Below are positions 1 through 64,000 of a stretch of DNA of 64,000 nucleotides, one piece after another; position 1 is the first letter of the stretch, and the number at the start of each line of letters is the position of its first letter. The notes beneath the pieces were generated by a model. That model did not search any database. It was not told where the DNA came from and saw only the letters and a list, made by a program, of their open reading frames with translations. Origin of the DNA: Pomacea canaliculata (taxonomy: Eukaryota); NCBI RefSeq assembly GCF_003073045.1, contig NC_037594.1:13301353-13365352 (forward strand), written 5' to 3'. The translations under genes and the position numbers were made by a program.

Positions 1-3000
1 TTCACTTAACTATAAAGCCAAAAAAGAAAAAAAGGTGATAGTCCAAGGCCAGTTGGGACCTTTGGCAGAAAATGTCCTAATGTACCAAACGTTTTATTAA
101 TAAATGGTCTTCCCATTTCTAATCAAAGGAGATAATGGTGGCGGTAAGGGTTGGGACTCTGTGAACCATTTATCTTTGCTTTTCCTACGGCCACTAGGTT
201 ACTGGACTCTTTTTACCTTTCCCTTGTTTTTCTTCATGATATAAATTGAATATGATAAAAAAAATGGAATCACGGTTGGAGTATAAAATAATAAAAGGAC
301 CACAGGAATCTAGAGGCAATAAAGACAGAGAACATGTCACCGTGTCCTGGGCACGGCATGTGGAAGGCGAAACAAACTTTTACTTCCGCCAAAGGTCAAG
401 TGTCCTTCCCTTGCTAATTCCACTTTACCCTTGTACCTTAGCAATACATGTACATGTTTTGATGCCTTTTTTCACTTGTAGTTATAAATATCAAAAGGCG
501 GTCGGTCCACACTACAAGCGTTATTTGCGATAATACACCAGCATTCGGGCCACGGCTACCCTCCCTCCCACCCACACAAACTTTGTACAAAACAATGGAT
601 ATCGACATGTAATTGTTGATCAGTGTAATCTACCTTTTTTTCGTATTACGATGTACTGTACTTTTCGCAGACATTTAGAGCAAAAGCTGGATACACTTGT
701 CTAAAGGAAAAAAGACTGTTAATGAAAACACTCGATAAGCTGTTCCTGCTGGTGCTGAAAACATCTCGTGGAGTGCAAGATCTACCAAACCTGGACCATT
801 ATTATGAGAACATCGGTTGAATTTTTAAAGTAGGCGCAGTCCTGTGGAACACATATCTCGCGTAAATCTCGAGTGACCTGCACAAGTTACATGGTGACAT
901 GGCACAGGGAACTCAGGGACGGAATTACGGGGGGCAAACTGTCCTTGAGCTGGCTCTCTCCCTCGCTCCATTGTTGTTACGTCCTCAGCTCCTCTGTCTC
1001 CTTAGCAGTTAGAATGTCGCGCGCACCTGGCTAGCAGACTCGGCGACCGTCGCCGTTTCACACCCTACGTGATTTATGTCTTGGGAATCCCAAACATGAC
1101 CCCCCACCCTTCACTCCAAAGAGTCTCTACCGCCGGTGGCAAGGCGGTAAGAAGGCCGGGGGGAGGAGGCTGGCCGAATCCGTCGTTCTAAGGTTGTGCT
1201 GATGGACAGTTTGGGATTTGCCCTGGTAGCCTCCCCACCCACCAACTCATTTTCAGTTGAAGGTTTTCTCCTGGTGTTTCGGGTTCAAGGCAATTTAGAA
1301 TGAATCCGTGTTGGGAGGGACTTGTACTTACCTGGCCGTGGCTGCGACCTGACCTGTTGGCTTTAACTCGTCTGCTAAGGTCAATGGAAATTTAACTGTG
1401 CCCCGCCTGTTCGTCGCTGAGAGTGAGCTGCATTCAAGTAGCTGGTCAGAGAATAATGTACGACAAATTATCCTCACAGAAGTCCTGTTGGGCTTATCTT
1501 TATCCAAGGTTATAAGTATAGTATAATAAGCATCAGGCATTCTCCTGTTTACTTTCTGAACAAAGCACGGTTTAAAAACGGAGACCGTTTATAAAAATGT
1601 CAACTTTTCCTCGCAAAAAAGAGAACGCAAATATAATCATTATTCTTTCAACATAATTTATAGAATAAAAGCACAATATATATATAATAAAGTGTAGCCA
1701 TGCAAAAGTTGAAAAATTAAAAATCCTATTTAAAAAATGAAAAAGTACGAAAAAACACATTCATTCGGCGGGTTCTGTACTGAACTAGCTCTAAATTTGT
1801 AACCTGAATAAAAGTTCTGGACAGAACAATGTAACAAAGTGTAGAGCTGAAATTCGCTGAGGAGATACACAACAGTTGTTGCCGCTTTTTAAACACGTTG
1901 TCACTAAATATTTTGTGAGCCAAGTTCGTGGGCATGTTCTGTGTAAAATGCGAGACCCCAGCCTTCAATGCTTATGATGTTGCCTATACAAATCATGGAA
2001 AGGGGTAGGGGTCAGAGAGCACGCTCCTCTCATGACCCCTTCCAATGAAAATAATAATAGCAAGAACAACACGCATTTACTTCCCCCCCCCCCAATAATC
2101 GAAACACTAACAAACAAAAGAACCCCAAACAAATCAAATAACAAAAAAGAAGTTAACTTTTTAGTGAACAGTTCACTGTACTCAAACTGTTTGTAGAGTT
2201 TATATTCTAAACTGCTGCTGGAAAATTATCTTATGTCTTCATCTAGAAGGGTTCCAACCACTCGTTTCGATGTAAAAGCTTAAACAGTGAGAGTGTTCTT
2301 AAGACTGTGATGTGAATATACTTTAAATAGTATTTTGTCGATAAAACTGATTGAAAACTGTTCGTACGTTGAGATCAGCGCCGCGCAAGGTTCGTCCCAG
2401 CAGCCGTTGGACTTGCAGCATCTTCACGTTGCCAATGATTGGCCCATCAATGAGCACCGGGGACCTCATGTGGGGTACAGGGTGTGTGTCTGCTCAAAGG
2501 GGCTGCAAAACGGCGAAATCAGTTAATGTACTGGAAGCAAGTCTGGGAAAACATGACGCAATGGCGTGTATGTGCTCACAAAAAAACAAACAAACAAAAA
2601 AAAGAACTCGTGAGATTATCCTGCTCTGTGGGACTTCCTCTTTGATCTTGACCCCAGCACTAAGCATGTTATCATTTCCTGCGCTGGCTGCCCCGTGGCG
2701 AAGAAAGTGCTTGGTCCGTCTTTCTCCATCATGCAGGGCATCAAATTCGTCCTCAACACTTGCTGAAAGTTAACGTATGGCGAAGAATGCATTCATAGTG
2801 ACTGCAGCTGCAGAAAGCCTAAAAAAGCTGATTCGACATTCTGAGATGTTTTGTACGAGATTACAGATGATATTAGGAGATATGTAGCAAAGTGCCTAGG
2901 AGAGACACAATCTACAGAAGTGTGCAGACATAAATATCCAAACCGAAATTATCTCTTTTTATCTTCCATTCTTGAAGCCATAACGCAGCGAGCCTTAGTA

Positions 3001-3798
3001 TCTAAATGTCTTTAAGTGAACGTGGGGGGAAAAAAAGAAGAAAAAAGTGAGAGAGACAGGAAACGAAAGAAAAAGGACGAGGGGAGAGAAGCAGAAGATT
3101 TTTTTTTCTGCATAAGAAAAATGAGTAAGACAATTAATTACCTTCTCCTCATCCCACCTCTATAATTAAGCACACAAGACCTCGTTTCGCGCCTAACAAA
3201 GAAATGACAGAAGGCAGATTTTCTAACATTTCTGCACCTTGTTCTTTTCTTGTACGGAGTTATTTATTACGAGTACCTGCTAAGAAGCACGGCACCTGGA
3301 ATCAGCCAGTATAACTTGGGCTGTTTCCCAAGATAATAGTGAGTACAGCGACTTTGTGCTTCAATTTATTAGTCACATCCACCCGCCCAGCGAGCCTCCA
3401 GTTTCTTCTGACAAAGCCTGCGGGCCAGGTTCAAAAGGTAAATGTTGACACGAAATGCTTTTCTGTGGGCTTACGTGTCTGTAAAACACTTGGGGATACT
3501 TTGAAACTGCCGCCGGGGTAACCTCGATATTTAATTATATTTTTTTTCCTGCAAAGCTTGGTTAAATGCTTTCTTCTTGTGGCCTAAAACGTCTGTCTGT
3601 CTGCACAAGACAAGGAGATCCTCTTTGTAGAGAAAGAGTAATTTCCAAAAGGAAAAATTCATTTTACCTTTTGAGAGACCTACCCTGCAATACGTTTTTG
3701 CTCGTCACAACTTTTCATATTATATCCTTGAAAATACAAGGAAAAACAAGACAAAATAGGAAAAAAATTAATTCTGTCACCGATAATTACTTTATAAA

Positions 3799-3802
<4 letters not shown>

Positions 3803-3841
<39 letters not shown>
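3803..3841. repeat. poly(T) homopolymer, ~39 nt
   Basis: Read directly from the sequence. Confidence 0.95.
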
Positions 3842-3843
<2 letters not shown>

Positions 3844-6800
3844 ATGAAGCTAAGTGTCTTCAAACTGGGGTATTTGAGCTGTCAGCATGGATAAGAAATT
3901 TGTGGTTGGAAATTATTAAGAGTTAGTAAGCGTGTAACAGGTCGAGGATTGCTGGATACATGCAGAGATGTATGAATGTTTGTGTCATTACTTTTTTCCT
4001 CTCTCTCTCTCACACACACACCACGAGCAACTGTGGCGATGCGAATGTATTTCTATATGATACTCTTCTTCTCTTATATCTGCTTTTGTTTTGAGATTGA
4101 GAGAGAGAGAGAGACTGAATTAGAGAAAGCTCTAGTATTCTTTCACATACTTGTTGATTGTTGATTGATACCCTTCCAATCCAATTTTTTTAAAAAAACC
4201 TGTCTGCCTGTGTGTTTGTCTGTCTGGAGAATAATTTCAGTCATAATGTCTTTGTAGATTGCCTGAAGCTGGCGAAACCCGCCGAGAGAAGCTGGGTATC
4301 TTTCAAACGACGACCTTTTTTATCACCCATCTCCTTCCACAGACACTTTCTTTTCGCCACCCGTCCCATCATCTCCCCTCTCATCTCCTCTCCGCCTCAT
4401 CTTTTTACGTCTGCCGGCAGAAGAAGGGGCTGGTCCAACGGAAAAGAGCCTCTCTGAGAGCACGCGCAGCAGACTGAGAGAGGTCTAAACTCGCACAGCG
4501 ATATATCCTCTTCTTTCCCTATTAAATCGTCTCCCCCTTCGATTCCGCAGGCACTACAGATAGGTGGCGCTCATAACCTGCTCTGCTCTCAGCACGCCAC
4601 CCATCTATCAAGAACATCAAAGAAACAAGAGCGGTAATTACCTCCTGTATTTCTCGACAGCAGCTTAAAAGGTTTGAGAATGGTTTTGAAATTTATAGAC
4701 CGTTAGTCGGCCTATTCATATTTCCACTTAACTACCGTTGGTTACGGACCGCGACGCAACCCAAGAGTGGTCTGTCAGAACAGTCCAAGTTATGTGCCCT
4801 TACAGCCAGTCTCGGCGCTTCCATGTACCGTTAGAATGACTCGCAGACCGTTTATTGACATTGTCTTCTTTCTTCTGCTGCATGCTCGACGTCACCGCGC
4901 ATTTCGAGAGTGACTTTTGCCATCCAGTGATTGGTCCATTTGCACAAATAAAAGTCGCAGGCATGCTACTATCAAAACTATTCACGTTAGTCGTGATTCT
5001 TCTGCCCAAGTTTTGAAAAAGAGACAGCTATAAAATGAAATAGTAATGACAAGTATTACAAGCTGTTTACACGACAAAATAAACAAAGCTTTTATCATAG
5101 TTTAGACTCATGCATAAGAATAAGAATGGATGACATCCATTTTTAATGGAACTGTGACTGGTCAGTGAAACCACAGACTGGTCCGTACCACCACATCATT
5201 TAGCTACGCCACATCGGTTAGAGCACCACACCGGTCACTGACATACACACAGTGGTCAATGACCGGTCAGTCACATACCACACACACACACAACATGCCT
5301 AAAGCTTGCACAAGGGAACCTTCCGTGCACGCGCCCACAGACAGCCCCAGCCCACCCTGCACGTGTGAATTGCATGCAATGTTTTTCTTTCCCTTCGCTG
5401 AGGTTATGCGCGAGAAATGAGGGCTGGAGGACCACTGCCCTTTTTTTTGGCTGCACGTTTCCTCTTTCTTTATTTGAGTCGGAACCTCCTTAAACGTGCC
5501 ATCTTTAATGACAAAAAAAGGTTATGGGTCGTAGCGACAAACACAAACCTTTCTGGAAAAGTTCTGGGGCAGAATGCATGAAACGGGCTCACAGAGTAAT
5601 GCCAACAAAATACGCAGACATCTAAGTCTTTGTTGGAGAGCCTGAATGTCTGAAGACATTACACTAGTCTGACATCATTTCTCCGTTGCACTTTGAAGTC
5701 CGGGGCTGAGGTCCGAAGCGAGGATTGTGATTGCTCTCCCTTCAAGCATCATGTCCCGGATGTTAGTGGATTAACAACTGGCAGGTTTAAGTAAGCGAGA
5801 AACCAGTGTCCTACCGCCACGTGCTACAGTAAAACCTTTCCTACACACAAGCTCGTTAAACACATCTGATTCATACCTTTTAAAATTCACGACGAATGCG
5901 TTTCGTGTCTCAAAGCATTACCGTTACTGCTCTTCGTGCGCCCGGCTGACTACATTAGCGGAGGATGTAGACCAATCGTCTTTGGGGCCGAAGGTAGGAA
6001 AGCTAAGTAGGACCAGCAGAAATGTGGGAGTCGTGTAACTAGGTGTAGACCTTATGGGTCAGGAGATAACCTGGAGGTCCACCTCTTGGCTACATCAAAG
6101 GGTTGTAGTTATAGATCAGAGATAAAGCTGCTTCTAAGGCAGCCATATATCCCTGCTCCTTACCTCAGAGGTTGGCCAACAGCCTTGTCTCCGCTCTCGC
6201 AGACCACTTCAACAGGCATGGGGTTAGCTTAATATGTATAGCTTTAAACCAACAGATGTACAAGTAAATAAATGATCAGCATAATGACTGATTGGATCCT
6301 TTCCAATATGAGATTCTTTCCCGTCGTTTCTTATCTGGTGAGTTCGGCAAAGGATTTTGTCCGTCCCTCCACTCCCCTCCTGTGTGTTTATCTCAAGGTG
6401 AGGAAGTTTTGCTGTGACACCGGGTCATGCAATGGGGCTAGGGAGCCACCCGGGGGCTGAAGATGCCGCCGTCGCTGCTGGCTATTTTGCGCAATATTTC
6501 AACCGATGCTAACAGACGGGGAATATGTTTTCAATTTTGGCACTTGTCGGAAAACGCCGACTTCAAAGCCAACGTTATGATGGTCTCAGCAGGAGCTGCT
6601 GCTGGCTTCGAGAAGTCTCTATCACCGCTCCAAGTCAGCTCCTTAAAACTGATGGAAGGTGGGGGTAGGAGAGAGAAGGATGGAGTTGGGCAGAGAAGTG
6701 GGTGTAGTCATGGAGATGGCTAACTTGTGTTGAATGATTCGCGAGGAAGCTCATTTGGGGAGAGGGGAGGTGGTGGTGAATTTAAAAGGGGGAAAAAAAT

Positions 6801-7874
6801 CCAGAAGCCGCTTTCCTTTTCCCGCCTCATCCACTGATTCTATGAAGATCGCAACCATTGCGCACAGAATACGAGATACTTCAGCTTGAGTGCGCAGTCA
6901 ATCACGCCACACGGAGGAAAATTTCCTGCAAACGAATTAGCAAACATGAAAGTGGAAATGACGAAATGCGCGGGCTGCTTATCGCTAAGAGTCCGCCTAG
7001 CACTGGCGCACGTGCGCTTGACGAAGTATATGGCTGGCAAGTGCAAGTGGCCTCCATTGAACCTTCTAAGGAAACAATCACTTGGTCGTTTGTTACCAAA
7101 AAAAAAAGTCACAGACTCTGTGTCAGCAGAACTGGTCTTGTGGAGTGGCTGAGTAGCTAGTTTTTGCCAGCGTCATAATAAACAAAACAAAAACAAAAAC
7201 AACTATGAACATAAGTATTGGTGAGGATGGGGGTTATGCCTATATCATCCTTACATGTGCATGCATATTCATGCAGAAAGTAAATAAATTAAAAAACCCA
7301 ATGAAATGTGCTTTTCAGAAAATCGCAGAGAAGTTTTCAAGCTAGAATTTCTAATATTTGCACAACAGGAAATGGATGGAGGAATGATTGCCTGGACGGA
7401 GGAGTTCGACTTATGAGAGACAATCACTCACCTGGCGAGCCTTGGATTTTGAAGGAAGAGAAACAGGGACATACAGGGTGCACAGTGCACAAACGAACAA
7501 CATCGCGATGTATTGTCGTCTCAGCACATCATAAACGTTGGTTCACAATGGACATGAATAAACGGTGTTATTCGTTTCATCTGTTCAAACTACGGCTGAC
7601 GAGAAGAGAGAGAAAAGAAACTGTTTAAAGGGGGCGGATAGGTGGGTGGAAGAAGGTCAAAGCACCCAATTTATTGCACAGTAAATGGTGTTGGTCGTCT
7701 GTGCAGAGTTCGCAAAGTCAAGGTGAAACATCCAATAGAGCGTTATGTAGTCGGTGTACGTTGTGACCCTACCACGTGACTGTCGCACACACACACACAG
7801 CCACAGAAAGTAGAGATTGCCTAGGAGGCTGCTTTAAAAAAAGCAGTTGCACAGGCACCACATGTTTTTGTTTT

Positions 7875-7965
7875 TAATAATAATTATTATTATCGCATGA
7901 TTTATGTAGCGCCTCATCACTCTCGCTTAGGAGCATGATCTCAGTGCTTAATGACAAGTAGCAGA
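7875..7965 (-). mobile_element. Minus-strand copy of the SINE-like family (reverse complement reads '...cctaagcgagagtgatgaggcgctacataaatcatgcgataataataattattatta')
   Basis: The reverse complement carries 'gcgagag...ggcgctacataaat' plus an (ATA/ATT)n tail. Confidence 0.4.
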
Positions 7966-8989
7966 CACGAACAGAATACGAAGGACGGTGCGAAAAAAAG
8001 CTTTGCAGACAAATAATAAAAGAGAAGCAGAGAAGACACAAAGAGGAATCGGGGAACAAACAATAAGGATGGAGAGTGTCATAAATCTGCAAACAAGTAC
8101 GAGAAGGCGGACTAGTTAGTTGACTATAATCACAACTATTGATATGTTGATCGGTGTAAGGAGTGATGCTGATGGAGCAGATGTGTTTTCAGTGCATGTT
8201 TAAAGGATTCGATGGTGGTTAGATGGCGGATATGGAGGGGAAGAGACGTTCCACTGTTTTGTAGCACAGTAACTAAAACTCGGGTGACCATATGTTGTAG
8301 TTCGGGTGACAGGGATAGAGAGCGGACGGTCATCAGGCGAAGAGCGGAGTAGTCTGGCTGGGATGTAGGGGAAGAAGTTCAGAGAAAGAGCCAGGGCAGG
8401 AGCCTGAAAATAACTTACAACACAGCACACACAGTTTGTACGGATGGGTAGTCAGTGCAAAGAACGTAGGAGAGGAGACAGTTAATTCAGTGTCGTTTAA
8501 GAAGAGAAGGTCCAGTGACCCAACCAGAGAGATGAAGATTATGTATAATGTCTCTGACCCGCTAACTAGCACACCTGCGTTATTTTCGTTTAATCCAGGT
8601 GAGTTACCTCACCTTCTTTCAGTGCTTTGCCTGAAGATGTTTACTGCCGACGGGACGGATTGTAAATAACCTCATTGAACCAAGCCCCCACTATTCCCAT
8701 TCCCAAAAGAAACAAGCTCTTTCATTCTCCCTCGCTAGTTTTTTCCCCCCTTTCATGCTTGCTACCTTCTTTCTTTCTTGCGTCACCTCCTTTTGTCCTT
8801 CTTGCGCTCTTTTTTGTACACGAGTTGCTAGAGGCGGCCACCGTTACATAAATAACTGTCCGTGCGATTGCGTGCTCTCTCTCTTCCTCGCTCTCTCGAT
8901 GTACTGAGTTAGCACAACACATGTGTAACAAGATCCAGGCACTGTCACTATAAACTACATGGTCATCCTCTTCGGCGTTTCCTCCTAAT

Positions 8990-9620
8990 TGAGCCCGGTA
9001 ACCTCCCCGGACAGCCCCTCAGACAAGAGGGGGCGGCCATCAGTCGCACACAAGATCCGTTTTTCCGCCGGCTCCGACAAGGTGTGAGTCGCGTCCCTTG
9101 GGCCCAGTGACGCCCTCACACCTCGCCGCCTCGCTCGGCCGTGGTGCGGCCATTATGAGGGCAGTGCTGCCGCGAGCCGGCCAGCGAGCATGTCAATAAA
9201 TATCTCATTACAATATTAATTCGCACAACCAGCACTCGTGGGCACGCGGGCGCGAGGTGTGAGGCCCATCTGCTGTGCACCAGCGCGGACAGACGCTCTT
9301 GCCTCGCAGAGCCATGCGGAGTACAGGGGTGTGGGGTGGGACTTGTGGGGTGGGGTAGCGGGGACAGGGATGGTCAAAGACGCTTCCACTCTTTATCTCT
9401 TCTCTCAGGGCACATTTTCCGACGAAATATTCGAAAGTCTGTAAACTACAGCTGGTGAGAAAAGCGGTAAAGACACTCGCGCTCCAAGCCACTGGGTGGC
9501 GTGTAGCTGGACACCGCGACTGACACTCTCTTGCCAGTAGAATGGGAAAGAACATGCAGGAAGTGCAGGAGGGGTGCAGGAAGCGTCAGGGAGGGTGGGG
9601 AGCGATGTTTACAAGTGTAT
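8990..9620. promoter_or_regulatory. Upstream CpG-rich block (candidate distal regulatory element or alternative promoter), ~15.5 kb 5' of the Lbx ATG
   Basis: It is CpG-dense (ccgccggctccgacaag, gcgagccggccagcgagc, gggcacgcgggcgcgagg) against an AT-rich background and contains 'caatattaattcgcac' with a TAAT core. The overlapping ORFs have no recognisable domain. Confidence 0.3.
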
Positions 9621-12073
9621 TTGTAAAGATGTCAGGAATAGTGGTGGGAGACACTTCCGAGGTGGCAGCTCAGTAATTCACCAATAACCACCACCCTCTT
9701 TTTCCAGAATCCGGCCACAGTCATCTGCTGTTTCCTGTTACACTATTTCCTAACAAGACTCTCAGTGTGATTTGTCAGGTAGTTTTAAACAAATAAAAGG
9801 AAATATTGATAATAATAGTAGTACTAAATATAAAATATCTATTCAATAACAAATTCATTATTTCCATATGAGGCGCCACATATCACACTGGAGTACGACT
9901 TTGTTTTTTAAGCATCATAGCTGACAGTTAAAGTTAGCGAATCTGAGTTACATATCACTACAGCTGTTAACGAAGACGATCTAGATAATTTTTGTCAGTG
10001 AGAGACATATGATACAAAGTAACGAGAGATTAACGGTTTAAAAATCACCGCAAACCCCCCAATAGCTATGGATCATTTAAATATATTTACAAGCAAAAAC
10101 AGTGTTTGCTGCATTGTAGAAAGCTAACATGATATTATTTTGTATAGAATCAACGATGGTTTTCTACTGACAGATATTTTGCATTATATAACAGTTCACT
10201 TTAGAGTCCTCGACACTTTGTTCTGGATAATAAATGAAACAATAGTATGTGGTGTGCGAATTATTCAGACGGACATGTAGTTGACAAGACTCGTACCAAA
10301 CCTAAAGAATAATGCCTTTACAAACACGTGCACATACACCTGAACATGAATTCGTAAATGTATGAAAACATATTTTCTGTATCGTACAGTGCAATAACCA
10401 GTCTGCCAATCACAAAATTTGCCAACGAACAAACGAAATGCACGCAGTAAGGAGGAAATAAGAAACAGCGTCATCCTCAGTTACTTCTATTGACATCGCT
10501 GATTGTGTTGAAAAACATTTGAGGTGCTTGATATGGTGATCTGTGGATGACTTTTTATCATTCTTCTTTTAGCTTGATTCCAGGACTCCGCTTCCTGCTA
10601 TGGTGGCATTTTTTTCACTCTTTTTTTTTTTTTTGCCGGGCAGTCTTTTTCCTTCAGAAAATAAATATGTGTGTGTGTGTGTGTTGCGCATGGGTGGGTG
10701 TGCTTGTATTGATAAATGTACAGAAAACCTGTAATCAAAATCTGTTTTCGATGTGAGAGAAATTGTGATAAATTTTAGAATGGCAAAGTGACGAGGAATC
10801 GTGCACGGTGGTGTGGGTGAGGGTGGGGATGGGACGCACGTCAGAAGGCGCATGACTGACGATCGCCTTCCCTGGAACGTCAGCCCTCGTGCCGCAAGCT
10901 GAACTCGCCGCTCCTCCGGTCCCCAGCGTCACTTTACCGCGGTCAGTTCTGACAGTTTTCTCCCTGACTGAAGAAGCTGATTGCAGCCTCTGGATGGAGG
11001 CCGCTTCCCGCTCAGCCGAGCGGCAGACTCGCTGTCTTTCGTAATTAACCACCCAGACTGGGACACTTCTCCAGTGTCGTTTGGTTAAGTGATTATGCTT
11101 GTACAATCATGGCACCGATATGAGACAAAACAAATCGACGACCTTCAGCCCACAACTCATCCTCCACATTATCTGTCCATTCTGGCCGCCGGCGTCTCGC
11201 CTGAGGGACTTCGCCGGAGGAGTGCGGGTGTATCAGGTTGCCAGGGGAGCTAAAGCGCAAATTCTGCCACTGAGTCTTGAGCACGCTTTAATGACCAGAA
11301 CGAGGCCACACCACGTTGGAGAGGTTGTGTGGGTTGGTGTTGGTGTTGGTGTTGGGGGGTGGGTGGGAGTGAAGAGAGAGAGAAAAAGAAAGTGTGTGTG
11401 TGCTTGTGTGTGTGTCGTTCTGACGTCCTTCCCTCTGCGCACTCGCTTGCTGCGTCGGCGTGGAAGCTGATGTGGATCATCCATTAAAACAACCGTCGCC
11501 AACGTGCTGAAGCGAATGTAATGATCTCACCGGGGACACGTGATGACAATTTGACGTCATCTGGGGGGATCCTCAGTTCTTGCACCATAAGTGTCGTTTT
11601 GCTCCAGAGGCGAGAAACGGCCCTCGCAGCCAACTCTGCCTCGCACACTTCTCAAGCTCGTAAGAATGAAGGCAGGTCATCAGGAAATGAACCCGGAATC
11701 TGTTCTAGTGGTAGACAACCCTCAGCACTGCCGTGCAAATGAAGCAATCGTGTTGCTTGTTCATCTTCTCAGTTCGAGAAGCCCAGCGAAACCAGTGCAA
11801 ACATTGTCAGCATCTCAACCCGTTCCTAATCCGCACAAACACAAAAAGTCTTCATTTTCCCAGAAGCTCCCTAAAACATGAAAAATCGTGTAATTATCAC
11901 TGTCTTTTGACAAACGAGAAGCACAAGTCAGATAAAATTGAAGTAGGTCGGCAGCAGGTTCTGCACGGTTTGTAGCTAAAGCAGACGCCACTGCCTCCGG
12001 TCTTGGTGAAAACGTCCGACAGGTCAACTATTCCAAGAAAGGTAACACAAAACTAAACTAAACTGAACACAAC

Positions 12074-12130
<57 letters not shown>

Positions 12131-12147
12131 GCAGCAGCAACAACAAA
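12074..12147. repeat. (CAA)n microsatellite of ~22 units, degenerating into (CAG)n
   Basis: Read directly from the sequence. It gives rise to the poly-V 'ORF' at 12058..12249 on the opposite strand. Confidence 0.95.
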
Positions 12148-15100
12148 AATTACTAGCCACGACTTGCCAGGTTTGTGGGCGCTAGAAGGGATTGGCTGGT
12201 GCGCGCACAGAGAACGCACGCGCCTGCACACACCTAACCACACTTCCATGAAGTCGAGGTGTAACTATACATGTTCGCATGAGAGGTGCAGCCCGATACG
12301 CTTCCTCAGATATGGTTTGTCTCTAGATAAGAGGTTTAAAGTGCCATAAGTTGCTATGGAAACTACATCCATCAACTACTCGCATCATCGTTCTTTGCTG
12401 CACTCAAAATCTAATAATTGTCAAATATAAATTTCACAGCCCCAATGCCATTCAGTTTATAAATTAAAAAAACCTCAAGTGAAATAAAAGGCACGTGAAT
12501 TTAGGGGATGCTGTCAATCTTTAGAGCATCGTTCCTCACTAATATGACCCTAAGCTATCAGTCATTTCCAGACAAGCCCTCCCTTGCTTCGTGAAGTTTT
12601 TTTGCAGAAGATAATATTCATCGCTTCCTCCACTATATTGAAGTAGTGAACTTTTCATTATTGAAAAAACCTTTCCGGGAATCGTCTTGATGTTTCATTT
12701 TGCATGCGTAATTCTTAACGTACGGCCGACATTTTTTAATATTACACAATTATTCAGTTCTTTTTGTGACGAGTAAACATGCTTTGCATAGATATATGTG
12801 GAAATATTTCTTGCAGAAGGAGTAGACATGTTTCAGAGCTTTAATTTGTATTGAGGACTCCAAAGCAGGCGACGACGACGACGACGATAACGACAGTTGG
12901 CGAGGTTAGGAGAACATTGACTGGTGACATCGTATTTAACAGAAAATGATCGTCCCTGGAAATAAAATTCACTGCGGTTCAAATTCGCTGATGTGAAAAA
13001 CTTGAACGAAGCAAATGAAGTAGGTGGGAGAGAACAGTCTGTTAATATTTCCTTCGCATTTTTGTTTACTGAAGAATAGTAAATCCAATGGGCTTTCAAA
13101 TCGTGGAACTTTCTGTTCGTGTTAAGCATCCTTAGGCAGTCTCCAAAAGAACGTACTATTTCTGTGCTAGTCCTGTTCGTGTTTGTCTGAAAAAAAATTA
13201 AACACTTTAAATATTTAAAGAAACCGTTCCTTTCGTAATTTCATGAGTGAATGGTCAAAATGTCAGCACGACAAGCCGGTTACAAGTTAAATTTCGTTTT
13301 TAAACATAGGTGCATTCAATAGCAACTTCGACATTTCAAGCAGGTTTAAGGGCTTTCGTATACACACGTTTTAAAAGTTTTGAGAAGGGTGTTTATCTGC
13401 TAATCTGTCACGCGCGGTCTAGACTCAATGCGAGAACATCACTAAAGAAACTCATTATGATCTCAACGAACCCTCCAAAATCAGCCTCACCTCCCAGACA
13501 GCCCCTTCCAGACACCCCCTCAGCCAGTCTGCCCTCCCCCCCCCCCCCGAGCGCCCAGGTCGTTCCGACGTCCTTTGCCTCACTTTCTACAGTTCTTTTC
13601 CAAGTCTGCTTTAGTCTTCCAACCCTCCTCTTCAACTTTAATTACTTACATGGCTTTAACACTAACAGCAGTTTTGAAAAAGAAAGTCCTTTTTTTTCAA
13701 AAACCTGTGTCAGCTGTTATGTCAAAGCACGGATAAATTTTCAAATATACGTTAACAGATTAGAATACAGGACATTTATTTTCGACTTAGATCTTGTAAC
13801 GAAAGCAACAAGCATCGGATATTTATTTTTGACAATAAAGGATAATTTTCTTCCACGATAGCCGAAACTCACACACATACTAGTGTCGGCCGCAAGCGCA
13901 TACCTGTGTTGATGGTGTGAAGCGGGGTGTTTCTCCTCCCTCCACCCTACCCCACCTGTCAGATACCTAACGCGGAAGATAACGGCAGTAAGCCAAGCCC
14001 TAAGGTGTTTATGCAGAGAGCAAGAACGACGGCGAGGATTACGACGAGGAGGCTGATAAGTTAATCGCCATCCGTCCCGTCCGCTGATTTAATGAGGAAA
14101 CGGGACTCTTGGTCGTGGGCTATGAAGGGCCATAACTCAGGCGGAAAGTTCACCCGAAAAAATCGTCCCGACCTTATTATTCATTCTTAATTGCCTAAGC
14201 TGGCCCAGGTAATGGAGTGAGGATGATGTGTTAAGCGAATCAACAGCTCCTGCTAATATGGGTTAAAACAATCGAGCAGCTGTTTATGGTCGAGGCTTGT
14301 TGCTTTGGTCAGCAACTCCTCGGCATGCCATGAAGCTGAATGTTCAGAGGAGACTGATGCTGTTACGTCACCAAGCTTGCACTCCTACTTCGTGATGGAC
14401 CTCTGATGGACATATACCCCTCTCTCCTCCCCACCCTCTGCTTCTCTTCCCTCCCTCACTCACACATACATGTGTAGTTGTCTATGCATATTATGTAGTA
14501 ATAAAGATGTGATTGTGGGGATGCTATCATATCCTTATCGTTTATCCTATTCTGGACTTTTGGTTATACCTACTCAATTTTTTTATGATTTCAATCTCAT
14601 CTACATTGGTGTTAAAACTACTTTGTGAGTGACCTCAGTCTGAAAGTAGCGTTGACATGCAGCTCAGATCTCTTTCTCTTTCGTCTCTCTCACGCACGCA
14701 CGCGTGCTCACACACATGTATTCATATCAGCATGCGCACACATACTCTGCGTCTACCACGACATATTTAACAGGAGCTGTAAGAAATATAATGAATGGTG
14801 GCGCTTTGTCTGGTTATGAAGGGATTTACCAAGACAAGAAGCTTTTAATAAGATAAATGTGGACGCCTGGCTTTTCCGCTAACGTATGCTCACAACTGTG
14901 GCGTGCTGCATGCATACACTTTATTGAACGAAAACTTGCACATCTGGCTCTAGTCTTGGGTACGTACACACATAAGTGAAGTGAAGTGAATCTGTTGAAT
15001 CAGTTTTATTATTAAAGGATAAACAAATGTATAGGTGACGTCAGACACCAGAAGTGCAAGGAGAAAAATGTTATCGGCAACCACCCGATATGAGGTTTCG

Positions 15101-17379
15101 GAGCGTTATGTAATAGTAACCAGGGTATGCTCATAGGGTGAGATTAACATTATATCGACACACACACGCACAGACACGCACACAAATGTACATGCAACAC
15201 ATGTATAAATGCACACATTAACGCACAGATCATTGGACGTTAGGACCGCACAAGAGCAAGAGGTATTCAAGAGGGACAAACGGAAAATGTTGGTAACATA
15301 TAGACACTATTCTTCTTGAAATAACCACGGACAAGGTAAAGGAAGAACAGAACTAGGAAACAACACAACGACGTGCGAGCGAGCCCCCAACGTCATGTGC
15401 TGAGTAAGTGAAAGGTGAATTAGCGGTCTCATTGTGAAGGTTTCTGGTCATGAGCTGAGGGTCTAGCGGCCAAAGGTCGCACACGTCATGACTACAAGTG
15501 TCACACATGCTAACTCTAGCTCACTATAAATGTGAAGAACCAGGAATCCCTTGGGACAGGTAGATGCTTTCCGACGGGCCTCAGTGGCCATTGACTTTCA
15601 GTCCAATGTCTCCCGCAACACGTGATATATATATATGTGAAACCTGCCAAGATTCAAAAATAACTTCATAATAATCCTTTGTTAGCTGTGTGTGAAATAA
15701 TAATCTATTGTAGGTGAAACTGTAGGATACAAGGCAATGTAAGCTAATATCAAAAGTAAGCATGTAAAAACAAACCATAAGGACTGTGCAGGTATGTTCT
15801 GCTGCTCCAGTCATGTAGTACTAGACTCTTTTTCAAATTACAGTACTCAAACACGAGAGTTTTCCAAAATCTGAGTGAAAAACCTACTTCCAGTCTCAAA
15901 CAGAACCTTAGTATCACCATCGGGCACCATCAGCTAAGTTAAAACAGAACATACAAGGATATGCTTTAATAATTAAGGCTTAATTACAGAGTTGGGATCA
16001 TTATTTAGGAGTTAACTATATTAATAAGTAATATCCGGAACATTTGCTAAAATTGCACTCTTTGTAGCTCTTAACCCCGGAGACAAATGTCCACTTAAAC
16101 GTAATCATTATTCGATAGAAAAAACAAGTTTGTAAGAATGTATACAGAACTGTCTGAAATCCATATAGAGACTAGAAGGAGTAATTAATGTTTTATACCG
16201 TGTCATCAACTTTGCCTAAATTACGGCCAAGCAGACGACCCTGAAAAGAGGCGTCCAGTGCAGAGAAAGAACAGCGTGTCCAAGGTGAGATGTGAACCCA
16301 GGACATCCCATTTTCTTTGTATTTTGTGAAGAAGCCACCAGGCTGCGCGATTTAAAAAGAACTGAAGGCAGTTAACAGAACAGGACTGCTTTTAGAAGGC
16401 AAATTGCAGTTCTAGATTACTTTTAATTTTGCATTACTGTCTGAAGCAATGTTTCCGAACTCCTGATTTATTTGATTAAAAAATGAACAAGTCACCGACA
16501 GCACAGAAAGACAATCAAGTAAAATCTTAGTTAACAACGTTTTTTTAATCACCCAGAGATAACAGATTCAGTAATGCACAAATTAACGCAAAAAAAAAAA
16601 AAAACAAAAAAACAAAAACCCAAAAAACTCACACGCTCCACAGGTGCTTTTGATTAAAAAAAACAACCTTTAGAGTGTACTTTCGCTTCACAAACACGGC
16701 CTCGAATTTATGTCGGTCGATCCCTACTTTGATCCGTGAGTCTACAGCAGCCCACATGCAGGAATGGCTCTCTGCTTTAGGAAGCGCTAGGACATCTTTC
16801 AGTATTGATATTGAGCAGCCGTGGACACACGACTGATGTTGATGTTGACGGTTTGTTTCAGTGTCCATTCATCTACAGCCTCGTTTCCACAGACTGTATT
16901 TATACAATTAACGTACGCAAGACGGGAAAGACATTGATATTCTTCCTCGGAGAGAAAAATGAATGAATGAAAGAAGAAAGAAGTGGAAAAAAGGAAACAG
17001 TTGCCATCCATCTTCCTTGCTTGAAGGACGTTTTTTGGACATCTGCAAAAAAAACGTTGTCAGAGCATTGCAGCAACGCAGACGCAGAAGGCACGTTGTA
17101 CTAAAATTACATGGAAGTGATCTGGCTAAAAATCACGTGGCATAGTCTGCACTACAGCCATATGCAGATGGCTACTGGACCGCAAGTTCCATGTTTCTAG
17201 ATGTATTTGATTGCAACTTCCGTATTAAGTGTACATTTCATACGCACTGCATTTCAAAAGTCCAGAGGAACGTGATGAAACTGAAAATACCAAAGGAAAC
17301 AGGCCAGTGAAGATGCGGATAGTACGGAAGTACCCGGGTGGATAGCTGTCTAGCCTTTTACTCATCAAAGTCAAGTGCC

Positions 17380-18450
17380 TGGCTTGGGGGCTAGGTCACG
17401 TCCGGTTGTGCATAATAATCTGGATCACGTGACTTGAGTCATTTGTCCTTAACAAATTGTCAGTTCGTGGCTGGTAGTCCTCTCGACCACAGAACACCGT
17501 CTGTTTGCCTTCATGCTTCAGCCTCCTTCCAAGTAGCTCACACTTTTCGACAACATGCGTTTTATGGACCCACAGGTCTACAGGCCGACGTCTGGGAGCT
17601 GAGGGAGGACAACTCATGCGAGTCGCGCGACGTTGACCAGGAACGACAGAAGCAGAAGCAACACCCTCTCTCGACCTTGGTGGCGAGGGACGATGCGATA
17701 GGCTGATTAGGCCTCCAGCGCGCGCTGGCACCCACGACTTTTGGTTTCATGTGCCGACTTTAGGCGAACAAGGAGGGGTGAGAATTGAGGGGAAGATGAT
17801 GGTAGTGGTGGTAGTGGTGGGGGTGGGGTAACGCCGTCTGCTGGCAGCGGATGGACGTCACGTCACAGGAAATTAGGCGCTGGCGGAGAGTTGGGCGCGT
17901 CACTCGCGATTAGCTGCTCAGCGACTGATGAGGTGGGCAAATTTGATCAAGACGGGACTCGCTTTCAAGGGGGGAGAAAATTCCGTCGCCGCTAGTTTGG
18001 CACGCTGGAAGGTGCCGAGGCCGGACAGGACGCAGACGACCGTAGGGACCGTCAAGGGCAATAACTCGTTCAGATCCATCACGCCAAGATGTTCGTGGCT
18101 AGTCCAAGGGGAGAGCACACACAAAAGCGCTGCGCGTGTGCCTTCCACGCTCTGCACGCGCTGTTGTGTGGGTCGCTTTTGTTACGTGATTTAACGATGC
18201 TCCAACCATTCGCGCCTGCAATTATTGAATCCACACTATTCCCATCGGACGTGGGCTGACCGTTGAGGCCATTTGCGTCAAACAGAAGGTCAGCGACGTC
18301 TGGGAACATCCGGGGCCGTCCATCTTCCCTAAATCCAATTTGGAAACAAGTGTGTGAACTGAACTCCGCGGGCCACAGGCGGAGGACCACAGTTCTGTTG
18401 ACGGAGGAGACGCCAGATCTGAGCATGCGCGGTCTGCATTGCTGCTAAAT
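17380..18450. promoter_or_regulatory. Upstream CpG island (~1 kb), ~7 kb 5' of the Lbx ATG: candidate alternative or 5'-UTR-exon promoter, or divergent non-coding RNA promoter
   Basis: CpG density is high throughout. There is a CRE-like 'gacgtcacgtcac' at ~17855 and 'cgcgattagctgctcagcgactgatgagg' nearby. Overlapping ORFs lie on both strands, as is typical of GC-rich non-coding sequence. Confidence 0.3.
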
Positions 18451-19159
18451 CATCTTCTGCGCAGACATGTCTGTTTGCATTTTGCTGTTTTTATGTGCGT
18501 TCTCTCTAGGCACACTCTGGCAACGAAACGTTGGTCTATCCGGAATTTTGGCGCTGGACAGTTTACTTAGCGGAGCAGCCAGAAACATGGACCTAGATTT
18601 ACAGTAAATATATATCCGTGGCCAGATGAATGCGAAACTCGCGTGTGTACTCAGTCAGGAGTAGTCCATATGGACAAGTCACACGCTTTACGGCAAAAGG
18701 CACTTTCATGGCTGGCTAGAGAGTTCACACATTCAGCCTCACCCTAAATCCCGTGAAAGTTCTGAGTCTGGAGGGTGTGCGAGAATGGGTGGAAGGCACT
18801 TTAGTCTGGCGGTTAGTGTAGTAGGAAGCATGAAGTCGTATTGAGCTTGGTCCCACAGACCGGTAAAGACTATGCCCTTTCAGCAGCAATGGTCATGGTT
18901 TGTCAAGGAATGTACAGGCAGCGGAAAAAGGGAATTTTCCGTCTTTCCTTTGCTGTGTCTTAGACGCGCTGAACATATTGTACTTGATCACCCCTTGAGG
19001 CACATTTACTTAAACTCACACTACCTTAAATCTGGTGCGAAAAGAATAGGACATGACAGGAAATGTAATATTCCTGCAGAATGTTGAATGATACTAATGA
19101 AATTAATGACAGAAGACGATTTAATGAGATTAAAATAAGAAACAACATAATAAAAATAA

Positions 19160-19215
19160 AAAGAGGATTTATGTAGCACTTTTCCCATGATTTGCTCAGA
19201 GCCCTTATCATCAAC
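19160..19215 (-). mobile_element. Minus-strand fragment of the SINE-like family (reverse complement 'gctctgagcaaatcatgggaaaagtgctacataaatcc')
   Basis: It shares the 'gagcaa...gtgctacataaat' tail motif. Confidence 0.3.
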
Positions 19216-21684
19216 AACCATGCATCCATATTCGCATAAACTTTACAGTTTAAAACTATTCCATCACTTTCGTCAAGTAAAGAATTTTAATAGTGTTAAA
19301 AATTATATTTATATGTACTCTTTTGACCTACACAGGCGATAAACCGGAGCAATAAAAAAGGATGTGTAAAGAAAGGAAAAATGGATAAAAGGAAAGAACA
19401 GCAAATGTGATGAGCTTGCAGTTCAACTGAGAAGGACTATGATGCCAGTGTATTTAGTAAGTTAACACTCAGTTTGAAAGTCATGCTAAAATATGTATTT
19501 TCTTTTACTATAAAAAGCTATAAGGCATAACGTTCGGCGGAAATTATATATATAAAATATAGAAATAATATATATATAACAAATAAAGCTATAAATATTC
19601 AGAATTGTTTTACTAGATTCAAAACTACAGAAAAATAAACAAAAGAAAGAGAAAAAATTCAGGAAAGAAAGAGCAACGGTAAGGTTGATGGAAAGATATT
19701 ATAACACGTTAGAATGGGGTAAAATGGATCGGAGAATGATTAGAATGTAAGTCAATCATGAAACAGAAATCCTGCCATACAGGATGAGAACTGTTGGCAG
19801 AAGGAAACAAGGTTCAGTGGGAAGACAACCCGAGTCCAAGGGAAGACAATCCGCACACCCAGTAGCTCACCTCCAGCCTACTGCTGGCGTGTCGGCTAAC
19901 GGAGAAGCAGACTCGAGAAATCGTAACGGACAGCCTCGGGAGGGGAGTTCGAGTGCGAGACGTTCATTGTATCTTCATCTTTTCTCCTCTACTCACTGTC
20001 GTCGCCGCCGACCTGCTGTTTCCTCACCAAGCATCTCGACAATGTTTGGCTGCAGCGTCATCAGCCTTCGTGTGCAGGAACATGCCACATTAACATGGCG
20101 CGAGGAGCAACAGGCCCGCAGTGACAGGCTGGCGTAGGGAGGCAGCGGGCAGGAGGAGACGACATGTATCAGGTCCAATGCGCCTTGTCACGAGAGTCCC
20201 ATGCAACACACCATCACATCCTACAGTCGGGTCGTCCGGTGCAAACATTCCTTATGCTCTCCCTTGCCTCGCGTGGAACGTGACGTATGCGCAACGGAGA
20301 TGCGTCCAAGAAGGGGAAAAAAGGGGGTGGGGTGGGGGATGCGTCGGAGATGCTTGGAAAAACAAAATAAAACATGATCTGACATCTGTACGATGGGTAG
20401 AAATGTGAAATCAACGGTAAGTTCCTTGTTCACATGTTTTGTTCTTCTTCTGTCTGTCCCAAACCTTGTTACGAAATGCTACTAGAAATGAAATCAAACG
20501 AGTTCGTTGCTTTGCCCTCGGACGGTTACAAAACATATGTAGTGTTCTGTGTCACAAGGACACATAAGTTTTCTTAAAGCGCTGTAAAAAGCGTTCTGTA
20601 CTCAAAGTCGCAAAAACACAAAGCCGCTCACAAATATATAACAGCAACAAGCAGTTAAACGCAAACAAAAGCGAAACGTTGAGTCAAACACAATAACCCT
20701 GTGCTACATATGGGGCCAGTTGTAAACATACTTTTAGTGTTTTGAAACATTTTTAGGCCTTACATTTATTTAATCATTTTTAATAGATTTTTACATATTT
20801 TGATATAAATATTTCTTAGAGGTATAAATATTTAGATATTAAATCATCATCGTTAATTCGTGAGATAAGAATTAGAGAGTGATGTTCTCTCGCCTTTTTG
20901 GCTAGATGGGACTGCCTTTCAGAAATTCTTTGGATTTTGACATTTCTCACATTATTTTAAATTTTTGAGTCCATGATTTCCTTCATTGTGCACCTTGATT
21001 GTGTGATTGTACTGGACTGTATTTCGTGACCGTGGCATTTCGTTTTCCTGTCAAGACTTCAGCTCATCTGTTGACTAACGGTCTTTTCTTCGACGACGCC
21101 ATTTTCGACTCAGTCCAGTTTCTTGTTTGTGTATGATCGACAGCAAGATGAACCTTGTAATGTGGCAAAATTGCTTGATGACTAGAGCAGCAAACACTTT
21201 GTGCAGCTGGTTTGACCCGCGGAGAGGTTTATCCTGCACATTCTCGATCCGTTCTTTCTACTGACTTCCCCGATGACGTAAGCAAATGCAAATCCAAACG
21301 GTAAATCTTGGACGGTGACAAGTGAAACCAGGCTGCACAGACAGCTCTGATGGTCCATTATCTTCTGTCTACAGGATATTTTTTTTCACCTAATGTGCTG
21401 TGAATTTTGTGAAATTTGTGCATTTGCTTTGAGCTCATAGTCTTGTGGGTAATAGGTTAGAACAGCGTGATTAGCGTCACGCGCCTGTTACTTACATTGC
21501 CGTCACAGGGGAAACAGTCCCTCAAGGAGCTACTTGGACAGTCCTGACCATACTAACCTTAACATGATTTTCAGTGTGAGAACATTTTTTTTTTGAATTC
21601 TTTTGCGTAGATCTGTTTTTATTTGAATACCCGTTGTCTGATCTTCGCTTTTTTTTGCCAGGATCCTCGTCCTTGTGTTGGAGT

Positions 21685-21900
21685 GCGATCCGGTGGCGCA
21701 ACAGTTAGTATTTACCACCAGTACAGCGAGATTGGCTATCCTGGGTTCAGATCTCGTCTCGGGCATTCTGTTCTTTCTCTGCATAAAAATATTGACTGGC
21801 TTTTTGTAAAGCGCTGTGAACCTGGGGTATCGTGCTATATAAGGTTACTACTACTACTAACGCTACTAATTATTATTATTAATTTTATTATTATCGCTCT
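21685..21900 (+). mobile_element. SINE-like element with a tRNA-derived head (A-box-like TGGCGCAACAG, B-box-like GGGTTCAGATC) and a 'agcgctgtgaac...gtgctatataaggtt(ACT)n...(ATT)n' tail
   Basis: Pol III A/B-box-like motifs about 45 nt apart are followed by a body and an A/T-rich trinucleotide tail. The tail motif recurs at five other places in the window. Confidence 0.5.
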
Positions 21901-22282
21901 CATTACCTCTCCCGCTGAGTGCATGAACATTTTCCCTCCTTATCTTTGTAGATGTAGCTATCCAGCCAGTTCTCTCACATAGCTCCTTTCTCTTGCACCA
22001 GGCGTGGAGACTACAGTCAGTTCCATCTTCTTGCTAGGTTGTAAACAAATTTGTTTCTCGCTTAAGGAGTCGCAATGGGGTTAAGAAAGCCATGTTTCTT
22101 ACTTTTTTGTTTTACGGAAAAAGACCCCTTGCATTAGTCACTGAAGCCATAAGACGCAGAAATTTACAGCTATGGACCAAAGTTCAAAGAAACTTCTCTG
22201 CTCCTTACTTTTCACAGAGAGGACATCTTGTAACAGAGAATTGTAGTTACGAGTAATGCCACCTGAGGATGGGAGTTGAGTG

Positions 22283-22306
22283 GTGGTGGTGGTGGTGGTG
22301 GTGGAA
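22283..22306. repeat. (GGT)n microsatellite
   Basis: Read directly from the sequence. Confidence 0.9.
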
Positions 22307-23379
22307 GAATTCTCTATTTTGTTGACCACTTCCAATCTTTAAAGGTGAGAGAGGGGGGACGATTTGATTTCGTGTAGCCTTAAATACCGTTCAGTTTTAG
22401 GATTTTCTGTGGTGAATGACAATATATTTCATCCAGGCTAAGACTACAGAGCAACCCCCCTACCCCCCAAAAAAAAGCATGAGGTGGTCGGGTAATTGCA
22501 AATAGCATTCTTAAAAATCACTTAAACTCTGTTGTTTATCTATCTATAAGTTGTTTAAGCTTGTATTTTGGTTGGATAAGGACTTTTAAACATTTGGAAA
22601 TTTTCGGTTCATTCCTTCCTACTGCGACGTGCCCAACTGACGAACTCATCTCTATCAAACAATCAATGATTAATCATCAAAGCGAAAAAAAAAAAAATGT
22701 AAAAGCACAGTTTCTCCGTCGGTTGTCTCGTGGTTTCGTGTGCTCAAGTTCCTTTGGGTTAGAATGTACTACTCCTGCTGTTTGTGAGGGTTGTCGCAAT
22801 TTGCGAATTAAAACGCTGATAAATGGGGTTGGTGTCAACCTGAAGTTTCTGGTGCATTCTTCTGATTTCGTGTGAGTTGTCCAAAGGTGATTTTGCATGT
22901 CACGTGAATCTCTCTCAATAAAAGACGAACATTAATGAACCAACATTTACCGTGTGTCCCATAGCATGAACTAGCCGCAACATAGACTTTGTGGGCTTTG
23001 TGACACGCGGCTTGGTCAGTTCGTCCACAACTCAAGAGTGTTTTTTTTTTTTTCACTAAATCTGGAACATGAGAGACAAATTCTTTAAATGAACCGTGTG
23101 TGACAGCACCATGTCACGAGTATTCTCTACACGTTAATACTTCACTAAGCCTTCAGGGATAGACAGAAGGGAGAAGGAGGGGGTGGGGCAGAGCACGCGG
23201 AACCAGCGAGGCACGAAGAGGGAAAGGGCGACAGTGTGATGGTAACTGAAAAGTTGGGCTGCCAACGACGACGATGGTGTCAGGCCAATGGCTGTCCTTT
23301 CTCGTTGGCTATTTCGCGTGTCTTCTTGTAGCTCGTGAGGCTTAATCGGCAAGAAATCGAAACTAATGAGGGCCGGGCC

Positions 23380-24480
23380 TCCAAGAGTTGTCTCCCCCCC
23401 CCTCTACACACACACACACTTCCTACCCTCCCCCCAACAACCTCCTATGAGCCGCGCAGCTAATTAATTTCCATCCGCGCACGAGCTCATCTGTCTACGG
23501 GCTGTCGGAGACCGAAGGAGGAAGCAAGCCGCATACCGGTCTGCCGCACGGGCTGATTACTCGCGGCTCCAGCGCGCGCCTGTCTGATTAGCACCCTTGG
23601 CAAGCAAACGGCGCACGGAGGACGCACGCGCGGCCTGCAAAATAGTCCCGCCCTTCGCCCGGCAAAAACACGCCTTCTGGACCCGCCTCGCTCGCTCCTC
23701 CCGTCCTGCGCCAAGGGCCAAGAATCGGAGGAGGTGCGGCCGTGGCTGAGTTGTCATGCTTGTTCCTAGAGCACCGGCCAAAAGCAGACGAGCCAAACCT
23801 CGTTTGTTTACAAGCGAAAGAGACGGAAGGTGTGTGTGAGTGTGAGCGGAGGGGGGAGACGACCGTGAAAAGCAACAAGCGAACATTTATTGTTTGAGCT
23901 GGCGGCGGAGGACGGTAATCCCAGGGCAAAGAAAAGAAGTCGCGACATCGGCCCCCCACCCTTTCCTCCCTACCTACCCCGTGTTTGACATGCCGCGCTG
24001 GTGTACATCGGGGCCAGACACGTTACCTGCCTGCCATCCATCCCATCACAGCTTGGCTGGAGCTATGCACGCTGGAATCCGCTGACGGGAGAATGTGGCG
24101 GTGGAGGCTGATAATCGCTCGGTTCTTCTGTATCTGACGGCGCAACTTTTTTTCAACGTGTTAATCGTCGTGCGTTGGAGTGCACGGAAGGTGAGTGATG
24201 AGTGCGGATGTGTTTCATGCGACCGAAAAGTGTTGGCTGCCAGAAACCTCGCACAACTACCGTCAGCACCACGAGGAGATAATTCTGGACGGCGTGCACA
24301 AGTTCGTATTGTCGTCATCATCGACATCATCGGCAAGCCTTGATCCACAGACAACACTCCCAGGAACATTTGGGAGGGTTGATTCTCTGGTCTAAGAGTG
24401 GCAGACAAGGGGTTATCTGCCTCAGTGACATGCGCAGTGACATCCAGAAGCCGCCGCGGTCGAGTTGGTAAAGACAGGGC
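23380..24480 (+). promoter_or_regulatory. CpG-rich putative Lbx promoter / 5' UTR region containing a palindromic TAATTAATT homeodomain site (23461..23469)
   Basis: There is a sharp rise in G+C and CpG density (e.g. ccgcgcacgagctc, cggctccagcgcgcgcctg, gcgcacggaggacgcacgcgcggcc) 0.6-1.7 kb upstream of the ATG. The transcription start site cannot be determined from sequence alone. Confidence 0.45.
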
Positions 24481-25069
24481 GTGAATGCCATGCAACAGGC
24501 AGTCATGGGTTTTCGTGTCAGTTAACCGACACTGTCTACTGACTACAAATGATCTGTTGCAGCTACTTAAGAAGACGACACCTTGTACTTTTGCTTTGGC
24601 AGGCTGCAAGCTCTCTGCGCGTGGTGATTGGCTTACACGCCCAGGAACACTCATCGAACCTCTTTTCTGCGACCGACCTCTGTCCGTCATGTCAACTTCA
24701 TTAGCCTATCAATCGCGCATGCCCTTCCGAATCAGGCTGGGTGTACACGACATTTGATCTTGCCTGGAGAGATAACCTGTGTTGGTAGAAAATTACAAAA
24801 GTGTCGCAAGACTGAAATTATAATGTTATCTGAAATGTTACAAATGTTAACTGAAATGCACCAAGGTTAATATCGTATTCTAAGACCGTCTCAGTGACAT
24901 ACCACAGCTTGGATATCACGGAGGAGAAGACTGCACTCACAAGTAATCTGTAGCAGTCCCGCGACTGCGTTTCCCTGACGAGGACATCCAGAACTCAGCA
25001 GAGAACCACGTGACTTCAGTATTGACAATCTGCGCCACGAGTCCCTCGCCGAGACTGGAACCCTGGTCA

Positions 25070-25868
25070 ATGCTTACCACCATGGCAAGTCTGGGGGCCG
25101 GGCGAGACTCTGGCAGCCCGCTGCCCCTTCCCCTGGCATTGACCACCGCAGAGCGCCGGCACTACCACCTGCATCCTAGTCATCACCATCATCATCACCA
25201 CCATCATCACCAGCTGCTGGCTTCACCCTACGATCCCATCCGGCGCCTGGCATTGGCAAGGCTGCCTCCGCCCCGCCGTCCGGTCGCCAACAAGCCCTTC
25301 ACGTCCTTCTGCATCAAGGATATCCTGGGTGGCGAGGTGGACAAGGAGGATGTGGCCAAGCTGCAGGCGGGACAAGGCAGCAGCATCGCCACCTCCGCCA
25401 GCAAGTCGAGGACAGCGTCGAAGAGCGGAATAAATAAAAATAGAGGCCAGACTGCCAGTGGCAACATCATTAACAACAACAATAATAACAACAATAGCAG
25501 CAACAGCAGTAGCATAGACAGAACTCCAATAACGGCCGCATCCCCTTCCCACTCGTACCCTCCTAATCTCTCCCCCTCCGCTCGCATCCACGTGTCGGCC
25601 GTCAGTGTCAACGGCGCGCGGATCGTGCGACCCTGGGCACCCAGTCCCAGCAGCCCGGACACCGAGATCTCGTCTGACGACGGTGGCGATACGTATCAGG
25701 ACATTGACAACGATGACGATGATGACGAGGAAATCAGCGTGGACGACGACGAGCCGTCCCCCAGGCTACGCGCCGCTAAGACCGGCAAGTCAGGCGTGTC
25801 GCCGCTCGATGCCCTCATGGCCATGACCAGCAAGACCTTCGAGGGACTCGAAACACCAGACGCTGCAG
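25070..25868 (+). CDS. Lbx: Lbx (ladybird-like NK homeobox) exon 1: N-terminal region with eh1 motif, His10 tract, poly-Asn/Ser tract, acidic block and the Lbx 'MTSKTFEGLE' motif. It ends at donor CAG|GTAACC in phase 1.
   Basis: An open frame runs from ATG 25070 (MLTTMASLGAG...). A second in-frame ATG at 25082 has a stronger Kozak context (ACCACCATGG). The 'M' that the ORF track places at 25010 is a GTG and is not the start. 'NKPFTSFCIKDILGG' matches the eh1/Groucho-binding motif at the LBX1 N-terminus ('NKPLTPFSIEDIL'). 'LDALMAMTSKTFEGLE' matches LBX1 'LEELASKTFKGLE'. The donor G|GT at 25868/25869 leaves one nucleotide (G), which joins 'AC' at the start of exon 2 to give Asp and continues into '...ARRRDQAALFGKHAPPKKRRKSRTAF'. 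Confidence 0.8.
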
Positions 25869-25884
25869 GTAACCTTATATATAT

Positions 25885-25965
25885 ATACAGTGTGTGTGTG
25901 GCGAGTAGGCGCTTTATAAATGCCTTATTTACTATTACTTATTATTATATTACATCACACACAGC
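25885..25965 (+). mobile_element. 5'-truncated copy of the same SINE-like family ('ggcgctttataaatgccttatttactattacttattattat'), immediately downstream of the exon 1 donor
   Basis: It shares the GCGCTTTATAAAT core plus the (ATT/TAT)n tail with the copies at 21685, 39465, 7875(-), 19160(-) and 51695(-). Confidence 0.4.
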
Positions 25966-28900
25966 TTGCTGGTGCTGATTTATTACATCACAGCGGGTGC
26001 TATTGACTGTGTCGAATTATAGCGAAAAAGTGATGCCTGATTACAGCTGAAACATACCATTGATGATTAACTGTATCATAAATGTTACAAAGTGATAAGT
26101 GATCATGTCACAAATAGCATATATGTAATACCTAGTTTCACCAGAAATATCACACAAGGGATGAGCAAATTAATCAGAACTATTACACAAGAGATAATGG
26201 ATTACTCCACAAACATAGCGTAAGAGAATCTTGGTTATATACCTCAAACAGCATACAGGTCATGACATATGTTTAATTATATCACATATATCATGAAGCG
26301 GTTTTTAATTATATTACAAATATCGCAAAGAGATGCTTAATTATATGAGATATAGCACACAGGAGATGAGAGACTATACCATGAAAATATTATATAACGA
26401 TCCTTGATTACATCATGTCAGGCTTGCCTGTATGTATCATTAGCATAAAGAATACTTGAGTAGATCATTATCATAATTCAGACGTTTGGGTCTAATATTA
26501 TTGTCATAAAATCAGAATATTATATCTGAGTTACAGAAAAAGTCTTACTTTTAAATACCACAAAGTAAAGAGTGGTTATCGGTTATCTATCGTCTGCGGC
26601 TGACCGCTGGCGCTTGTCTCAGTATGTATTTCACATCATTACTGTTGATAACGACAGCAAAACATGGAGCGTGCAAAACACGACCACTTTATTCTACGAG
26701 GCCATTAAGTTCTTTCATGTAGGTGGCAGAATGAGGAGTATCATCCACCTCCTTTTTAATCTTGAGTGTGAGTGTGTGTGTGTGTGTGAAACTGGTAAAA
26801 AAAAAAACAAAAAACAAAAACAGTCGAAACAACTCAATGCCATCGACATTATTTTTTACCTTTAAAAAACGCAAAAGTCATTGTAGAAAAAGCAAAATGA
26901 AACATAAACAAAGGCATGAACAAATATATATGTACACACACACACACAAGTGTGCTCACATTCATACATAAATACGACTAGGCATACACTGAGTGCATAA
27001 TTATGACTTCTTAATATTCTACAGCATTTTATAACGGTTAACGGTCGTTAATCTTGAACTTCTAAACTTTTCTTTCAAAGAAGCCAATATTCACAACCAA
27101 TCAACCGCGAATAGCCGTCAGCCAAGCGCTCTGTCAATCAAATCCCCGTTAAATGATCAGTATAAAAAATAAATAAATAAATAAATAAAAAATAAAAGAG
27201 CTAGCTAATTATACAGACGCCAAAGAAAATAAATCAGCGAATGCGTATTTATCTGCTTAACTATTGGAAATACTTACCCATCGAAGCTGCCAACCGCAAA
27301 ACAAAGTCTGCAAATTAGGAATGCTGCTAAAATGAATGAAAAAGAAACAGAAAACCAGAGTCTACAGTTGAGACTAGACGAAGAAACAAAGATTACACAA
27401 AACACAATTAATGGTTAAGCACAGGCAGGTAAAAAATGGAGGGAATTAGAATAGCCTATATATTATTTTTATGCGTGTCAGAAATGTTACGAGGCCTTCT
27501 AACAAATGCCGTACTAACAAGCGCACTTTCTCTTTTTTTCTTCTTTCTTCTTTCTTTTTCTTCTTTCTCCTCGTTTTTGCCGAATACTCACTTTGTTTTC
27601 TTGGCGGGATTAGCATGAAGGTCCACAGCAAACATCTTGATATTCAACATTTCAGCTTCATGCTGGTTTCTCTCAGAAGGGTGAACAATGAACCCTGACT
27701 GCTCGTGTAAAGGCTGAGGCAGATGCTGGAAGTAGAACTTGCAATTTTATCACAAACAATATCAGCCATTGAGGCAGAACAAAAGATACTCCAGGCTTTG
27801 TTAAGTTCCACGCTACGCACTCAATCATCATCGTGTACAGTGAACTGTTTTTGATTAACTAATGATTAATAAAACAAAAAGGTAGAGGTTTCTGTAATTA
27901 ACATGTAGTCATTCATTTCATAGATATTCAGCTTGCATACTCGCATGGGTGCATTTATACATATAAACTGATGAAATATATATGTCTATGTGTGTGTGTG
28001 TGTGTGAGAGAGAGAGATAGTCGGTATGCTATCTGTGTGTGTATGTGTGTGTGTGAATCGGTGTGCTGTCTATCTCTGGGGGAGGAATTAAATATGTGCT
28101 AGCGTACAAACGGTAGGAACCTGACTGATTCCGACCACTGTCTCATAGTCGCCTTTCACGAGGATGTGAAAAAATGTGTGAGACAAACGCTTGTGTGTCG
28201 TGATATGTCAACCTTTTCTGACCAGAAAGAAGGAGACTCTGACAAGGTGGCGGCTTTGTCCAGGTATGCCTGATTCTCATTGTCCTCCGCTACTCGCCTC
28301 CTCAACTCCCTCCCTATTCACTGCCACCTCCACCCATCATCCCCTCCACTTTATACATACATAGTGCTCATTCGAACAAGACGGCGTCTGGATTAACGAT
28401 GTATGATGGTAAGAAGAGCGACTGGCGTAATATTTTCAAACAGGCCTTTATTGGCAGGTGAAATGGCTTAGGCGGGTAAGCATCAAAAAGTGAGCATCGG
28501 TGCCTAGGAGTGAAACTAGTGGTGCAGATCGTATCGGAGCAGCAGCGTTACGACCGCCCCTTATCCTCCAATCTTTATTGCTTACACAAGACAGGTTTGA
28601 ACTGCTGACGTCGGGTAATGGCGACAGGCCGGGCTTGCAGGGCCTTTTCACTCGCTCGTTAATCTGTGCGCGACCAGTCGATACACTGTGCTGACTTTTA
28701 TACGCATCTGCTTTCTTCTTCCCATGAAACTACATTTTTTTAAGTGCTCGTTTAAAAGTCAGCCTCTCTCTTGAAAATAAAAGCGAGGAGATCAAGTCTA
28801 ACGCCCTTTAAAAATTGATAAATGGGGGCCGCTTTATATCCTCCATTTTCAAAAGATCTCGCACCAAAGGATTTTTGTGGCATTGCTAGACGTCTGTAAT

Positions 28901-31112
28901 AATGATAGTTTTTCTTGAGTATGTGAAATATATAGTTTAGCACTTACCAACAGTGTTAGTAAGCATATATAACGGTTATCATAAATAGTGTGTCTATATG
29001 CTGGAGAGAATACTTCAACGATTTGTTAGGGAAAAAATGCGAAGAATGAAAAAGAACGATAGAAAAATTGCACACACGCACAGATGCATATCAGCACAGA
29101 CAGTTATGGAGTCTCCGTATCCCATCTCTCTCTCTCTCTCTAGAATACACACGAAAATAATCACCTATATGCACTCGTACAAAACTTGATGGTAAATCGA
29201 TGTACACACATACACATATGCACCATCAAGCGAGTGTTTGGGCCTAACTGCTCACAAACGTGGGTAGAATTGTAGAAAGACTGGTGAACGCGCCGTGAAC
29301 CCAAGCTCACTTGCTTTCGCTATCAGGCTCATGCACATACACGCACACATCGCTCACATCTTCACTATCATCACACCCTCTTTCAACCTCTCTTTTAATC
29401 TCTAACTCTTTCTCTCTCTTCTCCCTCTCCCCCAAACGCTAGTTTCTCATACACATAGGCATAATAATGTTTATGGTTGTGCACCGATATCTGTGTATGT
29501 TTAACAAGTATGAGCGTTCAGACATGTTTGTTTTTAGACTCTACCTTAGAATGCATTTTTATGCGATAAGCACAATTTGGACTAGTACTAATACTTCGAC
29601 TGGCGTCAGGATTAATGTGTCCTTTGTCTTTTTAAATGCAAGAAAACTTCCCGTGCAGACTTTAGTATACACAGTTTTAATTACTACTACCTATTTTCAT
29701 GCAGCTGTCCAGGAATTTTCCTGTTTGGAACTTATTATCATATTACAGTCTAGAATGTTTTATCAAATAATAAGTTAATGTGTAAAATCAAAATCGAAAT
29801 TTATATTCTTTCTCCACCTCCTGCTCACCCCCGGCGTTGAGTGCCTAACTACCTTCTCACAAATCAACTGCAGCATTTTGGCAACACAAACTTTCACGCA
29901 ACGTGCTGACAGACGACATACTTTCCGCTGCTTTCTCACCAAAACCTCAACTTTTTTTCTTTTAAAGGACGATGCGGGGGAGGAGAGGAGTTGAGGAGTT
30001 ATGCAGCTTTGTCTGTCAGTTTACTTTATCAGCTTATCCAAATCCATTCATTCATCTACCCATCTGTGTATCAGTATATCTGCTCTTCTTTTTTTTGTTG
30101 TTGTTGTCAGTTTGTTTTTGTCTCTGTTTACAGGAGTTTATTATAGGTTGATTTACAAATATTGGCAACAAACATCTTCTTCAAATAGAATGGTTTTCGG
30201 AATCATATGCTGTATGCTTTATGTCTTTTTTTTATTTTTTCGTAGAGCAGAGGACACTCTCCATTTTAATAGACAATAAAGAGTTTTTAAAAAAAAAAAA
30301 TCAGCGTGGTAAATCTGCGTTTGTTTCATGTATTTTAAAATTTTATGTAGATGCTTATGGATCATAATGACATGAAGCTACAAAGTTCTAGTAAGTTAAT
30401 ATGGTAATAGTTCGTTAGAAAAATACAGAATTTTTAATTACTCGTTTATTTTTCTTAGAAAAAATTCTTACCGATGACATCACTGAAGGCCGCAGTCAGT
30501 GGGCGATAGTCCAGTCAGCGAGCTGACATATGGGAAGTTTCCAAAACCTAGAGGATTCAATGTTCAAAAGTTTGTATCTCCTTAAATCAAGATGTTTCCA
30601 CTGAGATTTCTATTAGTAGTGGCTTTAATATCGAAACTCACTTCCAAACAATATCTTGCACTCGGGTGTGTCTTTAAATATTGTCTAGTCTTTTTCGTTT
30701 GGTTGGGATTGTTTTGAGACAGTCTATTTGATATAAAAAAAAAAAGATAGACTAAAGATCCTATTAGCCTGAAAGTCTACGCAATGTTGTCTGCATTCAT
30801 ACATATTTAAAACACAGACGCTTTACTTGCTCACGCTGCATTGTTCTTTGCTTAAGTCGGTATTGTGAGACCTTTAAGACAAAAAAATTTAGCAAATGAC
30901 TGTGGGTTGATAGAAACAGCCATGAGTAAAAAAGAATGGCTGATGCCACAGCAAAAGTGCAGCTGTAAGGCGAAAAAAACCCTTTGTTTTTCCGAATTCA
31001 CGAGAATTTTAATGGTTACGCAAAATACCTGCGTGTATGAGACATTTTAGCGGAATAAAACTTACATATATATATATACCGGTGTACAATCAGTAATCTT
31101 AACTGTATAAGA

Positions 31113-31152
31113 CAACAACAACAACAACAACAACACAAAACAACAACAACAA
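31113..31152. repeat. (CAA)n microsatellite, interrupted
   Basis: Read directly from the sequence. Confidence 0.9.
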
Positions 31153-34100
31153 CCCACCCACCCCCTCCAACACACTCGCATGCAAAACAACAGGTTGAGA
31201 TAAATCGAGTGCACAGATGGTTTAATTGCGAGAGTAAAGCGAAACAAACCCTATTGGTAAATTCTAAGGCAATGGCGAGATGCTGATTAAAGTTACCAGG
31301 CGCTGACCGCTGCGGGTCATCAACATACGCACTCATGTCTGACTCCATCCGAAGAGCAGAAGCACTCAACGCCTGCAGTACAGTCGTCAGACTCGGACAA
31401 ACACGACGTCAGACAGACGCAGTTCTGTCGGCATGTGAGCGTTTCCACCGGCATACCAGAGCCGAAAGTCGGACAAAGAGTTACGTGAACAGGTGTGACA
31501 AGACCCGTGGCCTCGTGTACCTGGTGTTGTGACGTCTCTCCACAGACCACGTGCTTACAACGTTTGGCGTTGTGTTTTTGTCGCACAGTACGGTGGTGCC
31601 TAGCACTCGGGGCCTGCAGATCACGTTCGTAAAGCGCATGCAAGACAAATGAGCTGAGACAGTCCATCCATACCGTCTGTCCATCCGACCCAATTTCATG
31701 TTCCCGCTCATGTTGTGTATGCAGGGCGGGCGGGCGCGCGCACACACACACACACGAGAGAATTTTTGTAAAATAAGTTTTTTAAAGTGATGGAGTGACA
31801 CAAGAATCTCCTTCAACCTATCGATCGTCTGCTTCAGGGCGAGCAAACCGCGCGCAAACGTCCGACCCTTACGGACCTTACATCTCCTCTGCATATCCCT
31901 CTGGACGCCGTGTGGAAATGCTCTCTATGCCGCTTTAACAGACCCCTTCGCCGTTTAAACACCAGGGCGAAGGGCAAAAACACAGAAGCAGAACGGAAAG
32001 GGATTGAAAAAATTTACATCTGAAACGGCTCTTCCGTCTTGTAGCCTCGCGCAGCCCAGCGACAGCTCATTATACTTAATTCAAAGGCAGTGACAGCGGC
32101 TTGTTAAGTATGTTGTTGGCAAAAAGGAGCATGTTGTCGAGGAGCGGCTTAAATTACCTGCTTTACGGTTGGGGCTGTCAGCGCTCAACATGAAGCTTGC
32201 AGGTGAACGCACGACTACCTGGTATGCTGTTACATACTTCACGCGTTTACGCTTGCGCACACGCGCCTACCTAGACGCACACGAACACACACATGTGCGA
32301 ACGTAAAATGAACATATACACGAAAAACACCCTTTTTTCTCCCCTGAGCAAAGTTTGTGTATGCCCAGTAGATTTCTTTTGTCTGCCTTCGTTTCCCTTG
32401 TCTCCGTCTCTGACGGTGGGTCTTTGTATTTTTAGTGTATGTGTCTGTCTGCATCACTCTTTGTTCATTTCTTTCTTTCTTTGTCTTGACAAAGACACGT
32501 CCTCGTTAGTGTCTGTGTCGATGGTTTGCGTGATAAGCACGTGCTGGCGTCGGCGCCGCTCGCTTGCTCTCACTACAGGTGGCAGTGACAGGTGCATCGA
32601 GTGCATCCCCACACGCCGCGCACGTCTGCGCAAGACAAGTCTATTGAATGAAGAGACAAGCCCGTAGGACGGAAGTGAATACACGCCAAGCGCTTTGTCG
32701 CCACTGCGCCGGACTCGCTCTCATCCTTGTTGACATCGGTGCACGGGGAGGGAGGAGGAAGGGTGAAAGAGAGAGGAAGATGGGAAAATCAAAAGAGATC
32801 GATACAGAAAAAGTAAAGCTTACGAGCTGGAGGCAAATGTCGCGGTGACATGGTGAGCAGACCACGACTGCCTTTTTGCCGATTTGCAGCCTGTCTCACC
32901 AGACATCTGCATAAAATGCTATCAAGATGGGGTGGCGGTAGGATGTCTTGAGCCCAAGAAGTCGCTAGTGTGCGCCCCACATGGTTGTTCTGTCTGCGGG
33001 TTTGTTTCGTCCATCCCTTTCATCTTAATTACGTCTTTTTCCGACCTTGTAACGTCTACATAAGGTCTCGATGTACGTCGGCCATCAATCATCATTCGTC
33101 AACCAAGCTCTCTCATTACTTGTCCTTCTCGTCAAATCCTCAACCTTATCACGCTGACACGTCTTTCTTTCTTTCTTTTCTTTTAGTATAGTCGAGAAAG
33201 TAAAGAAAGAAGAAAAGAAGAAAGACGAAGAACGATGACTGTTGCGGAAATTTTTTTAAATGATCCAAATGAATGTTATGCTTGATTACACGCTGTGTGA
33301 ATAAGTATTGTTAGTTTGTTCTTCGGTTTTTGCAGACTTTCATAACTTTAATTAATATTTCGAAGTATGTGATGCCTATTAAACAATGGGCAGTCTTTGC
33401 GCTGATGTAATTACGCGTATAAAGGCTTGTACTGGTAAATATTACTAGATTACACACACGGATGTGGTGACAAAATGTTTACAAACCACGCGTAAAACTG
33501 AGTTATTCATTTTTGTAATACCAAAGTGAGGCGAACTCAATCTCAAAAATTGAGCTGTGCATCACATGACACTTGGAGGTTGGTCGAGGGGGCCATCTGC
33601 TGTAGTGCCCACCTTCATCATATGGGTTGAATCTTAATCAGTTAATTACTGCGGCATGTCAAGACCCCACAAAATCGGTGTGGAATCCAAGGTATCTTTG
33701 TGCCGGGATGAGTGATCAAGGCGTGGCAATCATCTCATCGTGACATCCGTCAGCATACCGAAAGCCTGCGATATGGTCTGTCGACACGCTCTTGTCACAA
33801 CTGTCCTCGGTGCAACCGTGATGTTAATGATGAAAACTGATTAAGATATCTGGTATCAGCGACATGCCTATTGCTTATCTATCCATCTGTCTCCGTGTTT
33901 GTCTGTTGGTCAAGTGGATTGTTCTGGCCTTATGGTCAGGAAGCTATAAAGTATAAAATTTGAGATGCTAAGATTTCGACCTTCTTAACTACGGAATATA
34001 TTCCAAAGTCACATAAGGACGACGACAACGAGCCACTACCATCGCGACAGAAACGAATAAACCGGAAATGCCAATGTTTGACAAAACAAAAACAAAAACT

Positions 34101-37100
34101 CGAAGAAATCGATTAAAGTTTTCAAAGAATATGCAGTAATAAGTATAAGTAAGCTACAGCTCAGGTCACGTACAATTACTTGCCGTGGATAAACGGAGCG
34201 GAAGTTTTAACGAATTGATTGAAATACTTCAGATATTAATGCACTGACTAATCAGTGCTGGTCACATGAGAGTTTACAAAGGAGACAACGTGAAGATACC
34301 ACACATTACCACACATACCACATGGCAAGTAGTGATATTAACTGATAAAACAACAGCAGAAGTTTTGAAGCTATTGAATGATGGTAAGTTTTCATTATGG
34401 CGAAATGGTAAAGGATAAAACTATGACTGTGTCTTTTAATGGTGCGGAGTAATAATCGCAAGTGGACGTAGAAGTGGCGAAATTTGTTTTCAAAATATAT
34501 TTTTTTATTGGACAGACGTGCACAGACAAAAACAGCAAGGAAGTCTGCATTTAGTCTGCAAGCATGTAGAAGAATAAACTTATCCACCGTTATAAATACA
34601 AACAATTTTCTCTCTTTAAAATAAAATATTTAAGGGTAATATAGAATATCAGTTTGTCTCAGGTGTAACAAAACAGAACAGTCCAAAAGTTGTTTTCTTT
34701 TTAGTAAAGTTAAGAAAACATTTCCGATCTACTTTAATAGAAAAAAATACTGTAACTAAATAGAATTCATTTTAAGACAATGTTGATTACCTCTTAGGAC
34801 AGTTTTTAATCTGAAGTGATTATCTATAGAAAAGTACTATAAGAAATGTCATCTTCTGCGGAAAGAAATCTAACGGAACATTTTCAAATTGAGTATGAAG
34901 AAAACTGCGCCTTTAACAACGAGGTGTATGATAGAAACTTAAGTTTTATTTTACAGTTGACGGCATATGAACAATAAGGCCAGAATACATCCCATAATGA
35001 TCCATTCCCTGCACGACGCTAGTTAACAAACTGATCTTACCGTTGTGACCAAATCAGGCCAGAAAATGGTGATAACCGTCATAAACCGCTAATTGCATGA
35101 CGTAAGGTAAACTATACCCATTGTGACTTAAGTAGGGTCGAGGGGTGATAGTGGTGTTGGAAACAGGCATGACTGATGAGTGTTCACTATTGACCGCGGA
35201 CTAACGAAAAATGTAACCAAAGATCTGTCATAAAGTACTGACCTCATCACTTCGGAATGCACAGGAGAATTTCCGCAAATAAAACGATGCTAAAAGAATG
35301 TATGTGAAACATGCCATGAGTCCGAATTCCACATACCAAATGATTGATTCCTTCTTCTACCTATCATGTAAGGTGTGGGAGGGCGGGGGAGGATATGTAA
35401 AGCGTGATCCTTGTGTTGACATGGCAACTGCTGCTTTGGACTCGCTGGCATGCTATGGAATGTGCTGACTGCTTTTGGAATGCTGGGTAATACTTTGTAA
35501 TAACACATCAACACATTATTCTTTAGTCATAAGTTTGTAAAATGGTGTTTGGGTGCGATCGGTGGTTCGTTGTGTCACACGGCCTCGCTGTCAGCATCAA
35601 CCGAATCGCTACAAGAAAAACAATATTCTGACACTCTTTAAAAAGGATTATAAAATGTCATTATTATATTAATTATTGCTAATTATTAAATTATTAGTTA
35701 TTATCGACAACCACATCGTAAGTGCGTGTATCCCTTTTAAATAATGAGTTGTTTGGTACTTTATTCGTCATTTTAAACGAACTCCAATACACTTAAAAAA
35801 AAACAACGCGGACGACATTGGAAACCGAAGTAAGAAAACCGAAGCTGAGTAGATAAACCGCTTAGGCTTTCACAACATGAAGTGTAATCACCTTGTACTC
35901 ACAAGTGTGATGGACTTATGTCAGACCCTACCACACCCAGTTCCCACTATAACAGTTAAGCATTCAGACAATCAGGGGCTTATTTGTAATCAATCATCAC
36001 ACCTTGCAGACGTCGTGTCCTCCTGCTTACTCGCCGAGTACCGCTTTGCTCTTTACTGTCTCATACTAGTTTAATACGTTTCCATATGATTTATCTACAC
36101 ATTAGTAGTAGCTCTCCTCATTCGTCACCACAGCACGTGGTTGATTGTAGATGTCTAAAAATCTGCAAAGTTTCTAAGTTAGTACGAACTTGCACCTGTT
36201 TGGAGTTCGCATTTGCAACTAAAAAAGAAAAACGAGACACTAGAAACGAGGATAGAGAATAATTTTTAACGTCCATTCTTATCCCCACAGCAATTCATTT
36301 TTTTTGTGCCTGTTAAATATAATCGCTGAAGAGTGTGCAGCCTTCCGTGCAGATAGCGTGGATTTTTTTAAGATGGAGGAAGGCAGGGAATGAGAGACAC
36401 TGTTTACATTGTTTAGACACCAGTTTCTTCCGGATCCTTCGATCATGCACGTTATAAAGTTTGTGACCAGGGCAGAGACACGAGCATGCACCGACTTTAC
36501 GCAGGTACACATCAAAGGAAAGGTGAGACAGGCATCATCTGTCTCGTATGAAGCAGACGAACGACAAAGGACGACGACGGTGACAGTTTGCGCCTCCGCG
36601 GCGTCACTTCCGTGATGCACCAGACCTGCGCAAACACGCAAGAAACACCTTGGTGAAGGTGATTACTCACCAGGGTCGCAATGCCGATAACCGTGGTGTT
36701 CACCTGGAAACCTGTTTGTCCCATCAGCGTCCCAAGGTAGCAAGGCCACAAGAAGGTGGACACATTGGATGACAGATATCGGCTGGGGCTGGCAGGATCA
36801 CCGCAAGTTATGCCTCCCGTTGGCCTCCACTGTTTAGAGATCTTGACGTATGGCCCCGTTAGTAACAGTTTATTACAGTATGTAAAACTGATCGATCATC
36901 CCCGTGAGAAAGCGGCGGTCCGCGCCTGCCGGATTGTCGTGAAGCCTCTAAATCTGATTCTTCCCCGAGGTATCAAAGACGTTTCAGAAAAATCTTGGAA
37001 TCAGTGAAGGACAATGTCTGTCACAAACCAGACCGAAAATTACGCGTGCTTTTTTTCTTTCCTTTCTGCTCTTCATCCTTGACGTCTTCGTTCCTTCGTC

Positions 37101-39464
37101 ATATAAATAGTGTGTTTCGTGCGAATGTGGAGTTTTCTGTCTATCCAGTTATAGTCGTTCCTTTCCTGGAACTAATTTTATGGTTTCATTTTGTTCTAGG
37201 AATGTTCTGTAATACGTTCCTTCCTCACATTAGTCAAAAGACTCAAAATGACACGACGATCATGTTAGGTATATCAAACCTGTATGTAAAAGAATTCATG
37301 CATAACTGTATACATTATAGTTTGTCCCAAACATGGCTGTTGGATTATAAGACATAAGATATCAGCACCGTCTACTCAAATTACAGAAACATTCTTGCTG
37401 TGTGTCACGTCACAGAGAAACTGGAACGTGTCAACATGTCTTAGGTTCTTACTAGCAGCCATCTTTTACCCATACCCCACTCAGTTTTTTAAAAACCATT
37501 CGCCTTTCCTTCTTTCCTTGGAAACGGAGAAACCCATAGTGTTCCTTAATTTTCATACCCATCAACCATGGCAGCACTGTCAGATAGGGATGATAAGACC
37601 ATTAACCTTCGCATCTTTGACGATTACTTCTTGCTTTGCCGACCCCATCATAGAGAGTTAGACACAGCTAGACACAAGTTAGACTAGCTCTTTTTCTAGA
37701 CGCTCTTGTTTCTAGGGAAACGCGAACGAGAAAACTTCATCTAAACGCTCTTTTTATACAAAAAATCGGGTTAAAAGAAACTATATAAAACTTGGTTGAT
37801 GACTAAGATTTCTCGTGAGTACTTGATATTTTAAAGCAAATTTGGGTGTGGAAAAGAGTCAAAAGACCGCAAAAGTATAATTCATCTTGCGACATGAGAC
37901 TCCAAACGACGCAGTGATCATGCTCAGGGTTCACACCTGAGCGTAAAGTAATTTGTGGAAACACATTCTCAGATAGCATAAGTGAATTGAAAGTACAAAT
38001 AGAAAGTTGAGACTTATCCAGATCCAGTCCATCGTTATCTTTTAGACCACACTTGCATTTATAATTCATGATGAATGTATAAATATAGTATAAGGTTTAT
38101 ATATAAAATAAGATCAATCACATGGAATTCTTCACATATATATAATGGAGAAGGGGTGAAATCCAAAAACAACCGCTAACAGAAGCAAGTTGTTTGCTGC
38201 ACGCGGTTTGGCAAACAAGTACACGCGCATATTTTAAAGAAGGGACGGCAGAATACCTAAGCGTAGCCTACACGGGTGGGCAGGCTAAGTCGTACAGGTA
38301 CTTACAAATATATATATACGTTGCCATATTGCTGCATAATTCAGCGTCTCTTAACAATTAGGTTCCAGGCACGAGGCGCTTCCATCAGTCCATCCTTTCA
38401 TTCATCCGTTAATGTCATGCATGTACATGTACACAGGAGCTACAGATCGCGCTCAAACAGCACACATGAACACCGTGCACATAGTGCTTCAACACGTGTG
38501 CCAGCCATATGTCAGTTATATAACGACGTCTTCGACAACTCAGGTTTGGAGTGTGCTGACGGTCAAATGTAACGGTTTCCATACTGGACTCCTCTGTAAG
38601 CAGCGAAACGCTCTCCAGTAAACTTTAACCGTAACCAGGCAAAGCTTTCTGACAGTCTTCTTGACAGCGAAACCACGTTTTACCTTTCTTTTCCCCTTCT
38701 TTCTTGCTCTTCTGCAACGGAAATTGCGATCTTCAGCTGTCCATGTCGGTAACGCGTGTACATCTATCCCCCCCACACCTTTCAGTCATAATGACAGACC
38801 TGCCGCCTTAGCTCCCTGTTTAACCTGTATCTCGTTTTCTTCCACTTCACCTGCTTTGGCTTTCATCTTCTCTTTTTCTTCCTTCTTCCTTCCTTTCGTC
38901 TGTTATGTCTTTGTTCTTTTCTCCAACCCGACTTCATCATGCATCTATTATTTTTTCAGATTTCTCATATGAAGACACCATTTAGACAAGAAGCAACATT
39001 GATTCTGGCATTTGGCATAGGCATGAAAGAAAATAGCAGGAACTTCAGTAACATGCAAGCAAGCTTTTTACTCCACCTCCCCTCACCCTTCTCGCGAAAA
39101 AAACCATATAAACAGACCCAGGGAGTTGTGAAACCTCCTCCATCAAATGAACATTGATGCTGGTAAATGAAGTAAACATTGAAAGCAAATTTATACACAG
39201 CGATACATTTTGGATTACATTTCAGACGTATAGGTACCATCGCATACATTCACCTCCAGAGCAGCTCAGTCTGTTGGTACAGTTACTGGTCGTGTTTATT
39301 CAGTTATGGCCGAATTTCCAGTCCTGCTTCAGAGCTGTTTCATTCGATCTTTCTCTCTCTCTCTCTGATAGTTTTAACTGCAAATGTCTAGCTGCGACAT
39401 ACTTTCTTCTCAACATGAGAACACAATGAACTTTCTTTTTAGACCATTACTTTATGTCTGTTTA

Positions 39465-39550
39465 TCTTTTGTCTTTGTAAATCGCTTGAGATAACCTTTG
39501 ATGAAGGAGTAAAGCGCTTTATAAATTCACTTTATAATTACAGGATGTCT
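39465..39550 (+). mobile_element. 5'-truncated copy of the SINE-like family ('aatcgcttgagataacctttgatgaaggagtaaagcgctttataaattcac')
   Basis: It shows the same bipartite tail, 'cgcttgaga' followed about 25 nt later by 'agcgctttataaat'. Confidence 0.4.
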
Positions 39551-42500
39551 TACCTAGTCAAACTGGAGTCACTAATACGATAAGGCCATCTATTTTGTTA
39601 GTGAACAGGCACATTTTTGTTTGGATTGAAAAGTGTCATTAGTGTCGATTGTTAGAATGCATTACACCGATGGGTCGTCAGTTAAATTACAAAAATGTTT
39701 AGAAAACAACATTCAAAACAGCGGACTGCAAGGAGATCAAGAGACTATAACCTACTGTTTCAATCATTTAAAACAAAGAATTTTACTCAAATAAATCAGC
39801 GCTTTTTCTGGCAGTATTTTGCATTAGCTCGTCAAGATAACTTTCATCAGCAATAAGTCAAAGTAGCATTCTCGCGAGATCTTGCAGAGACCAGGCCGAG
39901 ACCACGGGAGTGCACGAAGGCCGGCGTAATGAGGACGCGAGGAAAGGTGCTCTCGAGCAAGCCTCGTGAGACATGGGCGAGGGGTGAAGTAGAGATAATT
40001 TATGTTTCAAAGTGAAACCTCGTCAGGTTGGTAATGAGATTATCTGTAGCCGCTGATGGCAAATACTTGCTGGAAGGGCCCAGCTCCGCGATTTGACAAA
40101 GACCATGTGCTTGACGACGCGTGTGTTAGAAAATGTGTGCTTGATGAAGCCTGTGAGAGTATGCACGCGTACTTGAAAGAACATGGAAATAATAAAAATT
40201 AAGGTCATTAAGATAAATAGTGGGGGAAAGGACTTGGTTAAGATAAGGAGAATCGGCGTATGATTGAAGGTTGGGAATTAAAGGACAATCTACAAGTATG
40301 CCTATAAATGATTGTTATAAATGTAATTTATTTTTCCTCGATCATATTGTATATAATCATTGAATTAAAGCACTTGCTATTTTAAAAAAAAAACTTTCAT
40401 GAAGATATAAAAAGATATGCAAAAGAAATAGATATGTCTCTGTATTATGTCGGTATCCTTTAGCTTGAAATAAAGATAACTAACATCTGTTGAGTGGAGG
40501 AGAAAACTCTACATGTAGACATGACAGTATCACCAAAGATCGTGTCCTTTCATGTTATATAAAATCATTGGTATCACCTTTTTTTGAAACTATAAGCAAA
40601 AATTAAACTTTAATCCATCAATCTCAAAATAATACAACCGTAGATTATCAAAGCAAAATGTCATTCATTGGGACAAAAATAATTACATAACGTCATTTTT
40701 AATCACAGTGACTTATATAACTGAGCACGGAAGAATAATAATGATAAGAAAAAAAGTAATGGCTGTTACTTCATGTAACTTAATGTTAGTCTGCTTTCTC
40801 AACGTCATCTCTTCTTTCTCATCCTCATCATTATTATCACATCGACGTCTTTCATGGCGTGTCTCAATTTCGTTTAAATATAGAACAAATCTTTGAATAA
40901 AAATTGTCTTTCCCTCCCTGCCCCTCACACACTGGAAGAAAGGTTGCCACAATTATTGTGATAGGGAAGGGAAAGAAGATGGGATGAGGAGGCGGGGAGG
41001 TGAAGGTGGGATGTTGCACGTAACTAGTAATCGTAGCGTTGAAAGCGATCTCATCAATGCCGCATATACCCTTCTCCCTTGCCAACCGATCCTCCGAACG
41101 CTCCGATGACATCCCTCCCTCCCCCCCCCCAAACAACTCTCTTGCTTCTCACTAATCCATCAGCCTGTTCTTTTGCAGCATGTGGGAAAGTGGCGCAGCC
41201 TTAAGCGCCATTTATACATGTAACAAGAATAAAACAAAATGATGTATGTCGTCTCACCCCCCATTCCCCCAACCCACTTCAAATGCCTAAATCAGCGTGA
41301 GAAAAGCGCAGCAGAGGTTTGGTCTGGATGGCATTAGCGGCTAATGCATTTACCGGCTGCAGGTACGGTCGACGTCCGACAAATTCCTCCCTGCACCACT
41401 CCATCCTCCCAACTTCCCTGCTCGCCGCGCCGCCAGGCCAGATAATAGAGAGGTAGAAACTTCGACACCTCTGTGGGCTCTCTCAAGCAGTGGGTTGCTG
41501 GTTTCAAGACGAGGTTGTCAACTGGACAACCTTGAGCAAGTGGGGAAAGTTCTAGCTGGGTTGTTTAAAATTGAATGCAGAGGCATTTCGTATTGTCGAC
41601 AAAGAGCAGCGAGAAAGTCGTCGACAACAACGATTACGACACTAATGTTTCTGATCGGACATGGGTAGGTCTAAAACTAATTTCTGTAAGAATGTATTGC
41701 TACCATGTACTAGCTATGGTAATCAGCTGTCAGGTATCCAGACAACTCTCCAATCTTGTGCTTGTTCGATGACCCTTGCTGTTGCAGCAATCCGCTGAGA
41801 CGACCATTCACTTTTATGCTAGGAGAAGCATTGTCTTCACAAACGTGACCCGTCAGATGAAGGAAATGATGACTCCTGCGCATGCGCACACTGTGTGGGG
41901 CGAAAGTTTAGATCGTGACACCGGCGCACACGAAGCCGCGACCTTTCGTGGTACAGTATGTCCAAAAGTACCCTCAGCTGTCAAGCCTGGTAATAGCATT
42001 AGAGTATGGAAAGCCTTTAACATTTTCACGCGCTGGCCGCTTTAAATGTCGTTTTATACAAAGTGGGTAGTACTTCTGAGATTTGTACATGCCACTGGAG
42101 AATGTCTTTAGTCCGACGGATCATTGGTAGGACGTGGGATGTCCATTGTTTTACGATAAAAAAATATCAGCCTTGATATGTTCACTTAAAGATTGTCATA
42201 CTTCAGACTAACTTCGTTACTGAACATTTTTCGATGATGGTATCATTTGCCTTCATTTGTTGGCACCAAGACTGTACGACTGAGGTGATTAAAAATGTTT
42301 GACAATTTCATCTGCTTGGTAGCTAAACAGAATCGCAAACGTTAAATCGTTGACATTTCACACACACACCATCCTGACGCACTTCCAGTCACGGAGGTGC
42401 TGGTGGCTCTTACTGTGGAGACGCAAACACAGGCTGATTGTTTATGGCCGCTTGTGGTGTAATGGCTCCTTGCCGCTGGCGCTGCTACAAACACTTCTTT

Positions 42501-45500
42501 CGCTCTATTCCAAGGCTGACCTCCACCGGTTCGAACCGCTTACTTTTACGAACCTTAGGACCGACCGACTGTCAGAATCCGAGGCAGAGATGAAGGCAGG
42601 ACTGTAACATTGCCATCTCAAAGCATTTTATGATTTGTAGGAAAAAGCTTGCGCTGGATTTTCTTCTCTTGTGGCTATTAAACGAGCTGCGTGCGCAAGA
42701 AGCTGTCGATGAGCGGCGCATCTGAGGCAATCACACCTTATTTCAAAAGGCAGGAATTAATTATGCATTACAGTAACTGTCTTTGCATTTTAGTGTTGTG
42801 TTTAGGTCTGTCGTGCGGAAATTGTTCCTTGAACTTAGGGCTAACACAGCGCAGCAGCGAGTCGACGAACCCAAGCTGCTTCGAGTGCTTTGAACTCGGA
42901 GCGTCCTATGTTCTTTCACCTCCCACGGTCTTCTCGTTTTGAGGTGATGTCGGTTGTTCTTAGACCTTTTTTTTTTCTTTCTTTCTTTCTCTCGGCTGGA
43001 AAATAATTCTACGTGCATAGCTAAAGCGTGGGATTCTTTCTGTTTTCACGATTTTGTCATAGTTCAGTTCATTTCTTTCGGGCTCTGTCTTCTTTACTTT
43101 ATCGGGATAGAAATTGGGAAACATTTCCTCTGAAATTTTTCGGCGTAATTGGAATTTATTTGACCTGAATTTTTATTTTACAAAAGATTTGATAGCAACA
43201 GCTGTAAGCAATTAATGACGCCACTAGGGTCATTTGCTTTTGGATTTATGTGACGAGCAAAACGGGATCATTCACGGCAACTGAAAAATGGTCTAAGGAT
43301 TTAGAAGTGCTGAAACGTGAAAGTAGGAGATACCCGATTTTTCTGAACAAAATGTTTTCTTGCGCTCTCTCAGACCACAGTCAGTGCCCTCATTGTCTCC
43401 GAAACGTAATCGTCAAGTTCACAAATGGTCTGGAAGATAGTCTTTGATCAAGTATCATATTGCTGGGGGAAAAAGAGTAACCTAAAAAAATCTCCTTCGG
43501 CGTTCACGGTGTTTTTCTCTTAAAGTTGCAGGGACATTGTTTTCTATCGTTAAAGTTTTCGCATGACAAACGAAGCTGTTAGAAGTGTTATCAGCCGCTC
43601 TTGTTTTTGCGCATTTGTTCTGCACATGAAGGGAAACTATTCCCATTGCCAGTCCCTGCTGCATTGCTGCCTCTGCGCTGCGCGAATGGGGTAGGGGTAA
43701 GGGTGGGGAACTCCTGTGCGTGCATCTTCGGGGCCGATGTGGTAAAAGGGGAATCGTTTTTGAGTGTTTTTTTCAAAAGAAGCAAAATGACAGATGAAAG
43801 AGAGAGGAAACCAGTTTACAACTACAGTTTATGGGCGACTAGAAAGCCAGGAGATGAGATCATAGTGCCACCGTAGCAGCTAGCGGTCCAACGTGGCGAC
43901 TCTTCAAGCTGTCAGCAGAAGTGCCGCGGTGATTTGCAGCGTCTGCACGTGCTGCAGCCGGGTGGAAGGGCATCGCGTTGCCAAGCGCGAATCTGGCCGC
44001 ATATACGCCCCGAGCTTTTGCGTCGAATGGCCACCATAAAGAGTGCATTTCTCGTCAAGCGAAGGGCGGGTTTATCACTCTTTAAAAGGCGGCGGCAGCC
44101 TCCTATGGTTGTGGATGGAGGGTATGGGGAGGCTGGAAGAGGACGGTCTCAGAATGGAAAATGGCCTCTACTACTCGCGAAGTTGCTGGCCTGATGATGT
44201 ACGGGGTGACGATTTCAAGGACAGAGGAATTGTGGAAAAGGGAGGGAGACCTGATGAGGAGGGAAGAGAAACGCATTCCCTGAATGAGTTCTGCCTATAT
44301 TTTTTTTTCTTGAATTTTTACTGTACTGCCTTCGATTTTCTTACTGCATCTTTCACACATGCAGAAGGTTTTGAACATGTTCTGGATTGCAAGAAGCTAC
44401 AACCCCTCCATCCCTACTAACTTAAAAAAAACAAAAACCAAGAACAACAACTAAGTGCTTGCGTTTGTCGGTTTCCTCCGTCAGAGGGCAGCAGCGAGAG
44501 CAGACGGGTTAGGCAGGGGAGAGGTTTGTGGTGGGGTGGGGTGGGGGAGTGTAGTGGAAGGGTGGGAGTGATGCTAGCTTTTACACTCAACGCCAGAACT
44601 CAGTCATCCGTCTTCGGCAATGGGGTTGTCAATCTATCCGTCACTGGCGCTACCGCAGAACATCGCAAGAACGCAGGAGATGAAAACAAGAGACTAGTAA
44701 GATGAAAGAAAGTTGAAGAGAGAGCCAACACAAACGAGAAAATGGAGAGATGAAGTTGATGGGGAAGGGATAAGAGATGAGGTGCTAACGCTAGGCCAGA
44801 AAAGAGTTCACGGGTGGCGTTCTGAGGCGTGACGGATGATGTGCAGTGAGAGATGCAAATCAAAGAACAACGCAGCAACGTGGACCGGAGGTGTATTCCG
44901 AGTTTTAAAAGATGGATCCTCACTTTCGCCCACCCGCCTGGAGCCTCGCTCTTGTTCAGTCATGCGCAGTTCAGACTTGTCATCGCCTCGTGCCGTCGTT
45001 CCCCCTTCCCCACCACCACCACCGACCCCTTCCCGTTCTCTCACTCTCTTCTCTAGTACCGCTGTGTTCTTACCAGCTTCCCTCGAGATGGGCTGCCAAT
45101 GAGAAAACGGGGTATCTGTAACCCGACAGCGTGTCCAGAAAGCAACTTTGTCAGCCGTTTGGAACGCACCATCTTGTAAAGCAATCAGGATAAAAGAAAC
45201 GAATCGACAATCTATACACGTGTTTTAGCATTCCTCTTGATATGCAGCTCTGTTTAACTCTCCCTCCCTCCATCTCCTTTCTAAGGCGTGAGCAGTCCTG
45301 ATGAAAAGGGTTCTGTGATGTGTTCTTGTAGTGCAGCACCACGTGATTATTTGCAGGGTTAGGGACTTGTGCCCTGGGCTTGCAGTCCAAAGGCTCCTAT
45401 TTATATCTTTTTGTTGCGGCTGCTGTTGTTGTTGATCTTGCTGCTGTTGTCATTGTCGTCAACGCTTTTCAGAATCGGGTCTCGAGTGTCGAATGAAATA

Positions 45501-48500
45501 CGGAAAGATGTGTATACGACAGAGAAACAGAACACTTCTTAATAATCACATGTCTAAAACTTTTTCCCTTTTGAAGATAATTACTCCCCTCTCCCCCCGC
45601 AGATAAAGAGCTTTGACACAAGACACAAGATGGCCATGAAAGTGCAGATTATGAAGAGGGATTTAGTAAGGAAGTCCCAACATATCAAAACCAAAATATG
45701 ACAGGAAGAGGGTGGAGGAGTACAGAAACCTGACTCATTCACTGATGAAGCTTCATTGTTGAGTGTTTCCTTCAATATCCACAATCTCAGCGAGTATAAA
45801 AATAAACCACTATTGATGACAGTCATTCTTTTGCAACAAATATGAGTGCGAGTAATCATTTATTACTACATACCAGCATTAATATTCTTTTCTTATCCCG
45901 TACTAAAAGAAACTTGTATACGGTCTAAACTCATAACAAAATGGAGGGCGAGAGATGAGGGTGTGTGTGTGGGGAGGGGGGGGGGTTCAGACAAAGAGAG
46001 AAGCATAGAGACGACAAACAGATACGAATGGGAAGTAAGAAGAGTAATTACAAGTGGCGTGGCTTTAAAGGGGGCAGCAGCATGGACTACATGACGAACG
46101 CATGATGGATGTGTCTTTGTCTGCTCGGCGCACTTTGAAGTGTGTTGCGATGCATGGACGTTGTTGTCCTCAACCCTGCCAGCTGGCCTGTGGGCTTTTT
46201 CCCCGCAGGGCCATGCTTCTGATTCATGTTAGTGTCATCGTTAAGGCTGCTATACCCATCCTCTTAAACACAATCCATTGACCACAGTACACACGGCACG
46301 CAGCGCTGCTTGTCTGTCACCAAAATGAACCTAGAGATCTTTTCCAAATGGATCATTTTGTTCTACTATTTTACTTCTGTCTTTAAAAGCAATTGTCCTT
46401 TGCTAAACTTTGAAAAGACTTCACGATTTCACATATAGCTTGATTCTCTAATTCATTCGTCTTTCTTTCTCTCGCGCTTCCTTTTTTTTTTCTTCTTAAA
46501 CATATCATGTTCAAGAAACGTTCAGTAGACCACCACTAGCAGCAGTACGAACAGTCATTTTTTTTAAAGAGGAAGGTTAGTTGTACCTCACGCTGCATGG
46601 CTATAACTTCTTTCCCTTTTTTTTTCTTTGATGCAAAGTAAATAAAATCTTTCCCCTTCATTCCTCCGGGGAGAAGACCCTGGCTGTTGCTGCTGCTGCT
46701 GCGAAACCTATTTGATGCGGAGAATGGCTCACAGCTTATCAATTCCTCGACTCTATCGCACGGCTTAGAAATTCCTGAACTGAACTAAGGGAGATCAGGT
46801 TGAAAAGAATTTTTTTTTTCGAAAACCAAGCCATTTTTTAAAATTCAGAATGCGCAGAAAAGAAAAAAAAAAAGCGAAAAATAAAATCTCTGGGGCATGG
46901 AGTAGGCACGCTGGATTAGTGACCTAGGGTCAGATATTTTACATCTGAACTGTGAAGAAGATTTTTTTTTCTTGATCTTGAGTGCATAATTTTTACCGGA
47001 CGGGGCTGGGTGGGTCATAAATTCCGAGTGCAAATAAAGAATACTGCTACTCCTGGTTGTCTTTTTTTTATATCTATTTCTAAGTGTAAAAATAAGTGCA
47101 GAATTATTGAAAACCTTAACAAATGTATACAAAATCAGAGCACTAGACTAATTAAGGTTACATTCAGAATTAGCTAGGTGGGGATGGGGAGAGAAAAAAG
47201 GCGAGAGAGGAGGGAAGTGAAAGGGACCAAGCTCTCCGGTATTTAAAAAAAAATAAAATCTCGGTCTTTGTTTCCTGCTTTTATTTTCACTCCAAGGACT
47301 TGCACACTTTTCTCATCACGGAACTCCCACCCCCTTCATGGTAGACATTCGTTTGAGCGGCAGTACGTCAAGCGAATCAACTGGATTACGTCTATTTGTC
47401 TGTTGTTGTTTTTTTTTCTCGCGCTACCTCACCTTCTTTTCTTTCTTTCTATCTTCAGCCTCCTGCCTTCCTTTCTTTCAAAAATCCCGATCTTTGTCAT
47501 AAAACGTGCGTATGCGCGTGCGCACGCACACACACAGAGAGAGAAAGGATACAGCCCTCTCGACATTTACGCGCCATAAATACGTGTTTACGCGGTCTAA
47601 ACCCGTGTTTCCTCTGTCCTTAAACGCACCTTGCCGTCAGGGGGCGCTCATCTGGGCGACTGAGCAGCGCAGGACGTTGGTCTCACAGCCCCGGAAACGA
47701 CTGGACCACAATATTTGCTCGAGGAGTCTTTCTCCTTTCCTCCCTCCCTCCCCTCTTCTGAAATACGACCTTGGCTTTCACTTTTCGTCTGCTCGTGCCA
47801 CGTAGGGTTTTGCGCCAGACAAGGTAGTCATTTACGTCTGAAATCCCCATCATCATTAAGGCAGAAAATTACACGGCATGGCCTCCTTGAAGTCGCTATC
47901 TTAAATCTACAGCCGCCATCGTTTCTCCTATTTTATGTCAACCCTCCAGATGCAAGGGGCTCTAAATATTATTCGTAATCATTTCTCTCAGTTCAGTTGT
48001 TGGCGTACTTTCTTTTTGCCCTGCCATCCGCACAAGCGTCAAGGACTGTTCCATTTCTGCAGTAGTCTTAAAAACACCAGGCTTCTGCGGTGGTCCCCAT
48101 TCGTTGCCACGAAAATTAAAAACAACGAACTGGAAACGCTTAAAAAAAAAAAAAGAGGAGCACAGATTTAAAGGAACGTCAGCCTGCTATTGCGCTTGTT
48201 GTGTGTATGTGTGAAAGGGTTGGGGTGGGGATGGAACGGTAAGTTGCGAGGAAAATGTTTGTTTTATTGTTCCTTGGTGACTTAGTGTAAAGAGGTAGGG
48301 GATGAAAGCCGACGGAATATTCTGGTTCAGTGAGTGTGCAGACAGCTGCGCCGTTTCGCGCCCTCGCTGTCACGTATACGCATAAGCCTATAAGCCTGTC
48401 TTTACAAGCACCCAAGCTTGTCTACATACGTACCCCAGTCTGACTTGCATACACAACACAACCTCAACATACGCGAAAAGGGGAACGCTTTTATAGCATA

Positions 48501-49717
48501 TGTAAAAGTGAATGCTTTATACTTATAGCGTATGTAAAAGAAAACGCTCTATGACGTGTGTAAAAGTGTGAACTTAAAGAGGACCTTCAAAAATGCAGAG
48601 TATCAGGAGAACAAGAACAAAACCGATATAAAGAAATTAAAGTTAGAAACTATGAAAAGAAGCTACTTCTTTAAAATAAACACATAAAATAATGAAGTAA
48701 TGCAAATCGGACACAGACGGAGGAAACCGAGGAAGTGCTAATGTGTGCTTTTATCTCTCGGTATCTAGCGACACATGCTGTGGGCTTGAGAGAGATAGTG
48801 GCAGCAGAAGCAAGAATTCAAGTATTGGCCTCCTAGTGAGATGAATCGTGTCATTAATGTGTTGAAATGACGGCCATGGCTGATACGTGCTGATAATAAT
48901 GGTCTGTCTTACCTATAGACCTCACGGAAAATCAGCACTTCCTGTGAGCACTGATAGTGAGAGAAAATATTGCTTTCTGAAAGAGTTCTAGCTGGGAGCT
49001 GTACCATCAAATCTGCAGAGATAAGGCCAATAAATTATGATAACGCAATAAAACTCATGTCATTTGAATTATGATTTGCCCATTTTTGCGCAATAAAACG
49101 TGCATCACATTGTAGAGACATTTTGCATGCCGCTGGCCGGGTGAGCAGAGTAGGGTTTGTGCTACAGCATCGAGTCACATTGGCAACAGCCAACAACTGT
49201 ATCCTGGTGGGGGGACAGGCTTAGAAACACCGAGCATCACACGCTGACGAGAAGAATGGATAAAGGAAGCGGTAACTAGATGGAGCAAAAGACTACCCGC
49301 TCTGCCATTTTCGCGCACTATTTTAATAGCGTGTATAAAGACATTGAAAATATGCATACATAGTTCGAGTTCCACTAGATTGCAACGGCTAGAACTGATT
49401 GATTGGAAAGTTCTAGATTCTAGAATCACAATCAGAAGACACCAATTGATGACACGGATTTTGCCGATTGAAGCATTAGTGTTTTTAGTATATAAATGCC
49501 GACACACGAAGTTCAGTCTGATACGATTGTTAATACAAGAGTTGTATGCCTAATTAACATATACTTGACTTGGCTGTTGAAAACTAGACAAAAACTAAAT
49601 AAAGAAAATTAATTAAAAACAACAAAATCTCTTTTTTAAAATAATAACCGTAGCAATTTTATTAACATATTTAGAACGTTGTGCGAAATTTCGTTTTGGG
49701 TTTTAGGAAGCCGTCAT

Positions 49718-49720
<3 letters not shown>

Positions 49721-49749
<29 letters not shown>
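49721..49749. repeat. poly(T) homopolymer, ~29 nt
   Basis: Read directly from the sequence. Confidence 0.95.
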
Positions 49750-49755
<6 letters not shown>

Positions 49756-51694
49756 CCTAGACTTTCCATCGTCCAGAATAACAATGAAGCAAGAGAAAGC
49801 CCTGTGTTGTCTTCAACTGAGTTCATACATAACGACACAAAGATAGTTCTTGGTAAAGTATTTGAGCTGTGCACATTTATGCCTTTCTCAGCTACATAAT
49901 ACTTTGTTACTGATCATATTCTACAGATATTTTTGTCAATCAACAGTTTGACTATTATCTTATCTGAAAAATACCAATATTTTCTTTTTACAGTTGGGGA
50001 GAGGGTGTTTTCGTTAGTTCACAGGCAGGGGCTTCCTGAGTTGGCTGTCTCGCTACATCTCACACCTTTATCAGGTGAAAAGGTGTGCAAGGAACACTGG
50101 AACCTGTTAAAATCGATTTATAACGAGAAAGGTGCGGAAAGCTCCTGCCATCTCTTTGGAGGAGAAAATAACATACACACTGACGTCAAAGAGCACAAAC
50201 ACAGCGCTGATGTTTTCTTGTTTAGTGCTGAGATGGACTGATCTTTTTTTTTGTTTTCTTTGCTTATCTTTCGGTCTTCCTACTGTAACAGCAAGTTTTC
50301 TCGTTGTCTTCTTCCCTTTGTTGCATTATCCCTTTCGTCTGTGCTTTCGCTCCTTCTATACCTTTAATCTTTTTTTAATGTGTGTGTGTGGAGGCGTATG
50401 GTGTGCACGGGTGCAGGTTTGTCTATTGTGAGTTTTTGTATGATGTCCCTTGTTAATTAGAAGAGCAACACCTTGTTGGCCTGACAACGATTTATTCAGA
50501 TGAAAAAAATGAGGGTTCATTCGGAAATGACTTTGACTCCACAAGGCAAACAGCTGTGTAAGCTTCCCATGGAAACGCTTATGCAAAAGCAATGCCCTCG
50601 TCAGGTAGCTGAGGCCATACATTACCCATTAGCAGTTTTCCTATGCTCCCCTTGTCACCGGACTGGTGTTCTGCAGAAATGGGCGCAGGGCGAGTCAGTG
50701 GGGCCTTCGACAGGAAATAAATATGTGAGCAGTGTCGGAAATGAAGGTCCGAGATAGGGGCTAGCGACGGGTAGCCGGGGTCTGTACTGCACTGTGATTA
50801 TCCCACTACACTCGCGTGCCAGGCGCCCCACCCACCACTCCCGACAGGACCAGATGAGGAGTATGCTAAATGAGGATGAATCGCGTGTGTCAAGACAACC
50901 CGCCAGTCTTATCTCGGAATTCGAATCATGATGAAGCCAAAATGAGGGTGATGGCATGTTGCTGAGTCCTACCGTAGCTGTTATCGTTATCGTTAAACTT
51001 GTCTTCTCTCCTGACGAAAGCCGTAAACGGCATGTTTTAGAATACCTTGTAACTCTCATTCCTCTTGTTGTGCTAAACAAACAATGATGGAGGCAAAAAT
51101 CCACTATCGTCTGGCTTATAAACTGTCTTTCCTTCCTTTACTCACAGGACTTTATCGGGGACATAACAACCTACTTGCCTTTATCGCTGGCAATTGTGTA
51201 TGATCAACAAATTTAAGGTCAAATGCTTTCTACATCTTACATCGGAACAGTGAGGTTTTAAAAAAAGAAACAAGCAGGCAGTCACAGAGCCATGAAGGTA
51301 AGCCTTCAAGTGAGTCAGACGTTGACTCGTGCACGACACGTGCAGCCGGTGTTGTGGAACGTCTCGTGTCGAATCACGCTGTTGTTAGATGATGAAGACG
51401 CTGGCTGGCGCTCAGTTGCGGCTGGCGGATGCTTCTGCTCCGGCTATGATGGACGTTGTGCCCAGCTCGCAGGACGTGGTCAGGCGCTCCTCACTACCTG
51501 TGTTTGTGTTAAAACAAACAGCTACCAATAGCACGTGCCGCTGGAGCAACTTGCAGGTCATGCTGTGCTTGTTTTCCATCTTCGTTGTTTAAATAGAATT
51601 TTTTGAAATTTCTGGCTGATTAGTAGTTTGAAAGTTAAGAAAACTGTGTCAAACAGATTTCGTTATGAAAGATGCTGGTAGCCAAGTTCTCTTG

Positions 51695-51780
51695 CACAGA
51701 AACAGCCTCATTATCTCTATTTTAATAATGATTATAATCATAATCATAATTCATCAGCATCATCATCGCACTTTACAGTG
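51695..51780 (-). mobile_element. Diverged minus-strand copy of the SINE-like family (reverse complement 'catagcgagcactgtaaagtgcgatgatgatgctgatgaattatgattatgattataat')
   Basis: The architecture is similar (gcgag...cactgtaaagtg plus a trinucleotide tail) but it is more diverged from the other copies. Confidence 0.25.
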
Positions 51781-54700
51781 CTCGCTATGATTTCCCCTCC
51801 CCACCCCTAAAAAAATCCACACATGCATTAACAGAAACAATAGTAAAAAAACCCAACTGACAATGCGCTATATATTTTTTTTTCTTTTGCGTATCTTTCT
51901 TTCCGTTTTATACGTTCTTCCTCCTCTTTCCTTTTTTCTCGCTTTAATCATCTTTTGATAAATCTGTCTTAAGTAAGACCCTCTTCCTCGCAAATATTCA
52001 GATCACCGATGCACACAGCCCGAAAGGTATCCTTTTGATAAATCCGGCAGTGACAGGTAACAAGAACACCGTCTCGCCACATGAAAAGCAGCATATAAAG
52101 AAGTATATATATAGTTTCACCCTCAGGAGCCAACGCCAATCTCCTGCGAGGATCTTAGGCAACCAGGCCCGTGTGTCTGTCGTCTCGCTCTAGTCCATAT
52201 TGTAGAGAAGGATAGGATGTCGGAGTTGGGTTACCATGGATAGTTTCACTCCCTCCGCTAAATCTCTCTCTAAACTGGCTGATGCTTGGTTTTAAGCTCG
52301 TATTCTCTCATTCACCCTCTAGATTCCAGACTTGAAGCAACCAACATCCCCGTCTATTTAAAAGTGCCAGCACTTAGCTGCTCAAAACTGCAGAAGTGTT
52401 TTTGTCTTAACCTTCTGGTTTCTGGCAGATACATTCCCTTCGAGATGTGGGGTTTTATTACCCCTCCTATTTGCATTAGTAGGCAATGGATTGTGCGTCC
52501 CTTTCAGTCTGGATCCTCTGTGATCTCCTATTGCTATCCACACATGAGGACAAAGACTTCCGCACGATGTTTGGTTGTTTGTCATATTATAGCTTTTTAG
52601 CATTCAAGGTATTAAATATTAATGGTCAAATATAAGTGAAGGAGCATTGCTCACATGTTCTCTGAAAAGCGTATGCAGCGCTGATGGAGTGAAGGTAAAA
52701 CGATAAAAATCAGTTTTTAGGAAAATCAGCTTGGAAAAAAGTCTTAGCCTTTGTCGGTCATCCATCTTAGCTCTTCTTTCCCTCTCGCTTGCTGCCTCTA
52801 AAAGCTGTTAGGACGCGTGAATCTAAGAGGGGGAGCACCGCCAACAATATACCAACACCTTGCACAAGGCGGCGGCGGTGTATGTGGCGTGGGTCCGGCA
52901 GGTTTCGTACCACTATCGGCACTCGTAGGGAGCTTGTCTGTGTCTAGCGAAATAGGGAGGCAATTAAGTGGTTTTGAAATGTGATCTACACCACGCTGGA
53001 GACTGGTCTCAAACACGGCAATCAGAGTAGCTCTTTGCACTGTTATTCTCGTCACCTGCTACTTCAACACCCACGCACGCAGACATACGCACACACGCAC
53101 GTACTCGGCCAGCATGCAAGAAAGCTACAGCGTCAGACTTGACACAACAGCGAGGCAGGGAGTAAAGCCTGGCTCTGCGGGAGCCGTTACGAGAAACCGC
53201 TGCAGGACGTCTAAGAGTTGTCAAGTCGCATGTTGTTGTTAAATGGATGCCCTCCCTTGCATTGTTTCACTGACACATGACAGAAATTCAAGCGGAGAGA
53301 TTAGCTAGGAGTCTAAGAGCAACGCGGTTAAGAGAGAGAAAGAGCGAAAAAAAAAAAAGAAAATTATTTTGTTGGAGTGTCTAAATGCAAAGGAACCCTC
53401 TCTCTCGGGGGTGGGGAAGTGAACACTCACTGTGGCCAGACATGCTTTGGTGACTTCAAATAACAAAAAACTTTTTTTTCTTAAAATTCCTTTTGCTGTA
53501 TCAAAGATTATTTTTATTTGTTTTCATTGTTGTGCTTGTCTTATCGTCAGAATATAGAGGTGTAAATTTTGCGGTAATCTGCGAAGAGGAGTAAAAAAAT
53601 CTTCAGCTGAGGGGATTGTGTGTACAGTCGTGGCATTGTCGGAGCAGAAATGGATCTTACATTAAGAAATGTTTGGTATGTTACGAGATAATAACTGATA
53701 ATAAGACTAAAATGAAAATATGGTGGCCAAGATGAAGATTGTTCTTTCTTGTTATAAAACATTTACATAATCTTTTACTTTGTGTACTTGCCTGAATGAT
53801 ACTGGGTACATAGAAATCTGTAATGCCTCATATGTTTGCGATTCCTCATTTTCGTGTCTCAAGCAACATCGTTTAAGCCTTGTTATCAATCCCGATGAAA
53901 ATTATTATATTCCAGGTGTTATAGAATCTGATTTTGCAATTTATATTCTTCTGTATAAGGTACAGTGACTTGAAAAAGAGGTATATTTTAAAATGTATCC
54001 AATATTTGTCAGCTTTTCTTTTATTTTTGTCACTAGATAACAGTAATAGGAGTGCGCCTATTAATGTGGTCAAATACCTCTCTGAAACTTTCGAGGTTCG
54101 CAATTTAAATTGAAAGCTATTCATCACCGCAGGCTTAATCTTTTGTTTCCCTGCTTATTTTTACGAATACTCTCTGCTTGTATGTGTGTGTATTTATGTA
54201 TATGTGTGTGTGTATATATATATATCTGGGTATTTAATAACAATGCTGATTAGACGCAGAGAGTATAAAAATAGTAGTATTATATATTTATGAGACACAT
54301 CTATAGGCGATAGTAACTTGTGATACACTTTGATTTTGTAATATTCTTTTTACTCTCTTGAAATAGGTCTAAAGTTCAGATTCAAATTTTCTTTCATACC
54401 CTCTCACCTCATCTGACAAAATGTCTTACAATATTATTTTTTATTCCAACTACGTGTTTTCTTTCTCATATTGCCAGCTAATGCTTATTTTTTGAAAGCA
54501 CACTGAAGCTCCTTAAATTTGGGGTTGCGCGTCAGATTCGGACACAAAAGTTACCTTTTAATTTATTAAATTATTTATTTAATATATTAATTTGAACTAA
54601 ATTTCAAACGCACCTTGTCAAAGACCCTAAACAAACGTTTGGTGTTAGCATGCCATTTATGTCGGTTCCACCGAAGAAGCAGTTTCAGAAAAGGCACCTC

Positions 54701-55289
54701 AGTTGTCCGAAGCAACTGATAGAGAGGTACCAAAAACAATCATGTTTACACAATGGTCACATTCTTTTCAAACTTTGAAAAGGAGTCAAAAAGAGAGGGA
54801 TGGATAGATGGAGAGAGAATAAGTGTGTATGCCACTTAAAGTAATGTTGAGCCATTAGTAATATAGTCAAATACACGAAGAGGTATTACACTTTACCTGC
54901 TGTAAACGCGTTTAATAACTAAAATTAGTATATATATACACACACACATACAGATTAAACGTAGATAGGCAATTTTATCTGTTAAAATCTGAGGTTGGTA
55001 GTGTTGCTTGAAAATGATATACTCAAGAATTCCATTCCCGTTAATTTCAGCCCCTTAAGCTAAAATGTTAAAAGCGAAAATATATTTACACACGTCCTTC
55101 AAGATGATTCGTGGTCGCTTTCATTTACTTCACTTAGATTCCTTACTTCTTTCAGTCCCCTCCTCCAGCTATTCGACAACCATCCGAGCCAACAAACCAA
55201 TGAACCCACCCAACCATCAGTACCATGTCGAAATGAAATCTCATTATCATCGCAAATACGTGTAAAAATTGTATTAAATATTTCGCAGG

Positions 55290-55605
55290 TAGAGAAGCGC
55301 TGCATGTGGGTTCAAAGCGCTGCGTGTGGGCCGTATCCCGTCTCCGCTATAAGACGCGAGGTGGCGGGACAAGGTGCGGCATGGCGCACGCGGAGAGGCT
55401 GCCGTGTGGTCGCACGGCGCAGTAAACCGGCCGACGTCGGAAGGCTGATCAAGGACGCGCACCGGTGCCGGCTCATTAATTCACATAATCGTCCGCCTTG
55501 CGTGGCTCCGATGTTGCGATAAGGCCGCAAAGCGGTAAGCTTTGGTCTGACCCCAGAGAACCGACGCCACGGCCCTTACCGCGAAAAGGGTCCGCTTTAT
55601 GACTG
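55290..55605. promoter_or_regulatory. Intronic CpG-rich block ~3 kb upstream of exon 2, with a direct repeat 'aagcgctgcRtgtggg' x2 (55296..55330) and the TAAT pair 'cattaattcacataatcg' (55474..55491)
   Basis: It stands out in sequence composition from the surrounding AT-rich intron. The paired TAAT cores are typical homeodomain-binding sequence. Confidence 0.3.
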
Positions 55606-58340
55606 ATTTTTTTTTTTTACCTCCTCTCAGAACAGCAACGTGCACTAGTTATTTTTACTGCCCTAGATGGCAGCCTTTCATACTATTTGTAACTGCATCC
55701 TAGTTCAGAGAAATATCTGATCGTCACGGCATTAAATTTTTAACAGTTCACCATATTTTGGCTCCCCCTTTGTCCTGGCGAAATTTACGACGCGAGCAGG
55801 GAGGTGAAATATATGTAAATGGGTATTTCCAAGTTGATGTGTATCAACGTGGGTAGCGGTGTCCGCTTTCAGATTTTGTTTGGGGGGGGGGTACTTGCCA
55901 CATACACTCTATTATTGAACAAGTCCCCCCACCGTACGCCTTAAGATGCCACCTTTCTCTCGGCCACTAACCCGTCCACCATGTGCCTCACCGACCTCAC
56001 CCAGTGCCGACTAGGCGACCACAAAGCTTCTCTCATACTGGTTCTGGTTATTAATCTCGTCACTTCGCAACACTAATCTCTCCAAGAGTGGGGCTATACA
56101 TGGCTGAATAAAGAGATTTAAGGGGGACAGGCCTTAGAGGAGATATGACTAAGAGAAAATAAATTAGCCACACACATTTTCTCCATCAGATTTAAGTTTG
56201 AACCCTTTGTGTATCATCGTTCAAAAGTAGAAATTGACTCTCTCTACGCGTCAAACCTTGTAATTTTTTTTCGGTCCTCTCGTTTTTGTTTTTTTTTTTT
56301 TTTTTTTTTTGTCATAACAAGACTATGCACTCTGTAATGCTGACAGAGCCTTTTGTCCAGATACAAACGTTTGCGATTGAATGCGCAAAACAATAAAACA
56401 ATAAATAAATAAAATACACAGTGTTGACACATTTCGAGAATTTTCCTCGTTTTGCAAATCTGCAGTCGAAGTTCCGAAGGCACAAACGTGACACATTTCC
56501 TTATAAGACATGAAATCATTGTAAAAGAAAGGATTCTTGCATCTCCCGACAGAGACATGAAATAACGTCTTGTTTCTAGAAGTTCTCAGCTGTTGTGTGA
56601 CTCTGTGGTCATTCATAATTTAGCTCAGTGGTGCAGCTCAGCAGCGGCCATTCATAACTGAGTGGCTAGTCAAGATGAAATGCGACTGCAAGGGGCCCCT
56701 GGTCATCTGACGGTGTGCCTTGTGACCACATTATTGAATTATCCTCTTTCTGGGACTGACAAGGTGATTCTTGCTACATCTGGGGTCAGTTCAGTCAAGA
56801 CTTCCTTTTGGCTTTCATCGCCAAAGTTAATTTCCTACCTATTTCCTTTGGGAGAGAGAAGATGGCGGTGAATGGACACTGTGTCCAGCCACTCATTTCA
56901 AAGCTCTACTGATAGCCTGCGGATAGCTACAAATCTCCCATTCATGACTAAAATGTCACTGACGACATTGTGTTGCAATTACTAAATCTATTCTCTAGAG
57001 GTTTTTTTTTCCAAACCCACATGACACGTGTTAATCACGACAGTGGTGCGCTCTGTTGTTATGTTTCCTAGTCGGGTACAGACATCGTAAAGGAGGGAGA
57101 CTGTGGAGACCCTAACTCCCCACACCCCCAACGCTAATTTGTTTGTCGTCGCGAATAGAATGCAAGAAGCAGGTGGTGCGAGTGATTGCTTTTAATACCG
57201 GCCACACCTGATGGTGGAGGAGGGATGAACAGGGGGTCTCAAGGATTTAATGTATGGTGAAACAGAAGCCGAGTGAACTAAGGGGCCTGCAAATGTCTTT
57301 CTGTCTATGGAGCGGAGGAGGATGAGGGAAAGAGGGCATAAGACCATACGCCGAGATCTCTGCTGTCAAGACACCCTGTAATTACTTCGAGAAGACCACC
57401 TGACCAGGAGGGCCTTTGAGGTGTGAAGTCCGGTAAACCGAGTGACTCTTAGGCATAACGACACAGACCACACTGGGTGTTCTGACTCCCACTGACCTCC
57501 GCCTTTCTCCCTCACTTGACTTACGGCGTATGCTATTACCAGCGGGCACAACGACATCAAGCACATAGATTCAAGGGTCACTCTTTAATGCCTGTCTAAT
57601 TCCGCCAGCTGGCGAGGACTTTGACCACGTATTCACCTGTTTCATAGAAGTTGTTTGACACTCGTCACACTTGCGATGTCAATGGGAAATGGAAAGCAGC
57701 CACACGCTTCAAGTGTCTCTTTATGTGCGTATTTTAAGGCTAGACTATGTAGTGGCATAAAAAAACCTACCAAACACCAAGAAGCAAGCGACATTCTAAA
57801 CACATTCTTTTACATAGATCATCACGTTTTCCGAATATTACTACTGCTACTACTAGTAGTAGAAGAAGATCAAAGACAGGTCATGTGTACATACAGTGGG
57901 ACTAGGGGAGATAGTGGAACAGAAACCAGTGTTAGCCATCTGAGAAAAATTTGCAGTGATGTCACGTCTAATCAGCGAAACCAAGGAAAGTAGCGTCGCA
58001 TGTTGCAAGCGATACACGAAGGTGTTGACTCGCTTCTCGGTTGGAGAGTGGGCGTTTCGCCATACATTAGCATAACAGGTGCACTCAGTCACATCTCTCA
58101 TCCCAAAGCAAAGAATGGTAATCAGATAAATTGAGTTCAGCGCGTTTCTCAATTTGCACCGGTATCGGATGTTTTCCTTCAATCGGTCGCAAGTGCACCT
58201 GTGAAGCAAACAAGATTTGTGACCTATCACCGATACACCACTAGTATTATTATTCACATCGAAAGTACTCTCACCAAATGGAAAATCACAGCTGGAAAGA
58301 AGACTTTCCCTTCTTACTCTCACTCGGCCCTGAGCACAAA

Positions 58341-58385
58341 GAAAGAAGAAGAAGAAGAAGAAGAAGAAGAAGAAAAAAAAAAAAA
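58341..58385. repeat. (GAA)n microsatellite followed by poly(A), ~280 nt upstream of the exon 2 acceptor
   Basis: Read directly from the sequence. Confidence 0.9.
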
Positions 58386-58669
58386 GAAGAGATTGAAAGA
58401 AAATAGGAAAAAAAAAAAGGAGGAAGAGAGGTTCATACTTTTTTTTAATACTTTATTCAAACCTTATTCTGTCAGTTCATCAGTGTATGGGCAATTAGCT
58501 CCTAAATGTTTTATTACAGGCCTTGCTTCCCCGCTCGGCTTAATTAAGAATTCTCTTGTAATTGGCCCAGCCAAAGCGCGTGATCAGCGCACGCACTAGT
58601 CCGCGTCCGCCCCTCCCTCTTCCCTGAGGCCCTTGGCCGTCGTTTGACGCATCACACTCTCTGTTGCAG

Positions 58670-58857
58670 ACGCCCGGCGACGCGACCAGGCGGCGCTGTT
58701 CGGCAAGCACGCGCCGCCCAAGAAACGGCGCAAGTCGCGCACGGCCTTCACCAACCAGCAGATCTACGAGCTGGAGAAGCGCTTCCTGTACCAGAAGTAC
58801 CTCACGCCGGCAGACCGTGACGAGATCGCACACAGCTTGGGGCTCACCAATGCACAG
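58670..58857 (+). CDS. Lbx: Lbx exon 2: pre-homeodomain basic region plus homeodomain residues 1-44 (RRKSRTAFTNQQIYELEKRFLYQKYLTPADRDEIAHSLGLTNAQ)
   Basis: The acceptor is ctctctgttgcag|AC at 58669/58670. The translated sequence is near-identical to the first two-thirds of the LBX1/ladybird homeodomain. The donor is CAG|GTACAG at 58857/58858 in phase 0, falling between homeodomain positions 44 and 45 (Q|V), which is the conserved NK-like intron position. Confidence 0.92.
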
Positions 58858-59249
58858 GTACAGCATCGACCCTCAAACTCAGTCGTTATTGTTTACTGTC
58901 GTATGATAAAATAATAAAAGAAAATCGCCAAACAACCCCCTCTCTTCAGCAAGAAAGAATACTGCATGTCTCCCCGTTTCTGTATCTGTGCAACAATTTT
59001 TCCGACTGTGTCACTAGATGCTGTTTATTGATAAATGTCAGAAAATATATGGGAGATAAAAGACTGAATCATATAACTGAAAACGCTTATGAACAATTCA
59101 AAACCTCAAACGCAAACCCGTTTGCCACTTTTGTTATTAATAATAAAGTTTTTATTTTTAGAAAGTACATTTTTAATATGACAAGAAATACTTGGTGCTG
59201 AATGCTGACCTCTACTCCAGCTAAAGGAGATTTTTTTTTGTTTTGTTAG
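58858..59249 (+). other. Lbx intron 2 (392 bp, phase 0, at homeodomain position 44/45)
   Basis: GTACAG...TTTGTTAG boundaries, AT-rich interior, pyrimidine tract before the acceptor. Confidence 0.88.
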
Positions 59250-59948
59250 GTGATCACGTGGTTTCAGAACCGACGTGCAAAGCTGAAACGGGACCTGGAG
59301 GAGCTGAAAAACGACGTGACGGCTGCCCGCAAACACCCGGTGCACAAAGCGTTAATGGGTACAATGGCGGAACTGCAGCTGCGCAAGGTGCACAGTGACG
59401 TGCTCAAAAAAGCCGCGGCAGCTGCGGCGGCGGCAGAAGCTGCGGAGGGCAGCGGCAGCAGGAGCGGAGAGAGAACGCTGCACGTCGAGGACGGCCGCCG
59501 CCGAGATTCCGCAGCGACGCCGCCCCCCTCGTCACCGTCGTCGTCTTCAGCCACAGGACCATCCCCCTCCCCCTTGCCGTTGTCTTTGACCACGTGCAGC
59601 GCGCTCTCTCCCAGCGCCAGTTGCCACAGCAACAGCAGCGCCAGCCATCTCAACGGCGGCTGTCTGCGGTGCGGGTCCACCTCGCCAACTGCTGTGGACA
59701 CAGACACCGGCAGCAAGCTGAACTCGAGCGAGAAGGCGATGGACGCCAGTTCCTGTGCTGACTTGGACAGCGCGGCTGGCCGCAGGTTTGTGTCGGACAA
59801 CAGCCCGCAGTCGCTTGACGGGCAGGAGCCCGAATCAAGGGCGCAAGAGGACATGGACACCTCCAACCCTACGGACTGCGAGGGTAAGAGGACGAGTATG
59901 GAGGACGAGGAGAGGGACAAAGCCTCACCCAAAACTCACGACTCTTAG
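59250..59948 (+). CDS. Lbx: Lbx exon 3: homeodomain helix 3 (VITWFQNRRAKLKRD), the conserved post-homeodomain LEELKNDV motif, a poly-Ala run, a Ser/Pro-rich acidic C-terminus and stop TAG
   Basis: The acceptor is ttttgttttgttag|GTGATC at 59249/59250. 'VITWFQNRRAKLKRDLEELKNDVTAARK' matches LBX1 'VITWFQNRRAKLKRDLEEMKADVESAKK'. Total CDS length across the three exons is 799+188+699 = 1686 nt, in frame, ending TAG at 59946..59948. Confidence 0.92.
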   Translation: MITWFQNRRAKLKRDLEELKNDVTAARKHPVHKALMGTMAELQLRKVHSDVLKKAAAAAAAAEAAEGSGSRSGERTLHVEDGRRRDSAATPPPSSPSSSSATGPSPSPLPLSLTTCSALSPSASCHSNSSASHLNGGCLRCGSTSPTAVDTDTGSKLNSSEKAMDASSCADLDSAAGRRFVSDNSPQSLDGQEPESRAQEDMDTSNPTDCEGKRTSMEDEERDKASPKTHDS

Positions 59949-60461
59949 ATCCGCTATGCTGAAATCGGCGTCTTGCGGTTCGGCTAGACATATTTTTGTG
60001 TGTTAAATGGCGAAATCACTCAGAGAATTATCAAATCTGGAGTAGCAGAAACTGCAAGAGCACCAAAGAGACTTTGTCAGACCGAAACAAGAAGTGTCGT
60101 TCTCGATGACTCACGATAAACGGGGACGAGTCTCAGAAGAAGTGCGTTACAATCAGTGTGGACGGCTTCCGGCTGCCTTACTTACGTATGAAGTATAATG
60201 GACACGAAGACGAATCTGGAGCGCAGTTCAGTGAGACAATGAGCTTCAAGACAACCATTACAAATCGTCAGCGAAACTTTCGGTGGTTGAACTCGATCGC
60301 CCGTTAATGGGAGTGGGGTAGGCTTTGACGCCATCTTAGTCTAGGCTGTCATGGGTTTGGGGAAAATGCTCCCAAGCAACCACTCTTTGACGCCTCTTAA
60401 TTTAAAAAAAAAAACTCACACGCTGAGCTCCCCCAGCAACCACTCTTTGCCGCCTCTGAAT

Positions 60462-60467
60462 AATAAA
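60462..60467 (+). terminator. Candidate polyadenylation signal AATAAA, ~515 nt downstream of the Lbx stop codon
   Basis: This is the first canonical AATAAA after the TAG at 59948, within 'ctctgaataataaacacatgctg', and it is followed by a GT-rich stretch. Confidence 0.35.
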
Positions 60468-63418
60468 CACATGCTGACACCGTTCTAGTTGAAGTGGTAG
60501 TGACATGAACAAAAACAGACAACACTTAAGAGTGTAATAATGGACTGAAAGTATTGGTAATACAGACAGGTATAGATATTTGGCATTAATTCAGTCTACT
60601 ATAGACTTGTAGTGACATAAACAAACAGCAATCGGCGGCAACTGCATGTGCAGCACAAATAGACAAGTCGCGATACGCTCAGTCCCAGCAGACCCACGAC
60701 AGACGCCAAGGAAAAGAATTAAGCAGCTGAACACTCTTTAAAGCCACAGAGTTTTAATTAAGCCACACATTTGTTCCTATATTAACTTGCCTGTGTCATT
60801 CTCTGGCTCTCTGTCTCTGTCTCTCTCTCTTATAAGGTTTCTCGTATGTGCTCTCCGCCCGTCTGATGGGAAACCACAATGATTTTCAACTGATTTTCAT
60901 TTTCTTTCTTCATCATTAACCAACACAAACGACCTTTCATATTTTTTTCTTAATCTCTTTCTCTTACCCTGCTCATCACCCCTTCATGGCTTGAATGTTT
61001 TAAGTGGTCGATAGCGTGCGTGTTTTGGTGTTCACGCTGGCTTTAAAAAAAAGTGTATGGGCAGAAGCAAGCGTGTAGGGAAGGGAAGAAGAGAAAAGGA
61101 AAGAGAGAGAAAGGATGAGAGAGGAAAAGAGAGGAAGAGAGAGAAGAGGAGAGCAATTTTTTTAAAGTCTCAACATTCATTCATGAAGATGAGCTGTGTA
61201 TAGTGCTTTTGCTCATTACACCAGACTGGGATAATAAATGATGTGTGACAATGAATGGACATGCAGGCCATACCAGACACCATGTCGTGTCTCGGTGTCC
61301 CTGTTAAAATCTGGAATCACATCTATCGAATGATGGCCCTAAGTGTTGCTGACGGTTTACTGTTTTGTCCTGTGGAGAACAATGAACAATATTAAAAAAA
61401 TAGCCTGCATTTTTGTAGCAGATTTTTTTATGGATTTGTTATAAGCTACATGCACAGACCATTAGTGTATCTTTTTGAATATTTTAATGACTCTTCTGGT
61501 TTATATAATTATGTATATTTATTTCAGTCAATATACAATAATATTTCTTTTTCCTATGTTTTGTTCTGAGATGTTCATTTTTCATTTAAATAGTTTTGAC
61601 TATCAACATAAAAAATAAACTTTGTTTGGACATTTTAAAAATTGTAACGACTAAGAAAAAGGAAAAGAAATAAGATTGCAGATGCTTAGTTTGTGTCGGA
61701 TAGACACAAGAAAGAGGAAGGGGACGAAACATTCGTAATTACACTGACATGGGTTAGTTTCAAGGCCCCTCACCAGCTAATATATTATCAGTCTTCCTGA
61801 GCACCCTGCGCCCACTCCCTCTAAACATTACCTTGAACAATCAACCATTCGCCAGGTGCATAAATCAAGAAAACGTTAACTGAAAATGTTACGATTTTAT
61901 AATTTGTGTGTGTGATCCAGTTCCCCGATACGAGAAAAACATTCTCGGAGTACTCTAAAACATACGGAAAAGAAAAAAAAACTTTATTGCTCAGCGATTT
62001 CTGTGTGGATGATTCAAAATCTAGTTAGAAAAATCGGCTTTATATAGAAAATTTCTATTTGAATATTCGTGTAGATTTTTGTTTGATGTCAAATTGTACG
62101 GAACTATACTTTTTCGGTATTGGTAAAAATTGTCCTTAATACTAAAAGAGAAAAAAGTATTAAATAATTTAAATATGAAAAATGTTGATTTGTCGTCTTT
62201 GGAACTCTTAAAATATTATGCACCACGCCTATCTTTAAAGCACACGTGCCACTACTGGGTTAGCTTTGTCAGTTTGCTGACTATTTTTTTTAGTTTTCTT
62301 TCACACACACATATATATAATAAAATGCATTTACTTTCCCAAGTCCCGTGCATTGGCGTGATTAAGGAAAATGGTAGGATGCGAAGTGAAAACTTCTTCT
62401 ATCTACTCACAATGTAACCTCTATTTATTTTTAATTCAGCCTCTGGAGGCAAAATATTCATACAAATATTATTCGACGAGGGACCTTGGCACTTTAAGTT
62501 TTATGCATTCACATAAACTTACATAAGTCTCTTGTGCGCTGTTGTTTAGTTTCTGTTAGATACAAAAAAGCAAACAAGGCAAAAATTTCCGGAATAATCT
62601 CCGTCCTGAATAGATAAACATTTGGTCAATCAGATCAATCGTCTACAAATGAAACACTGCCCGGTACTTAGTTGGGTTTATAAAGATCAGAAAAAAATAA
62701 TTAAAATGCAAGTCTGAAAATATATAAGCCGAGCAAATACGTGGGAAACCTTTAATTAAATGCACAGCGGCTATCAGCAACTAGTGAACTGGGGGTAGAA
62801 TTTAGAAAAGTTTGACAGCGTCGTGTACTGCCTTTACTAAACTGCAAAATATCTCTGAAAAACGCGAAAACAGCAAAGGGACTGGTCGTGAGTAGTAAAA
62901 CTCACCCTTCTGCTTAACATAAAATCTCTCGGCGCTCGGCGCCATGTGAAATGCAATCAACGACGGTGTATTGCGTATCAAAATATGCACTGGATTCCAG
63001 ATTCCCATGCACATCTCAAGTAACAGGTAAAAGAGGAAAACACACACGCACTCTCTCTCATTTCTCTCGAAAACTATAGACAAAAAAAAAAAAAAAGTGG
63101 AGGGGGTGGTGGAACACATGCAAACACGAACGAATGCCACAAACTCAAAGAGACTACACGGAGACAGAGAGGCGGATGGACGAAAAAAAAAACAAAGACA
63201 AGAGAGAGAGGAGAGAGAGAATATGAATAACTGTATAAATTGCACTGAGTAGGCCGTTGGCCTATTTCAAGGAGCAAATACAGCAGAAAAAGTATATATC
63301 AGTTATTGTGATCTGTGTGTTGTGTAAATATATACCAAACTCTAATATTGTTGTAAGTAGTATAGGCATGTTGTTTTCACCCCCTATTTGGGGAGCCGTT
63401 TTGGGGAGCCGTGACGTC

Positions 63419-63656
63419 ACACCCGCCGGAAGTCGCACGGGGCGGGCCATCTTGCCGAAGTGGCATGGAGACGGCCATTTTGATGAGTCTATATCCGTGG
63501 CGGCCATCCTGTCGACCATCTTGCCGGAAGTCGCATGGTGCGTCCATCTTGATGAGGTCATATCCGTGGCGGCCATCTTGTTCGGCCATCTTGCCGAAGT
63601 GGCATGGAGGTGGCCATCTTGATGAGGTCACGAGCGTGGCGGCCATTTTGTTCATA
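63419..63656. repeat. Tandem repeat of ~3.4 units at ~70-bp period, each unit carrying CCATCTTG (YY1 core AAGATGG on the other strand) and CCGGAAGT (ETS) motifs. It is preceded by the direct repeat ggggagccgt x2 and a perfect CRE palindrome TGACGTCA (63412..63419).
   Basis: Three full units (63447..63516, 63517..63586, 63587..63656) align by eye at roughly 85-90% identity. The ORFs that the track calls across this region (63377..63655 -, 63411..63683 +) are repeat artefacts. Confidence 0.85.
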
Positions 63657-64000
63657 CCCCCTCATCTTGTCATACCCGAGTGATGGTTGTTTTTGTATTT
63701 GTGGAAAATGTATTGAAAGAGCCCATTTCGTCAAAGCTTAGAAAAGTATAAACTTTAATAAACTTTGTCCACCAGTCGCCACGAGGAGGCAGGGCTTTTG
63801 TTTGACTGGCAAAAATGTGTTTGACGCACAAAGAACAAGAAAAACTTTTATCACAACTTTGAAGATATCGCAGTCTAAACGGGAGCAGCAGTCTCAAATA
63901 TCCAACGGTACGGTAGTCAACCCATCGGCAAGGACCTTTCGCTTGATGTACAGATAGGACAAGAGTTGCGGTGTTGTTGGTAGGTAAACTAGATTTACCA

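Follow-up and report, generated by a model that had tools for sequence, protein, structure and literature searches.

The window, by which we mean the whole 64-kb stretch of DNA that was analysed, carries three coding exons that join into a coding sequence of 1686 nt, encoding a protein of 561 aa with zero internal stops (Table 1). The exon/intron borders are all GT/AG, with phase 1 at intron 1 and phase 0 at intron 2. Codon 267 is split by intron 1 as G/AC, giving Asp267, 19 residues upstream of homeodomain position 1. A preliminary description of this DNA had proposed the three-exon join, phase 1 at 25868, phase 0 at homeodomain 44/45 and the length of 1686 nt, all of which were reproduced to the base, and the 'AC' at the start of exon 2, said there to restore an Asp codon, was also seen. 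The ATG at 25070 is the first one downstream of an in-frame stop, the nearest such stop being located 29 codons upstream, and three caenogastropod orthologues (Batillaria, Logan, Babylonia) begin with 'ML(G/T)TM' at the aligned position. The gene had moreover been called complete; this holds for the coding sequence, to which our own claim is limited.

Table 1. Features of the predicted Lbx gene, in window coordinates (a slash marks the splice site)
Feature	Position	Strand	Remarks
Coding exon 1	25070-25868	+	799 nt; aa 1-266 and first base of codon 267; donor CTGCAG/gtaacc; His10 tract, eh1, Asn/Ser-rich low-complexity stretch, acidic stretch, Lbx N-terminal block
Poly-histidine tract	25181-25210	+	10 His, aa 38-47; read directly
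eh1 (engrailed-homology 1) motif FTSFCIKDIL	25298-25327	+	aa 77-86; predicted Groucho/TLE-binding repression motif
Lbx-family N-terminal block VSPLDALMAMTSKTFEGLE	25796-25852	+	tblastn; (VSPLDALMA)MTSKTFEGLE
Intron 1	25869-58669	+	32,801 nt; phase 1; GT..AG; inside codon 267
Coding exon 2	58670-58857	+	188 nt; acceptor ctgttgcag/ACGCCC; donor GCACAG/gtacag; linker DARRRDQAALFGKHAPPKK and homeodomain residues 1-44
Homeobox part 1	58726-58857	+	homeodomain residues 1-44, aa 286-329
Intron 2	58858-59249	+	392 nt; phase 0; GT..AG; T-rich tract; homeodomain Q44/V45 (CAG/GTG)
Coding exon 3	59250-59948	+	699 nt including TAG stop (59946-59948); acceptor ttttgttag/GTGATC; homeodomain residues 45-60, LEELKNDV, long Ala/Ser/Pro-rich C-terminal tail
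Homeobox part 2	59250-59297	+	homeodomain residues 45-60; recognition helix VITWFQNRRAKLKRDL
Lbx-type motif LEELKNDV	59295-59318	+	begins at last homeodomain residue L345 (HD 60) and extends 7 residues past it

The predicted protein combines several motifs of the family. Its histidine tract has His-rich counterparts at the equivalent place in the caenogastropod orthologues, and in an alignment of 16 Lbx sequences the eh1 residues T78, F80, I82, D84, I85 and L86 are invariant. The Lbx N-terminal block, which includes SPLDALMAMTSKTFEGLE, has P245, L246, A248, L249 and K255 invariant from fly to fish. The homeodomain occupies aa 286-345, with a numbering anchored by W48 = W333, and is recognized by Pfam (PF00046 Homeodomain, aa 287-343, 76.4 bits, E=1.5e-21); at its end and just behind it the Lbx alignment shows no variation at D344, E347, K349 and D351. 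Both flanking motifs, PLDAL..(S/N)KTF.GLE upstream and LEELK.DV downstream, align with those of fly, amphioxus, fish, annelid and mollusc Lbx. The three motifs that had been picked out from the letters alone (eh1 FTSFCIKDIL, MTSKTFEGLE and LEELKNDV) are thus all present, and the 'few positions' at which the homeodomain had been said to differ from LBX1 are 5/60 in the comparison with teleost LBX1.

For the 561-aa product, DNA binding via the homeodomain is predicted. Mouse LBX1 represses via eh1-dependent Gro/TLE recruitment (10.1101/2021.08.25.457618), and the product would similarly repress transcription by means of its N-terminal eh1, acting on Groucho/TLE co-repressors. Besides these two activities, it may be supposed to take part in muscle or neural patterning during development.

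The presence of Lbx in molluscs is expected, and sequence comparison shows the gene to be an Lbx/ladybird orthologue (ANTP class, NKL subclass). Its protein has no identical counterpart in a collection of 5.8 billion sequences; the best match, from Batillaria (63-65% identity over 82% of the query), has E=2.4e-168, so that chance is excluded. A protein search had been suggested beforehand as a check, and its best matches are caenogastropod Lbx proteins (Batillaria), hence no non-Lbx NKL protein is at the top. Lbx-type proteins lead the best 120 of 309 protein matches, whose automated names are erratic, and the matches listed further include Platynereis Lbx and vertebrate LBX1/LBX2. Many matches are in fact named MOX-2-like, B-H1, engrailed-like or HMX3, as would be the case if the gene belonged to another NKL family (Tlx, Nk1, Barhl, Gbx, En or similar) and were merely Lbx-like; these names, however, are automated labels, and the proteins that bear them have the Lbx-specific flanking motifs. 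An 83-aa query covering the homeodomain region scored 122-169 bits against Lbx of annelid, amphioxus, fish, frog, starfish and fly, versus a maximum of 68 bits for single non-Lbx homeodomains of the PDB (such as C15/Tlx, GBX1, BARHL and NKX2-5), which means that bona fide Lbx proteins (Platynereis Lbx, LBX1, lbe) reach about twice the score of the best non-Lbx homeodomains. Since the window gene also has the Lbx-specific intron position, membership of another family is extremely improbable.

Homeodomain identity is 59/60 with Babylonia, 58/60 with Mytilus, 56/60 with amphioxus, 55/60 with teleost LBX1 and 52/60 with fly lbe. We propose two caenogastropod duplicates, Lbx-A (the window gene, Batillaria and Babylonia) and Lbx-B (Babylonia P0012 and Nucella P0084). 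A neighbour-joining tree places the window gene inside the Lbx-A clade with 98% bootstrap. It is the caenogastropod 'A' copy, with Batillaria BaRGS_034216 and Babylonia LOC143294327 as its orthologues. Lbx-B has the His36 and 'KH' signatures in common with Lbx-A, in a grouping that receives <50% bootstrap. No record was returned for Babylonia Lbx-B (P0012) or for another paralogue, Mercenaria Lbx-2 (P0036). No second homeobox and no NK-cluster neighbour was found within the 64-kb window, an absence that is uninformative at this length given dispersed NK clusters, which have been reported in oysters (PMC5322547, PMC7566022).

The two proteins closest to the window gene, Batillaria BaRGS_034216 (P0001) and Babylonia LOC143294327 (P0003), have 57-65% overall identity to it and the same series of features, namely the start, the His-rich tract, eh1, the acidic stretch, the Lbx block, the homeodomain and a long Ser/Pro-rich tail; they differ in their low-complexity regions, which vary in length and sequence. 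Babylonia LOC143294327 also has three coding exons, with intron positions and phases identical to those of the window gene, but its introns are longer (78.7 kb for intron 1 and 1.7 kb for intron 2) and non-coding similarity is undetectable. Exon 2 is 83-87% identical at the nucleotide level to the Babylonia, Physella and Logan orthologues.

A distance of 32.8 kb separates exon 1 from exons 2-3, and in relatives the automated gene model is sometimes divided or cut short at intron 1, that of Nucella P0084 being without the whole N-terminus. This would agree with two separate transcription units, or with a decaying pseudogene, the 561-aa join being artefactual. Against such a reading, the frame, the phases and the splice consensus fit together at the joins and the 1686 nt contain zero stops or frameshifts; the joined protein aligns with full-length orthologues, gap-free at both junctions (..EGLETPDAA/DARRRDQAALFGKH.. 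and ..TNAQ/VITWFQ..); and intron position and phase are identical in Lbx genes of other species. Moreover, Logan contig SRR32834839_5786 (L003, 3015 nt) carries an uninterrupted, intron-free orthologous ORF of 651 aa; the contig, from a relative, matches the window as four blocks, with breaks at 25868, 58662/58859 and 59248, colinearly with all three exons. This contig probably represents a transcript and would then give cross-species support to the exon joins; a processed retrocopy in genomic DNA is formally possible as an alternative. No UTR similarity was found between the contig and the window. Separate units or a pseudogene are therefore very unlikely, and we hold with high confidence that the region contains one intact, single-copy caenogastropod Lbx gene with three coding exons, the ancestral phase-1 intron and an intron at 44/45. 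In the source species the gene would be transcribed and spliced as predicted.

Developmental homeobox genes are commonly found in gene-poor regions and have long introns. Such introns often hold alternative promoters, and the three-exon model could be incomplete, with further coding or alternative first exons, or nested genes, in the intron or upstream. The searches argue against this: 0/120 Lbx-family proteins matched outside the three exons in tblastn, so that intron 1 has no Lbx-like coding segment by this test; the orthologue alignment is without unexplained insertion at the junctions; no Rfam family or tRNA was matched, in intron 1 or elsewhere in the window; and Pfam found no domain in the 20 longest non-Lbx ORFs of the window, a screen that covered ORFs of at least 127 aa only. 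We consider an incomplete model improbable and keep the three-exon one. Intron 1 also has no dispersed repeats of at least 60 nt. Comparison by blastn with the Babylonia, Physella, Mytilus, Patella, chiton and Nucella loci, species that are perhaps too distant to reveal conserved non-coding sequence, matched the exons only; additional matches at 45935-45985, 14664-14724 and 53067-53100 were rejected as conserved elements, being GT/CA-rich low complexity. The idea of the preliminary description that enhancers lie within such introns is neither supported nor refuted by this comparison, and the large intron may have a regulatory content.

The preliminary description had stressed a single very large intron between the repression domain and the homeobox. 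Its size and place are as stated, but it is not peculiar to this locus. An intron of identical phase and position is present in Babylonia (78,657 nt), Physella (47,256), Patella (35,915), Mytilus (18,310) and chiton (13,406), and an equivalent phase-1 intron is found at -20 in amphioxus (1,561 nt) and at -16 in D. simulans lbe (2,691 nt). These data derive from exact splice maps of the window gene and seven other Lbx genes; the upstream intron of Chanos LBX1b was positioned by tblastn alone, and the reading of the junctions was less complete for Chanos and Nucella. With these two included, intron positions were obtained in nine lineages in addition to the window gene. In fly, amphioxus and every mollusc sampled, the intron precedes the homeodomain by 16-20 codons; in the molluscs it measures 13.4-78.7 kb. 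Intron 1 is the ancestral Lbx intron, at a position that the teleost gene has as well and that has been kept since the bilaterian ancestor, and it is greatly expanded in molluscs.

The intron at 44/45 has a different distribution. It was also found in Babylonia Lbx-A (1,714 nt) and Nucella Lbx-B (1,483 nt), and hence in 3/3 caenogastropod genes sampled, and it is absent from 7/7 other lineages (Physella, Patella, Mytilus, Liolophura, B. belcheri, D. simulans lbe and Chanos LBX1b). The Lbx genes of Physella, Patella, Mytilus and Liolophura resemble the window gene in their near-identical homeodomain region and in a phase-1 intron exactly at -19 codons, of 13-47 kb, but their homeobox is uninterrupted, the extra 44/45 intron being that of the window gene and the other caenogastropods. 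Vertebrate LBX1/LBX2 and Drosophila ladybird early/late also have eh1, PL(D/S)AL..KTF.GLE, the homeodomain, LEE(L/M)K.DV and an intron few codons before the homeobox; they differ in having two coding exons, an uninterrupted homeobox, proteins of ~280-480 aa and an intron of 0.25-2.7 kb. Two Lbx1 exons are mentioned in PMC2446394. A split of vertebrate LBX1 at homeodomain 44/45 was considered and rejected, the intron of Chanos LBX1b being upstream of the homeobox.

The 44/45 intron is thus the unusual one for Lbx, restricted to caenogastropods in our sample, and a lineage-specific gain appears to be the likeliest reading. It was probably gained in the Lbx of stem caenogastropods, at the perfect proto-splice site CAG/GTG, before the caenogastropod-specific duplication into Lbx-A and Lbx-B; no sequence similarity was found among the three caenogastropod 44/45 introns. 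The homeobox genes Dlx, Bsx and Nanog carry an intron at the same site (PMC3199776, PMC3201656), but theirs is family-wide and ancestral, whereas that of Lbx is found in one gastropod lineage only, and the families are unrelated. If true, this would amount to a dated instance of introns gained in parallel at a homeobox 'hot spot', and it could illustrate how homeodomain position 44/45 recurrently receives introns.

The locus contains a real, ordinary and biologically expected gene, and the modest new point is comparative, namely its intron history. In practice it provides an accurate gene model: with exon 1 at 32.8 kb from the homeobox, gastropod Lbx genes can be cut short or divided by automated annotation, and the Nucella P0084 model, for example, comes without the eh1-bearing N-terminus. 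The 44/45 intron could moreover serve as a rare genomic character in gastropod phylogeny.

Joined, the three exons of the predicted Lbx (ladybird) gene give 1686 nt encoding 561 aa with no internal stop, by direct reading and assembly of the three stretches. Moving the acceptors by one base destroys the frame, and a script testing every GT/AG combination around the junctions returned identical borders; the exon coordinates, phases 1 and 0, and CDS and protein lengths of the preliminary description, which had proposed a complete gene, are therefore all correct. The ATG at 25070 is the earliest downstream of an in-frame stop, and it aligns with the 'ML(G/T)TM(A/S)(S/T)(L/F)GAGRDS' start of three orthologues. 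The homeodomain occupies residues 286-345, numbered with W333 as homeodomain W48, and intron 2 thus falls between Q44 and V45.

Structure of the Lbx gene in the window
Feature	Position	Length (nt)	Strand	Borders and phase
Exon 1	25070-25868	799	+	3' border CTGCAG/gtaacc
Intron 1	25869-58669	32,801	+	phase 1, split codon G/AC = Asp267
Exon 2	58670-58857	188	+	ctgttgcag/ before, /gtacag after
Intron 2	58858-59249	392	+	phase 0
Exon 3	59250-59948	699 (including TAG)	+	ttttgttag/ before

Both junctions are gap-free in the alignment with all close orthologues, and tblastn of 120 Lbx-family proteins against the whole window gave zero matches beyond the three exons, which indicates that the model lacks no coding exon. 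An orthologous ORF of 651 aa runs unbroken through the Logan contig SRR32834839_5786 (3015 nt); as the genomic orthologues contain 33-79 kb of intron, the contig is most simply a transcript. It aligns with the window in four blocks with ends at 25868, 58662/58859 and 59248, which lends support to the predicted joins across species without being proof for the source species.

Pfam identifies one Homeodomain in the protein (E=1.5e-21). A collection of 5.8 billion proteins yielded 309 matches, none identical or near-identical to the window Lbx. The best is from Batillaria attramentaria (E=2.4e-168, identity 63-65%), and the other leading caenogastropod matches are a Logan-assembled protein (P0002) and Babylonia areolata LOC143294327; heterobranch 'LBX1-like' proteins follow, then bivalve LBX, Platynereis Lbx, and arthropod, echinoderm, amphioxus and vertebrate LBX. 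Many matches bear unrelated automated names (MOX-2-like, B-H1, engrailed-like); whatever their label, the aligned ones all have the Lbx-specific blocks, that is the N-terminal repression motif eh1 (FTSFCIKDIL in the window Lbx), (S)PLDAL..(S/N)KTF.GLE, the homeodomain and LEELK.DV. An 83-aa homeodomain-region query scored 122-169 bits against Lbx proteins from other phyla, whereas no single non-Lbx homeodomain of solved structure exceeded 68 bits (a match at 81 bits belongs to a tandem engrailed fusion and does not count towards this maximum). Homeodomain identity is 59/60 with Babylonia, 58/60 with Mytilus, 57/60 with Platynereis, 56/60 with amphioxus, 55/60 with teleost LBX1 and 52/60 with D. 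simulans lbe. The Lbx assignment and motifs first proposed from the sequence are borne out by the caenogastropod best matches, the aligned eh1, KTF.GLE and LEELK.DV blocks and the comparison with LBX1 and lbe. The gene was correctly found and well described and is an unremarkable orthologue in a well-known family; novelty is confined to its unrecorded sequence and to a comparative point on the homeobox intron.

The protein contains both domains, whereas its activity and any developmental role are predicted. By homology, it would be a sequence-specific DNA-binding repressor, in which the homeodomain would bind DNA and eh1 would recruit Groucho/TLE. For mouse LBX1 this recruitment has been shown in vitro, and repression is relieved when eh1 is lost (Mizuhara et al. 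2005, cited in 10.1101/2021.08.25.457618). Exon 1 also encodes a 10-His run (25181-25210) and an Asn/Ser-rich run (NNNNNNNSSNSSS; 25469-25514). Orthologues carry His-rich and Asn/Ser-rich stretches at matching places, with lengths that vary, and these tracts are therefore fast-evolving low-complexity regions.

Eight further Lbx loci were retrieved, with exact splice sites for seven. These gene structures identify the giant intron 1 as the ancestral bilaterian Lbx intron; its 32.8 kb in the window is typical, not exceptional, since it is long in all molluscs examined. A single coding intron, in the same pre-homeobox place, is found in the Lbx genes of Physella, Mytilus, Patella, Liolophura, B. 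belcheri, D. simulans and Chanos; it measures about 0.25-2.7 kb in the fish, amphioxus and fly genes versus 13-79 kb in those of molluscs.

Introns of Lbx genes across species
Gene	Intron 1 (nt)	Codons from homeodomain, phase	Homeobox intron (nt)
Window Lbx	32,801	-19, phase 1	392
Babylonia Lbx-A	78,657	-19, phase 1	1,714
Physella (L002)	47,256	-19, phase 1	absent
Patella (L006)	35,915	-19, phase 1	absent
Mytilus (L004)	18,310	-19, phase 1	absent
Chiton Liolophura (L007)	13,406	-19, phase 1	absent
Amphioxus B. belcheri (L008)	1,561	-20, phase 1	absent
D. simulans lbe (L009)	2,691	-16, phase 1	absent
Chanos LBX1b (L011)	about 250	corresponding place (position only)	absent
Nucella Lbx-B (P0084; model without exon 1, only homeobox intron mapped)			1,483

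Among the sampled Lbx genes, the intron between homeodomain residues 44 and 45 occurs only in caenogastropods, at the site CAG/GTG in 3/3, and the locus maps lack it in Physella, Patella, Mytilus, chiton, amphioxus, fly and teleost. A single gain on the caenogastropod stem is a far more parsimonious explanation than the at least five losses that would otherwise be needed. As a rule, Dlx, Bsx and Nanog genes have a 44/45 intron (PMC3199776, PMC3201656), but Lbx genes do not. No similarity was found among the three caenogastropod 44/45 introns, so their origin is not traceable.

Neighbour-joining (NJ) analysis of the conserved region places the window Lbx inside the Lbx-A clade (98% bootstrap); the Lbx-B pair (Babylonia P0012 and Nucella P0084) has 100% bootstrap and a weakly supported union with Lbx-A, with which it has His36 and 'KH' signatures in common, and a bivalve Lbx-2 clade (100%) stands apart from Lbx-B. 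Because Lbx-B groups with Lbx-A, has the same signatures and is separate from bivalve Lbx-2, these sequences suggest that the intron gain preceded a caenogastropod Lbx duplication. Second, divergent paralogues are present in bivalves (P0036, P0045, P0046, P0070) and in caenogastropods (P0012, P0084); the clade of the bivalve copies excludes the caenogastropod B copies, which suggests independent duplications. The two copies apparently share one contig in Mercenaria, Ruditapes and Dreissena, to judge by the identical size of the longest contig. The annotated Nucella lapillus Lbx-B (L010, 10001-20059; 320 aa) is without eh1 and the PLDAL block, unlike Babylonia Lbx-B, which has both; its first three residues are encoded by a small exon that lies 7.6 kb further upstream. 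This model is probably truncated, as the true first exon probably lies beyond a very long intron.

The 64-kb window holds one homeobox. Across it no Rfam family, tRNA gene or dispersed repeat of at least 60 nt was found, nor any Pfam domain among its 20 longest non-Lbx ORFs. No neighbouring NK gene lies within the 64 kb, which is uninformative on linkage, given that oyster NK genes are reported to be dispersed (PMC5322547, PMC7566022). Blastn of the window against six related loci found no conservation outside the exons; the few extra-exonic matches were of low complexity. This silence speaks neither for nor against intronic enhancers, because the relatives compared are probably too distant to reveal them.

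GC content is highest in the part of the window that contains exon 1 (53%; 35-48% elsewhere, except 51% in the bin of exons 2-3). Just upstream of and over exon 1, a block at 23500-26000 reaches 54-61% GC with a CpG observed/expected ratio of about 0.9-1.0, versus a window mean of 0.85, and contains an antisense ORF of 214 aa (24046-24690) with no Pfam match; the block probably corresponds to promoter and 5'UTR sequence, not to a gene. The gene-free region upstream of Lbx contains an (ACA)26 microsatellite (12069-12146). Three 70-nt units are repeated in tandem at 63445-63653, about 3.5 kb downstream of the end of the Lbx coding sequence. Of the 14 CCATNTTG matches in the window, 8 fall in this array, every one on the + strand, and their (G)GCCATCTTG cores are similar to YY1/Pho binding sites. 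The array could derive from a satellite or a transposon, or could be a cluster of Polycomb-response-like sites beside a developmental gene.

Follow-up and report, generated by a model that had tools for sequence, protein, structure and literature searches.

The window (the whole stretch of DNA analysed, 64 kb) comes from Pomacea canaliculata; it carries the ladybird-type homeobox gene Lbx and, near its 3' edge, a GC-rich block of tandem repeats lying close to a ribozyme-like fold on the minus strand. The coding exons of Lbx were placed at ~25070–25897, ~58667–58860 and 59250–59948, with a 33-kb intron, and the closest named homologues of the protein are gastropod LBX1. A previous sequence-only reading had put the block ~3.7 kb downstream of a homeobox gene; it is downstream, but the array starts ~3.5 kb beyond the Lbx stop codon (59948). 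Features of the gene and the block are listed below, with the strand where one applies and the basis of each assignment in brackets.

25070–59948, plus strand: Lbx (XP_025094843.1 matches the window exons)
63387–63412: 13-bp duplication, reading ACGGCTCCCCAAA twice on the minus strand (Tandem Repeats Finder and repeat search)
63412–63419: perfect CRE/ATF palindrome TGACGTCA (sequence reading and motif scan)
63425–63444: partial A-type unit with the first intact ETS core (63426–63433), overlapping the GC box (repeat identity, nhmmer and motifs)
63439–63446: GC box GGGGCGGG (motif scan)
63445–63653: 70-bp array, 3.0 units (Tandem Repeats Finder, in-register copies, unit profile and motif positions)
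63654–63719, minus strand: unique 66-nt spacer from the ribozyme candidate to the array (sequence reading; no repeat or RNA-family matches)

The ~70-bp tandem array described earlier near the 3' edge of the window is real. Tandem Repeats Finder (TRF) returned 63445–63653 with a period of 70, 3.0 copies, 83% matches and a score of 288, and a repeat search of the window gave three in-register copies plus a partial fourth; this partial unit (63425–63444) is 90% identical to 63523–63542 and was also seen as a partial nhmmer match at 63425–63453. Matches of the unit profile within the 64 kb (E 1e-21 to 1e-23) were confined to the array copies. Unit types alternate, U0 resembling U2 and U1 resembling U3, which indicates duplication of a 140-bp dimer. 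Within each unit there are three YY1/Pho cores of the GGCCATCTTG type together with an ETS-like site and a TGAGGTCA-like site, and on the minus strand the YY1 cores read CAAGATGGCC(G). Two or three YY1 cores per unit had been claimed, and three were found at up to one mismatch: nine GCCATCTTG-like YY1/Pho sites lie at 63446–63650, 9/9 on the plus strand and three per unit, at a spacing of 28/29/12–13 bp, with only four of the nine exact GCCATCTTG. An ETS core in every unit had been claimed as well; intact CCGGAAGT is present in only 2/4 units (at 63426 and 63524), and the remaining two have CCGAAGT in its place, a 1-nt deletion that destroys the GGAA core. The YY1 cores of the array are conserved no better than the spacers (variable columns 6/30 versus 13/41, p=0.29), in a test that is low in power because there are three units only.

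To the left of the array, the duplication reported as 'ggggagccgt' was recovered, but its true extent is a perfect 13-mer, TTTGGGGAGCCGT twice in tandem at 63387–63412 (TRF, 2.0 copies, 100%), which in a minus-strand view would form the distal end of the GC-rich block. The perfect palindrome said to precede the array was located at 63412–63419. The GC box at 63439 was absent from the earlier reading. A 19-bp direct repeat (63367–63385 and 63644–63662, 79% identical) brackets the block and is probably chance or a degenerate unit end. From the array to the window end the sequence is unique (347 bp).

Canonical 8-mers for CRE, ETS, GC box and YY1 occur together inside 63412–63453 (42 bp). Null sets were 300 random 64-kb sequences with the composition of the window and 300 with the GC-rich composition of the array. 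The maximum number of distinct motif types per 60 bp was two in the first set (300 sequences) and three in the second, attained in 3/300; four types in 60 bp occurred in 0/600 random 64-kb sequences, so the block is promoter-like in origin and not a product of chance. Canonical Pol II promoter motifs are clustered in it to a statistically non-random degree, in the form of tandem monomers, and the block stands out as an island of 60% GC between flanks of 37–46%. The CpG observed/expected ratio was uninformative as an indicator (0.85 for the whole window, 0.99 for the array).

Three Rfam HDV-family models aligned full length at one minus-strand site, 63810→63720, with 28.8 bits for RF02682, 25.1 bits for RF01787 and 20.7 bits for RF00094; all three scores fall short of the respective Rfam gathering scores of 44, 37 and 50. 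E-values of the ribozyme matches were 0.0015 and 0.006 locally, and 0.25 and 0.97 for the whole window and all families. No Rfam match at gathering thresholds was found across the whole window, and no tRNAs were found in it. From its sequence and predicted fold, the site is a previously unnoticed candidate for an HDV-like self-cleaving ribozyme, with the following elements.

63720–63810, minus strand: candidate HDV-like self-cleaving ribozyme (Rfam models and structural descriptor)
5' of G1 (63810), minus strand: predicted cleavage site (fold)
63810–63804 with 63777–63771, minus strand: P1, 7/7 pairs including a G1.U wobble
63796–63792 with 63724–63720, minus strand: P2, 5/5 pairs
63790–63788 with 63780–63778, minus strand: P3, 3/3 pairs
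Within the ribozyme candidate, minus strand: L3, 7 nt, UCCUCGU (sequence reading)
63770–63769, minus strand: P1.1 GG, 2/2 pairs
63767–63759 with 63740–63732, minus strand: P4, 9/9 pairs
63730, minus strand: putative catalytic C, in ACGAAA at J4/2 (sequence reading)

The nested double pseudoknot of this ribozyme-like fold is complete, with 0 mismatches in 26 base pairs, and the HDV core nucleotides are present (C-C and G in L3, the putative catalytic C in J4/2) when compared with the published HDV-like core features (PMC3774820). In the MFE fold of the candidate P1, P3 and P4 were formed and the P2 strands were left free. A structural descriptor, composed after the candidate had been seen, matched only this site in the window and gave 0 matches in 1.3 Mb of other real DNA; in random sequence it matched once in 350 × 128 kb (~1 false positive per 350 window-equivalents). 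drz-Agam-1 (RF01787) and HDV-F-prausnitzii (RF02682) share with the candidate the nested double-pseudoknot layout, the core CCUCCUCGUGG and the full-length alignment, whereas the candidate comes from a mollusc, has a long, AU-rich P4 and reaches 25.1/28.8 bits against gathering scores of 37/44. On the minus strand the array begins 66 nt downstream of the candidate. A check of 20 metagenome loci with YY1 arrays found no HDV-like ribozyme beside any of them.

In translated searches nothing matched the minus-strand ORF of the array or the ORF spanning the ribozyme region, and the plus-strand ORF of the array, searched against 1.84 billion representatives, matched unrelated repeat proteins only; with no relative found for either strand, the array was ruled out as coding sequence. 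No exon or ORF start was found on the plus strand in the 347 nt after the array. Exact contig look-ups of 31 ORF sequences (28 of them from 61255–63957, alternative starts counted) gave no matches. Logan contigs from Pomacea sequencing runs carry the exact Lbx exon-3 ORF; they stop at 61164 and are 1.3–2.8% divergent from the window. Homologues of the window unit were sought in viral contigs (0 matches) and among the metagenome DNA matches listed (none). The Lbx loci of Lymnaea, Elysia and Plakobranchus (10 kb downstream each) and a fourth gastropod locus, L001 (~1.3 kb downstream), match the window only in the exons and in low-complexity GA or poly-A sequence. Downstream of Lbx nothing similar to the array, as DNA or translated, was found at these four loci, and in Lymnaea, Elysia and Plakobranchus no neighbouring gene start is conserved over the 10 kb behind the gene.

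A metagenome scan for three GCCATYTTG at 27–30-bp spacing yielded at least 120 loci, a count that is no evidence of enrichment, and most of the listed loci are unrelated tandem repeats that happen to carry the 9-mer. Among the matches listed, only L047 and L049 have the trio of YY1, ETS and CRE as tandem units; both are eukaryote-like and not homologous to the window unit, and their unit had 0 matches in viral contigs. Copies of an unrelated, invertebrate-like contig family diverge from a point ~90 bp away from a YY1-core tandem array, so that in this family such an array stands at the end of a multicopy element.

The array had been proposed as the promoter of a mobile element or of a gene continuing past position 64000. 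The promoter-like monomers agree with this, and the mobile-element idea gains unexpected support from the ribozyme candidate 66 nt from the array; but the ribozyme lies on the minus strand, so a unit with both features runs leftwards, in the direction of Lbx, and not beyond 64000, and no LINE ORF was found. The suggested check for LINE ORFs thus came out negative: the three minus-strand frames of 59949–64000 contain no RT/EN remnant or other Pfam signal. Array, spacer and ribozyme each occur at one place only in the 64 kb, and no convincing target-site duplication or poly(A) tail was seen around the unit; the sole flank match is an 8-mer, ACATTTTT, which abuts G1 and is found again at 62185→62178, a match that chance could explain. 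An LTR reading was rejected, as a second LTR copy is absent from the window and the only PBS-like match is 6 nt long.

The interpretation we put forward, tentatively and as something rather short of probable, is that array and ribozyme make up the 5' part of a non-LTR-retroelement-like unit on the minus strand, headed by the ribozyme and followed by a promoter-like leader of monomers. Read-through RNA coming from the right would be cut 5' of G63810 by the ribozyme, which would have to be active, and would so obtain a defined 5' end; the leader would consist of the ~66 nt spacer followed by 3.4 monomers. With their YY1-type CAAGATGGCC cores and their ETS, GC-box and CRE sites, the monomers would as DNA recruit ubiquitous Pol II factors, like L1 monomers, and the array may thereby have promoter activity. 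Ribozyme and array would then be members of one unit, and this unit may be mobile, now or formerly. Such a unit is probably non-autonomous or decayed, since a reverse-transcriptase coding remnant is absent after the leader; the copy in the window would be what is left after decay, or else a SIDE/SINE-like, non-autonomous derivative with an internal deletion. HDV-like ribozymes typically occupy nucleotide 1 of R2, RTE, baggins, L1Tc and some SINEs (PMC6765202; PMC3774820), and there are known cases of internally deleted derivatives in which it is retained at the 5' end (PMC3414825). Ribozyme-headed elements are for the most part described as promoter-less (PMC6765202), and the combination of a ribozyme with an own promoter is therefore atypical. 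A bolder form of this proposal, which we regard as quite unlikely, is an undescribed, compact, non-autonomous mollusc retroelement with an active HDV-like ribozyme trimming read-through transcripts and a separate internal Pol II promoter of 70-bp YY1/ETS/CRE/Sp1 monomers, beside and convergent with a Polycomb-type developmental gene; it would merge the ribozyme-headed, promoter-less design with the monomer-promoter design of LINEs.

Known systems resemble the locus in part. The 5'-UTR monomers of mouse L1Md (Tf/A/Gf) are, like the array, head-to-tail promoter monomers with YY1 sites. In Tf monomers GTCGCCATCTTG on the sense strand is an activating YY1 site required for promoter activity (PMC11602158; PMC6454616), and the core GCCATCTTG of the array equals the Tf site in core sequence and sense-strand orientation, a match at the level of the motif only. 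The mouse monomer measures ~200 bp with one YY1 site, the snail unit 70 bp with three. A tether and ORF1/ORF2 come after the mouse arrays, whose monomers number in the thousands, whereas the snail array has no ORF following it and was found at one locus in the 64-kb window. L1 also lacks a 5' HDV-class ribozyme, while the snail block adjoins a candidate HDV-like one. In Trypanosoma cruzi, L1Tc and its non-autonomous derivative (L1Tc/NARTc, Pr77 and L1TcRz) have an HDV-like ribozyme and an internal promoter at the 5' end (PMC3383444; PMC3185411), as proposed here; in L1Tc the same 77 nt serve as promoter and ribozyme, whereas in the snail a 91-nt predicted fold, a 66-nt spacer and a 240-bp array are separate. 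R2, RTE and baggins likewise have the HDV-like ribozyme at the first nucleotides of the element, which it releases from a co-transcript (PMC6765202; PMC3774820), and SIDEs have kept the 5' ribozyme and are missing the ORF (PMC3414825). R2, RTE and baggins are described as promoter-less, in contrast to the snail unit with its promoter-like array, and R2 is rDNA-specific; compared with these elements and SIDEs, the snail locus has no RT, 3' tail, target-site duplication or other copies within the window. Tandem YY1 arrays in CpG-rich DNA are also found in the mammalian Peg3, Xist and Nespas control regions, with long YY1 motifs (GCCGCCATTTTG) and methylation-sensitive binding (PMC11602158). Those are imprinting and X-inactivation elements conserved across species, whereas the snail array is unconserved at the orthologous loci examined and, unlike them, has ETS, CRE and GC-box sites.

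Among the alternatives, a Pol II promoter belonging to the host, of the housekeeping or bidirectional kind, is somewhat unlikely. It would serve a gene or lncRNA that starts at the array and runs to the right past 64000, or to the left as an antisense RNA convergent with Lbx; its proximal part would have been amplified into the 70-bp monomers, and the ribozyme-like fold would be unrelated or spurious. The compact CRE-ETS-GC box-YY1 module at 63412–63453, far above chance, and the 60% GC of the block against 37–46% in its flanks are what such a promoter would look like; its motif vocabulary recurs as tandem units in the unrelated eukaryote-like L047 and L049, and by Rfam alone the ribozyme is insignificant at whole-window scale. 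Yet within the window no exon or ORF lies in the 347 nt to the right and nothing coding to the left, and neither the array nor a gene start is conserved in the 10 kb behind Lbx in Lymnaea, Elysia and Plakobranchus (L001 covers ~1.3 kb). The breakage of two of the four ETS sites, and cores conserved no better than the spacers, also speak against a host promoter. A plus-strand core promoter (TATAAA at 63747, Inr-like CCAGTC at 63772, donor AG/GTAAAC at 63981) was considered and dropped, because TATAAA and CCAGTC fall within the stretch complementary to the ribozyme fold, and AT-rich DNA often yields matches of this kind.

The same decay of sites fits an inert minisatellite, which we hold to be unlikely: a promoter- or TE-derived GC-rich fragment duplicated locally (140-bp dimer, then duplication, then 13-bp slippage), in neutral decay and with no present function. 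Divergence between the units amounts to 17%, decay has struck cores and spacers to a similar extent (variable columns 6/30 versus 13/41, p=0.29), half of the ETS cores have been lost through a 1-nt deletion, and the block occupies one locus in the window and is unconserved at the orthologous loci examined. This account leaves the co-occurrence of four canonical promoter motifs unexplained except by descent from a real promoter, and does not explain the intact ribozyme-like fold 66 nt away (0 mismatches in 26 bp); the conservation test that favours it is low in power, with three units only. If the block is instead a single-copy decaying repeat, it would be an ordinary minisatellite derived from a promoter or a TE, with little more to interest us.

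A Polycomb-response-element-like silencer of Lbx, in which a Pho/YY1 cluster by GA/CT tracts would recruit PhoRC and Polycomb, is very improbable: nine Pho-type cores in 210 bp, several fitting CNGCCATNDNND by eye, GA/CT tracts at 63051–63068 and 63196–63220 (6/27 window tracts lie in the last 4 kb) and a homeobox gene 3.5 kb away would suit it, but the core multiplicity stems from relatively recent tandem duplication and not from conserved independent sites, the other gastropod Lbx loci examined show no conservation, GA tracts are distributed over the whole window, the accompanying ETS, CRE and GC-box sites are what activating promoters typically contain, and to our knowledge the grammar of such elements is undefined outside Drosophila.

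Should the ribozyme cleave and the unit prove mobile, a mollusc example would be added to the association of HDV-like ribozymes with retroelements. The ribozyme-headed, retroelement-like unit favoured here would, if true, be an element with its own monomeric YY1/ETS promoter, and would bear on the open question of how non-LTR elements come to be transcribed and acquire a defined 5' end (PMC3774820). With it, a CpG-rich, factor-binding repeat and a possible antisense unit would lie 3.5 kb behind Lbx and could from there affect the regulation of this developmental gene.

The 70-bp tandem array near the 3′ edge of the window, noticed in a sequence-only reading, was recovered by Tandem Repeats Finder at 63445–63653 (period 70, 3.0 copies, 83% matches, score 288), and a repeat search of the window placed the three copies in register and added a partial fourth unit (63425–63444, 90% identical to 63523–63542); the earlier description needed small corrections only. 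A profile HMM of the unit matched these copies only in the 64-kb window, and blastn of 63251–64000 against the window gave no further match. Nine GCCATCTTG-like sites with at most one mismatch (4/9 exact) were located at 63446–63650, all on the plus strand, three per unit and spaced by 28, 29 and 12–13 bp. The two to three YY1 cores per unit of that reading were thereby retained; its ETS core in every unit was not, CCGGAAGT being exact at 63426 and 63524 only, and the remaining two units carry CCGAAGT at the expected place, where a 1-nt deletion removed the GGAA core. Unit types alternate (the partial unit U0 resembles U2, and U1 resembles U3), from which duplication of a 140-bp dimer follows. 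The duplication and palindrome described in front of the array were both found, with a GC box further on:

63387–63412: perfect 13-bp tandem duplication, preceding the array block
63412–63419: TGACGTCA, preceding the array
63439: GC box GGGGCGGG

A 19-bp direct repeat (63367–63385 and 63644–63662, CATGTTGTTTTCACCCCCT and CATTTTGTTCATACCCCCT, 79% identical) flanks the entire GC-rich block, and may be a coincidence or, on the left flank, the degraded end of a unit.

CRE, ETS, GC-box and YY1 8-mers occur together inside 63412–63453. Chance clustering was assessed by counting distinct motif types per 60 bp, from eight canonical promoter 8-mers, in random 64-kb sequences; the maximum was two types at the first-order composition of the window (300 sequences) and three, in 3/300, at the GC-rich composition of the array, while four types were reached by no random sequence under either composition. 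The proposed motif enrichment was thus borne out for canonical 8-mers, the repeat structure is beyond chance and, since the four-motif cluster was unmatched at random, the block is Pol II promoter-type sequence or a descendant of one. CpG content was uninformative for the array because the window is CpG-replete throughout (observed/expected 0.85 for the whole window).

A permissive Rfam scan of 63000–64000 returned two HDV-family matches on the minus strand, and a scan of 63600–64000 returned three, full length and in a single register, each scoring under its curated cut-off:

63810→63744, minus strand: RF02682, 28.8 bits, E 0.0015, curated cut-off 44
63811→63723, minus strand: RF01787 (drz-Agam-1), 25.1 bits, E 0.006, curated cut-off 37
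63812→63718, minus strand: RF00094 (HDV), 20.7 bits, E 0.84, curated cut-off 50

The candidate RNA, which the sequence-only reading had passed over, reads GCCAGUCAAACAAAAGCCCUGCCUCCUCGUGGCGACUGGUGGACAAAGUUUA...UAAGCUUUGACGAAAUGGGCU with the core CCUCCUCGUGG, and its fold holds the complete set of HDV-like elements (P1/P1.1/P2/P3/P4) with mismatches in 0/26 base pairs:

P1: GCCAGUC/GACUGGU, with a G1.U wobble
P1.1: GG immediately 3′ of P1
P2: AGCCC/GGGCU
P3: GCC/GGC, closing the 7-nt L3 UCCUCGU
P4: 9 bp
J4/2: A-C-G-A-A-A, putative catalytic C at 63730

In the MFE fold P1, P3 and P4 were recovered and both P2 strands were free, as a pseudoknot is expected there. When the whole window was searched against 4227 Rfam families the candidate had E values of 0.25 and 0.97, and a scan at the gathering threshold did not recover the site. 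A descriptor (7-bp P1 with G.U, 3-bp P3, L3 NCCNNNN, GG, C-N-R-A, 5-bp P2 and a P4 not shorter than 4 bp), which was composed after the candidate had been seen and uses textbook features (PMC3774820), matched at 63810 (minus strand) only in the window, 0 times in 1.3 Mb of other fetched DNA and once in 350 × 128 kb of random sequence. The modelled structure is probably a genuine HDV-like ribozyme fold. Read on the minus strand, the elements follow in this order:

63811/63810: predicted cleavage site
down to 63720: ribozyme candidate
then 66 nt: spacer
then 3.4 monomers, minus-strand reading CAAGATGGCC(G)...
then GC box, ETS and CRE
then the 13-mer, twice

The CAAGATGGCCGAA of the minus-strand monomers presumably matches the YY1 site at the human L1 5′ end. 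HDV-like ribozymes are characteristic of non-LTR retroelements (R2, RTE, baggins, L1Tc and some SINEs), in which they occupy the first nucleotides and release element RNA from a co-transcript (PMC6765202; PMC3774820); L1Tc and its non-autonomous partner NARTc have promoter and ribozyme joined at the 5′ end (PMC3383444), internally deleted retroelement derivatives retain the 5′ ribozyme (PMC3414825), and mouse L1 Tf is driven by tandem monomers with the GCCATCTTG YY1 site (PMC11602158). Given these ribozyme-headed and monomer-driven elements, the minus-strand order is most economically, if tentatively, read as one unit, in which ribozyme, spacer and array would be the 5′ region of a single retroelement-like element. 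Of the readings of the block, origin from a mobile element is the likeliest, at less than even probability. The earlier proposal of a promoter for a mobile element or for a gene past 64000 is upheld in that the block is promoter-like; its direction is not, since with the ribozyme on the minus strand the unit would run towards the upstream homeobox gene and not into a LINE or gene beyond 64000.

Since non-LTR insertions are as a rule truncated at the 5′ end, one that still has this end would be expected to be full length; the three minus-strand frames of 59949–64000, however, yielded neither RT nor endonuclease nor any further Pfam signal, and the LINE ORFs for which the sequence-only reading had recommended a search were absent from these frames. 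At best the unit would be a non-autonomous copy or one in advanced decay, the latter being at odds with the intact ribozyme. The surroundings of the unit showed neither a target-site duplication nor a poly(A) tail (the flanks matched at a single 8-mer, next to G1 and with a second occurrence at a distance of 1.6 kb), and no second copy was present in the window or retrieved by translated or viral-contig searches. Less favoured than the retroelement-like unit is a host promoter, transcribed rightward or leftward, to which the ribozyme would be unrelated. An inert minisatellite derived from a promoter or TE is unlikely. In the three-unit comparison, where power is low, 6/30 columns varied in YY1 cores vs 13/41 in spacers (Fisher p=0.29), with no sign of present protection of the cores.

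The homeobox gene at 25070–59948 (plus strand) is the Lbx/ladybird orthologue, with a first intron of 33 kb:

25010–25978: exon 1 ORF, with eh1 motif
~58667–58860 and ~59250–59948: homeobox exons, the Lbx-type homeodomain being divided between the two

Its closest named relatives are gastropod LBX1; the exon-3 ORF fell in a 90%-identity cluster with Pomacea canaliculata XP_025094843.1/PVD30086.1, and the former sequence agrees with the window exons. The NCBI name of XP_025094843.1, 'homeobox protein HMX3-like', looks like a misnomer for an Lbx-type protein. The array lies downstream of this gene as described, at ~3.5 kb from the stop codon rather than ~3.7 kb. In three Logan assembly contigs from Pomacea runs (L125–L127; SRR34434926, SRR34434945, SRR34434951) the exon-3 ORF is identical to that of the window; over window 55875–61164, a span outside which the array lies, they are 97.2–98.7% identical (1.3–2.8% different) with many non-coding indels, which indicates high polymorphism or a Pomacea sister lineage. 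Sub-threshold Rfam mir-297 matches at 26905–26973 (minus) and 54178–54243 (plus) were not taken for miRNA genes, their scores (33.5 and 32.5 bits) being far under the gathering value of 90. Immediately left of the array lie a run of 15 A and a number of tracts rich in GA/CT (63082–63096, 63196–63220, 63051–63068, 61079–61153, 60800–60830), and the last 4 kb hold 6/27 of the (GA)n/(CT)n tracts of the window; these could be Lbx 3′-flank microsatellites, and no retroposon tail was assignable to them.

Neither strand of the array gave relatives in translated searches. Nothing similar to array or flanks was found in 10 kb 3′ of Lbx in Lymnaea, Elysia marginata and Plakobranchus, or in the ~1.3 kb available 3′ of Lbx on a further gastropod contig; matches between gastropod Lbx loci were confined to exons and GA/poly-A low-complexity sequence. 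A PRE-like role (Polycomb response element, as a possible silencer of Lbx), a motif-level idea, would be very improbable, as the array is without conservation at other gastropod Lbx loci, its cores vary like spacers and GA tracts are distributed across the window.

Metagenomes were scanned with three GCCATYTTG at 27–30-bp spacing; the matches listed were mostly unrelated tandem repeats, with no homologue of the window unit among them, and the YY1+ETS+CRE vocabulary occurred as tandem units in two contigs among the matches listed. One (L049; SMVA01095529.1, 1–4868) has an ORF for a protein-primed DNA polymerase of Polinton/Maverick type (3–2729, PF03175, E 4.6e-47) and a PC4-like ORF (3442–4059, minus strand), beside which a ~44-bp tandem array of GCCGCCATCTTG, TGACGTCA and ACTTCCGG occupies the contig end (4520–4830). 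The other (L047, minus strand of Ga0163179_10138615; 1.8 kb, no ORF of at least 120 aa) has 30-bp tandem units GCCATCTTGGATGACGTCACTTCCGG at 520–700, then the same motifs inverted, a layout that looks like a bidirectional promoter. At least 10 contigs (L010, L016, L054, L063, L067, L109, L111, L113, L120, L122; samples Ga01263xx) belong to one family, whose ~57-bp tandem unit contains perfect 12-mer matches to the YY1 consensus (GCCGCCATCTTG); the array end and ~90 bp (…GGTCATACGACAAAACAT…) are common to the contigs, which then diverge into at least three contexts, so this array is the terminus of a multicopy element, probably mobile and of an invertebrate-like host. Its nearby ORFs had no Pfam matches, and no HDV-like ribozyme was found in the family. 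A further GCCATYTTG array contig (L088) has two tRNA genes and two histone 3′-UTR stem-loops over Rfam gathering at 324–951, by which many of the matches listed are eukaryotic host DNA, not microbial. These arrays are to be read as analogies to that of the window, without homology.

Array and ribozyme candidate each fall in a known class, the monomeric TE-type promoter array and the HDV-like ribozyme. Elements headed by a ribozyme are as a rule described as lacking a promoter (PMC6765202), so the combination of ribozyme and promoter would be unusual; that the locus represents a compact retroelement with a ribozyme at its 5′ end and a monomer promoter of its own is doubtful, and such an element would carry both at one end.
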